The notes beneath the pieces were generated by a model that was given only the letters and a program-made list of their open reading frames with translations, was not told the origin of the DNA and did no database searches. Position numbers and translations under genes: made by a program. Source: Amoebophrya sp. A120 (lineage: Eukaryota; Protista; Dinoflagellata). From it: a DNA stretch of 64,000 nucleotides. Below, piece by piece: positions 1-64,000 of the stretch; the first letter of the stretch is position 1, and every line of letters begins with the position of its first letter. Location: the NCBI GenBank assembly GCA_905178155.1, contig CAJINV010000010.1, positions 2,872,587 to 2,936,586 on the forward strand. Direction: 5' to 3'.

Positions 1-139
1 CACTAGGTTAAAACCAAGCCACAAGAACTTCTCCAGTGTGAAGTGCGCAGTTCTAATTTTACATTCGATTTTCGACTGCGACTTTCGCTACATTCGGAGT
101 TCTTGGTTTCAACGTCTAGTTGTACAACTCTAGCCCTTC

Positions 140-3100
140 TCACAACCCGTCCTCCGAGAACCGCATCTCCCGTGGTTGTTTATTTCTCTGGTTGCTTCGG
201 TTGGAAGACGGGACTGGTTCTCCTCCCTTTGGTATCCTGTGGAAAAGTATCGTATTCGTAGTAATTGCATAAATGCATTCCAAGTTTCTTCCTCAAGGTG
301 AATCAGCATTACAAATTCAATTTGTAATGCTGGGCTAATTTGTAATGCAATTTATACTAGTACGATGCTTTTGCATTGCATATTTGGCGTCAGCCCGCTC
401 GGCGTGTTCATCATCGTCGACGGCATCAACCCGCCTGGCTGATTCGCACCAGCACCACCGTAGATACCACCCGTAGAAGTCCCCCGCTTGTTTTTGTTCT
501 GCCAGATGCAGACGCCAACCAGCAAGAAAACCGCGAAGGAAACCAGGGCGACGAAAAAGTTCCAGAGCGACCTGGTGCTGATGAGCGGGACAGACGGCCA
601 GTGGTTGGAGGAAGAGGTTGTAGATCTTCTCTTGTCGCTACTTGTACTACCGGTAGAAGCGATGTCAATATCGTCCTCCAGTGGCGCGCCGATTTGGTCG
701 TGGAACGGCGACGGCTTTTGCTCCTCTTGGGGTCGTTCTTGATCAGCTGGTGAAGCCCCGACCTCGTCTGGTTGGAGGGACGTGGCGGCCGTCTTCGTCT
801 TCCCGTGTCTTTTCTTTGAGACATTCTTCACGGTCTTCGTCGCACTGCTCTTCGTGTTGGTCACCACCGGAGCATCCGTCGTCGGCAGAGAGTCCTGCGC
901 CAATTCCTTCTCGTGCGGCTTCGGCGTCCAGTCCTTCGGGGCGAATTCCAAACCCCCCTCCGTGGCGAAGTACCAACCCCACGTGATTTCGTCCGGGAGG
1001 CCGAGGTGTCGGGCTTTCGGATGGTCCGCGAAGTTGAAGGGCTTGTCGTTTCCAACAACGGATGGCCCGTTGATCGCCAACACGTTCATGTCCGTGACCA
1101 TCTGACTGGAAACCACCTTGGAATCGCAGCACCCCACGAGATGCTTCATGCCGAACTCGTTCAAGTCCGGGCGGGAGCAGATGGCCTGGCCGTACCCGAT
1201 GTGTTGTTATGAATCGCAAAAGCATCGCGCTAGTAGAAATTGCATATACAAATTTTCTCAGCATGAAAAATTGAATTTGTCATGCTGTTTTACCTTGGAA
1301 AGCAAATTTGTCACGCATGACTGCAATTAGTACGAGTGCGATATTTTTGCAGTGCATAGTTGTTCCTCCCCGTTGATGATTTCCGTTTCCTTTGCCCGGC
1401 GCATCAGCTGCTTCATGTCCTATCATATGTAAAAACGTCCCCACCCGATACTAGTCAAGATGGGAATCTAGCAACACAGATCTCTAAGTTTTGGGCGCTG
1501 CGCATGACAAGTTTCCCGCTGCAGTGTAGTGCTGGTTGGCAAGGGAAGCCGCATGAGAAAGCCGCTTTCTCATCGTGTTTACAGCATTACAAAATCCCAA
1601 ATACGATTGGAAACGCCTGTCATGGGGATGCGCATCGCAAATGTTCCGGTCGTGGCAAATCTGCATGACAACTCTGGGGCGGGGACGTTTTTACTCAGGA
1701 TATGTCCTCGACAGAATTCACGTTCTTCTGCTGCTCCGCGAACACCCGGTAGCGGGGGTAGCGGATGTAGGTCTGCGGGTCGGGGGTTTGGCCGACGGCT
1801 TTTTGGGAAGAATCGAAGAAGGGTTCGTTGAAGCTGGCCCAGAAGGTTTGGTCTTGGAGGGTCGAGGTCATGTCGCGCCACTCCGAGGAGACGGGCGAGG
1901 TTTCCAGCACCATGAAGGTGAACGGAGCGAGGTGGGCTGAGAGGATTGATTTAGAGGATTTGGGTCGTTTGCTTGACAATAAGCATCAGAAATAAAAACT
2001 CGTAACCAGAGACAGAGCAAAAAAAAAAGAAACGTTGTCATGCGCGAACGTACATAAGACCGTAGTTCTGTCATGCACCATTAGCACATCAATTATACCT
2101 GGATCCGGCCGGTTCCGAAACAGTTCGTAGTCCAACAACATCCACTGCGAATTGTAGGCACCCGTCAAGATCGTGTTTTTCGGGTTCGAAAAGTGTCGCA
2201 TCCATTCAAAGCCGTTCTTCGCCAATCTGGTCGCGACCATGATGTGCACGTAATCCGGCACGTGCTTCTTCTCCCGGTTGACGTAAGCCGCCGTGCCCCA
2301 GTCCGGTCCAGACCCCCCGAGCGAGGTTTCCGCAATCCCCAATTGCGTCTCCTTCGTGATCATGAAGTCATCGGTAGAAGAAATGGCCCCCGGGTAGGAG
2401 GAAAAGGAGATCTGCTTCGCCTCGACCTCGCAGAAGGGGAAATCGTACACTTTCCACACACGGTTCATCTCGCTGAAATCTTCCCAGGAGGAATGTCAAA
2501 TGCAAATATGTCTGGGTCTGGAAGATTGCTAGATTTGTCATGCATGTTTTGTAATGGCCCATGATGCCTGTAATGCATGGTCCAGCATCTTCACAGGTTT
2601 TTCGATGGCTTCCTGATGCCTCTTCCGCATGCGAAATGCCTTCGCCGCGTAGCACAAACTGGGCTCCTCCTACTGGTCACGCAATACAGATTTTTTCAGA
2701 ATCCAAAGACAGCATCACAGGTTGCAACCATCCAGACGCAGACACATTTGCAATGCATACGGAATGCCCGAGGTAGATGTCATTGAATCTTCCCTGGTCA
2801 TCCTTGAGCAGTTTCGCGAGCGCGGAACAGCGACCCGGACGGTCTTCTCCCCGGGGGAAAAGCGGGTTTTGCAGTTGGGTGGAGGGCTGAAGTAGAGATT
2901 TGAAAGTACTTTGTATTGCGGACAACTGAAGCAGTAGCAGCAGCACTAGCAAGAATAAGAAACATCGCGCGAATTGCATTGCATGATAGGGGTCGGGTGT
3001 TCATCTGGTGCTTCTACAGCAACATTGCAACATATCACTTTACAAACGACTCTTCAAGAACAACGACCTGTCATGCAAAAGAAACAGTAAATCTAAAAAA

Positions 3101-4435
3101 TTATACCTGTTCGACAAAAGAACTCCCGCTTCTTGCGTACAATGCCTGCAAGTACTCCCCAATCGCACCGTCCGCGTTTAACCGCAGCAAGTCGCCCATC
3201 CGCAATTTCGGCTGTCCCTCCGGTACGACAGCGTTGTACCCGTTCAGAATGCCGTGCAGTTGCATGTGGATCAGGTAGGCCTGGTGGTTGTACCTGATAG
3301 TGATAGTAGTTTTCATGTGCAACTTCTTATATCTTATGTTCAAATTTGAATCAGAATCCTCGCAACTAGCACTCAACTCCCAATGGTGCACGACATCTTC
3401 CGCCCGTGATTCGAGATCGAGATTAGGCAGATAAAAATTTTGCAAAAACGTATCAACAAAAATCCAAAAAAGTACTTGCATTTCGCCTTTGTCTCCTCGT
3501 CCGCGTCTCTCAACGCGTCCACCGAGCAATCGTTTTGCGCCACATACGCGTCCTGCTGGGTCATGACTGCCAGTACCTCCTCACTCTTGTGCAAATCGTC
3601 CAAAATCCCGCTTTCCGCCTCCGTGTTGTACTGAAACTGCGCAATCTGCTCCATCATCAGCGCGCCCTCCAAGTACCCCGCGGCATACGCCTTCGTCATG
3701 TCCAGGGGCTTGGAGCCGACCAAATCGGTTTCGTCGCACTCGTCGGTTTTCACGGTTAAGTGGCTCCACCCGGTTTCCATCGCTTTGGGGTTGAAGCTCG
3801 CTTGTGCGAGAGGTTGGGACCCGGGGACCTTGGTGCTGGAAATCTCGATCGCATTATTGGCGGATTGGTGCGCGTACAGGGTGGTGGGGGTCTGTTTTGA
3901 AACGTGTTTGATGTTGGCTTAGGCTTTTTCTTTTTGTCATGCAAGTGCTTCACAATAACTTGCGTCAAGCTCCATAGTATCTGTAACTGTATCCACTGTG
4001 CGAAAAAAAGAGGAAAAATTGAACCGAAATCTTCATCTGTATCAACAGTACCGTGATTTGCGCTGGTCTTGTCCAGGTTGACGTGACTGCTGGAAAGGAT
4101 GATGCTGCAGAAGTTCCCGCCCCGGTGATTGCCTCGAGGGCGAGGAAAACTAAGGTTGCGAAGGTTGTTATCAAATGCAAATATGTCTGGGCCTGGAATA
4201 AACTTGTGATGCTAAAATGTGCATGATGGAAACACTTCCGAATGTAGCCCAGCATGACAACTTTTCGGAGCGCTTTCTCATAGGCAGTCCGCATGAGAAA
4301 CTACGTTTTTTCGTGACAAAAATGCGTACGGCTTTTGTCGGTTATGCAATACAGATTTTCCAGGAATGTAAAGCTAGCATTACAAGTTCCAACTTTCCAG
4401 ACCCAGACATTTTTGCAATCCATAGTTGTTTTCAT
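140..4435 (-). CDS. Phospholipase B-like (Ntn-hydrolase) protein, 10 exons, N-terminal signal peptide and C-terminal TM helix
   Basis: Manual splicing gives MKTTFATLVFLALEA...GWSHLTV...AYAAGYLEG...GRCSAL...DIYLGHSSWEDF...ISFSSYPGAISSTDDF...GAYNSQWMLLDY...AICSRPDLN...GCCDSKV, a TM helix, and a stop at 140-142. GT-AG introns at 1937-2098, 2887-3106, 3294-3475, 3892-4051, plus five TIR elements. Confidence 0.9.
233..382. mobile_element. Introner/MITE family B
   Basis: Ends TATCCTGTGGAAAAGTATCGTA / TACGATGCTTTTGCATTGCATA; flanking repeat TTTGG; removal gives GLTPKGGEP. Confidence 0.9.
1208..1358. mobile_element. Introner family B
   Basis: TIR, repeat GTTGT; removal gives GEEQHIGYGQAICSRPDLN. 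Confidence 0.9.
1421..1702. mobile_element. Introner family C
   Basis: TIR TATC...GTAAAAACGTCCCC, repeat TGTCC; removal gives NSVEDMKQLMR. Confidence 0.9.
2494..2759. mobile_element. Introner family A
   Basis: TIR containing TGTCTGGGTCTGGAAG; repeat AGGAA/CGGAA; removing 271 nt gives DIYLGHSSWEDF. Confidence 0.9.
4169..4424. mobile_element. Introner family A
   Basis: TIR, repeat GTTGT; lies in codons 3-4 of the gene (MKTTF). Confidence 0.9.
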
Positions 4436-5898
4436 GGTTTGATTGTTTTTTTTTTTTGAAGATGGAGGTAATGGTGAATTTTTTGATGCGAAAATGTATG
4501 GTTTTACATTTACAGAACAGTGCTTCTGAAGAGCTCTATTAAATTGGAAAGCTCAGCTCGTAGAAGCTCAAAAATGAAAGCACAAGAAGTACAAGTAGTA
4601 CAGTGGAGTTCCTTCAGAAGACGACAAAAATGGTTTTTGGGGAAACAATTTTTGACAGGGGGGTGTCGCTTCAGGTCGCTGCTTTGTGGTAGAAGAAGAA
4701 GAGATAGTCATGTAGTGCGTGGTCGTAGCTATACATTTTCGATTTGTTGCATACTTACATACCGGCTCATTAAATTGCTTATGCTTGTTTCACATATCGA
4801 GCTTATCGACAAATAGTTTCAGCGAAATTTCTTCTGACTCCAGTTTGATAGTCATCTCTGTCTACTCGCTGACCGCAACTCGTTTGACGTCGTGATGTCG
4901 AGTCTAGTGCTTCTTCGTACGATTTCCGAAGTCCTCTGGTCTCGACCGACACGAGCGAGGTTGATTTGAATTTGTACGACGAGACAGGGTGGACGACGCC
5001 GAGCGTTTATTGTCTAGTCGAGGACGTTCTACTACCGAGATGGAGCTTGAAGGCGAACGAAAAATGAAACACCGACTGATGGTGACTGTTATTGCCGGCG
5101 CACGATGAATAAGTTGTAGCCGTGGTATATGCATAAATCTACTATGTGCGGCGCTTTTTATTTTGTTCCTAGGAGCGACCGATTGTTCTTGATTTGAAGC
5201 ATGGACCGATGAAAGATAAGTAGTAGAAGACACGCCAGGTTTGCTGCAACTACTGATGGCAAGAACGATATTAGCAACGATAAAAGGAAAATCGAAAGAG
5301 CTGCGCGAAAAAAGCACCCAATCACCCGCACAAGGTGACCGTGATGCCCTACTTGTTCCTGTATCAAAGAAGCGATACTCAAGCACTACATAAACGCTCT
5401 TCAGTACTTTGTAAGCAAGAAAACCAACTACACCTGCCGAACAATCAATTCATCATTTACAACTGCTCTGGGACGCGACGTCCAGCAACAGACGCGGCCC
5501 CCTTGACCGGGGAAAGGCTGGAATTTTTTGCCGATTCGGGCGAAAAAAGACGGGCGTCCGCCCTGATCAAAGCGCGCAAAGTCAAAAATGTCTCAGCTTC
5601 CTTCGAAAAACCTACGTCTCCTGGTTTTATAGGAGCTTGGCGCTGAAGATTTACCTTTACGACCATTCTCAAATCTGTAAAATGCAAACTTAGTTGGTCT
5701 TTTTTGGAAGAGAAAACTTAGATGCAACGCGATCCCTGGTATGGTCATGACAGTGAAAAACAAAAACCAGTACACAGACAGTGAAAAGCAAAAAACTGAA
5801 ACAACACATAGACACCATCTGGAACGAAAGAAGAAGTGTGTTCGTGTTTTGCAAAAATTGCTAGTTACTTACAGTGCCTCCTATGGCTTTGCCATTTC

Positions 5899-6805
5899 TT
5901 AGTTAGTTATCCACTTCTGTACGACCAGGGGCTCCGTTCCTGGAGGAAGGTCCTCGCTTCCATACAAAAAGTCGAGGGCCAATTGTTCCCCCAACATTAC
6001 CCAATCCCTGTCGGTGGACAGCATCAATTGCTTGCTTTGGTTATACTTGAAAAACGTTTCCAAGCGGCCCTGCAGCCAAACGAGTAGACTCTTCTGCGCT
6101 CTCTGTCGGACATTTGGCGCTTTCCCGGGTTTGGTCCGTGCGTCCAGGACATCTAGGTGCTTTTCGATCCGGCGACACTGTTCTTCAAGCAGATTCTGGA
6201 TGTCCGCCTGCCAGGATCTCCCACGCTTCTGCCCACCAACACGAATCGCGTTCATGTCGTTCTTCAGCCCGCGCAGAAGCTGCAAGCCCAATACATTACG
6301 CGCTGCGACGGCCTTCAGCTTCCCATTAACAAAAACAGAGATGCGCTCAACCTCTTCCGCCTTTTCTTCTTTCAGCAGTCTCTCTTCTGTGACAAGTTGC
6401 AACTCTTGCCGAAGCTTCGCCAACTTCGCCAGACTTCTCTGCACCTCCGGGCCCGCCCTCGACTTGCAGCAGGGCAACGCCCCCAACAAACCGGCCCGGC
6501 ACGGCTGCTGGCACTTCGCATCTTCCTCCGCCGCCTCAGCCATTAACATCCTCTCTTTTGCGAATACGTCATACAGCTCCCTGCGAGCGGCACGAGCGAC
6601 ACTATTTCTTCGCCAGATCAAAATCAGTTCTGCGGGATGGACATCAGTAGATTCAAGTCCGGCCAACTCAGAAGAGTCCTTCCGAAAAATATCCACCTTT
6701 TTGGCTATCTTTTCAAATTTTGGCGAGTTCATTTCCCGGCGCCCTCTTCGATTATCGGGTAGCGCCTCTCCGGTGGCGGCTGCGCTTACGCCTGTGCAAG
6801 CGCGC
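5899..6805 (-). CDS. Hypothetical coiled-coil-rich coding segment, possibly a downstream exon of the 7495-9708 gene
   Basis: 277-aa ORF whose frame stays open upstream to a TAG near 6806; no recognisable domain. Confidence 0.5.
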
Positions 6806-7049
6806 TAAGCCAGGCTGTTCCATTTCTGCCCCGAGCCCGGGGTAGAAACGCAAGCCAAGCGCCCCATTGTAAGAAAAAAACCAAGAACCAAGCGCACCCC
6901 CCAACCCTATGCATGAGGCCATGGACCCTGGGTGCGCCCCTGCTTGCACAGGTAATGGAAGGCTTATCAAAATCCATCACACAACGGAGAGCAGAGTAAG
7001 ATAACAAGAGCAACCTCTTTGGACTGACACCTCAGCAAACAGGTAGTCA

Positions 7050-7640
7050 AAACTTGAAAAGATGTTTCCTTTTGCGTTGTTGCGGTTGTGGTCGAAATTT
7101 GAAATCGACATCTTTTCAAAGTTTGAAGAGCTGTGGGCGCCCACTTATCAAAATTTGAAAAGATGCCGAAAGAGCATCAGTCTTTTCAAACTTTGATAGC
7201 TTCCAAACCTGAAAAGATGAGCCCTGTGTGTGGCTGCATCTTTTCAACTTATTTCTCGGACGATTGGCGATTGCTTGCATTCTCCAGTGCCTGTTCTTCC
7301 TTCACCTTCTGCATTTTGTGGAGATGTGCCTCGCAACACATACAGCGCCCCGCCAAGAGCCCGCAAAACCAAAAACGCGCCCCGGAAATAGATGCGCCAA
7401 GCAGTCTTGCAAGTTAGGATCTGCGGGCGGGCTGGTCGGGCCCGCGCTGCGAAAGGTTGCCAAATTTCGACAAGATGCTGAAGAAGGCATCTCTTCAAAT
7501 TTTAACAGCTGCTGCCAGGCAGGAGTTGTTTTCTTGTTCGGCCGCGGACGCGACTTCGGTTTTGGGGTTTTGCGATGGGCTGTATGTATGCAAATGCAAC
7601 GAAATGGCGGCAGACCGATAGGGGGAATTTTGAAAAGATG
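7050..7640. repeat. Cluster of CATCTTTTCAAA motifs in alternating orientation, including a hairpin at 7109-7165
   Basis: CATCTTTTCAAAGTTTGA...GTGGGCGCCCAC...TCAAAATTTGAAAAGATG; further copies near 7056, 7181, 7210, 7238, 7489, 7630. Confidence 0.7.
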
Positions 7641-9708
7641 GGCGTAGAGATGGATTTTTTAGGGCATAGGCATCGGAATCAGGCTCCCCCACGTCAGCAA
7701 GATCCTTTTCGTCGCCATCCTTGCCGAGTGGCTCTCCCCTCGCAGCTCGCTGAGAATACGCCTCGAAAAGCGTTTCTTCATATTGCGCTTGGTCTTTTTT
7801 CCACTCCTTTTCCCAGCGGTCCCTAATCAAGCTCATGACGCGATTGAGGTCGTAGGACCTAAGATGCTCTATCGAGAATTTCACCAAATCCTCTGCCGCA
7901 TCCACACCCGCCAAGAGCGCCATCTGGTGCACGCGCCAGTCGTGAAGCTGACTCTCCGGCGAGGCTTTATGCTGCAGCATTTCTTCCAGTTGTTTCGCTG
8001 AGGCCGTTTCAGTGCTCGCGATGAAGTTGCGCAACACTGTAGCCGCTCTTTCCCCACTTCGGCCACTAACACCAAGTTGCAGAAGGGGGGTGAGATATGT
8101 GAACACATACCGACTCGCTTGGGGCGAACCACACTTCGTCGCGATGCTTTCGAGCTCGTCTGGGGCCGCCGGCGCTCCCGTTCTTGAAAGGGCACTTGAG
8201 GATCTCTCGGTCATCTTCCCGTCATCTGCTCTTAAACTTTCGGGCTCAAACTGGCACAGCGCCACCAGGTACGGCCGCAACTCCTCGAAGCGCTGGCTCG
8301 ACGGAGGTTGTGCCGCTGCTTGTTGATGACCCGGCGCAGATGAACCTTTGTGCCGCTTCATCTGTAGTTCCGCCCGCCGCATCGCCGCGGCCCTCGCCAT
8401 GTCCATCGGAGTGGCTAATAACATCCCGAAAGCACTTGCACTGCCGACTGGATTCACAATGTCGTCCCCCAGCTGCTCAAGCCTCTCGGCCTGGTTTCGT
8501 TTCCTCTCCTTTTCGAACAGTTTTTCCAGCAATTCGTCCGTTTCGCCCGCTTCTCTGGCCAGAAGCGCAGCTTGAGCCCACACCTGCGCGCCACCTCTCT
8601 TAGCTGCTTGCGTCTTCTTGCGTCTAGCGAGAACACCACGACCCGACGAAGCACGACGCCCCTGCCGTTGGTTAGCCGAGTCGCTCATCGACCCGCCCGT
8701 CGAGTAGGAAGATGCTGGTGACCCAACATCGCTCTCACTCTGGCCGTTATCTTCGCCCGCACCCGCGGTCAGCAGGTCGAATCGGCTCGACTGCTGGTTG
8801 TGGCCCCCGCTACTGCCGCTGCCAGCTATGCTCGCCTGACGCTGCGCCGCTTGCTGCTTCTGCTTAACATACGGGCGAATTTGTTCGCGGAAGAGGTCCC
8901 TCGCCTGCTTGACACGCGACAACGTCTTTTCTATCATCGGCATGAGAGGTTCCTCTCCTGCTTCCGTGACGCCGACGTCCTCGCTTCCGCAGAAAACTTT
9001 CTCTGCTTCGCTGTGCCCTCTGTACTGCTTCTTTGCTTCTTCGCTTGCTGCTCGGAGGTGGCCGTACAGAGTCTCGGTGCACTTGCGATTCCAAAAATTT
9101 TGTCGCGCCCGTAAGCAGCGGCTACCCGCGAAGAAAGCCTGAATAATGGACTGGCCCTTGGGGAACCCAAAGGCCGGCCAGAAAAGCGTCTCCATCCTCA
9201 AATCGGTCTCTGCGGTGATGGGACCTCCGCGATCCAATTGCTCAATAAGCCGTTGCACAACATTATGTTCGTCGTGCAAGTTGCTCCGGATCTTCCCCGC
9301 AAGCAGTCCCAGAACATCCTTCTGCTGTTTCAAGCTGTAGCGCTCGTTTCCCGTGGTCTTCGAGCGCGTTCCCGCAGGTTCCTCGGAAAAAGGGATTTCT
9401 CGGGCAGCAGGAACCGTATTCATCATCTTTCGCAGCGCCCCGTCCCAACTTTCGCTCCCATTGTGACACTCAATTTGGACCAGTGCCGCGTCGTGGTAGC
9501 ACCTAACTTTTTTCTGTAACACCTCTTTCAGATTCTGTATCTCTTCTTTCGTCAATACCGCTTTTTGTGCATTCAGATTCACTTTTTTCTCGCCGCCGCC
9601 CCGGCCCTTTCGACCTCCTCGTGCAGCTTCACCAACACCAGAAAAGAAAACACTCTGCGCAAGAACAAATGTCAGACGAAACGCGGATGCATTCGTCATG
9701 CTCGCCAT
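7495..9708 (-). CDS. Hypothetical 737-aa protein with signal-peptide-like N-terminus, uninterrupted ORF
   Basis: Long ORF with hydrophobic start (FRLTFVLAQSVFFSGVGEA); true 3' end uncertain. Confidence 0.7.
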   Translation of the reverse strand: MASMTNASAFRLTFVLAQSVFFSGVGEAARGGRKGRGGGEKKVNLNAQKAVLTKEEIQNLKEVLQKKVRCYHDAALVQIECHNGSESWDGALRKMMNTVPAAREIPFSEEPAGTRSKTTGNERYSLKQQKDVLGLLAGKIRSNLHDEHNVVQRLIEQLDRGGPITAETDLRMETLFWPAFGFPKGQSIIQAFFAGSRCLRARQNFWNRKCTETLYGHLRAASEEAKKQYRGHSEAEKVFCGSEDVGVTEAGEEPLMPMIEKTLSRVKQARDLFREQIRPYVKQKQQAAQRQASIAGSGSSGGHNQQSSRFDLLTAGAGEDNGQSESDVGSPASSYSTGGSMSDSANQRQGRRASSGRGVLARRKKTQAAKRGGAQVWAQAALLAREAGETDELLEKLFEKERKRNQAERLEQLGDDIVNPVGSASAFGMLLATPMDMARAAAMRRAELQMKRHKGSSAPGHQQAAAQPPSSQRFEELRPYLVALCQFEPESLRADDGKMTERSSSALSRTGAPAAPDELESIATKCGSPQASRYVFTYLTPLLQLGVSGRSGERAATVLRNFIASTETASAKQLEEMLQHKASPESQLHDWRVHQMALLAGVDAAEDLVKFSIEHLRSYDLNRVMSLIRDRWEKEWKKDQAQYEETLFEAYSQRAARGEPLGKDGDEKDLADVGEPDSDAYALKNPSLRPSFQNSPYRSAAISLHLHTYSPSQNPKTEVASAAEQENNSCLAAAVKI

Positions 9709-10805
9709 GATTTCAACACTTTATAAATATGTTAGTGATTTTGAAGTAGTTGGATATCTTCGCATATAAAGCACTTGGACCAGTAGTTGTTGTACTGTCA
9801 AATTTTAAGACGTACAAAATAAATTGTTCAGTTGTTGATGGCTTCAGACGAAGATATACACCTGGTGCTTCAAACTTTTTTCAAAATTCCAAGTGCTTCG
9901 CGAAATAAAGAAAATTCGAAATAGTACCACCTTGGTATTTTCGGTTTTGAAAATGGAATCCCCGAAATAAGGAGGCCTCTAAATCTAAAGAAGTAATGAT
10001 GAAAGCTCTTCACAAAAAGTTCAGGTGGACAGCATAGGGACCAGCGCTGCAATAATTATTCCGCTGAACAAATAAAAATGTCTTCATATCAAGTTCTTGC
10101 TTCCTGCTTCTTCTTCATGAGATCGTCGATAGCAGTGGTACATAAATGCTATTTTTTACCGATTGTTTATTTTCCCGATACAATATACCGAGATGGGCAA
10201 GTGCTGTTCAACTCCCTTAATAAATCATTTATTAAGGGAGTAATAACAAACTGTAGACCAAACCGATACAACAACCTCAATGACAAAACCAACAGACACT
10301 CGCCTGCGGCCATGAAGAGCAGGAGTGCGCCAAAAACCGATCATGATCTTTGTTGTACGAAATATAATTATTCCTCTGTGGAATCAATTGAAAAGTAAGT
10401 ACTATGCTAGAAGAACAAAAATCCACATGCACATCCAGATGGTTTTTTCATCAGAAAGGAGCGACGTTGTGTAGTTCGTAGCTCTCGTAGTTTTCTTGGA
10501 AATAATGTCGTACTTCGCTGGAGCCTGTTTCATCCCGGTTGTAGTGTTGCTCCTCACTTTTCCTCCTCTTCGTCTTCAATCCCCAGCGACTGATTGGTCT
10601 CCTTGCGATTCCTCCCTTATGCGAGGAGAGATTCAGCTCACCGGCGCACACTATGTAGTTGTTATGCAAGACACAGAACTACAACAAGCGGAAGTACAAG
10701 CATCCATACTTTTATTTCATGCAATGGAATAAAATAACGCATGGAAAACTCATCAAATACTCAAAGTTTCGGTACATAATCGCGGTGAGTTGTTGAATCT
10801 CATTC

Positions 10806-13800
10806 TCATAGCATCAACTTATCCCGTTGCCGCAAATTTCTTTTTACCTTTTCCTTATTCTCGAGAATCTTTTTCCTCTTCTCCGCTATGGATTGCAAAA
10901 GTGTCTGGGTCTGGAAGAATTGGAACTTGTCATGCGATTTCTGGAACAGGCAAAAATTTGTGTTGCATAAGCACCAAAAGCTTCCCAGTTCTTGCTACGC
11001 AAATGAGGAATTTCTCATGCGGGACAGACATCAGGAGGCCTGCGCAAAACCTGTAATGCTTTTGCGTGCAGTTGTAGAGACCAGTTGCGTGATCCAGAAG
11101 ATGCATGACAAGCCTAGCAATTTTGTTCCAGACCCAGACACTTTTGCGGTTGATATCCGCAGGAGAACTACCAACGTCTCGATCAGACTCCCCACTCGAG
11201 GACGTCAAAATCCCGCCACGTATGGGATTCTCAAACGTTACATTCTCAACTGTTACATGATTTGTCATGCAAATCTACCATGAACCACCAGACAATCAAG
11301 CCACCTCGCATGACAAATCCCCGAAGGGCTAAACAGCGCCTAAATCTGTGCCGGATTTATGATGCGAGAGTTGCAAGCTTGCCCCTTTCACTGTTGCGGT
11401 TCTTGCATCACAAATTCATGTAACAGTTCAGAATGTAACGTTTGAGAACGCCATACCACGTGACTTGTCGGAATTGATCGACAGTCTTGTCATCTCCGTC
11501 GCGACAAGGCGTTTAGTATTTTTGTTGTTTTTCACCCCAGAAGAGGAAGACGAGTCCTCGGCAAGTTCGTCGGAGAGGACCTCGTTATGATCTTTGTGGC
11601 CCCTGTTGTAGTCGCCATTTCTATCCGGACCCGCATGATCCCTGGTACTGCTCTCCCCTGCTCTTTCCGCACCAATATGTAGGCTGAAGGCTGACCTAGA
11701 GCTGCTGAAGATTTTCGTGATTTGCGCTGCTTCTCTCAGCTTCCTCTTCATCAGGGCGGCGGTGGAATTTGCCTTCAGGCTTTTTCCCTTCTTCACACCG
11801 TCCTGGAGATCCTCCTCGTCAGAACTGCTCCCATACTCGTAAATGACGTTCCCCTATCAGATGCAAATATGTCTGGGTTTGGAAGGATGCGAAGTTCGTC
11901 ATGCACCACATTTTGCATGACTCCTGATGTCTGTGATTCATGCCCTAGCATCACAGATTTTGTGAGGCCTTCCTGATGCCTAGACCGCATGATAGATGCC
12001 CTCTTGATGCCGTGGCAAAAACTGGACCTCTTTTGCAGCTGTTCATGCAATACAGATTTTTGTAGAATCTAGATGCAGCATCACAAGTTGCATCCTTCCA
12101 GACATCCAAGGATATTTGCAATGCATATCCCCTGTTCGTCCCTCGCGTAGGTCTGCATGCTCATCCAGTTCAAATACCGCGGTAAATCGGTTCTCCGACT
12201 CGACGAGATTTTCTCCTTTAGCCGCGTGATCTGTGAGCAGCAAAGCAACACCACCAAGCTGTAGACCAGGAAGATGAAAAAGCAAACGAGGAAGATTATC
12301 GCCAACACGGAAAGCTCCGCCATAAAGATGTCTACGCCGGACCGGGTAGCGGTAAAAGTTCCGTAGCAGTCAATCCGGTTGGGGTAGGGATCCACGCCAG
12401 TTTCAACATGAATATCATCTGAAGACGATGATGTTGAACTCAGCCCGGTCATCGGCCGCCCAAAGAGATTTTCCACCTCTTGATCCGAAAAGTCCAAAAT
12501 TCTGGTCAAAAACGCCGCGAAGGGAATCGGGTTCAACCGGATCAAATTCGGCCGGGCGCAGATCAGCTCGGACGTATCCACAGGAAAGTTCCAACCCGCA
12601 CACGTACAAATGTAGTTGTTTCTGCATGACAAAACTTGCCTTCAACCTTGGTCAGCATGACAAGTTGGAAACTCTAAGTTAGCGAAATTCGTCATGCATT
12701 TTGTGTATGTGCGGAAATTTTGTATTGCATAGGACACATGATCGGTGTACAGGTACATATTTTCGAGCCACTGCAACCGCCACTGGTCGATGAAGTAGGT
12801 TTTTGTAGTAGTGGCAGTCCCCGAAGATGAAGAAGAAGAAGAAGTACTAGATGCGCTTGTTCCGCCTCCTCCTGCTGTATTCGTATTCCCACCACTCCCG
12901 CCACCCGCGTCAATTGCGATGGAGATCCCGCCCTGCATGGGGCTCGCCGCTACCTCGGGAAAAACTTTTCGCGCATCCCTGTCGTTCTCGTTGAACAGTT
13001 GCTCCGAAATAACGATCTTCGCTGGGCCGATCAGTAGCACCGGTTTGTTGTGCGTGTCGGAGTTTTGGATGTTAATCACCAACTTCGCAGAGTTCGACTT
13101 TTTGTTCGGTAAATCGCAGGTGTATTCCCCCGCCTTGCAGTAGTACCGGGGGTCGGTCTATCCAGGAAAAAACACCCATCCCCATCCAATTTGTATTTGT
13201 CATGCAAAACATGCATAATTTGCAGTGTTTGTCATGCAAAAAATGAATGGGGATGGGTGTTTCTACCTGAATACGGTCCATTTACTGTCCACACACACGG
13301 AGCTCAGCTGCTGCTCACCAACGCGGTTTGCAGTGCGCTCGAAAATGCCCTCGCCGACAGGTCCTGCACCAAACGCGCCGCCGCCTCCGCGGCCCCCCGG
13401 TCCTCTTTCGGAGGCACCTCCACCGGTTTGTATTCCGTCACGTCTGCGCTGTCCCCGAACATTCGTCTTCGGCACGGCCGCGCGGATGAAATGCTTGTCA
13501 AGCAGGGCGGTGATGGACCTTTATCAAATGTAAAAGTGTCTGGGTCTGGAAGAGTGCATGTTTGTCATGCTTGTCTGGCATGACTGTCATGCACGTCACC
13601 CAAGAGCGCCATTTTTCTGTCATGCAGAAACGCAGTTTGTCATTCAGAATTATAGGCAAGAACACCTAGAAGCTCAGAAACTTGTCATGCTGAGCCAGCA
13701 CTTGCGGCCTCCTCATGATACGCCGCCCAGCATCACAAGTTTCCAGACCCAGACATTTTTACAATCCATAACCTTGGAGCATTAGCAATTTTTGCTGTAC

Positions 13801-16800
13801 CGTTCGTCCCCGGCCGCTGGGAGGATGACGACGACGGCCCGGAAGCAGCTGCAGAATTGCGATCGTTCTTCGGAAGAGCCGTCTCGTCGGAGGAAGATGC
13901 AGCAGCAGCTCCTGCTCCACCACCTGCTCCGCTAGAACTCATATCCGCACTATTAGTACTTCTATCCGCCCCAATATGGGAGTGTCAGAATCGAAATCGA
14001 CAAAATCGAAAAACTTGTAATGCATAAAATGTAGGGCACGCATGGCCTGTGTTGGGGAGCAGGCAAATGAGACCGATTGCAAGCCTGTTTAGAGGAGGGC
14101 GATGCGCTCCCAGAGTAGCATGACAGGAGCAGTCTTCTTTGTCTAAACAGCATGACAAACTGGATCTTGGTGCTCCCGAAATTTGTCATGCGCCACTTGA
14201 AAACTGAGGCTTCAACTGGTATCGATTTTGCGCATCACAAATTTTTCGATTTTGTCAATTTCGATTCTGACACTTGCATACCCGAATCTGCGGATCACAA
14301 TCGCCTTGCCCAGGTAATTATGGATTGCAAAAGTGTCTGGGTCTGGAAGAATGCAACTTGTGATGCGCATTTCAGAACACAGAAAAATCTCTCATGCATA
14401 GGTAGCAAAAGCTGCCCACTTTCTGTCACCAAAGTGGGGGATTTGTCATGCGGATTCGGCATTGGGGAAGCTTCTCGAAACCTGTGATGCTAGAGCTTCC
14501 ATGCCAGACCTTGTGTGTCATGCAAAAACAGCATGAATCTTCCAGACCCAGACATTTTTACATTTGATAGTAATTCAGAGGACAGCGGAGAGCCAGCATT
14601 TCCTCGAAAATTCCGTTCTGTTTGATCTTTTCCAATTGCAATCCATGCACCCAAATCTTTGACCACAGGGACAGATTCCTGAAGGGATGGTAAGCAGGGC
14701 TTGTAGTTGGAGTACTACTAGTACTTCCAGCGGCGGCCGTTGCAGCAGCCTGTTCTTTCACTGCGTCCAGCCCAGCGAGCGTTTTTACTTTCGATGAGAA
14801 AATGTTGATCAGATTGTAGTTGATGGTCAGTTCGTTCTCCTGTGAGAGTGCGCAACTCCTCCTCCCCCTCATTTGTATTGCATAAACAGCAATACCAGCG
14901 TCGGCAAGAATACAGGTTCTGCACGACAAATTCGGACAGGAGTGTAGTGCTATTTGGGCTGCCAGAACTTGTCATGCAACAAGTACCAAGAGCAGGAGAG
15001 GCGTAAATTAGGTATTCTGCATGACAAATGAGGGGGAGGGGGAGTTGTGCACTGTCATATCTCCCGATGGTAGAGCACTGTCCCATATTCCAGCAGTTTC
15101 AATGTTTGCTCGTCGCCGGAAAAAAAAGTTGAACTGTCCTCAGGTGAAAATGAATTTGAAATCATACTGGCGTTGAAATTCTTGTTCAGTTTCATGGCTG
15201 TGGCAATGTCCCCGCGGAACAAGTGCGGAAGGTGCCCACTGTCCTGCGCGTCGAGCTCCGGCGCCAAGCCGTAGGTGTCCGAAAAACCATATTTTTCTGA
15301 AAACGCGGCGCTCTCCTCATAGTAACCCTCGACGGCGTCTTGTAGAAGTGTGGTCGACCCACTATGGTCCTCTACAACTGCTGCTCCACCTGCTCGTCCG
15401 GACGAGGCACTGCTGCCTGGAGCAGTTTCGGCTAATATCTTCCCGCTGCTCTGCGTATAATACGGCGAGGACGCAAAGCTCTCCAACCCGCGAACGACGA
15501 ACTCCTCCCCTAGCCCGGTTCTACAGCTGTACTGGGCCGCGTTGCACATGTACTTTTGCTTGTAAAACTCCTCCTTATAGCAGTTCATCCGATCGAGCGA
15601 CAACTGCGGGCGGTACTCGTTATCGTGCGGGTCGATCGGGAAAAACAAAGAAGTTCGGACTGTCAACCTCTCCCCCTCCATGCCCCCGCAGAAAATTTCG
15701 CCGACCGTGCCGTCTTCCGTTGGATACATGTATTCCACGGACCGGCGAGATAACAGTCTGCTTTCCCGTATGCTGTGCAAAAGTATCGTACTCGTATTGC
15801 AATCGTGCACAGCAAATCTTTTCGTTATAGGTAAATCCGCATTATAAATTATTTCTTATGCTGAGAAAAAGAAAATTTGTGATGCATTTATACGAGTACG
15901 TATACTTTTGCAGTTCATATTCCGGAGAAATTCGTACTTCTCGTTCTTCCTTCTCGTCGTGCCAGCAGTACTAGATATGGAAGTGTCAGAATCGAAATTG
16001 GCAAAATCGAAAAACTTGTGATGCACAAAATCGATGTCAGTTGGAGCCTCAATTCCAAGTGGCGCATGACAAATTTGGGAAGCACCCAAATCCAGTCTGT
16101 CATGCTGTTTGGACAAAGAAGACTCCTCCTGTCATGCTGCTCGGGCAGCACATTGTATACCCCTAAACAGGCTTACAATCGGTCTCATTTGCCTGCCCCC
16201 CAATACAGGCCTTTGGTGTCCTACATTTTATGCATCACAAATTTTTCGATTTTGTCGATTTCGATCCTGACACATCCATACTAGAACCACCCGCAGTATT
16301 AGAGTTATCCCGCTTTATCGAAGATTCCGGCTTCTCCTCATCTGTGTAAGCGGTTCTCTGGTCCAAATCTTTGTATTCCGGCGGGATCCAGAGATCGAGA
16401 GAAAATGCCTGGGTTTGGACACCGGAAGCCTCGCCTAGTCCCGCGTGGTAGAGATGTGAGTAGCTCATGCCAACCACCATCCCCGGGGTCTTCTCCAGCG
16501 GATCAATCATCAAGTACAGCGCTTGGGGATTCATCAGCGCCTGCAGTGAGAGAATCTCCGTACAGATGTACATCCCCCGGCAGCCCCCGGATTTCCGTAA
16601 AGGGGTATTATGGTATGACAATTCTTGATCTTGGTCGAGGGGTTTCCGGACCTTATCGGGCTCGAAGTCCTGCTCTAGCAGGGTTGGGCTATCAATGTCG
16701 TCGGGCAGGAGTTGTTCTTTTTGTGCGGTGGTGAGACCACTGCTCGACGAGGGACGAACGTTTATTTCTTCCGCTTGGAGTTCTTGCTGTTGCTGGTTGC

Positions 16801-17173
16801 TGTTTACGCGAGGGCCTTGTTGCGCCGGTAGAACGCGGGTAGCACCCAGGGAAGACGAAGATTCGGTAGATTGACCGGTGTTTCCTCCGCGGCCGGCTCC
16901 AGTAGTTCCGCCCTTGGAGGGGGTGACGACCCTGTCTTGCTGCTGGCCCGCTCCTGCTTGAGACGAACTGGTACTTGCGCCACGACCTCCGCCGCCCGCG
17001 CCTTTTTGGAAAGTAGTTTGCCGGGAAGCATCTTCTGCCGTTGCGTCAGCTGCAGTGGCGGTTGCTGGGAGACGACTAGACGCTGCGGCTAGCAGAAACA
17101 AGCTGCTTGGGGAGGGAATGACCCCCCGTAGGGCAGAACCAGAGGAGCATCGAAAAGCACGGGCGTCCTTCAT
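10806..17173 (-). CDS. Large unknown membrane protein (signal-like N-terminus, Cys-containing ectodomain, one TM helix, charged tail), about 12 exons
   Basis: Frame is continuous after removing 10 TIR elements plus one unresolved intron (~12603-12737); TM LSVLAIIFLVCFFIFLVYSLVVLLCC; stop at 10806-10808. Confidence 0.75.
10887..11155. mobile_element. Introner family A
   Basis: TIR, repeat TCCGC. Confidence 0.9.
11221..11455. mobile_element. Introner family D
   Basis: About 40-bp TIR TATGG..TTCTCAAACGTTACATTCT.AACTGTTACATGA, repeat CCACG. Confidence 0.9.
11855..12127. mobile_element. Introner family A
   Basis: TIR, repeat TCCCC; removal gives DEQGNVIYEY. Confidence 0.9.
13159..13273. mobile_element. 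Introner family E (short)
   Basis: TIR TAT.CAGG.A.AAACACCCATCCCCAT, repeat CGGTC; removal gives DSKWTDPRYYC. Confidence 0.9.
13522..13770. mobile_element. Introner family A
   Basis: TIR, repeat ACCTT; interior closely matches 40221-40472. Confidence 0.9.
13975..14280. mobile_element. Introner family F
   Basis: About 50-bp TIR TATG..AGTGTCAGAATCGAAAT.GACAAAATCGAAAAA, repeat CCCAA/CCCGA. Confidence 0.9.
14319..14569. mobile_element. Introner family A
   Basis: TIR, repeat GTAAT; removal gives CPLNYLGKAIV. Confidence 0.9.
14841..15059. mobile_element. Introner family G
   Basis: TIR T.TGA.AGTGC.CAACTCC.CCTCCCCCTCATTTGT, repeat TCTCC; removal gives LYHRENELTI. Confidence 0.9.
15769..15919. mobile_element. 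Introner family B
   Basis: TIR, repeat TCCCG/TTCCG. Confidence 0.88.
15976..16280. mobile_element. Introner family F, inverted relative to the 13975 copy
   Basis: TIR, repeat CTAGA; interior is the reverse complement of 13975-14280. Confidence 0.9.
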
Positions 17174-17519
17174 GCTGGAATCTTATTTTCCGGCTTTTAT
17201 CTTCGTTATTTTAGGACAAGGAGCCGACTCTCGTTGTCGTTCCTTTTGCGGAGAAAACAAAGCGACAAGCGACTCTTAAATTGACTTCATCATGAGATGA
17301 AACCAAAAATGGTGGTGGATGTTGAATAAACACTCAACAAAGCCCCGCCATTCCAATCACGGGAACAACGCCATCAGCGAGCTCGAGCTCGGCCTGCCCC
17401 CGTCGCGCAGCCGTATTCATTTTAGCGGCGCCAGGGTAAGTAGTTCATTTATCATTACAGTTCTTCACACAACGCGCAAAGGTGATCATCAAAAGAGGTT
17501 CTTTAATCGAATTATTTCT

Positions 17520-18678
17520 CTATCCGTTCGGCCTTGCTTCCTGCTGCAGTTTCAAAACCAGCCAATCCATGCCCGCGTTTAATCCTTCGCCCGTCAACGC
17601 GCAGCAGGGAAGGATTTGCCAGTCGTGCGTTTTTATCTCGTTTAGGGATAAATTGTGCACCAAATCCGCAGCGGTCAAAGCGCCGGAGACGTCTTGCTTG
17701 TTCGCGAGAATGAGAACTGCTCGGACTGTATTACGGACTTGCGGGAGGTATCAAATGCAAAAATGTCTGGGTCTGGAAGAATGCGCGATTTGTCATGCAG
17801 CTTTTCCATGACCCATGAGGCCTGGAATGCAGGGTCTAGCATGACAGATTCTGCACGATCTCTCTCATGCCTATCCTGCATGAGAAACTCCCTCCCGACT
17901 TGATCAAAACAGGGCGACTTTTGGCAATCATGCAACACAGATTTGTGCATGCTTCAGATTTAGCATGACAAGTTGCATTCTTCCAGACCCAGACACTTTT
18001 ACATTTGATAGGAGGATTAGGATGTTCATCAGCTCCATTTTTGCGGTCACCTAGTTATAGTTTTTGAGGGACGGATCCGGAATTTCTCATATGTACTGTG
18101 TGTGTTAGTTTTTCTGCATGAGAGAATAAGAAAGAAAGCTCTAACTCTACGACGGTGACGGAGCACACAATGCATGAGAAACCAGTACTAGAAAAAGCAA
18201 TACTAGTGACTCCGTGTCATTCGAGTCGACAACGAAGATCACAGCGTCCGCGAAATTGTCTGACTGGAAATAGCTCGGCCAGAGGTCTCTGAGCTTCTCC
18301 TGGCCACCCAGATCCCAACACGTGAACGTCACGCCTTTGTACCTGGTGTTTCTTCGCAGTTTGTAAATTTGAAACACTGCAGCTGGTGCCTGTCGTGCAC
18401 CACCTCGAGCACTGTCGAAAATCATGCGTCATCGGTATTTTCCAAGATTGGGTTGCGACGTATGCCTAGTGAATGGCTTCCTCGTAAGTAGTAAGAAAGT
18501 ACTTTAGCTCCTCAATGTTGCATCCGATGGTGGGCTGTGTTACCACCGGTTGGTTCAACGCCAGGCGGTATAGAATCGTCGTTTTGCCGGCATTGTTCAG
18601 TCCTACGAGGACTATTCGGTAGGCTTGATCCGTCCCGTGGAAAAACTTCCGCCACAGACTGCTGATCGCGATGCCCAT
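17520..18678 (-). CDS. ARL5: ARF-family small GTPase, ARL5-like, 4 exons
   Basis: MGIAIS start, [37 protein letters not shown] introns at 18051-18203 and 18343-18502, plus one family A element. Subfamily is less certain than family. Confidence 0.85.
17749..18010. mobile_element. Introner family A
   Basis: TIR, repeat GGAGG; removal gives [24 protein letters not shown]. Confidence 0.92.
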
Positions 18679-19612
18679 GGTAATGTCTTCTTCTTCTTGC
18701 CAACTCCGGCTCCCGTCGTTTTCCACTTCGGTGCTCTTCTATTGGCCGCTGTCGCTGTGCAAGAAATAGCTTGTTCGCAACACCCCGACGGCGCATGGTT
18801 GGATCAATATTGATGCTTCCTTCGACGCATCAGGAGTTGTGCTAATACACAGGAGAGAGGAAGAACAAGGACACCGAAAAGCTTTCTACCAAACGCAGAT
18901 AAAGGGAAGATCGTCTACGTCTTCTTTGAGATTCATAACCGGCTTTTTTTGTTTCAAAAACATGAAGAACGAAGATAGATCTTTGCCAGTTCTGCGATCG
19001 ATTCTTTGCATGCTTCCATTTCACAAAGACAGAGAGAGCAGCGAGCGCAAGAACCTCACCTGTTGCCCGTGCGCAAACCGGAAAAGCAAAAGTACGCACC
19101 ACGAATGAAAACGAAAACCCTAGTCCGTCACGAACTAAAGTTGTTCAACACAGCAGAGCCAAGAAAGCGAATACATCGTATGGAAGAACACGGAGTAGCA
19201 CGACTGTGCCAACAAAAGATGAAGTTGGACATGACCACAACCCACTGAGTTTTTGTTTCACCGTATCTATCATATAAATCTGTTCTTTTTGTACTTACTT
19301 ATGTCTCTTCTGGTCGTTGGTACACAAGGAAATCGTTCGTCACAACTAGTACTTTTTGTTGAAAATCATGTAAAAATGGGGTCGTCCTCGATCTTGTAAA
19401 GACAAATAATAGCCTTGCTGTTTACTCTTCTTACGATTAAATCCTGAGATATTTTCGAAAACGAACCATAGCCCGTATGGTAATTCGCCTTCTGGTAGCT
19501 GATACTTAACAGGTACAGGAGGTCGCTTAATTTTTTGATAAGAGGAAGTGCGCGCCGCAGCTCCCCCTGTGCTGCGCCTGCGCAACACAAACCGGCAAGA
19601 ACATTACTACCC

Positions 19613-21399
19613 TCACCGCCTGTAATCCTGATCGTAGTTTCTCTGCCTTCGATCGTCCCGTTCTCGGTGATGTCCACCTCGATTATTATCGTCCCGTCGG
19701 TAGTTGTTGTGATCTCGATCCCGCTGATTATGATACTGATCCCGACCACCTTGCTGGTGCTGTTGCCCTCCTCTGTCTCGGTCATTATTTCTCCCACCAT
19801 AATTATTCCTGCCGTGATTATGATCGGAAGAGTTGTTGTAGTCCTGCTCCCCTCCTCCATCCATATTCTGCTCGAAATTCCCCATCCCAACGACCTGCGG
19901 AATATCCTCCTTCACCGGGTCTTTCTGCTCCACCAACTTCACACTGATCCGCTGCCCCCGCAGCCGCCACGCATTCAATCCGTTCGCCCTCGATTGGCTG
20001 TAATTTACCACCGCCTTCGCGGTTTCCCGGCTGTCGAACTTGATAAACGCGAACCCGTATGCATTGCAAAAATATCGTACTAGTAGAAATTGCATGACAA
20101 ATTGACTTAGCATCACAAATCAAATTTGTAATGCAGATTTGCCTTAAGAAAAAAATTTGTAATGCATAAACGCAATTAATAGTACGAGTACGATTTACTT
20201 TTGCAGTGCATAACCCGCGACCCACTCCCGTCTTCGCGCCGATCGGAATGGAAATTTCCTCTATCCGGGCGAGCTCGGAGGTGCGCTGTTGGGGCTGGAG
20301 TTCACCTGGGGCGGGGAGCTGGTCATCCCTGTCGGAATTGGAGTTATTATTGTTCTCCGATAAATTCGGATCAACATTCGGATCCACCAAAACTCCACTC
20401 GCCTTGTCCTTCTGTTTTTTCATTTCTGCGTTCAACCCGTCTAAAAAGTCCGCAAACATGTCCCGAATCTGAAACTGCGTCACGTCCAATGGCAAATCCC
20501 GTAGCATTATGCATTACAAAAATGTCTGGGTGTGGAAGATTCCGAGATTTGTCATGCATATTTCTCATGACCCATGACGCCTGCAATGCATGACCTAGCA
20601 TCACAGACTTTTAGAGGGTTTCCTGATGCGCCTTCCGCATGAGAAATGCACTGTCCGCGTAGCTCAAACTGGACCTGTCTTGCTGGTCATGCAACACAAA
20701 TTTTCCTTAGAATCCAAAAACAGCATGACAAGTTGCAAGCTTCCAGACCCAGACATTTTTGCATTCGATAAGCATCACCGAATCCAAATCTTTCTGGCTC
20801 GCCTTTTGCATCCGGATGCCCTTGATGTTTTCGACGAAGATGTCTTTTTTCAGAAAATCCAGCAGCGGTATGATCGTCGCCTGTTTTTCTACCGCGAATT
20901 GGCACCCGTTGAGAATTATGCAACACAAAAGCATCGGACTTGCAGTGATTGCAGTATATGCATTACAAATCTCCATCCAAAAGTCAAACAGCATGACAAA
21001 TCCTATTTCTCAGGCTGAGCAAATTTGTAATGCAATTGATACTACTAGTACGAAGATGCTTTTGCAATGCATAAAAATCGCCTTCTGCATCCCCAGTCGG
21101 ATCGCTTTGCGCAACTCTTTCACTTCTTCTAAAACCTCTGTATCGCGGACAAACGCCGTCCACCCGTCGAACTGCACGTGGTTGTTCTCAAACTCGAAGG
21201 TGCGGGAAGCGAGGAGGACTGTGTTCACGTTCACAATGGTGTATCCACTGCAGAAGTATCGTACTCGCAGTCTGGCATGACAAATTTTACTTTCTACCTG
21301 ATTCAGCATGACAAACTGCGTTTTTGCTTTTGCGGAAATTTGTCATGCGATTCCTACTAAGTACGACGCTTTTGCAATGCATATGGTGGTTTCCGACAT
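19613..21399 (-). CDS. RRM RNA-binding protein with R/D/N/G-rich tail, 5 exons
   Basis: Splicing restores RNP2-like VMLRDLP and RNP1 RGFAFIKF; start MSETTIVNV; all four introns are TIR elements. Confidence 0.85.
20058..20212. mobile_element. Introner family B
   Basis: TIR, repeat ACCCG; interrupts RNP1. Confidence 0.92.
20508..20770. mobile_element. Introner family A
   Basis: TIR, repeat AGCAT; interrupts RNP2. Confidence 0.92.
20917..21073. mobile_element. Introner family B
   Basis: TIR, repeat AGAAT/AAAAT. Confidence 0.85.
21242..21383. mobile_element. Introner family B
   Basis: TIR, repeat TGGTG. Confidence 0.9.
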
Positions 21400-21659
21400 T
21401 TGGAGCGGTTTGTTCTGGCCAAAGGACATGAGTTCGGAGTACATGGCGAAATAGGGAGAGGAAGACCTGTAGTAGATTTTGGTGTCTTTTGATGTCTTTT
21501 AAAATAGAGTGGAGGCGGAAGGGTACTTAGGAAGACAGCTGAGACGAGGACTGCGCATGGTGGTGGAGTCGTAAATGAACTGGGCGGTCTACTTCCCATT
21601 CATTCAAAAACGTCAGCACAAACGCAATAAACCTCATTTTCAATTTTAGTGAACTACTG

Positions 21660-24600
21660 TCACGGAACTACAGAAGCACAAGCTGCACTATACTTTTTCT
21701 TATAGCTCGTCTCTTCCGCGAACTTCTCCCCAAGCAACAACGGGTCGCAGTTGTTCCAGAAATTTCCGCACAATTCCTCCACGTACGTATCCCCAGACTC
21801 CTGCTTCGTCGCCTCCAATTTTCCCTCTTCCACCAACATTCGATGCGAAAATTTACTGTTCACCGATTGATTGCTCATCTTCAATTCCCCGTTCTGGTCG
21901 TTATAGAACCCACTCCCCCGGTATCCACAGAAAAAAAACCATCCACATCCATTTTTTGCGTGACAAACACATGCCTTGATGTGTGTTTTGCATGACAAAT
22001 TGGATGTGAATGGGTTTTTTTCTGTGGATACCCGGTTCATCGCGAACTTCGGATTGTAGCCGAGACACAGAGCCAGTTTGAACAAAAGAAATTTGTCATC
22101 CGTGAACAGTTTGTTGGTCGTCCAAAAGGGGGAGATGAGTCTGTACGCGCAGTCTTCCCCGTTATACCCCCGTTCTTTCACCATCAAACCGAGATACGCT
22201 TTGACATTCTGGTCCGCGCCGCCGACTAACTCCTTCGCTAAACCGTGTTTTTCCAGGTACACATGCGCCCTCTATCCTGATTAAAAACGTCCCCACACCA
22301 GAGTCCAGATGGGATATCTGGTAGACAAATCCACTAGCTTTCGTTGTTTGGCATGACAAGTTTGTCCTCGTAGTGTAAACCTGTTTAGCCAGTTCAGAAG
22401 CATCACAGATCTAGCATAGCATGCTGATCCTAGCATCACAAATTCCAAAACACGAGTAGAAAATACTTCTCATAGAGCTCCGCATGATGAACTTTCTTGG
22501 CATACAGACATGCATGACAACTACGGAGTGGGGATGTTTTTACACGGGATACCCTTCTCGCCGCGTTCATTTTCTCCTCCGGCTTCAACTTCTGATCTTC
22601 CGTCAGGTAAATACAGTGCTTCCAACCCAAATACGCGTTCACCAGCGCCGCGTGGTCGGAGTTGAACCTGTCGCCTAAAAAGTTCCGCCCGCCGCGTGTT
22701 GTATCCATGCTCTCCTTCTTGATGTCGAACGGCGACTTTTGGCCCATGAAGCTCAACGCGCACAGAGTCGGTAACAACACCCCGAAAATTGCGCTGTAGC
22801 TCATCGCGAGAGTCGCGCAGGGGTGCTGCGGGACGTTCCCGAGCCACTGGCCTAGATCGGTCAGCTGGTACTTGTAACTTTGTCCGTCGTTCGTGACGGC
22901 GAGTTCGATGGCGCCGAGGTTCTCGAGCACTTCGATTCCAGATAGGACTCGGTCCTCCGGCGGGACGGACACCGTGCGCTTGAAAAACTCAATCGGGTCC
23001 CCGAGCTTCAGACACATTTCCTGGAGAATATGTTCCTCCAATGAGTTAGAGAGAATCTCGGGGAACTGGTGGTCTTTCATGGTCGTCAGCATGTACTCCG
23101 GGTAGAGGTGGATGCAAATCCCCTCTTGACAACGACCTGGGGAGGTGATTCTTTGACTTTGGATGGCGTTTTGTTAATAGCTGACCATCGAAATTTTAAT
23201 CTTATTGTAGTGCGATGCCGTACTAAAAGTAATGAGTCCACCTTGAAAGAAATCTGTATTGCAAAATAAATCACATCAGTCTATACCTGCCCTCCCCTTC
23301 CTCTGTGTGTTATTCGCTTTTGAAACCAACTGCCCTTCCAAAACTCCCGTCATCCGCTGCGAGTCGTAAACCATCTCTTTCGCAATGCCCGTGTTTAGCA
23401 CGTAGACAATGTCTATCCAGTGCAAAAGTATCGTACTCGTAGCAATTGCATTTATGCATTACAAATCCCTTTCTCAATGTAAATCAGCATTACAAATTCA
23501 AACTTGTAATGCTGGGCTAATTTGTGATGCAATTTATACTAGTACGATGCTTTTGCATTGCATAATGTCGCTGATCGTCACACTCGTTTCCGCAATGTTC
23601 GTCGACAGAATGATCTTCCGCCTTCCCGTATCAAATGCAAAAATGTCTGGGTCTGGAAGAGTGCCAGACTTGTCATGCAGGTTTTCCATGACCCATGACG
23701 CCTGTAATGCATAACCTGGTATCACAGATTTTTAGCGGGCATTCTGATGCCTATCCCGCATGAGAAATAAGTTCTCTCTCCATGTGGCACAAACTGGACC
23801 CCTCTTGCTGGTCACGCAATACAGATTTCTGTAGAATGCAGAGACACCAGCATCACAAGTTGCAATCTTCCAGACCCAGACATTTTTGAATTTGGTATCC
23901 CGGCGGCGCCGGGTCGAACACCTGGTGTTGCTCTTCGGGTATCAACTGCGAATGCAATGGCAAGATGTGGTACTTCCGTTTCTCATCGTCAATCAACCCC
24001 TCGTCGATCTCTGCTTTCCGCAAATCGTCGCCCACATCGGAAATGTCCTTCCACCCGGGCAGGAAAATCAAAATCGACCCCCGGCCGTTTTCGTTTTTAA
24101 TCATCGATCTCGCGTCCGTGTCGATTTTCCGGACCATTTCGATGATTAATTTCCGTTTCTCGAAGTTGATGTACTTGTAGTCGTCGATCACCAAGGAGCG
24201 TAGCGTCTTTTCACTGTACTCCTTCTCGTCTTTTAGCGAGTATAATTTCTCGTCGATTTCCTGCAATTGCCGATTCGTCACCGCGGAGAGTTTGTCTGTG
24301 TTTGCCAAGACGCATCCCGTCCACTCCAACGCGTCCTCTAAGTAGTATTCCTTGATTGGAAAACAACGGCTATCAAATGCAAAAGTGTCTGGGTCTGGAA
24401 GAGTCAGAGTGCAAGTTTGTCATGCTTGTCTGGCATGACTCGAGAATCTGTGTTGCATAGGCACGAAAAGGCCCTCTTACCTGTCATGCACGAACGCAGT
24501 TTTCCATGCAGAATACGTAGGACATTGCAGCCAAAAAAATTGTCATGCGTAGCTGCGTATTGCATTGCGTCTATCATTTTTCCATTTTAGCATTACAAGT

Positions 24601-27600
24601 TTCCAGACCCAGGACAATTTGCAATCCATAACGGCCTTCAAAGGACAAAACCGAGTCGTAAGGCGGGACGGTGGAGTTGTCGTGTTTTCCGTGATATGCA
24701 GTGCAAAAGCAAGTACAACTATCGTGCTGCTAGTAGTGATTCTAGTATGAGAAATTTTCTCAGCGACGTGACAAATGGAATTTTTCATGGCAAATTGCTT
24801 AGGAAACCAGATTTGTGTTTGTCATGCATGGATCACGATTGCAATTACTTCTACAAGCACGATATTAGTTTTGCACTAGATACGTGAAGCATTTCCCCCG
24901 TGAATTTCGTCAGTCCCACGTCGTTTTCCTTCATCCGTAAAGGCCGGAAGAAGGGGACGAAGGTGGATCCCGCGAAGGTGGCGGTCATTAAAATTAATTT
25001 AAATCCCGGGTTCATCTCCCCCTTCATCAACTTGTCTTTGATCGTGGTCAGTAAAAACTCCGAGTGCACGTCCCGCTCATGCACTTCGTCGATCACCAAA
25101 CATGCACACCTTCGCAACTTCGGGTCCTCGAATAACCGTCTCAGAACCACCGCAGTGGTGCAGAAGACGAGTCTTGTCGTGATGTCATCCGTTTTGTTGT
25201 GGTACCGGATTTGGTACCCGACTTCCCCGCCGACGATGGTGTGGCCGCGCTCCGTCGCGATTCGCTCTGAATTCGTGATAGCCGCTATTTTTCTCGGCTG
25301 GGTGACGATGACGTATTTGCCCTTGGGAACGACTTGGTGGTCGTCCATGAGAAATTGCGGAACCTAGTGTTTTGAATAAGTAAAAAGTTGGTGGGGATGA
25401 AATCAATGCGCCGGCTGCTCGCTCAGCAGCTCCTGTTGCACATTATGCGCGGATGATCATTTTCATTTGGAGATGGCGACGCTGCGTCTCCAGCATGACC
25501 ACGGGGATCTTCTTTTTTCCGGTTCTTTTCCGTTTTCGCAATACAAATGTCCAATAACATCATCGCTCCTTTAATACCTGTGTCGTCTTTCCGCACCCGG
25601 TCTCGCCGCAAATGATCGTCACGCGGTTGTTTTTCACGTGGTTCAAAATTTGCTCCTTGTACTTCATCACAGGCAATGCTTCGGCCTTCTTGCTCAACCC
25701 AGAACGGAGCTGCTTCAAAGTTGGCTTTTCCCACTGGGTAATACGAAGGCCGCGATGGTGGTAGAAGCACTGATGTTGTTTTGGTTGGGACGAAATGTAA
25801 AGAAAAAGATTTCATTTGTCGATTCGGTGTGCGACCACGATTTCAGCATGACAAAACCTGAGTTATATTGGTTTCGACATCACATCAGCAACACAAATTT
25901 CAATTTCCATCAAACTCGCATGCTTCATCATCTTAGTCTTACCCTCTCCCCCAACTTAAAGATCTCCCAGTCTTGCCCTAGCACCTCCTCGTCCTCCGGC
26001 TCAGTGTCGTCGGATTTCGTCGATTTCGCGTCGTCATTATCGTCTTCGTTTTTGTCCCTCTTTATGTGGTCCTTCATTTCTCCAGTGAGATCCGAGGTCC
26101 GCTTTTTCATCGCACTTGTTTTTTTCGTCAATTCAGCGGCTGCATGATCTCCAGCTGGCTGTGCCGCTTTTGACGTCGGTAGGGATTTTCTTCGGCTCTC
26201 GGCTAGGTAAGAATCCGCGTCTTTCTCATCTTCAGACTTCGTGTCCTCCGGCACTGGAGGCTTCTTCGCCGGAACGGGAGGCGGCGGTGCGGGCGCAGTG
26301 GAGGTCTTGTTCTCTGTGTTTGTCGTGCCTGGTGCTGGCACTACGCTGCTATTCATCCCCTTGTGGTCCTTCGGCGGTGGCGGCGGAGCTTTCGCTCTTT
26401 TCGATTGGTTTTGCATTTCCTCCTCCAATGAGCTAATGCCGTCTTCTTTGCTATTGCTTCCTTCCTCCAGTAAATTTGGCTTCCCAGTTTTCGACGTAGT
26501 TCCAAGAGTAACCACATTGAGCTTCGAGTCACTGTTCGACGCACCAGCAGCAGCTACTTGTTCCCCAGATGTTGGCAACAGACCATTCAAATCATGATTC
26601 CCTGCTTCCTCCTCCGGACTAGAAGCGCTCGGCAGAGAGGGCGGTGGTGTCGGCTCCACTGGTAACCCGAGCATCGCCGCAATTGTCGGGTCGATCTTAT
26701 CTTCCTCCTCCGCAATTTTCTTCCGCTTTATTTCCGCAGCAGCGTTATTTCCTGCGGACAACCCACCACCAGCTTTCGCCGCGAGCAACTCCGTCATGGT
26801 TTTCGGCGGTGGGGGTTTGGCTTTCGCGGTTTTGGAGGAAGTAGCAGCTTTTGATGTCCCGCCTTCTTTGTCCTTCTTTTCAGCTTTATCCGCTTTCGAC
26901 TTGGTTTTCACTTTTTTTTTCTTCTTCGGCTTCGCTTTTATCGTCAATAGATCCGATAGTTTCATACTCGTTTTCGCGATCGGTGCGGTAGACGGGGCGA
27001 CGGTCATGGTACACAGGTCCGTTGCGCCTAGTAAATCCAAATGCATCTTCTCCACCGCGGTTAAAGCCTCCGCTTCTTTCGGGATAGAGGATATTGGTGG
27101 AGCTACTGCAACTGGGGCGCCATATCCCGCTTTCATTTCTTCCTTCTCCCTCTCCTCCTCCTCCCTTATCTGCTGCACCTGATACTCATCCTCGGGCGGC
27201 AGAACCTCACTTGCTTTGTCCGCAAATTCTGGATTTGATAAGACTTGCAACTTCAGCATCTCCGCCCGGTTGACCTCCTCAATGACTTCCAACTCCCCAA
27301 TCTCGTTCTCCTTTTCGAAGTATTGCTCCTCCCGCTTTTGCTTCTCCTCGGTGAATTTCGTTTCGAGATTTTTGATTTCCTCTTCCGCCTTCTCTTTCTC
27401 GCTGTCGGAGATATCCTCGAGGAAATCCATATCAGCAAAAGTGTCTAGTACGTCGTCCTGAGAGATTTCGTTTTTGTTCTCGTGGTCTTCAGATGCGGCT
27501 AGTGCTGCCATTGCGTCGTCGTCGTGGATATTTCTGCTCCTCTTGTTGCTGACGCTGTTTGATGTTGTTGCGCCAGGCATAGAACTGGATTTCGCCTTCC

Positions 27601-28453
27601 CACTCTGATTCTTATCCGGCAAGTACGGGACCAAGCCGGCGGAATTATTGTTCATCGTGCTGTTGCTTCCAAAATCCCCCGCCCTGTTCCTCTTGTGTGG
27701 CACGAATTCCGCGAATTCCAAGCCCCCCACAGGCCCGCCGAAGTGGTCGAATCCCATGTTTCGGTCCCGTGGGTGCCGGTTTGAGTTTGTGTTGTGGTCG
27801 AAAGAATTCGATGAGCCAAAGTTGTTCCTGTCTCGTGATGGGGACCGTCGGCTCATGTTCATCATACCATGTTGACCCCCGCCAGCACTGCGATAATTGT
27901 TGTTTTGCTGATGCCCCCCGCCTCCGAACCCCCCATGGTGTGGTCCTCCAAACTGCTGCCTTGTGACAGCGTTGCTGTCGAAGGCTGATCTTGACCTAGG
28001 ATGGTCGAAATTATTGTTCCCGCCGCCCATACTATCCGGAGGTTGAAGACCACCGCCACCACCTCTACCGCGGAGTGGGATCAGGCCCCCTCGAGGTGGC
28101 TGATGCTGGAGATCATCGTTCGAATTTGACCGGGAGTTGAAGGCATCGTAGGAGTTGTTATTGGACTGTCCGTGGTGGCCCCCACCGCCACCATAATTGT
28201 GCCCGTTATTTCCACCCCCTCCTGCGTTCGGCCCTCTTGTGATCACCAAAGGCATATTGGAAGTCCTGTCGTGCTGACCTGGTAAAAACGTCCGCCGCAT
28301 GTTGGTCGGGCGGTCGGTGGGGAGGGCGGCGTTGTGGTGGCTATTCCCTCCTCGGTTGCTGCTTCCCCAATCGTGCAAAGGGCGCAGTCGGGGCGCCCCG
28401 GCCTTGGAGGACGCACCCTGCACATTGTAATTGTCGCTATGGTGACCGCGCAT
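21660..28453 (-). CDS. DEAH/RHA RNA helicase (DHX36/DHX57-like group) with about 830-aa low-complexity N-terminus and a WW domain
   Basis: [62 protein letters not shown]2-like LTDLG. GT-AG introns at 23137-23286, 25364-25577, 25770-25942, plus six TIR elements. 3' end approximate. Confidence 0.88.
21922..22030. mobile_element. Introner family E
   Basis: TIR TATCCACAGAAAAAAA.CCAT.CACATCCA, repeat CCCGG. Confidence 0.9.
22273..22551. mobile_element. Introner family C
   Basis: TIR, repeat CCCTC/CCCTT; removal gives NAARRAHVYLE. Confidence 0.88.
23414..23564. mobile_element. Introner family B
   Basis: TIR, repeat ATGTC; removal gives [12 protein letters not shown]; closely similar to 233-382. 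Confidence 0.92.
23629..23897. mobile_element. Introner family A
   Basis: TIR, repeat TCCCG; removal gives [12 protein letters not shown]. Confidence 0.92.
24371..24630. mobile_element. Introner family A
   Basis: TIR, repeat ACGGC; removal gives [15 protein letters not shown]. Confidence 0.92.
24695..24882. mobile_element. Introner family B (diverged)
   Basis: Degenerate TIR, repeat CGTGA. Confidence 0.8.
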
Positions 28454-29300
28454 TTTTTCTTGTGGGGTAGGGGTCGGGAGAAGTTGTATTAAGTGGTAGG
28501 AAGGACAATTTCGTTAGGTCAAATAAGGGTTGGAATTCGGATGAGGGCGGGAGAAAAAAAAGTTGTAAAAAAATTAAACATCGACAGCGTCGACGTCTAG
28601 TGGTGGAGTAAATGATAACTCCGTGAATCAAAAAATTTCTAAAGGCGTCGAGTGATACTCTACTACCTGCTTGCGCGGTCTACTGAGGACGCGTGTAGTG
28701 GTAGTTGCCTGTGCTGTGTCGCCGGTGTGAGTGTCAAATTACAACTTTCAACATCTAGTAAGTGAACAGACTAAACCTAGAAGGAACTTGTCGTTGCAAA
28801 AGGTGAATCAATGGTGCCATCGGATGATCATGTTCGAAATGTTTTTGACCCGGGTCAGGATCAGGATCATCCTACAACAAATGATGAAGATCAAAAATCA
28901 TCTGCGTAGACCTCTACTCTTCATGTCGTGGTCGTGAATGAAACAAATACAAAAATTGCGGGGCTAATGAAACAACACGACGAGGACGAGACCTTCGGAG
29001 CACTGAACTGCGACCGCCAATTTTTGCTTCAGGATTCTTGCAATCGAAACAAACCAAGCAGCACAGGGGGATAGAGAACACCGCGCCGGAAGACGACCCA
29101 GATGACAGAAGCGTCTCCAAGCAGGATGAAAGCTTCATTGTTTGTCTTGTTTCAGTGCTACCCGTCACTTCCTTGTGTACTGTGACTCCGCCAGTAACAA
29201 GTCGCAGTACTAGTCTTGCTGCGTAACGACCATAGATGTTCTACTTGTTCACGGCCAGTACTACTAACAATCACAACAGTTGTACGTACTTCTCTCTTCA

Positions 29301-32300
29301 TCAATCTTCCATCCCTCCGCCGACATCGTCCCGCATCCTGGTTCCAAAAATCCCCTCCCTGGCTCTCGCATTCGAATCTTCAAACACAGTGGGCGCGATT
29401 TCGCTTAACCAGTTCGGATCGATTGCCGTGACGTGTTGGATAAAGTGCTCTAACTGTCCACCTCCCTGTCCGCTTCCCGCGCTCGTCGTGTTACAGGACA
29501 GAAACACGACGCAATTTGGATACGTGCTGATCCCGTTCGCCGGGTCAAACAAAAAGGACTGCTGGTCAATTTTGAACTTTGTGAACGCAGTCCGCGAGCC
29601 CCCGATTTTGCTCGCGTTTCCGGCGGAGAAAACTGAGCTGTAGTTCCCCTCCTGCGTCTTCACACAGCAGTTCATGAACATTGACTTCGCGACGCACTTC
29701 TGCAACTCCTCCAACTGTCGTTTTTCCGGTGATAAGAGCGGTAGTTGTTTCGCGAGGGTAACGTTGTCAGAGACGGAGAGCTTCCGGAGCATGTCGCTGT
29801 ACTTAACCTTCGCGTGCTTGTCCGGGAAGAGTTTGATATCAGCGAATAACAGTTCCGGGAGTAGTATCAAATGTAAAAATGTCTGGGTCTGGAAGAATGC
29901 AAGATTTGTGATGCATGCTTTCCATGACCCCTGAGGTCTGGAATGCGAGACCCAGCATGACAGATTTTTTGCCGGTATCTTGATGCCTGTCCGCATGACA
30001 AATGCCCTCTCCGCAGAGCAAAAACTGGACGCCTCTTGCTGCTCACGCAATACACTTTTTTTTAGAATCCAAAATCAGCATGACAAGTTGGATTCTTCCA
30101 GACCCAGACATTTTTACAGTTGATAAGTAGTTTTGTCACGACGAAACTCGTCAACTGTCTTCTCAACCTTGTTATGCTGCGCAAAAGTATCGCACTCGTA
30201 GTAATTGCAGATATGCATGACAAATCTTCCTCCTAAGGTGAAACAGCATTACAAATCCCACTTTTCTTCTTGCCAAAATTTGTAATGCAATTTATGCTAG
30301 TACGTTACTTTTGCAATGCATACTCGCAATCTGCATCAGGACTTGCTTCTTTAACAGATATTTGTTGCAAAACTCCGTGCTGTCCTTGTTCTTCTGGTTG
30401 CCGTATGGATTGGAAAGTTGTCTGGGTCTGGAAGGATGCAACTTGTGACGCTACCTTTGGACTCTACATAAAAGCTGTATTGCATGAATAGCACAAGAGG
30501 TGTCATTTGTGCTACGTGGAGAGGGCATTTCTCATGCGGTATGAGCATCAGAAAGCATTCGCAAAATCTCTGATGCTAGGGCCTGCATCACAGACCTCAT
30601 GGGTCATGCAAAATCTGCATGACAAACCCCTGCATTCTTCCAGACCCCGACATATTTGCATTTGATATGCCGCTGGAGGTATTTTCTCCCCCGTGCTCAT
30701 CCTCCCACTGGTAATAGACGTTTAGTAATGAGATCAAATCCCCTTCTTTCACCCCCAAAGACTGCTTGCAGGCGAGCAGCCTTGCTTTGGACTTGTGGGA
30801 TTCTTGAAAAACGGAGTTTGATGTTGACGTAGCTTGGTGTAAGACCATCGCGAGAATGGTGAGGCAGTGCGGGAGTAAATTGTCCGATTCGGTGAGGATT
30901 CTGTCGAGTTCCTTTTTGGGTGTCGTCGTGGAGTTCAACAGTGCTTGTTTTTTCTTTTCAAACTCCTCTTTCTTCACTCTCGGGTTTTCCCGGTTTTTCT
31001 TTTGCTTTTTCTTCTTATCGTCGGTAGTGAGGAAATCCAGGCCTTGTTGGTCATTGTTTTCTTCATCCTCTGCATTAGCGTCGTCGGGATTCTTCAGAAA
31101 TCCGTGCTTGTCGTATTTCCCGTCGGGTTCTTCAGCCGTACTACCGTCTGCATTCATTTTCTGACCTTCGATTGTAAACCGGCAAATCCTATCCGCCGAC
31201 CAAAATTCCGCCTCGATCACAGCGAAGAGAAATTTCACCAAGTGTAAATTCGGCACAATCGCGAATACCTGGGCGGCGAGGATTCCCCACGGTTGGGTTA
31301 ATCTCGCGTTGGCGTCGAGGAAATTGAGTTTGTGGAGAGTTTGTAGTGCGTACACTAAGCCCTCTTTCGTCGGCGGAGTGAGGAAGGGGAAGCTGTTTTG
31401 GTTGCTGTGCTGCTGATTGATGCTTCCTGTCATATTACGTTGCTCCAACTGCTTTTGCTGCGCTTGCTGCGTCTGACACACCTGGTCGATTCCGAACGAT
31501 TTCAACCGCAGGAGGCTGGATGTGAAGTCCTCCCGGAGAATCGCGGGCGGGATTTTTTGGTTCGTCGATAAAGCACTTTCGTTTTCAAGTCCGTCTGGAT
31601 TTTTCGGATTCTCCATAATTCCAGCACCATCTACATCGGTTTTAGCAATACCTCTCTGCTCCAGAAACTCCTCCTTCGTGCATAACCTGTAGCAGTACCC
31701 GCCTCCCTCCACTCTTCCCCCCCTGCCCGCCCGTTGGTCGCAGTTCGATTGGGCACAGGGGATGATCGTCTTGTACGTGATCGGAATATTCGTCCCTCCG
31801 GTGGTGAACATTTGCCGCATGGTTGGCGGTATGAACTGCAAAAGTATCGCACTCGTAGTAATTGCAGTCATGCATTACAAGTCTTTTTCTGAAGGTATAT
31901 CCGCATTACCAATTTCACTTGTCATCATGCTGAGAAAATTTGTAATGCATTTATACGAGTACGATTCATTATCATTTGCAATTCATAGGCGGGAAGAAGC
32001 AGGGAAGTTTGACGAAACAACAGTCGATGACAAAGCGGATCCCGGGGATGGTGACCGCTGTTTCTGCTAGATTTGTGCTCACGATGATTTTTCGGATCTT
32101 CGTTGCGGAACTGTACCCTGACTCCTCATTATGAACCGCGAAGGCTTCCAACTGCTCGTCAAAGCTCATCCCCGCGTAGAGGCCGCAGACGCGGAGGAAT
32201 TTTTTCTCATGTAGATTTGAACGTAGAGGATCACCACCACCGCGACGATTCCCTTCTCTGGAGTCCGACCTTCTTCTCCGTCCATGGTGGTCTCGGTTTC

Positions 32301-33894
32301 TTTCCCGCTCCTCCCGCGCAATTTCCTCCTCATAGAGGTCTTCTTTTGTCAAAACGTACTCGGAAAACTCTTCTTTCAACAGCTGCAAGCACACGTGCAC
32401 CTCATCCGCCCCCGTGACAAAACACAAAATGTCGCCGTCTTTGGTTTTCTTGCCAGCAGCAGCGCCTGTGTTATCGTCAGTGCTAGATGGGAACAAAATC
32501 TCGTTACACACCTCCACAATCTTTTCCAAGTAGTTTCCGCACGGCTCCTCGAGATATTTCACCCGTACCGGAAAGCTCGTTCCTTCGCAGGAGAGGACCG
32601 TGTAGGAGAGAGGCTGCAGGGCGGTTGAAGCTGCTGCACTTGTCCCTTCTTGCTTCGCGGCGTGCAACCCTGTTCCTTTCTGCAACTCCTCATGCAACTT
32701 TTCCTTCCGCTTCGCGTCCTCCAATTCTTCTAGATTCCCGCTCCCCACATCGAACCCCGAGACTTTGTTCGACGCTTTTACTTTTCGCCGCTTTCTGATC
32801 GGCGCAGAGGAAGATGATGAAGTTGCAGCACCAGCACGAGGACTCCCTTGCGCCTGATTTCTTTCATCATCTCCCTCTTCTTCCGACACCAACTCCATCT
32901 CCTGCAGCATCTGGTCCTTTACCAACTCCTGGCTAATTCTTATCCCTTCGTTCCACTTCTCCAAATACCCGACAAACTCCGTCACGTCCAACGTCGCGGA
33001 GGTGATGATGATTTTCAAATCGTTTTTTCTCACCTTCTTGATCTTCACCAACATCCCAAGTAGCAAGTCCTGCGCCACCGTGCGCTCGTGCGCGTCGTCG
33101 AGGATGATCACGGAATAATTCAGTAAAAGCGGATCGTGGACCAGTTCCTGGAGGAGAATTTCATCTAGGAGGAACACAATCCCCGGGGACAGGTTCGACT
33201 CGTTTATTTCCGTTTCTACACTGGTTCCCTTCGGATTCCGCCAAGTGAAAGCGGTTTCGTTGCGGACCTTGTAGGCGACGGAGTCGGATTCGAAGAAGGA
33301 TTTTTGGTCGAGCTGACTCTTATCACAATTATTTCTGCCTCGACTCGCCCCATACTCGTGCTCGGAAATCGCTTCCCGCTCCGCACCGACTCTTTCCGCA
33401 AGCTGCAACGCGGCTAACCGACGGCTGACGGTGACGGCGATGGATGGGAACTTCAAGGAATCATTTGTGCTGCTAAAACTCTTGCTGGAGGAGGACGTGC
33501 TGCCAGTTGTACTAGTATTATACCCCGCGTCGAGCAGAAACTGCGGCAGTTGCGTGCTTTTCCCGCACCCGGTGCTGCCGATGAGCAAAACCACATCGTT
33601 TTCCTCCACCGCGAGCAAGAATTCCTTCTTCTTCTCTTGAATCGGCAGCCGCGTAATTTGGCGCAAAATGGGTAAAGATGACGTCTCATCGAACTTCCAG
33701 GGGTGGATTGTGTCGGCGGAAGTGTTGTTGTTGGTTGTATCTCGGCTCTCTTGGAAATGGATGTCCTCCAGCTGTAAAAGCGGGTTTGTGGGACGGTCGT
33801 GCGAACGACGATCCCTCCTGTCACCGTCGCGTTCGCGCTGGTTGCGGTAATTGTCGTTATTTCGCCGAGGACCGCGGGGGCCTTCACGCTCCAT
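29301..33894 (-). CDS. DHX35: DEAH-box RNA helicase, DHX35-like, 5 exons
   Basis: GSTGCGKSTQLPQFL, DDAHER, TSAT, STNLAETAVTIPGIRFVIDC, QRAGRGGR, VKEGDLISLLNVY; all four introns are TIR elements. Orthology inferred by eye. Confidence 0.75.
29865..30125. mobile_element. Introner family A
   Basis: TIR, repeat AGTAG. Confidence 0.9.
30173..30322. mobile_element. Introner family B
   Basis: TIR, diverged repeat CTTGT/CTCGC; removal gives MQIARLRRQL. Confidence 0.85.
30404..30667. mobile_element. Introner family A
   Basis: TIR, repeat TGCCG. Confidence 0.9.
31830..31987. mobile_element. Introner family B
   Basis: TIR, repeat GGCGG; removal gives CFFPPTMRQ. Confidence 0.9.
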
Positions 33895-34726
33895 TTTGAA
33901 ATGATGATGTTCGAAGTTATTTACAACTAGTGATTCGTGCTACTAGTACTACTTGATGAAATTGGAACAGCGACACAAGAACTCATACGAGGCTTGATGT
34001 TGTCGTAAAAGTCGAGTCTTCTGTGTCAGGTTGGGGTCGTTGGAAACAACATTTAGGGCGGGGAAAAATAAAAAACAATGTTCAAAAAAAACTTCCCAGA
34101 CATAGTGTTACTGTCGCTGGTCAAGAGCGTGAAGAAATCAAAAATTAAGTGGTTACCAAAAAATGTTGAGTCATCATCTCGAGGTACTAGAATACTAATC
34201 CATCGCTACAGAAACAAAACAGGTGGTAGGAGCAGTTTGATCATCCAAGTGCATTGCCACACGCAGCAGGTGCAGGGCTGCTGCGGCGGTTACAGCTTTT
34301 TGATCTTGTAGTGCAAGTTCACTAGTACCGGCGAAGCGCAGAAACAGATACTGTCGTCCTTCAGAGAAATAAGATCCGTCCAAATAAAGGTGGTGAGCTG
34401 TGGTAGTGAGGAGCGGCGAGATCGCGCTCGCCGCTGTTCGAACTCGAAATTTTTCAGCGTCATCAAGGGCAATAGTGGACTAGAAAAGCAAGAGTCAGCA
34501 GGAGAACTTTCCTGCAAAATTAGAACAAATTCACCACATCAGATTTGCCAAAAAGGCTAGTAGGCGGTTGCGGTTCTGCTTCTGGCGCGACAAACTCCAG
34601 CCCGCTGCATTAATGATGGGAAATCAATGTTTATTGGCGCACTATAGTCTTCCTATCGAATTATTTGAAACGCGGCGGAAACATCTGCTCATAACTAGTA
34701 CCCATACAGGTACTACTGTGTTTCTT

Positions 34727-37700
34727 CTATCTGCTTCGTAGTTGTTCTCGTTCCTTCTGTTTGTTCATTATTTTTTCAATGTCTTTTTGCAGCGGCTCAT
34801 TCTTCTCAAGCCGTTTTCGCCATTTTTCGTCGATTGGAACCTCCACGGCGGCCTCCTCACCAGTCGCATTCATTTCGCTCGCCCCTGGCGGACTACTCGC
34901 GGTCTTCGACAGACTGGCACTTTCGTCCTCGTCTTCCCCTAAGCTGCTGGAAAACGACAGTTCCCCGTTGGTCCCGTTATCTTCTTCCAGGAACATGTCC
35001 CGCTGTTCCCGCTCCTCACCATCTTCGTCGATCATGCGCAGTAGCTTTTCCTTCTGCTTCATGCATTGCAAAAGTATCGCACTAAGCAGCAACTGCATGA
35101 CAAATTCGCATTCGTATGAAAAAAGCAACTTGTAATGCTGATTTTGATCCAGAAGGACGTTTGTCATGCAGGATTGCAATTACGTTTACGTCCGAGTACG
35201 CTACTTTTGCGACGCATATGTTTCGAGATGTCGTGTTTTTTCGCGTAGGGGTTCCGCCAGGTGTAGGCACCGGTGACGCGGTTTTTCCAGTAAAATCGGC
35301 CCTTTTTCTTCGTGGACTCCACTTTCTCCCACTCATCCGCCGTTACCAGCTCACTAACAACTTCGTGCCGGATCTTCGCCTTGCCCACGTCGTGGTGGAG
35401 AAAGAATTTCTATGAAAGTGCACAACTACCCCATCCCCCTCATTTGTCATGCAAAATTCCAAATCCACCCTTTGCCTGTTAATACTGTTTGCATGACAGA
35501 TTCCGGAATAATCGAATTCCAAAACAGCACGACTACAAAAATCCTCTAGGAATTTGTCGTGCGAAAGCTGCATCTTTGCCCGAACTTGTGTTGCTGTTCA
35601 TGCAACACGAATGAGGGGCAGGGGGAGTTGTGCACTCTCATAATTTTCCGTTCTTTTGCGACGTGTGCTCGCCCTTGGCCAGAGCCTCGCGTGCGATGGA
35701 GCCCCGCTTGGTCGCTTTCTCGTTGTACTGGTACCTGTAAAGTTGTGGTTGTTCTATTTTTTGGTGCATTTTATTTATTTCCCGCATGAAGTTGAAGAGC
35801 ATCATGAGGATGAGCTGCAGGCTTTGATGGTATTTTAATTTTTACGCTGCCGTGGCAAAACGGCATGACATCAACATTTTGTCATGCCAACACCACAATT
35901 CAAAAAAACACGTATACATTCCGACATCCTTCCGCACCAAGTCCTTCCTTTTATCCAGCTCATCAGGCTGCAAGATTTCGATCTTCTTCGCCTATCCTCT
36001 GGAAAACAAGTACCGTACTCGTATTTCGCAGTCATGCAAGACAAATCTCTTTTCTGAAGCCAAATCCGCATGAGCAATCGCATTTGCCATGCTGAACCAA
36101 TTTGTGATGCAACTAGAACTACCAATACGTAGTACGATACTTTTGCAATGCATATCACCTCCGTCTCCTTAAAGAAGCTCGCCAGGTATTTTTCCTCGTC
36201 CGTCATTTGCGACTCATCGGTGGACACAATCCTTTATCAATTGCAAATATGTCTGGGTCTGGAAGGTGGCAACTTCTCATGGTAAATCTGAAGCATGCAA
36301 AAATCTGCGTTGCATGAGTGCCAAAAGCTGTCCACTTTTGACCAAGTTGGAAGGGAGTTTGTCATGTAGGATAGGCATGACAGAGACCTCGCAGAGCCTG
36401 TCATGCTAAGTCCCGCATTCCAGAACTCATGGGTCATGGAAAATCTGCATGACAAGTTTACACTTTTACAGACCCAGACATTTCTGCACTTGATATCCTT
36501 TTTCCACCCACATACCGCACCGAACTCCGGCTCATTGACAACGCCAGCGGGTTGTATCACAGTGCACCACTCCCCCTCCCGCTCATTTGTCATGCAAAAT
36601 ACCCAGTCCAGCCTTTGCCTCTTGGCACTGTTTGCATGACAAGTTCGGGTAGCCCAAATAGCACTACAATCCAGTAGGAATTTGTCATGCAAAACCGGCA
36701 CTCTACTTTGTATTGCCACATATGCAATACAAATAAGGGGAGGGGTGGTTGTGCACCGTCATAGGTTGTCTGCGTGGTCTCCTTGCTGCAGAAGCCTGTT
36801 TTGATGTTGTAGTACATCGCTGGTCGTGCCCAGCTGAAGCATCTCCGTTTCCGAAGCACTGGAGTCCGGCGTCGTTCTCGTCCGGAAGTGACTCCCCTCG
36901 ATGGGTGGCGGGGGGACGGGCGCTATGCTAGTACTCGAACTCGATGTGTTGGTGCCTCCGGATGTACCTCCTCCGAGCGGTACAACTAAGCCCGTGGATC
37001 TTATCGTCTGATGCAGTCCCGCGCCGCCAGTTCTGGAAGAGGAGGAGCTCGAGGAAGTTGTTGCACCTCCAGGTGGGGAACCGGCTGGAAGGGAAAACGG
37101 TTGGTGAAGCTGGTCCGTGTAGTAGAGGTTATCGCCGCCTGCTACGCCTTCATCATCATCGTCTTCTGGGGGTAAAAGCCGCTCTTCTGTACTGGGTTTG
37201 TACCGAGCTTGTGGTCCTGCCGGGACAGCAGCAGAAGCAGAACCAGCTAAAGCCGGGAGGTTGTTGTTTTTCAGAATGCTCGGGCGGCTAGTGCCAGCTG
37301 ATCCACTGTTTTGAAACGTTTGTTTATTCCTCGTATCCGTCTCCTTCACCGGACTGATTCCGGATTCGATCCGCTGCTGGTCTAGCGCGGCAGCGATGGA
37401 CTTATTTTTCTCGGGTTTCGTAACTCTCCCACCTGTATGAATTGCAAAAGTATCGCACGGACTCGTATAAATGCATTCCAGAGCATGAGAAATAAAATTT
37501 GTAATGCTGATTTACCTTTAGAAAAAGTTTTGTATATGCATGATTGCAATACGAGTACGATACTTTTGCAAGGGATAACCTGTTGTCGCGTCTGATTTTC
37601 CGAATTGTTCCATCCCCGGCAGCATGGTAGCGGAAGAAGTGGACATCGGGAGGGAGATGTATGAAAGCCTCAGAATGGAAATTCTCATCAAAGTGGAAAT

Positions 37701-40637
37701 AATTTGTGATGCATGAAATTCGACACCAAAAAGACTGTATTGCAGAGAACGCACTTGAGGCCGACTACTGTGCCTCTACGGCTTCAGAATTGGGCTGCTG
37801 ATTAGCACGAGAGAAGGGCACCCCTTTGCCTAACTAGCATGACAAACCCGCTTTGAGTACCCGGGAAATTTGTCATGCGCCGATTAGAAATGGTGCTTCA
37901 ACTGGAGTCGTTTTTTTGCATTACAAATTATGTTCACTTTGAGGATTTCCAACCTGAGGCTTTCATAAGATGTGGATCGGCCGTTGGTCTTCGATCGCGT
38001 GCTCCGCTGCGTAGTTCATCCCGATGCTGTTTGGACTCGAATCGAGAATGCTGATTCCTTATGCATTGCAAAAGTATCGCACTCGTATAAATGCATTACA
38101 AATTTCCTCAGCATGAGAAATGAAATTTGCAATGCTGATTTGCCTTAACAAAAAGATTTGCAATGCATGACTGCAATACGACGAGTACGATAGTTTTGCA
38201 CATGATATTTCTGGCTGTATCTTATTGTTTCGCTGGTCTTCGGCATCTAACCGCGGTCGCCGCCAGAAGTCCGTCCAACCACGGATGTTGCCCTTTACCA
38301 TCTTGGTGGTATGCAATACAAATTTTTTGCACTGCCGTGGTAGTAAATGTAAAAAATATAAAACGCATCACAAATCCTTTGATTTTCATGGGTCATCCAG
38401 GAAACAGGAAACACGCGGCCATTTGTAACGCGAAACAAAAAGAGGTGCATTGGTAGTTTTGTCACGCTGCGTCGACGAGATCGTCAACACCGTTTGATTT
38501 TGTACGTCTACAACGGCAAAGGCAAACTGTATATTCCGTGGATACTTGATTCGGTCATTGTACTCGCGCAAGGTCTCCATGCCGAGGATCTTCCGTTTCT
38601 TCGCGTATGAATTCGTGGCTTTCATCGGGGAAACCATACCCTGTTGAGAGTGGGAGAGTTTCGACTTTCTCATGCGTAGAAGCTATGTTGACAGAGGCAA
38701 TTTCATCTCATGCTTACTAGAGACGTCAACTTGAGAAAATGTTGAACGAAAATCCAAGTATACTATACCCTGAGCCTCGTCAGAATGGCATGCGGCGACG
38801 GCTGTAGGTGCACTTTCCGCGACTTGTTCACTTTCTTGATCGCTCGTGGACTGATGTGCTCTTCATCGAGTGCCTGTACGTACAAGTGGGCTGGGTTTGT
38901 TGCTATTTTCGGGTGGGTTTGTCATGCAGCTAGATTCAATTTGTTATAATGAACATGAAATCTTCATGTGGGATTCGTATGTGTTGTCAAAAGAAACCTG
39001 CCCTTCTTTCTTACCTTGCTTTTCACCGAGTCCACCGGTATCGGCTCGCTTCCGACGATGTACCAGCAGATGTGGAAAGGAAAAAGATTTGCTTGTGGAT
39101 GAACAATCTGTCATGCCTAAACCACAAGAGGCTAGTGCTACACTCGGAATTCCTACTAACCTACTAGCTTTGCTTCCTCGATCGCACAAGGAGACCTCCA
39201 CAGAGAATGGTGGAGCGCCGTCCACACAACCGTGCTTAGTACATGACAACCTTTACAGACAAATTTTGCACCAAATACAAATCCTTTCAACATCCCATAC
39301 CACGTTATCAAACAGCAGAACAAAATCCCACTGCAGATCAGCACCACGGTCACAAACACCGGCATTCCCTCGCTCTGGTGGCAGATAAACCGGTGGCTGT
39401 TAGGTTGGTACGCGTAGTGCCCGGTCGTTTTATGGTAGTGTCAGGATCGAAATCGACAAAGTTGAAATAATTTGTGATGCATAAAATGCAGCCCACAAAG
39501 AGCCTGTCTTGCAGACTAGGCAAGTGGGGGTGGGGCTGATTGTAAGCCTTATTTCGAGGGGTAGAAACTGAGCTACTAAAGTAGCATGACAAAAGGCGCC
39601 TTGCTTACCCAACCAGCATGACAAACTGGATTTCGGACCTACCCAAATTTGTCACGCAACACTTGGAAACTGGGTTACAACTGGCATCCATTTTATGCAT
39701 CACAGACTATTTGTTCAGCTCTGTCGATTTCAATCCTGACACTCCCATACGTCTTTCCAGTTCGGTAGAAATTCGGCTGGAAGCAGTCGTCTTCCTTGAA
39801 CTCGAAAATTTCGAACGCCGACTCGTCGTGCAGTTTGCACTGCTGGGTGGCGGGAAACCGTTGCAGGCGCACCTTGCCGTGGTTACACTCCAGCAGGCGG
39901 TAGCCCGAGTAAAACGCGTTTGCGTTTTCGTACAGCGGCCGGGTGGTGCCCAACGCTGGGTTGGACGCGGCGGAGGGGTCGGGGATAATCGGCGCTTATC
40001 ACAGGAAAAAGTGTTAACGTCAACGGAAACGGAATTTGTGATGCAGTGACGCATAACACCACGTGCCCAATGAATTTGTCATGCATAGAATGCACATGAG
40101 GCAAAATTTGCCATGCGTGGCTGCATTCTGTGAAAATCATTAACGTATGCACTTGTTTGTTTGATAGCGTCGGCTGCGTGCTCATCTCCTCTTCGTAAGA
40201 AAGGCAGATCTGCTGCTGCCTATCAACTGTAAAAGTGTCTGGGTCTGGAAGAATGCATGTTTGTCATGCTTGTCTGGCATGACTCTTAAATCTGTCATGC
40301 ACGTTACACAAGAGCTCCATTTTTCTGTGATGCAGGAACGCAGTTTGTCATGCAGAATACGCAACACCTACAAGCTCAGAAACTTGTCATGCTGAGCCAG
40401 CATTTGTGGCCTCATCATGAGACGCCACCCAGCATCACAAGTTTCCAGACCCAGACATTTTTACATTTGATACTGCCAGGTCTTGTACGAAAGCCGTTCG
40501 GTGAGCTCGAACTGCGGGGCGCAGGCCGTGCCTTCCGGGCCGTTGTAGGATTTTACCTCGGCGACGTCGAGGGCGAATGTTGAGAAGGTGGTCATCAACA
40601 GTAGGATGATGGTTGAGACATGATAGCGCAACACCAT
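34727..40637 (-). CDS. Multi-exon unknown protein with a WW domain near the C-terminus and a signal-like N-terminus (may be two genes)
   Basis: WW-like DEWEKVESTKKKGRFYWKNRVTGAYTWRNP at ~35245-35335; start MVLRYHVSTIILLLMTTFSTFA; frame continuity checked at several elements but not across 38680-39350. Confidence 0.55.
35060..35218. mobile_element. Introner family B
   Basis: TIR, repeat TGCTT/TGTTT. Confidence 0.85.
35411..35642. mobile_element. Introner family G
   Basis: TIR, repeat ATTTC/ATTTT. Confidence 0.88.
35993..36154. mobile_element. Introner family B
   Basis: TIR, repeat TCGCC/TCACC. Confidence 0.82.
36235..36495. mobile_element. Introner family A, inverted relative to the 17749 copy
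   Basis: TIR, repeat TCCTT; interior is the reverse complement of 17749-18010. Confidence 0.9.
36555..36763. mobile_element. Introner family G
   Basis: TIR, repeat GGTTG. Confidence 0.88.
37436..37577. mobile_element. Introner family B
   Basis: TIR, repeat ACCTG. Confidence 0.88.
37660..37967. mobile_element. Introner family F variant
   Basis: TIR TATGAAAGCCTCAG..TGGAAAT.CTC, repeat AGATG; length and interior are F-like. Confidence 0.85.
38060..38207. mobile_element. Introner family B
   Basis: TIR, repeat TTCCT/TTTCT. Confidence 0.88.
38310..38451. mobile_element. Degenerate introner
   Basis: TATGCA...TGCATT ends, repeat GGTGG/GGTAG; removal gives DKTTKMVKG. Confidence 0.65.
39431..39749. 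mobile_element. Introner family F
   Basis: TIR, repeat CGTTT/CGTCT. Confidence 0.88.
40221..40472. mobile_element. Introner family A
   Basis: TIR, repeat CTGCC. Confidence 0.9.
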
Positions 40638-41461
40638 GGTCGCGGAAGTCGACCTCCGGAGCAGTAGTAGACGCAGAACTGCTGCTACCACGACTGGAAA
40701 ACTGCAGAGACGCAACCCGGAGCAGTCACATCTTCGACTTGACTGGTTCACTATCGTGCTGCGGCCTCCAAGTGGCTTATTTCGACGTTCCCTAGCTGCA
40801 GAAATCCGGCGACGGGTGGGGCGGTAGAGGTATATTGATGTTGTAGTTGACATCTTCTTCATCTTCTTCAACATGCTCTTATTCGCATTAGACAGAGTAG
40901 CAAGCTTGTTACGATAGGAATAGCTCGTGAAACTTTCGAAATCATACATAAATAAATGCTCTAGCCCTACCAGTCTAAGTAAGAAATTGTACATGATGAG
41001 TTAATGACATAGGAGCCCGGCCGCGGTCGCGGTGCAGCCGCAGTGTAGTCTTCATGCTGGTTGTATACACTTTCGTCAGGTTTTCCGTGCATCCCTCAAG
41101 GTGCTCTCGTTCAAAACACCACCCACTCTGCTATTTTGCGACCACTTACTACGATTGTTCATCGTTGTTGATACAACCTCAAGAAAAACTGACAACTCGG
41201 AGAACTTCTAGCAAGGGTTCGAATGAAGTCAGAACTCCACGAAATAGAATGCTCAGCAAACGAAGTAGACGAATTTGAATCCGAGTGGAAGAACGGAAAA
41301 ACGAAAAAAAGATTTGCGACCTTTGAAAACGAACAATGCCGAATGGGCGGGACGACGCAAGGTGGTCGTGCTGTTTTCAACAGTATTACCTCCAAAGTAA
41401 AGAACAATGCACTTATGTAGAACATGTTGATATTTCTACTCCCGGACTGTCTTGGTTTTCT

Positions 41462-43758
41462 TCATTCCGCCACTATCCGCTTCTCACCACAGGTCCTTAT
41501 CGCTGCCAGAATTTCCTTCCAAAACATTTCAAAGTCCATCCGAAACGCTATAAACAAATTCTTCTCCCCCTCTTCCCGCGAATCAAAATCCACGACGGTT
41601 TGCCCCGCGGGGGAAAGGCGGCTGCTTTGCAACGAGCCTGGTCCGGTCGTGGTCACGTCCACGAACACGCGATGCTTTTCCACGAAGCCAAGGGATTGAG
41701 GAGAGGAGTAGTTGGGCAACGTTGGAGCTGCAGCAGGGCCGCTTTGTTGTTCCCCATCTCCATCCTCTCCATTTTGCCTTTGGCCTCGGTCATCATCCTC
41801 CCGTGCTACTTCATGCAGATTCAGGTACTTTTCCCTATCCTTCTCGTTCCGAAAAGCCTCGGGAAAGAGGACAAAAAAGACGGCAATCGGATCGTGTAAG
41901 GGGTACTGATTCTTCGCCGCATGTCCGTACCGCTCGAGATTCAGCAACACCTCCGGATTCCGCCAGTTCCCGTAGTTCTCGCCGGCTCGGCGCAGCAGCT
42001 GCCGCACGGTCCGAGCCAGATCGGGCTCCTGGTAGTTTTCTTGGGATGTTGAAAAAATCTGCGCAACTCGGGTCTCGAAGTCCGGGCCGGCGAGCGCTAG
42101 TGTCGTCAAATCCAGCGGCACCATCAACGCCGTCCGGATCTTTGCGCAGTAATATGCATTGCAAAAGCGTCGTAGTAGTACTAGTAGAAATTGCATCACT
42201 AATTTGGTCAGCATGAAAAATGGAATTTGTGATGCTTGTTAGCTTACAAAAATAGGTCTGTCATGCATGAATGCTGCCGTTACTACGAGTACGATACTTG
42301 TTTTGCAGAGGATATGTAGACCTCGATCACCATTTTGGCGGCTTCGGGAGGGTGTGGAGGGGGGGAAATGGTTGTGGTTTCAAAGGAAGCAGGACTAGAT
42401 TTAGAATGAGAGTAAATTTGGCTTTCGTGGTCCAGCATGATTAGATCGGCACTATTGATACAGAGCAATCTTCTAGTTGTTTCATTCTGGAACCGCTGGT
42501 TGACGATGACCACGTTCTTGTCTGAAGTACTAATGCCAAGGCACAAGTGCAGCCCTTCTACTTTCTTTTTCGATGTGAAATCCCAGATTTTTGAAGTAAC
42601 TCTGGCCCTTTCATGCACTTTCAAGTACGAAACCTGCGGTAGAAGTGATAGAAGAAAAACTACATCACAAGCTTTTCCCATTTCGTAAATCGCAGTGACA
42701 ATTAAATTCCACCGCGGAGTTGATATTTCCCAAAGCAACCGCCCCGCCCATGAAAACGAAGCCGGCCAGGTGGCCGCAGATCTTGTCGCCATACAGGCTG
42801 AACAGGAGCGCGGTGTTCGTTAGCGGCCCGGTACATACCAGCCAGGAGGTGTGTCGCGGCGTGGACAGAATCGCATCTCGCATCGCTTCCACGGCGTGCT
42901 GGTGTTTGTGTATTTTTCGCAATTTTTTGCTTTTCACTACTAGAGGGCAAAACATGCGAATCTTGTGCAGCTCCAGCATTACTACAAGCAGCAAGCCAAG
43001 GTCAACGGTATCCATTCTCGTCCGGTCGTGGCGCTACAGTTGAAGAATCTTCTAGTAGTACATTGTCTGTACCTTGTTCTTCCCGCCGCCCAATTGCAGC
43101 TGCTCCTCTGAATTGTAATTCTCGAGCCGAATCTTTCCCAGCGTGTCGGTGCCATCTAGGCCGGTGTCCCCATGTATATGGTCGGCAAACTTCGGGTCCC
43201 GCAGTAACGGTCGACTCGCCCCGGGGTAGACAGGGTAGTCTTTTCCCTTTCCCGCCAGGTACAAAATCTTGCGCGCATTGGTCGTGGTTTTCGCCAGATT
43301 GACGTTTCCAGCCACAGTGCTGACGCCGAGGAGTTCGGTGTTAAAGGTAGTAGAAGTGTTGGCAACGGCGAGGATCAAGGCGATGGCGTTGTGTATCGAC
43401 GTGGGAAATTGAAGATGAACCTTCAATGGATCGCTGAACATTTCCATTATCTTTACACACACGACATCGACCTCTACAAAAATTATGCCCTATTACACCC
43501 GCGACCAGCATCTGTAGCAGGAGCCGTAGTGCATTCATTATCATTGCACACTTTTGCTGCAGCTGTTTCTTTCCAAGTTGTCGTGCTGTGTGCGGCAATT
43601 TACAAATTGACATCCATGATAGCACTCTTATTTTCCCGTAACCTATCGTCCACACCCGGATCGCAATCGTACCAGAGGTACTTTTTCTTCGAACTTGGAC
43701 CTGGCTGTGTTCCATTTTCTGCGCCAGGGCCACTGCCCGTCGAAGTAGACGATGTCAT
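41462..43758 (-). CDS. Inosine/uridine-preferring nucleoside hydrolase family protein
   Basis: DCDPGVDDAIAL, STVAGN, HIHGDTGL, TGPLTN, MGGA, GN..SAVEFN..CDPEAA, MVPLDLT, PLHDPIAV. Confidence 0.9.
42153..42314. mobile_element. Introner family B
   Basis: TIR, diverged repeat AGTAA/TGTAG. Confidence 0.8.
43394..43645. mobile_element. Highly degenerate introner-like intron
   Basis: TAT...TA ends, weak inverted repeat, diverged repeat TTGTG/TCGTC; removal restores GVDDAI. Confidence 0.55.
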
Positions 43759-44049
43759 GGTTGCCGTACAACTAGCGGTGGCGCGAATCAGAGTGAGGCG
43801 AGATCGAGGGAACAAATAAAAACCGCAGCCCGCACTACGGTGTGTGTTTCCACCCCCAATTTTCCACGGGAACTCCTGGTGGTGCTGTCGAAAACAAGAC
43901 CGGCTCAATGTGTAGTCACGAGCGAAGCAAGCATTTTTACCATGGTTGTACCCAATTTGACCAAGTAGCCCACGCAGTTCGGCGGGCCTGGTAGTACCGC
44001 CGCAGATCCGTCGACACCTCTGGGACGAGGACCGCTCAATGACACACTT

Positions 44050-47000
44050 TTAAATCCTGGACGAGGCGCTTGCTGTGCTAAGTGAAGCACTAAAAGCCAC
44101 GGCTCTAATATTCAAAATATGAGTGCGGTCTGTTCTGCGGCGAAACGAAAAGCGAGCAGCGGAGGGAGCAACAAAAAGCATGCGTTTTCTGCGCTTCTTT
44201 GTCGACGTTGTGTGCGACCTACTGGGCGGACTCCATGCTCCATGGTTTATGTAGAATATGACGAGGTGACAACTGAAACTGTTAATGTCCTGTAGTACTG
44301 CAGATGAAGATCTGGAGCAAGTGGTTGAGGATCTCAAGATCCTTTTCCTTGTGCTGATCGTGCCGCTCATCTACCTCTCTCGTTGTGCTGCATTTTTGAG
44401 GACGCGCAGAGCTGTAGAAGCACGACCAAGGGCCGCTCCTGTACAACCGGGCGATTCGAACACATCGGCCACACTAAGCGACATGAAGATGTTGAAGTCG
44501 GGAAGATGCTGTAGATGAAGTAGATCATCAACGAAATCGCTGATCAAATCTTCAGCCTGTGTCTGTTTGTACGAAATTGTCGGCAGTAGAAGCACGTGGC
44601 GCCAGCAAGTTAACCGTGATGGTCATCCTCGGTTAACCAGGGTGAAGACGCGACCTGGTCTGTTGGTCACCAGCCTGAACAGCACACGGAAGCTTGTAGA
44701 GTTAGAGTCGTCCTCCGTTCTCGTCGTTCTACGTGCGCAAGCTTGTTAGATAGGACTGCCTTGCACGACCAGCGGCGGGCTTCCGTGATGATCAGCAGCT
44801 TGTCTACCAGCAGAGGTACTACCACGAGCGCTAGCCGTGCCTCCACTTTCGCCAATGCAGTCGTCGCTCCCCATGACTTCTACTTCATTCGTGTTCGACG
44901 TCCCACTCAAAATTTGTTGCAGCTGTCCATCATTCAGGATCCCGAAGGTTTTGGTCCGGTTTTCGCGACCGCTTGTTCTTGCAGCGCCTTGGCTTTTATC
45001 ACCCGCAGGCGGGCGGGGCACGGCGACGGCCCGCTGTGGACCAGCACCTCGTACTCCCTCGTCCGCACCAGCAGCACTCGTTACTTCGGCCTCCGGAAAA
45101 ACTCCAGTTGGACGACTCGCAAAGAGGACTGGAGCGCCCCCGTCGTCCTCACCAGTATACACGTAGCTCGTGTCCTCGTCGATTTCCTCGTTTTCGCCGG
45201 CCCATACCAATCTCAGCTCCTCCACCGAGAAACTTCTCTGTCCAAGCTATGCGAGTGAAATAAATCACCATCGAATTCTGATTCTCCCTCTCCGACTCTC
45301 AGGATATATATAAATATGGTAAAGAATAGCATGCTTACCCATACGGAACAAGAATCAAAGTGTTTCTCTACTTTCTGTTTACTTATATTCATTTTTCATC
45401 CACAAGATGAAGGTGCCGGGAAATACTGAATACCAAGGTGATTGTAACTCTCTGCACCGAAGCATACACTTTTCCAAGCGTCGAATTTTTGACTGTTCGT
45501 TGCCAAGGAGCGCGGGGCGATTTGGTAGGCTGCGGCTACTGATGCTCCGGGGGATGAGCCGGGGGCAGCATCTACCTGATCTTCGAACGGGTCCGGGACG
45601 GGCTGGAAGTAGATTGTGGAATTCTCTTTCACGATATCACAAGAAAAACAAGCGTTATTTCATCACAGATTGCAGTCATTCATCACAAATGTAGCTCATT
45701 ACGAATGCTATGGATGACAAATTCTGGCATGTTTTGTGATGCATGGCTGCATCACAGAAGATTCCGTATAACGTTATACATTTTTTCCTGTGGTACACGA
45801 TCTCGCGCAGTTTGCCCTTCCAGTAGTCGTGAATGTAGGTTTTTCGCATTGCTGTCAAGGTCACAGAGGGTGTCTTGATCATGGTCGAGTGGTCGGGAGG
45901 ATGCATGTTGTAGTTTCTGGGAAACTTAACCTTCAGCTCATCCTGGTAGAATTTCTTCAGTATCCAACTGGGAAGAAAACTAGTAGCATATCACATGTGT
46001 AGATGTTGCAAAAGTGAATACTAGAAGTACACAATGAAGAACTCTTTCTTGCACCATCATGTCTCGAGCAGAAAAATGCTACATGGGGTATCCCAGGGCA
46101 GATCTTTCTGTTTTTCTGCTGCTTTCTGCATTTTCTTTTTCCAAATGTGGAGATATGCTAGCTTTTTTCTTCTGTGCGATATTTAGTGCTATATTTGCGA
46201 AGCCCTCCGCTTTCCCAAAATCGTTCGCCTCGTACAGCTCCTCCGCTTTGAATTATGCCCTGCAAGAGGATGAAAAGCATCGCAATAGTGGAAACTGCAT
46301 GGCAAATTTTCCCAGCATGATGAAGTATTGAATTTGCAATGCGGATTTACGTCCAGAATAAGACCTGTAATGCATACCTGCAACTACAACGACAAGTACG
46401 ATACTTTTGCAATGCATGAGAATCCGTTAGCAACGATTCCCATGATGGCGGCGTATTCTTCGCAGTGGTCCGATAATCTCCTCACATGTTCAAAATCGGC
46501 CATCCTTCCCGTACTACTTGTGAGGAACGGGCGCAGCAGTGTCATCACTTGCGTCGCCTCGGTACGGTTATTTTCCGCAATGGACGCAAGCAGGGATTTT
46601 TTCAGCGTCGCCCGCCTTTCGCCGTTCAAGACCGCCTCCAGCGCGAGCACATTCATGCACAGGTGCGCGTATCCCAGCAGGGCGTCCAGCATTCGGGGGT
46701 CGATTTCGGGAAAAAGATCTTGGATCGCCTTCACCGACAGGCGGCCATTAAACTCGACCAGAAACTCGTAGAGCGCATGGGCCTCTTTCGCGTGCTGCAG
46801 TGCGGTCTCCAGGTCCTTTTGGTCGAAGAGTTTAGCAGATTGTATTGCCGTTTGCCCGGCAGAAGATGACCCAGCACCCGAAGCTGGGGAAGATGCCCAC
46901 CCGCCGGCGGCTCCAGACGCCGCGAATACAACTTCACCCATCCCTCCCTCCATTGCTGGCGGCCCGCCGCTGGCAGTGAAAGAGCTGCTAGAATATGTGG

Positions 47001-48755
47001 TGGATCCGGCAGCGACCTTCTGCACGGTGAAGTATCCTGTGCAAAAATATCGTACTCGTACCAATGCAAGTCTTGCATTACAAATCTCGTTTCCAAGGCA
47101 GTTCCGCATTACAAATTTTATTCTTCATGCTGAGGAAATTTGTAATGCATTTATACGAGTACGATACTTTTGCAGTTCATATGAAGCCACACACTGCGAG
47201 CTTCGCGGCTGCGATGGAGAGCCCCGTCATGATGATCTCGAAGTGGCAGATATCACAGGAAAAAGCGTTAGCGTCAACAGAACTTGTGAAGATGCAGGAA
47301 CGCATCAGGGAGGAATGGCGCCTGAATTTGTATTGCATGGCATGCATTCTAGGCAAAATCTGTCATGCATAGCTGCAATCTCTGAAAACCGTTATACGTT
47401 AACACTTTTTTGTTTGATAGCAGATGTCCCGGAAATTCGTGAAGGTTTTCGGGTCGATGGGTTTGCGCTTGGTCGAAAACCCCGAGGCCCAACGAAGTAT
47501 CCAAGTAGAAAAAAACCCACCGGGTTGCAATGCGGAGCGCAAATAAGCTCATCTTGATCAACTTGTCACGCCGTATGTCTATACAGCACCCTCTCTTCAT
47601 TCATGATGCATGACCATGATTATGATATTATTTGCTGCTGGTGGCGCATGATGACCATTAGCTTTTTCCTGTCATGATGTGAAAGAAATATTGTAAGTAG
47701 GCTACTTCTCGTCTCCAACTGTCACTACACTGTATTTTTTTTCCTGATGGATACTGAGCAAGGGAACTCTGCTGATTTCCACGACAGCACCAGAGGAGGA
47801 CGCGGTACTCGCGGTCTCCCTGTTTCTCCGGCCTGCCGATGTCGGAGATTCATCTGGATCCGGTAATGGACGGGGCGAGGGGACCACCTCACGCCGCTTA
47901 CCTCGGCTTGACCCAAGATCTGCGATACTGGTTGAGGACACTTGATTGGTAGCTTCACACAGGTCCATCAAGAAGTATAGCGTTCTCAAACGTTTACATT
48001 GATCACAGTGACGATGATTTCTTGGTGATTTGTCATGCAGATGAACCTGCGTCACATTCCGCGCTGCACGAGCATGATCAAGCTACTCCGCATGCTAAGT
48101 TCTTTCCAGTGCGCTCAACAAGATGGAAATTCGCCGCGAATTTGTCATGCAGGAAGCGCAAGGTTTTGGTTTTCCCTGTTGCGGTTTGTGATCTTCAATG
48201 TAGGAACAACGTTTGAGAACGCCATAAGGAAAACAGGTCCTGGAGATACGCATGGCCGTGGAACGCGATTTGCTCTGCATTCAAAAGTATGCATTGCGAA
48301 TATGATGTCTGAGCCTGGATCTGGAAGAATTTCTCATGCGGGGTAAGTAACTAGGCACTGATATGGAGCGTACTTCTCATCAAATAAACCTACGATGCTT
48401 TGCGAAGCCATCATCTATCTGTTCCAGGAAATGCATGACAGACAAAGTGGTCCTGGTCACTCTACTTCCAGACTTCTGGTGCCCAGGGCCAGACATAAAG
48501 AATAAAATTGTACTTGCATTTGATAGACAACGAAGCCTCCGGGTCACGCAGGGCCCGGACAAACTGCTTCCGGTTGGCCGAGGCCTTCAGCAGCGGCTGC
48601 TTGTTTCGAGCTGGAATGAAGTCATGAAAGGCGATCGCCGTGCTGGGCTCGGGAAACGGGACCGGGATGGGGTGAATTAAGTTGACCACGGGAGAAGCTG
48701 TGCCCGGGGTGGGGGTGGAGGTGGTCGCACTCGCACGACGACTAGCTGCTGACAT
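44050..48755 (-). CDS. Multi-exon helical protein, possibly BRO1/BROX-like; 3' part unresolved
   Basis: Frame is continuous across the elements at 48288, 47976 and 46254; the BRO1 resemblance is an impression only. Confidence 0.45.
46254..46418. mobile_element. Introner family B (diverged)
   Basis: TIR with a small insertion, repeat TGAAT/AGAAT; removal gives VANGFKAEEL. Confidence 0.8.
47033..47181. mobile_element. Introner family B
   Basis: TIR, repeat TGAAG. Confidence 0.9.
47976..48226. mobile_element. Introner family D (degenerate)
   Basis: TATAGCGTTCTCAAACGTT...AACGTTTGAGAACGCCATA; repeat AGAAG/AGGAA. Confidence 0.8.
48288..48525. mobile_element. Introner family A (degenerate)
   Basis: Interrupted family A TIRs; repeat no longer matches; removal of the element plus 5 nt gives EASLSNAEQ. 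Confidence 0.7.
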
Positions 48756-51700
48756 GATGATGTCGCCAATGTATCAGTAAGAGGCTCGTATAATTAGTCA
48801 AAAAATTAGAAGAGACGTAGTAGTAGATCTAGATGTCTTTTCTTTGCGTGTTGCACGACAGTGATCACCGTGCGAAAATAAACCAAAGCGAGATCTCCTA
48901 AATTCAGTAAAAAAATATAAGTGCGTCGTTTTTCATTTCCCCGCCATTGTCGAGTAGTAGGAAAATCGAAACTACTGTTGCTCTGCCTTCTATATTTGAT
49001 GTGCAATTCCATCTTCCCCGCCAACGTTCAACAGCAGCTGCTGCGGCCGTGCGATGCCAAACTGCAATCGAGCCGATTTTTTTCTCAATTCCTAATCTTC
49101 GTGAAGTCAGGATCGTAGCTGTACAAACCAGCGTTGTCATGCGACGCCCGTCGCGCAGGACCAAATCGTGACAGGCAAGAAGACCCAAGAACTGCTGCTC
49201 TGCAATACTGTTCAAACGACTCGACTCTCATTCACATTTGTCAAGATCTTAGAGCGGTGCATTCCGAGCACGACGTTGTGCTGTGTAAATAGCAGAAGCA
49301 CGACGAAGACGAACTACTTCGCAGATGCAAGGCCACTAGAACTACTTCGAGGAAAATTCGGAAACTGCAAGGCCACTTCTAGGCCGCACACACGAAGGCC
49401 GAAGTTTAAAGACTTCTTCTGGTGTTGGTTCCTCCGTGTCAATCGAATCTTTTTGTTGCTGGTGCCATAGTATCTATTAATGGAAAATCGCGCTCAGTCG
49501 TACAGTAATTCGGGAATGCTAGAATTTTTTGATTTCGCTTACAGTCCAAATAATAAAATGGCAACGCAATATTTATTCATTTTTCTTCCTTTTTTTTTCT
49601 TGGTTTCGTTCCTTCGTGTTCTTCAAGCGCAGCTGTGATGTTCATGTTCGTGCTGAGCGCTGTATAAGCAATTTGACTTCGTCACCGTCATCTTCACCCA
49701 CGGACTGGCGCTCTCCTGTGCGCCGCTCCGCTGCGTTGTAAATTTCATCGGTTGATCTTGATGACTTTGAAGACGGAGTAAAGTTGTCTACCTCGACGTT
49801 CAACGGAAGGAACGGACTGAAACAGAGGACTAGTGCATCTCGAGGATCACAAGTTCGAGTCAGATCGGAAACAATTTTCTCCGTCTCGGAAACTGAAGCC
49901 CCTACTTTTACAACGCTCATAGTCAAAAACAAAAAAATGCTAGGTGAGACAATAACAAACACAAAAATAAAAAGTAACTCTTTTATAAAGCAAGTTTCGT
50001 AGTAAAGGTCAAGTAGATAGTAGTATATTCTTCAATTCACAAGAGTAGGAAGTGTCAAGCCAACATTCAATTTCAAGTCTCAAAAATAATAGAAGCAATG
50101 ACAAAACATGACGTGAAGCTACAGAAATACTAGGACAGATGAAAGATTAATGTACGTGGTGGTGCAGAGCCAGAGTTGTTGCAATTTTGAACCTCAATCA
50201 ATATGATGTTATTTGAAAAAAGACCGCGTGAAGTTACAATTTGCGTGCTTAAAAATGTGAAAAGCTTTGCTCCTGTTTAAAGTGGAAAATGCGAGCTGTA
50301 GCGTTTCTCGAAAATGTAAACTCAAGAGCAATAGAAACGGATGGCGAGCAAGTGCGATGAAGCTGATTAAAGTCGTTGCAAGAAAATGGAGATGTTGTAA
50401 TTGAACAAGTTGTGAAAAAAATACAATGAAAATGGTTCGCCTCGTCGACTGGCACTGGGAACTTCAACGAAAGAAAAGTAAAAAAACTCCAACCTCCCAA
50501 ATGCTAGAGTTACAAATTTGTTCTGAAGAGCATCAAGCATCAGTTCGGTGCTGTTACTCAAACCGACAAAATTGAAAATTAGCGCTGGCAGCTCCTTTCG
50601 TGTGATTGCACTGGGCAGTTCGAAAAAAATCGCGCTCATGATCGTGAGGTCCGGAAAAAGTAGCTTAGTGGAAACAAATGCTCTGCTTTGGGCGGCAGCC
50701 CGTTATTTAAGCGTCTTTATTGTTCAACGCCGCGTGCTCCAGTTCATCTCTATGCACGCGAAACAAATAGAGAAAAAAAAAAAAACGTTGCGCTACATAG
50801 GTGCCCTCGACGTATCGTGAGTCCATGTAGGACGACCGCTGTCCGTAGTATGGACTTGGCTACAACCCCGCCCGAAGGTTCCAACTACAAGCACTATCCT
50901 CGCGAACGAGTTCTTGGTCAAGTACATCACGAAAAAGGCCTCTGTCTGGCAGAGACACTGCGACGACATGCCGGTAGCGGATTTGATGGAGGGCACTTTC
51001 CCGCCTTCCCGCTTCGACAGGCAAGGCAACGCCTTCGTCCCGCTTTCACAGTTAAGGAGCAACGGGCCCGTCGCCTTGGTGTTCACTCTCAGCACCTGGC
51101 TCTCCGCCGTCTTGCAGGAACGAGCGGGACCCGCCCCACGTGGGCTGCAGCCCTTGTCCTGGTGGCAAACTCGACACAACAGGAAAACCGCTGACGCTTG
51201 GACCGAAAGGACCTCCCGAAACTTGTGGCGTCGACGAAAAACCACTGCTGGCGCTGAGGCTGCTGTAGCTCCTTGTGGGGCCCGCCTGCGCTTGTCCCGG
51301 CGCCGAAAAGGCATAAGGAGAAGCTTGGGATGCAACAGACCGCGGCCGGGAAGCGAGCTGTGCAGGGGGCAGCGGTAACAAACTGGACCCGGGGTGCACC
51401 AATGAGCCACTGCTGCCGGGGGTCTGTGTTCCCGACGAAATAGGAATAGGGCCGACAACGGATGAATCACTTCGACGGCTCGCCCCGCCGAAGACGGTGC
51501 GCAAACTTGCTCCAGGCGCGGAACTGCGGCTCGACGAAGAACCACTGCTGGCGCTGGGGCCGAGGCTCCCACTGAAACCTGCTCCAGAACCAGTCATGAA
51601 AGTGCGGGCGAGAAGCTGGACGGGTTGTGAATTTGAAACCACACCACGCAGACGGGAGACGGCCCCCGGCCCCTATGGAAATTGCAAACACACTCGAGAC

Positions 51701-52152
51701 AGACACCCCATCCGCTGCGCAAGCGCGGCCGGGTCGGCGCAAAGATATTCAAACGGGACGGAATTCTTGGGAGTTCTGCCCCCGTCTTTTTGGGGCCTGC
51801 TCTCCCCCTCTCCCAGTTCGACGAAAAACACAAATCATAGTAGCTCGGATTCTCGGCCCTTTTTGTGCCTGCCCGTCTGCAATTTTGGTGGGTGCCGAGC
51901 AGGGCGACCCGCTCTATAGAAGTGGGCGCCCACCCAGCGCCAACACCTACGAGGCGACGCGACAAAATGATGAGGCGCACTCCCGGTTTCAGTAGGTGCT
52001 GCTGCACCAGGTGCTACGGCGGTCGGGAAGGCGTCAAACAACCACCCCGGCACCGTGGCCATGGTCGCGCTGCCAGCGCTGGCGCTGTCAATGCATGAAA
52101 TGCCAGTCGTAGTCGCATCCGACGTGGCCCTAAAATACATGTATGCAGCTAA

Positions 52153-52207
52153 GAGTCTCGGAGCCTTGTAGCAAGCTTCCGAAGCTTGCTACAAGGCTCC
52201 GAGACTC
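52153..52207. repeat. Perfect palindrome, 27-bp arms with a 1-nt centre
   Basis: GAGTCTCGGAGCCTTGTAGCAAGCTTC-C-GAAGCTTGCTACAAGGCTCCGAGACTC. Confidence 0.95.
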
Positions 52208-53778
52208 CAATGTTGCTACAAGGCTCACACACGAAGCTTAGCTTCGTAATATGACATTGGCTCTAATGTTGAATAAAGTACTTTCTTCTCGAAGATCCAT
52301 CATGCCCCTGCAAATGTGGGTCCCACTCCCATGCCCAGGTGGGAGACAGACAACGAAACGAATAGCGGCACGAGAGAACATACGAAGGGGACGGCTGGGA
52401 AGCTCTACGCCGACGGCCAGGAGAGCGAGAGGAACATCTCGCTGCGCACTAGCAACAGAAGCTTCCAGTATGGCTACTTACAGAAAAAGACATACGCAAG
52501 CAACCCAGCGCGCGGCCCTACAAAGAAAACAAGGGAAGCGCTAGCGGGCTCGGCGGTTTGACCAGATACAAGGGGACACGCCCAACTACACTTTAAGTGG
52601 TGCGCGTATCCCCCTGTAGCGCTTCGCGCTTCATGATCCTCGCTAGACGAAAAACAGCGCTGGAGGGTCAAGTGAACATCATACGTTGGCGCCAGCCTAT
52701 CGAACCAAAACCACGAGCAACAAGAGCAGAGGCAAACAGAGTCAGATCATGGGGGAAAGGCATCGGCGAGATGACGGCACCACGAGGGCAGTCAGAGTTT
52801 TTGGGGGCGGCCCAGTCGAAAAGAGGCAGATGGCCACCCGTCGAACAAAACGGGGCTGATACAATACGCACCAGAAAAAAACAACACATCGCAACCGCCG
52901 GCCCACAGTGGTGCCACGGCTGCCGAGGCGCCGCCGCTCCCTTACTCAGTGCCAGGTAGGACGGGGTCGGAGGGCCCGCGCCACCCCTTCGGGGGCTCTT
53001 AGTATGCTTACCCGGTGCCACAGCCCACACTACAAGCGCCTGGGCTGGCGCGGCTTTGCGGCAACTGACAGAAGGCAAGGAACACAACACAGTGCCCGGC
53101 TCGGCGAAACATCTTTCGGGCTACGGGGTCAGGCCCAGCCCCAGCCAATCCTTCCTACCACGATAAAAGGCGCACGCGCCGGGCCCTTGGATCCAGCCAG
53201 AACTGCAAAGCGCTGCCTTCTACTCCGAAACCCCCAACAAGCCGCCCCACTTTAGTGGATGTGGCGTGCTGTCCAGTAGATGAAAAAACGAACCCGCTCC
53301 ATACGTTTTTTAGATAAATGCTCTGGATTTTCGGGTCGTTTTTGGGAATTGTATAATCGCCCGCCGAAAAAACGCGGCCCCATTTAGATCCTGGCACGCG
53401 AAGGGGTTTTCCAGACCTGGGACTCTCGTCTGTGTCCGCGCGCGCCTGTCGTAAGGAAAAGTCCCCCCTTCCCCGCCCATATTCTAAAGGCGGCCTCTCT
53501 TTCGCAATTTGCGTACGCAAGTCGCCTTGCATTGCTACCGGGCAAAAGACGCACGCGCGGCCTACTTTGCGAGCAATCTGTAGCGCTGCTTCGATTTCTG
53601 GCACCAGTCAGTGCAGTTGTGGGCTCCTCTAATCCTAAAGTCGCAACGCCTTGCCACGCCAGACAGGATTCGAATCCGCATCCCTTTCCTTCTGGCATGG
53701 CAATTTGATATAATTCGTGGGCGCAAATCATGCTACATAAGTCCCGCTTTGCGGTTGGGGACGGGGGGTTTTTCAGTT

Positions 53779-55836
53779 TCATAGCTTCGCGATGTATTTT
53801 GGCTGCGGCGCGTCCTTCCCTCTTGTCGTCTTCAACAGCTTGCTTGCTGCGAGGTAGGGTAGCCCCTTGCTCGAGAGCTCGATTGGATCAGAAATGTAAT
53901 TTGTGTAGAACATCTCGTCGCCCAGGTTCTCCTTGGCAATCAGCAGGCTGGACCCGAAGTTGTTGCGTAAAGCCTCCGGCTCACCAAAAAGCTCAGCCAG
54001 CGTTCGCGCAGCCGCGTAAAGATCGAATGGCGGCCCGAACTGCGGCGTGTAGTCGTGGAGCGGCGTGGAGCGGAAGTCATGACCGTCGGCCCGATACCGT
54101 AAGACTGGGTTAAAGAAAACAGCGGTTCCGGCAATGTCGCGGCTCAGATCGATGCCAAACATGACCGGCATCTTGTCATCTTCGACGGCAACAAAAGAGG
54201 ACAAGCCAAAATCAAAGAGCTTCACCTGTCGATACGTCGGATGCCCGCTGCTGATCACAAAGCCCATGTTCGACAATTTGATGTCGTTGTGCACAAAGCC
54301 GAGCGGGAAAAAGTCATCAAAAAAGTGTGCGTACAGGTTTTTCGCAAGATCTCCGGCGACAGACAAGGCCCCCTCAATTTGCTTGCTGCGTCGCTGTTCT
54401 TCGTCTTGGGACTCTTTCCCTTTGAGCTCAACCGCGATTTCCAGCTCTTCGACGAAAAATCCAAAAACCGTGTGAGTAGGGGTCAATGCGTATCCTACAG
54501 AAAAAAGGCCAAAAACGTAGCGCAACTGCAAAAAAAAATACAAGGCGAGTACAAGCTTCTTCGATAGTCTTCAACAAAAAATACAAAGAGGACTTTTCCG
54601 TCTTGTCTGCCTCACACTACTACACCCTCGACGCTCTCCTGTCGCAGGCATAGATTTTTCTGCCACTGCATTTTTGCATTGACATGAAATGCGACACGCT
54701 AGCTTTTTTCTGAAAGATACTTGGCCTGGTGAGACCACTTTCGCGTTCTGCAGTGCTGCGAGATGCTGGTCGTCGACATACTGCGACACCATAACTCGAT
54801 GCACGTGAGCAACCGAATCGGGAACAGCCGCTGTTAGTACCAAGTTAAACACGATTTCCGTGAAGGCTTCGTCTCCACACACATGAGGTTGAGGCGCCTG
54901 CTTTTGTAAATGCTCGGGCAGCGCATCGACAAAGTGCGGACACGCAATCATCTTCACAACTTGACGCTGCCTCGTCCCGTCTTGCTTTTGGTTCTTCAGT
55001 TCATACGCAGCTCCAAAAGTGCCCGCCCCCAATCGCTTGCCCAATGTCGAGTAAATTTTGCTTCCCGCGGTCTGCATATTCAGCCCGGGGTAATAAATAT
55101 ATTGCCCCTCGAAATCCGCAACGGTCTTGGCGTTGGCGTTCTTGTATCCTTGTAACTGGCTCACTTGTAACTGGCTCAGCTGACCTTCGACAAGTACGGA
55201 GTCAAGTTTTGTGTCCCAGAAGTTCAAACGAGCTTCCTTGCCGGCGACCCCAGGAGGCAAGCCTACTGGCCCTTTTGCAGCTTCGGCGGTAATCTTTTCA
55301 AAGGTTTTCGGCCCCTTTTTTTCCATCGACCTCAGTGTGTCCTTCGTTTTCTGCTTCATCACCGTATACAACTCGTACTCGCCTTGCTTCTTTCCCACCG
55401 AGGCACTGTCGAACAAAGCCTGCGTAAACCACTTTGCCTGGCCTGACCCACGATCACCGGCATGCCAACTTGCAACCCCTCGGGGGGCGGGCGCCATCAT
55501 GGCAAGGGGTAAGTGGCCCATGACCGCCGCTGGTGCTGATGCTCTTCCTTGAACAAACTGCCGAGGAACATTTGGCCCCGAATTCGAAGAACCGGACGGA
55601 TGAGAGCCATAAGCTGGTGGATATCCAGGTAAAGCAGTAGTACTTGCTCGAACAAGTTGTCGCTGCGACCCATCCGACGTTGGCAGCTGCACAGGCATCG
55701 ACACCGGACTCATTGTCCGTGGCGGGGCACTTCTGGGATCCAAGGGTTGAAAGGCTGCTGGATATCCATGTAGTACTAAACCACCAGCACTAGCCGACAT
55801 TGACCGCTGCAGAACCGGAGGCGGACGTGCTCCCAT
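53779..55836 (-). CDS. Divergent eukaryotic protein kinase, probable GT-AG intron at 54526-54720
   Basis: LGAGTFGAAY, VVKMI, FVHNDIKLSN, LFDFGL; start and end uncertain. Confidence 0.8.
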
Positions 55837-57479
55837 GGGCGGGAGCGCCGCAGGCCAGCTCTCCAGTGTCGAAAATCCCGCGGCCCCAGCGGCCCCCGCG
55901 ATGTCGCTTCGATCTTTAATATAGACCGCTCACCTGTGTTGCCAACTTCGATGAAAGTGTGGCGGCCTATTCCTTATAAGTGCGACCGATGAAGAGGAGC
56001 ATTATACAGTGAGAGATGAAAAAGACTGCTTTTGTAGTACGACACGGCGCGGGGCGCGGGCGTGCCCGACTGTCGTCCAATTTCCCCCGGATCTCCTCAA
56101 AAGCCCGGACTATCAAGCATGCTCTAGAACGCCCGATATCATGCTGCTAGGGCGCACGGCGTGGGAGTTCGTGCACGAAAATCCGCTCGTTCTACTCAGG
56201 AAGAGAACCAGAGCGAGATATTGCAATGCATGAAAGTGGCCGAGAACATCAAACCTTACACCATCAAAACTACAAGTTGCGCACTTCTCCTGTTCGTCTA
56301 CTAGTTCAAAAGGATGCCACAATACATGACCTTGTCAACAGCAAAGGTGGCTGACATACTCTTCGCAATCCTCCGCAGCACACCCGTTCCCGTGCTCGTG
56401 GTTGAGAGGCCCGTCAACTGTTGTGTTGTCTTGGTTATATCAATTTTGAGGTGTACAAAAAGAAGGTGATAGGGCTAGAGGAAATCATTGCTTTTTGATG
56501 CACGACCACGCTCCCGCACTGCTCCACTTGCAAGATGAATCTTGTTGCCAATCTGACTTGCACTGTCCTGTGTGCCACGACCGCTAACACTATTCGGATT
56601 TGAGAAACAATCACAAATGAAATACATACAATTCCAATTCTCACAAGCCCGAGGCCTCCCAGTAGTTGAGGAGCTCTGGCGCTAGATCGCTAACACCTAG
56701 GCACAAAGTGGGACTGGAACGTTTCGGGGCTACGACAGACGAGAAACGAGACTATCACTATTCCGTTTCGCCTGCCGCTACAAAATGCTTGAGCTTTGAT
56801 CGATTTTCCTTCGTAAACCAACATGCACATGCTGTAGTTTTTTTAACTGTTACCTTCCGCAACGGGCAGCTTTCGATTTAGCGCCCCGGCGGCGTGATGA
56901 TGGTCATCCAACACTGCAGCTTCCTCATTTATAGCAATTGAAAAGTAAGCCCAGCACCCGAACCCAGCCACATAAAAAAAAATAAATAAGACCTATCTTG
57001 TGTACTTATTAAAGCGGTCCAGTAAAGATAGCAATCAAAGCAGTTGCCCTGCGGGCCTCCGTCTCGCACGAAACTCCATAGAAGCAGGAAGCTTCGGCTT
57101 AAGCTTCGGCTTCGGCATAATCGCACTGCCGCTTTCCCTTGTCGCTTCCTTCGTAACCATGCGACTGTAGCTTTTTTCGAGCTCGTACCTTCTCAGAGCT
57201 GCACGATAAAGAGTTCGCTACTTTGCCACAAGCAAAATGATGGGATGATGATGAAACTGAAGTACGCATACCAAAGATATATAATACTTCTCGTGTCTGG
57301 CTTTCGTCCGTACGGATGTCTCAATCTCCTGCAGAACTAGCATCAGTGTGAGTGAGTGTTATTAACGGACGCCGCGACAACAGAAGTCTTTAATTTCATG
57401 CTGCTCCTCCTCGTCTTTATCTGTGGGCCCACCTGAGGGTACTCTTATGGGGCTGGTGGCGGCGCGGGCCCATTCTCAA

Positions 57480-60459
57480 TTAGGATACCCTCGTGAAGCT
57501 TCTCGACGCGTTGCCGGGCTGCTCCTTCGGTGTGGGCACCATGAACGTGCTGATCCGGTGCGGCTGTGACACCCCCGGCGGACGACGGCGAGGACGACCC
57601 CGGCAGGGATGCCGACTCTGCGAAACTGGCTGCATCAGCGGCCGCATTGACATCATCCTCTGTAAAAGCGTACCCAATTATACCCGACCTGCTTTGTCAT
57701 GCAGAACAAGGTCCGGCATGCGCACGCGCACGCGCATGATTGGAAGACATTCTCACATGCGAGAATTCCAACCATGATTGCTTGTTTCCATTCATATTTG
57801 ACAAGGAAGATTTATTTGCATCCTCTACTCAGGAGACAGGCGTGGATCATTTGTGACTTAAACACACCCCACGACTTTTTGCTGTAAACATCGAAATCTG
57901 TGGTCATGGGAGTTTGTTATGTGGTGCGAAGACTCGCAGGAAGACGTCTCGACCTGCGCACAGGCAAACCTGCTATTTTGATGCCACCTCCATGGGCTGG
58001 ATAAGCTTTTTACGCAGCATAAGCGGCGGGCACAGGAGGAACGCGTTCATCTCCAACTGGACGCGAAGATTCAGATTCAGTCGTCGGCTTGAAGTCATTG
58101 TGATCATGAGGAGGATCTGCATCTTCAACCGGAGCAGGGAACAAGTCCGAACCCTTCTTCGCATGTCCCGTTTCATCACTGCCGTCCCCCTCGGTAGCAG
58201 CTTTGGAAGCAACACGAGGGTCGACATTCTTCTTGTGCAACAGTGAAGACGAGCCGTCGCTTTCAGTGGTTTTGCCCTGCGCAGCCGGCTCCGTGAGGGC
58301 AAACGAAGTTTTCGCGGTGTGAGCTATGGAAGACAAAATAACCCTCGTCGACGATCTGTACTTCTATCCAGAGAATACAAAAAAAAGAAGGCCTGTACAA
58401 GTTCAAATTCTAGTTGTTGTGCTTATAGTCCTACTACTTGCTACTTCTACTTTTTCTTACCGCGTGCTGGACGTCGTGGTAGCATTACAAACCATTCCAA
58501 ATTGCCATTGCGGCGTGTGAACAACAAGTTGTGGAAGGTGATTTTTCGATGGATACCCGTATTCGCATTGACGTCTTCAGCCGGTTCAGATGTAGTGCTA
58601 GTCGTAGTGGGATCAGACGTTTGTTCGTCAATCTGCCGGGTAGGAACGCTGGGACCACCCAAAGGATCCGTTCGTGTATCACAGTGTTCAAAAACTACTT
58701 CATCTATGTACAATATGTTGCCCGCCCACAGCACGAGTGATAAACCTCATCAATAACCACGACACTGTTGGGGTTCTCGACGTAACAGTAGTACGACTAA
58801 AAGTAAGTAGGGTAAAAAAGCTGTCACTTTGCTCGTTGTGCATCGTTTCTCCAAGGTAACAACGCAACAAAAGACTCGGACGCTATTCCAGATTAAACAC
58901 TGGAAATCCGTATAGACCACCTGCGACTGCTGAAGAAATCTTTATCAATAAATGCCAATCTAACTCGTTCGGGGGGCGACTGCATGATTAGAAGTAGTTG
59001 TAGTTTTTTTGATACTGTTTTTCCAAGAAGTCGGTCGCAGAGGTGGATGCTGGAATCGACGGGGAAGCGGAGGCAGTCGTAGCGGAGTTGTGTTATGCGA
59101 TCGAAAACCGGCGTGACCCCTAGTCCATCTAGGTCACAAGGCCCGCCACTTTGCAGACCTCAGGATGTGATGGCCCGTCGCACTATTTGGGAAAGCAAGA
59201 GTCCGCTGCTGCACAGAAACGGCATCATGACAAGAATAGCTGAGAACAGCAAAGATGAGCAAATATCATGCTGCAACTTGGTTGACCATCTCGGATCTCT
59301 TCATTACAAAGGACTAAAGCCGGTTTTCAAAATTCTGATACGGAATGATCCTGCTGTTGTTCCGAGAAATGCGATCCCTCCGACGTGTCCGACGCACCGC
59401 CACTCACCTGCGGCGCCACGTCACGACCTGCATCTTCAACATCGCCCGACTTCGAAGAAGATTGAGATTCCGAATTGAAGCTTTCCGAACGACCATCCCC
59501 CACGGTCGTTCCTGCCGCACCGGCTTCCGCTTTCGGCGTAGTTTTCTCGGTCTCCAAAAGGAAGCTGGTAGAGGGAGCAGCAGTGCCGGCACCAACATCC
59601 TCTCCAGGAATAAGAGGAGACGTCGAAGACGTCGCCACGTGCTGCCCGGCGGGGTCCGGCCCTTGCGGGGCTGGATTTTCGACGGTAGAAGAAGGTTTCG
59701 CGACGTCACCAAGAACAGCCCGGTCCTCGTCTGGCGCTGGGGCCGGCGACGGGTCAGCAACCTTCTCGTCGGTCTTGCCACTCGAGGTTGTGGTCGCCCC
59801 CGTTTGGAAGAACGAGGAAAACCAACCGGAGGCTTGTTGCAGCAGCCAGTGACGCTTGGCGCCCGGCCGGGGCGACAGGAACTTCCGCTCTTGTTGTTGT
59901 GGTTGCATCGGTGGGGCTGTGATCCAGTGCAAATATGGCGTCCTGGGGCTCGTCCCCTGGAAGTAGTAAATGAAAAACAAAAACTTGTGATGCTTGGCAG
60001 GCACCATTGCAGAAGTGCGGTGGTCACTTCTCTGATGAGGAAGTTGAGCCAGCATCACAAATTTATTCGCGTTCCAGAACGAGACCCCAAGTTTTCATAT
60101 TTGCAATGCATAGGAGCTGCGACAACAGCTGAGGTCTCCGTGCTGAAGGTCGCGCCGGCGATCAGAGAGTCAGGCTTGGCATTGGAGTTGTTTTCCCCAT
60201 TGTCGACAACGATGCCGCTTTTGACCAAAACGGCAGGCGGCGACGGCGTACCACGATGCGCAGCTGCAACATGAAGTTCATCTTGGCCTGGGGCTGGAGC
60301 AGCAGCATTCTCAACCTCACCAAGCCCGGCAACCTCCACGACGGCCACTGGCAAAAGAAACACGGATGGTCCACCAGCAGCGACGAGAGCAGAGGCCGCT
60401 TTGCCAATCTTATCCTGTGTAAAAAGCGTGCTGAGCTGCGCCCATCTGTACTTCTCCAT
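57480..60459 (-). CDS. Hypothetical multi-exon low-complexity protein
   Basis: Start MEKYRWAQL; frame joins across the 59918-60112 element (VAAPPMQP); downstream exons unresolved. Confidence 0.45.
59918..60112. mobile_element. Introner family H (single copy in this window)
   Basis: Imperfect TIR TGCAAATATG....TGGGG.CTCGT...CTGGAA, repeat GGGGC/GGAGC. Confidence 0.75.
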
Positions 60460-61445
60460 TGCTTATAGTAAGGTCTGGTCGATTTTTGCTTTTTTCGAAT
60501 TTCAATTTTTTGGAGGGGTAAGGGATTTTTTTTAACTATTACTTCGAAAACAGCGCTCTACTCGAACGCTGATATCATGCTCCTGCAGGTAGTGCAACTG
60601 CAAGTGCTGTAGCGGCACCAGTAAAATACACCTCCTCCTGGGCATCATGCATCCCTATTTTACACAGGATATCTGAATCGTCGAAACAGCGGCCGCGCGA
60701 GCATCTTTCGCGACTTCGCCGGTACGAAATAATCCGAGGATGAGCAACTAGCACTTGCTCCCGCCGTTGACGTTGTCATGGCGGCTGCGACTCTGCCTGC
60801 GTCGTTGGAAGATTTTCTTCGGCGCCAGAAGTAGGTCGTTGTGGTCCTGGAAAGGGTTTTATTGGATCTAGATATCAAGCAACTACACTCATATTGCAAA
60901 AGGCAAGCTCACCGTGAGAAGTTAGATTTTTACCGAAAAGTACGCAGCGAAACAACATGAAGTCTTCAATAGGCACTGATATACCCTCAGTCCTCGTCGC
61001 TTTTCGCACTACCAAGCCGCACCGCGGAGGCAGTGAAAAATTGTGAAAAAATCGATGGTTAAGACGCTTCGTTTGCTTCTTCTCGCGGTTCCCCTTCGCT
61101 GCGTTTCTTGAAGAGAAGCCGATTTCGTTGTGGTTTCGGTTTTTGTTTCGTTGTAGCCTGATTATTGCACAAGTTTTTATTTCATAGAAGGATATCCATG
61201 ATGTTGTTCTGCTCACTTTCCGATGAGCAAAGATACCCGGAAAACTAGCCCAGGTCAGGTATATAGATTTTTAAAAAACGCATTTCAACATCGACAACAA
61301 GCTGCTAGAGAAAGTGAGAAATAACATTTTTGACCACGTACGACATATGGGACTTGATTTTTCCAGCCAGAGACAGGTGGAAATAAGTCCCCACGTGGTG
61401 GGCACCACCACCGGCACTCGTCAAACAGCGAAAATATGTAGACAG

Positions 61446-61870
61446 TACCGTTTGTTGTTCGTCCTATCCTCTAGCAAGTAGAGCTCGAAGACAGTGAAAA
61501 GCTCCGCACTTTCCGATTTTATGGAGTTCTCAAATGTTACATTCTCAACTGTTACATGAGTTTGTATATGCAAGACTGGCAAAAGTGAAAGGAGGAAGAT
61601 TGCGCCTTTTGCATTACAAGTTTGGCGCAGATTTAGATGCTGTTTAGCCCTTCCGAAATTTGTCATGCGAAGCAGCTCGATCATCTGCCGGCTGAAGGTG
61701 CTTTTGCATGACAAATTCATGTAACAGTTGAGAATGTAACGTTTGGGAACGCCATAGATTTTGAAGAAGTTCTCGACTCTGTCCTTCTTCGCTGCGATTC
61801 TGGGAGAGAAACAACCGAGTTTTTCGCTTTGGTTTTCGTTTCACCGCTGGCTCGTCGTTGTTGAGCAAAA
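61446..61870 (-). CDS. Exon pair of an unresolved gene, probably extending toward the window end
   Basis: Removing the family D element gives ...ESRTSSKSESAELFTVFELYLLEDR. Confidence 0.4.
61520..61756. mobile_element. Introner family D
   Basis: Long TIR as at 11221, repeat GATTT. Confidence 0.9.
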
Positions 61871-62617
61871 TTTTTCAAATCAAAGATGTACTAGTATAGG
61901 GTTTCGTTTGGAAAAATCGAATGCTGTGGGTACTGCACGGAAGAAAGCTACGAAATTAAATAATTATTAAAGAAGTCGTTACGTAAAAATACCGGGTGTG
62001 TCGTTATGTTGTCTTCAATTGAAAAGATAAAGAGGTGGCAAGCTCAAGTAGTTGTAATGTAAAACAGTGGTAAAATGAAAATAACCGTAAATTTGCAAAA
62101 CAATAAAACAAAATTTCATCAAAAGTCGGGGTGCTATTTGTGCTTGGCTTTTTTTACGAGAAAGAAACAATCCGAAGAAAGTAGAAGTTCGTGACCACCC
62201 TATTCCACTGCGGGGGGAAGGTCTCAAACCTGGGGGAAAGGATGAAGTGTGTCAATCAGATAAATTTTACGCGCAAACCATCTATTATTGCAAAGCAGAC
62301 CGGGAACCACCACGACCACTACAAAAAACTTTTACCGAAAGAAATCAACTTTGAAGCGCCAGCAAAGACGAAAAACTGGGCGAAGGTCGATACTGGCGAG
62401 GGCATCAACGAGATTCTTCCTGAGGTACGAAAGCACGACCGATTGTTTGTTCCTTCACTCCACCAAACCGAAGTAAGACAAAAGCTGACTGAAATTATAC
62501 CACAACGAATTCAAATAACCATAAGACCCGACTATAGCCGCGGCGCTGATAGACGAGGACTGATGAGCAAGTAATTTAAATAATCAGCATTAGCTGTACG
62601 CTGTACGAAGGCACCGA

Positions 62618-62671
<54 letters not shown>
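62618..62671. repeat. (GAT)18 microsatellite
   Basis: Perfect trinucleotide tandem repeat. Confidence 0.95.
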
Positions 62672-62673
<2 letters not shown>

Positions 62674-64000
62674 GAGAAGGCTTTGTATTACACTGCAGCT
62701 TTCCTCTACTTTACGCTCACCGACACATAATATTATTCTATCTGACGCTAGTTTCTCTACCACTATCTTGCTATGCAGCACCCTTTGAATATTAGTAGAG
62801 GGCGGTGGGACAACGTCAACGCAGAAAAACTAGCATAAGTACGACGTAAGATGACAATGGTCGTGGTGCTCGGAGCGCTGATAATATCCGCCTCACGCCA
62901 TGGAAAACTGTACAACATGGGGCGAAGAAAATCTCTCATCGGGAGAGAAAGAGGGACCCCTGCTGCTCAATATTGTTTTCAGTCGCTTTGATGTGGCCTA
63001 CTTATCAAAATTTGTTTTTCACAATGGTACTGCGCTCCGGCGGCAAGTTGCCGAAATTATGGACAACACAAAAATAATCTACTCGCGAATGAAAATCGTA
63101 AACAAGAAAGTGAGATACGGAGCAGTGATCTTGTCATGTGATAAATGCAGAAATAAATTGCTGCTCCGAGAATACGCCAAATCAAGAAATCAATGTTGCA
63201 AAAAAAATGGAAATAGCAATACGACAGACTATTATTAATTTAGAAAAGGATGTCAATTTGAAAAGGATGTCGATGTGGAGATGCTGGATGCCTCCTCGCC
63301 TTGGTATATAGCAATCAATGTAAATCTCAAAAGTTGAAGTTGATAAAATTTGCACAGAAAGTAAATGTGAATGTTTGAACAGTGGCAGATGATCTTTGTT
63401 GTGAATCACAAGAGTGGTTTTTCGCACTGAAGATTAAACTTACGCGGAGAGAACGGTGTTGATAAAAAGAAGAAGCAAGGTGAATTACAAACGTTATACA
63501 ATTGACTACCATAGCAGCCTGCTTAGTCTCAGAAGATGTTGATAGTTTTTGTTTTTGTCAAAGTATGCTGGAAAATAATTCATCTTCATCTTGTTCGAAC
63601 AAAATAAAGCAAAAAATGCAGCTCGTCGCCCCGCTTGCGCTTCACTCGCAGCCGCGTTTGTTCAGTCTGCGCCGGCCTCGTCCCCCTCCCAACCCTCCGA
63701 GGCGTTCCCGCTTTCCGCCGGGGCCGGCGCATCTCGATCGCGTTCATTTTTGGAAGTAGAGCCGTCGACGTTTCCACCACTATAATCCACGTTCTCGTCA
63801 CCGCCCTCTCCCCGGTCGTCGGGGACTTGCGAAGCCGCTGAAAGAAAGGGATTCTGCTGGACGAAGGACGTCGAAGCTGTGCTCTGGCGTAGTCGAGCTG
63901 ATGAAAAACGGGAAAGCGACCAAGGAGATGAGGTCCGCGATTGCCGATCTGAAAACATCCTCCGCAATGATCCCGACCGCGACGCCGGCGACCGACTGGC

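What the first reader, a model, noticed from the sequence alone, without database searches (positions are those of the whole stretch)
233..61756. About 49 MITE-like elements in at least 8 families act as non-GT-AG introns
Seen: nearly every element has TIRs, TAT...ATA termini and a 5-bp flanking direct repeat, and sits inside a coding region. Deleting element plus one repeat rebuilds conserved motifs ([31 protein letters not shown], the ARF core). Repeat sequences and codon phase vary, most junctions offer no GT-AG, and many elements carry stops or frameshifts. Known: introners with inverted and direct repeats and non-canonical ends are reported from Amoebophrya, and to my knowledge the removal mechanism is unresolved. 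Inference: a structure-guided excision system runs alongside normal spliceosomal introns in the same genes.
Basis: partly seen in the sequence, partly recalled or inferred. Interest (0 to 1): 0.92.

Follow-up and report, generated by a model that had tools for sequence, protein, structure and literature searches.

The report
Amoebophrya introners with hidden donor signal
These are the already published transposon-like introns of the marine parasite Amoebophrya A120: the 14 copies covered by likely-RNA contigs are cut out exactly although they lack GT-AG ends, and their end letters are conserved only on the gene's sense strand, in a pattern that likely marks a hidden splice donor read by a relaxed spliceosome.

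Summary
The window holds 48 hairpin-ended elements with a 5-bp flanking repeat (33 exact; 42 with TAT...ATA) plus 3 with decayed repeats, in 8 multi-copy families. One exon is 100% identical to a protein named Amoebophrya sp. A120, whose TAT-ended introners Farhat et al. 2021 described. In likely-RNA contigs 14 of 14 covered elements are skipped as element+5 nt, alongside 4 GT-AG introns; the DNA-like run keeps them.

Two damaged repeats bracket the cut at 1 nt before and 4 nt after the element, if the register is fixed. Earlier unreviewed notes of this scan reported the same 1+4 rule on other pieces of this genome.

Added here, from 372 coding copies (window plus related contigs): the sense-strand first T never varies (0 versus 12 changes at the mirror position, p=0.0004). 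Under the 1+4 cut it is the +2 U of an N-U-A-U donor, matching this genome's GUAU donors. Copies that lost the repeat mostly keep the +5 frame (10 of 12). A relaxed U2 spliceosome measuring from the element ends is likely (0.6). No lariat or circle data exist here.

The parts
233..382 (-). introner, family B (~150 nt), phospholipase B-like gene
   Evidence: published A120 protein P0003 matches element+5 removal
1208..1358 (-). introner, family B
1421..1702 (-). introner, family C (~280 nt)
2494..2759 (-). introner, family A (~260 nt); repeat mismatch at sense position 5 shows at most 4 repeat letters come from the upstream copy
4169..4424 (-). introner, family A, just after the start codon
   Evidence: N-terminus of P0003
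10887..11155 (-). introner, family A
11221..11455 (-). introner, family H (~236 nt)
11855..12127 (-). introner, family A
13159..13273 (-). introner, family D (~110 nt)
13522..13770 (-). introner, family A; an equivalent GT-AG register exists
13975..14280 (-). introner, family F (~307 nt), 1 repeat mismatch
14319..14569 (-). introner, family A
14841..15059 (-). introner, family G (~220 nt)
15769..15919 (-). introner, family B, 1 repeat mismatch
15976..16280 (-). introner, family F
17749..18010 (-). introner, family A, in an ARF-like GTPase gene (label recalled from motifs)
20058..20212 (-). introner, family B, helicase gene 1; skipped in likely-RNA contig
   Evidence: length arithmetic together with 20508
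20508..20770 (-). introner, family A; skipped in likely-RNA contig
   Evidence: length arithmetic together with 20058
20917..21073 (-). introner, family B; RNA joint skips 162 = 157+5 and shows at least 4 repeat letters come from the upstream copy
21242..21383 (-). introner, family B; RNA skip 147
21467..21693 (-). ordinary GT-AG intron, starts GTAT
21922..22030 (-). introner, family D; RNA skip 114
22273..22551 (-). introner, family C; RNA skip 284
23137..23286 (-). ordinary GT-AG intron, starts GTAT
23414..23564 (-). introner, family B; RNA skip 156
23629..23897 (-). introner, family A; RNA skip 274
24371..24630 (-). introner, family A; RNA skip 265
24695..24882 (-). introner, singleton; RNA skip 193; spanned unbroken by a DNA-like contig
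25364..25577 (-). ordinary GT-AG intron
25770..25942 (-). ordinary GT-AG intron
29865..30125 (-). introner, family A, helicase gene 2; RNA skip 266
30173..30322 (-). introner, family B, 2 repeat mismatches; RNA skip 155, upstream letters kept
30404..30667 (-). introner, family A; RNA skip 269
31830..31987 (-). introner, family B; RNA skip 163 (from contig pieces)
   Evidence: table 8
35060..35218 (-). introner, family B
35411..35642 (-). introner, family G
35993..36154 (-). introner, family B
36235..36495 (-). introner, family A
36555..36763 (-). introner, family G
37436..37577 (-). introner, family B; an equivalent GT-AG register exists
37660..37967 (-). introner, family F
38060..38207 (-). 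introner, family B
39431..39749 (-). introner, family F
39997..40166 (-). introner, family E (~165 nt), 2 repeat mismatches
40221..40472 (-). introner, family A; an equivalent GC-AG register exists
42153..42314 (-). introner, family B, nucleoside hydrolase gene, 2 repeat mismatches
45635..45795 (-). introner, family E
46254..46418 (.). family B element; frame not resolved; the only window copy whose presumed sense start is not T
47033..47181 (-). introner, family B
47251..47419 (-). introner, family E (weak strand margin)
47976..48226 (-). introner, family-H-like singleton, 2 repeat mismatches
54491..54719 (-). element with decayed repeat; element+5 keeps the kinase-like frame
59921..60112 (-). 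element with decayed repeat; best frame is element+5
60411..60671 (.). element with decayed repeat; frame not resolved
61520..61756 (.). family H element, exact repeat; coding context not resolved

Best explanation
These are non-autonomous transposon-like elements with paired TAT...ATA ends and a 5-bp target repeat that are missing, with exactly five extra letters, from likely-RNA contigs, and they are likely removed by the host's U2-type spliceosome at a fixed register read from the element's own ends. Shown: the anatomy, the element+5 skip in 14 of 14 covered copies, both orientations in host genes, and strand-asymmetric conservation of the end letters. Inferred from two copies, assuming one register: the intron is 1 nt + element + 4 nt, so every intron begins N-U-A-U (mostly), which matches the +2 to +4 letters of this genome's ordinary GUAU donors. 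Inferred and untested: the 3' cut needs no AG and is measured 4 nt past the element end, either by the terminal hairpin or from the first A of the final ATA (position -7) acting as branch point. Because both ends carry the same signal in mirror image and one repeat copy leaves with the intron, an insertion anywhere and in either direction would leave the protein unchanged.
For: RNA skips equal element+5 at 11 joints plus one from contig pieces and two by length. The spliced model is 3708 nt, equal to the contig length, and 9 of its 10 element junctions align without a gap to the A25 orthologue. Register: the RNA joint at 20917 needs at least 4 upstream repeat letters. The published A120 protein at 2494 needs at most 4, and 46 of 46 homologues with the motif have S or T there, not the A that 5 letters would give. 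Asymmetry in 372 coding copies, detected with a symmetric filter on the end letters: first T 0 versus 12 changes at the mirror position (Fisher p=0.0004); second letter 1 versus 6 (p=0.12); third letter 16 versus 4 (p=0.011). At pairs 2 and 3 the tolerated changes are mostly A.C mismatches, not G.U wobbles. Predicted GT-AG introns have +3 A 76% and +4 T 47% (n=123). Farhat Table S4 lists only NT- starts among the top A120 non-canonical ends and only TT- for A25. The paper finds nearly all spliceosome proteins, with U1 and snRNP27 undetected. Loss of SNRNP27K is linked to +4 U donors (PMC10581693 abstract). Copies with 3 or more repeat mismatches keep the +5 frame in 10 of 12.
Against: The register rests on two different copies, one bracket each. 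Codon-likeness of mismatched repeat letters gave no signal at any position. There is no enrichment of G at +1 or AG at the 3' end among young copies, although a spliceosome normally needs both. The -7 A is not invariant (4 of 372 changed). Predicted GT-AG introns show no fixed A at -7 (33%, background level), and that predictor recovered only 2 of 4 known introns. At pair 1, eight of the twelve 3' changes are U.G wobbles, which pairing alone could explain. Window element 46254 starts with C on its presumed sense strand (frame unresolved). The pooled asymmetry test was defined after seeing the data. The runs are labelled RNA only by guess, and 34 of 48 elements had no RNA joint.
Confidence: 0.6

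Rival explanations
1. A separate, non-spliceosomal RNA system (endonuclease plus ligase, or a second divergent machine, as proposed for euglenid nonconventional introns) recognises the terminal hairpin and cuts at fixed offsets.
For: No GT or AG requirement. The ends pair in the predicted fold in 278 of 391 copies. U1 was not found in A120. Euglenid introns of similar build leave as circles, not lariats (PMC11282704 passage). A 1+4 staggered cut around a stem suits a structure-reading nuclease.
Against: Letter identity, not pairing, is conserved at the ends and mimics the host's own donor. There is no overall G.U over A.C excess (327 versus 301) and no sense-strand folding advantage (203 of 391, p=0.10); one of five sub-ranges was nominally positive. 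A symmetric hairpin gives this test little power.
Confidence: 0.25
2. The elements are self-splicing or protein-assisted ribozymes, with the A at -7 as a group-II-like bulged branch nucleotide.
For: The first A of ATA is more conserved than its mirror letter. A branch A 7-8 nt from the 3' end is a group II feature (recalled).
Against: Unrelated families of 109-320 nt share only their ends and a short motif, and work in either orientation. No common catalytic fold is apparent. Rfam was not searched.
Confidence: 0.04
3. The skip is guided by the 5-bp repeat itself, either in the cell or as a reverse-transcriptase template-switch artefact across a hairpin.
For: A hairpin flanked by a short direct repeat is the classic artefact setting (recalled). 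Only assembled contigs, not direct RNA reads, were available.
Against: Ten consecutive elements are absent from one contig and restore a long frame matching the A25 orthologue. 33 of 48 would shift the frame if retained. Damaged repeats are skipped exactly, and decayed repeats keep the +5 frame.
Confidence: 0.05
4. The elements are excised from DNA (IES-like or transposase-driven somatic excision) before transcription.
For: They have transposon anatomy, and precise removal of element plus one repeat copy would restore the target.
Against: Contigs of the DNA-like run cross exon-element borders unbroken at about 23-31x and span 20917 and 24695 whole. Conservation follows the transcribed strand. 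The mRNA mixes letters from both repeat copies. The joint table for that run was truncated, so rare DNA excision is not excluded.
Confidence: 0.04

Closest known systems
Introner elements / non-canonical introns of Amoebophrya sp. A120 (Farhat et al. 2021, PMC7789003; seen: abstract, passages, sections 10, 11, 12, 16, supplement legends S19-S25 and rows of Tables S4, S5, S7; figures not seen)
   Same: Same organism by protein identity; ends TAT + 7 nt + three or more A; direct repeat of 3-5 nt (5 bp in the Fig. S19 legend); RNA-supported non-GT-AG junctions; many families; genes mixing both intron types.
   Different: The paper calls splice positions relative to the hairpin variable and unknown. 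Here the removed length is always element+5, the register brackets to 1+4, and the end letters are conserved in a strand-dependent way.
Amoebophrya A120 introners in Gozashti et al. 2025 (PMC12130899, passages) and TSD-recruiting introners in Gozashti et al. 2022 (PMC9860276, passages)
   Same: DNA-transposon-derived introns; part of the target repeat is taken into the intron; one A120 family has integrase-like homology inside TIRs.
   Different: The examples read there recruit GT/GY and AG from the element or target. These need neither. Their datasets were not read.
Euglenid and diplonemid nonconventional introns (PMC11282704 passages; PMC12621601 abstract)
   Same: Paired ends, TSD-like repeats, no GT-AG, coexistence with U2 introns, unknown mechanism.
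   Different: Different lineage. Euglenid ones are shown to leave as circles, which is untested here. These carry a donor-like N-U-A start.
Fritillaria borealis non-canonical introns (PMC13326754 start of abstract and passages; PMC11282704 passage)
   Same: MITE-derived non-GT-AG introns handled by a modified U2 spliceosome: the precedent for the favoured mechanism.
   Different: U1 is kept there and the ends follow AG-AN patterns. Here U1 is reported undetected and both end dinucleotides vary.
IS3EU/GingerRoot DNA transposons (PMC10045372, passages)
   Same: TA..TA termini with terminal inverted repeats.
   Different: Their TSD is usually 6 bp; here it is strictly 5 bp. No transposase was found here.

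Membership tests
Amoebophrya A120 introner elements (Farhat 2021) | Host is Amoebophrya A120 | tested here: met
   window:2100-2486 is 100% identical over 129 aa to P0003, named Amoebophrya sp. A120; the A25 protein is 68%
Amoebophrya A120 introner elements (Farhat 2021) | Inverted repeats starting TAT, about 7 variable letters, then three or more A | tested here: met
   96 window termini: T/A/T 94 of 96 each; A at positions 11-14 in 75-89 of 96; families F and H lack the A run
Amoebophrya A120 introner elements (Farhat 2021) | 3-5 nt direct repeat at the exon/intron border | tested here: met
   Repeat-blind detection: 369 of 491 exact and 81 with one mismatch at 5 bp in related loci; no other length stands out
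Amoebophrya A120 introner elements (Farhat 2021) | Absent from transcripts with non-GT-AG ends | tested here: met
   14 of 14 covered elements skipped; the runs are RNA by guess, supported by their skipping of 4 GT-AG introns
Amoebophrya A120 introner elements (Farhat 2021) | Identity to the published family sequences | not testable with these tools
   Family sequences were not among the supplement passages seen
MITE (non-autonomous TIR transposon) | Short, TIRs, TSD, multi-copy | tested here: met
MITE (non-autonomous TIR transposon) | Cognate transposase | tested here: inconclusive
   None in 37 window ORFs by Pfam; the long element in L073 has a 415-aa ORF with no Pfam or Atlas hit
IS3EU/GingerRoot | TA..TA termini | tested here: met
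IS3EU/GingerRoot | 6-bp TSD | tested here: not met
   0 of 491 exact at 6 bp
U2-type spliceosomal intron | GT/GC...AG ends | tested here: not met
   3 of 51 have any equivalent register; none under 1+4
U2-type spliceosomal intron | Invariant U at +2 and purine at +3 | tested here: met
   Under the inferred 1+4 register: 372 of 372 and 371 of 372
U2-type spliceosomal intron | Lariat with branch adenosine; dependence on U2/U6 | not testable with these tools
   Only contigs of this strain were available; the raw reads laid (X9) hit only element sequence
Euglenid-type nonconventional intron | Excision as full-length circles | not testable with these tools
   No excised-intron data

The most novel reading that the evidence does not exclude
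Amoebophrya A120 runs a U1-less spliceosome that needs only U-A at +2/+3 and has abandoned the 3' AG, placing the second cut by ruler 7 nt after a branch adenosine supplied by the transposon's own terminal ATA. One palindromic trinucleotide would serve as both donor and branch point, so any TA-ended transposon making a 5-bp target repeat becomes a perfect intron in either orientation at any site.
Probability: 0.3. Interest if true: 0.85.

Novelty: already known. Interest (0 to 1): 0.48.

Why it matters
About 65% of RNA-supported A120 introns are non-canonical, and the discovery paper left their boundaries and mechanism open. A fixed 1+4 register with an invariant +2 U turns that open question into sharp tests: predicted lariat branch position, single-letter minigene changes, and spliceosome inhibition. 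If the spliceosome does this, it shows that the 3' AG and +1 G, usually taken as near-universal, can be dropped. It would also explain how tens of thousands of insertions became harmless. The elements themselves are not new.

Tried and rejected
1. The shared motif GCATnACA as a branch point: rejected. It is dense in elements (137 in 11,001 nt) and absent from 10,148 nt of RNA-supported exon, but it is mirror-symmetric, present in 310 sense versus 307 antisense of 391 copies. It fits a DNA-binding site better.
2. A fixed A at -7 in ordinary introns: 3 of 4 RNA-confirmed introns have it by eye, but 123 predicted ones do not.
3. Enrichment of G at +1 or AG at the 3' end: none in young copies. AG at the 1+4 position occurs in 3 of 10 decayed versus 19 of 256 other copies (p=0.04), which is too few to use.
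4. Codon-phase bias (173/110/96) as support for the register: explained by symmetric target composition (p=0.22).
5. Codon-likeness or stop tests of mismatched repeat letters: uninformative, with one stop case at position 2 that fits the register.
6. Strand-dependent columns within five families: only 3 columns at p<0.01, none shared.
7. Transposase: none found.
8. Viral collection: 0 matches to the family A end.
9. RNA: no RNA cover was listed for 11150-17100 or 34141-40800. Raw-read run X9 did not match exons. No holder is on record as RNA.
10. Nucleoside hydrolase searches gave no close relative, so the 42153 mismatch stayed untested.
11. No whole genome is held. No orthologous empty site was found among the loci.
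12. Neighbour-based strand assignment was noisier and was replaced by per-element calls, which set aside 109 of 481 copies as not confidently coding.


Full report
Observation. A scan for paired ends with a flanking 5-bp repeat, blind to TAT, gave 32 exact-repeat hits in the window, 30 starting with TAT. Ten shuffles gave 0-2 such hits and no TAT start. Completing the set by terminal similarity gave 48 elements (33 exact repeats, 11 with one mismatch, 4 with two; 42 with both TAT and ATA) and 3 with decayed repeats. They form 8 multi-copy families (46 elements) and 5 singletons. Host genes lie on the minus strand: 47 of 51 confident calls, with a model trained on this window. They include a phospholipase B-like gene, two helicases, a nucleoside hydrolase and a kinase-like gene. 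If retained, 33 of 48 elements would shift the frame. Only 3 of 51 have an equivalent GT/GC-AG register.

Identity. One exon is 100% identical over 129 aa to a protein named Amoebophrya sp. A120. Another has its best hit, 79%, in strain A25. Farhat et al. 2021 (PMC7789003) describe A120 introner ends as TAT, seven variable letters and at least three A, with 3-5 nt direct repeats. They say the border position relative to the hairpin is variable or unknown. The window's termini match. The phenomenon is therefore published for this organism.

Removal. Of 11 runs listed, none that holds the stretch is on record as RNA. X3 and X4 behave as RNA: they skip GT-AG introns and show almost no depth over two stretches that X1 covers. 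In X3, 11 joints skip exactly element+5, a twelfth follows from contig pieces, and four GT-AG introns are skipped in the same contigs; 3 further joints were not shown. Elements 20058 and 20508 together account for the remaining 428 nt. The spliced model has the contig's length, 3708 nt, and aligns to the A25 orthologue without a gap at 9 of 10 element junctions. The published A120 protein agrees with element+5 removal at five more elements. X1 contigs cross exon-element borders unbroken and span two elements whole, so abundant DNA excision is unlikely; its joint table was truncated. 34 of 48 elements had no RNA joint.

Register. At 20917 the RNA keeps at least four letters of the upstream repeat copy. 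22273 and 30173 agree, with weaker bounds. At 2494 the published protein needs the fifth letter from the downstream copy, and 46 of 46 homologues with the motif have S or T there; 3 of 49 lacked the motif. If there is one register, the intron is 1 nt + element + 4 nt. I had the 0-1 nt bracket and this hypothesis in my notes before reading earlier unreviewed notes that state the 1+4 rule for other pieces of this genome. The second bracket was obtained afterwards.

Larger sample. A scan of metagenome contigs returned 139 loci; 137 records, 828 kb with overlaps, reached the script. They carry the same families, 71-95% identical to window copies for 45 of 48 elements. Repeat-blind detection found 491 unique elements: 369 with an exact 5-bp repeat, 81 with one mismatch, and 0 hits in 593 kb of shuffles. 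Strand calls agreed for 147 of 150 close neighbours. Elements sit in both orientations (family A 96 versus 70).

Strand asymmetry. With the end letters left out of scoring apart from a symmetric filter, 372 of 481 copies were confidently coding. The sense-strand first T changed in 0, its mirror in 12 (p=0.0004). The second letter changed in 1 versus 6 (p=0.12), and the third in 16 versus 4 (p=0.011). Transposition should constrain both ends alike, so the bias points to an RNA-level signal. Pairing does not explain pairs 2 and 3, where A.C mismatches (5 and 12) outnumber wobbles (0 and 3). It could partly explain pair 1, where 8 of 12 changes are U.G. Under 1+4 the fixed T and A are +2 and +3. 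Predicted ordinary introns have +3 A 76% and +4 T 47% (n=123; the predictor recovered 2 of 4 known introns). Table S4 of the paper lists NT- starts for all nine top A120 classes and TT- for all nine A25 classes, though mapper ambiguity may contribute. The paper reports snRNP27 undetected, and its loss is associated with +4 U donors in yeasts (PMC10581693 abstract). The relatively conserved first A of the final ATA falls at -7 and may be a branch point, but 4 of 372 copies lack it and ordinary introns show no fixed A there.

The repeat looks dispensable after insertion. The best frame is element+5 (mod 3) in 185 of 188 copies with exact repeats, 58 of 58 with one mismatch, 13 of 14 with two and 10 of 12 with three or more. 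No overall RNA-pairing asymmetry was found. A shared inward-pointing motif is symmetric and fits a transposase site. The termini resemble IS3EU/GingerRoot (TA..TA), but the repeat is 5 bp, not 6. No transposase was found.

Literature. Four searches showed no paper stating a fixed register or this asymmetry. The figures of Farhat et al. (Fig. 3, S19-S23), the Gozashti datasets and Roy et al. 2023 were not seen and may bear on it. PMC12005148 (passages) says two other Amoebophrya strains use mainly GT-AG.

Verdict. The feature is real and already known. The likely mechanism is a relaxed U2 spliceosome cutting at a fixed register from the element ends (0.6), against a separate hairpin-reading system (0.25). 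The value lies in the testable refinements.

Noticed in passing
window 12609-12731, 38310-38544, 48288-48525, 58365-58555: Four more decayed elements with little or no repeat left. 58365 would read GT...AG exactly at the 1+4 register, a possible conversion into an ordinary intron.
   Followed up: partly
L073:476-2934: 2459-nt element with family A ends and an exact 5-bp repeat, holding a 415-aa ORF with no Pfam or Atlas hit; possibly a nested insertion or a larger relative.
   Followed up: partly
window 4500-10800: Element-free stretch with minus-strand ORFs of 741 aa (7498-9720) and 301 aa (5902-6804) without Pfam hits, and a cluster of short repeated words around 7050-7260.
   Followed up: partly
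window 48800-53800: Element-free, partly GC-rich stretch with no recognised gene; a near-perfect hairpin at about 52150-52210 and a 30-nt direct repeat at 51231/51531.
   Followed up: no
window, whole: All confidently called genes lie on the minus strand, the unidirectional clustering reported for Amoebophrya.
   Followed up: yes
window 2036, 3069, 3935, 25846, 35863, 38920, 39109 and others: The element motif also occurs in ordinary introns and intergenic DNA (19 sites outside catalogued elements), suggesting many GT-AG introns may be old element relics.
   Followed up: partly
loci L001-L139: Three abundant families in the related contigs (about 320, 212 and 206 nt) had no window member under my clustering.
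   Followed up: no
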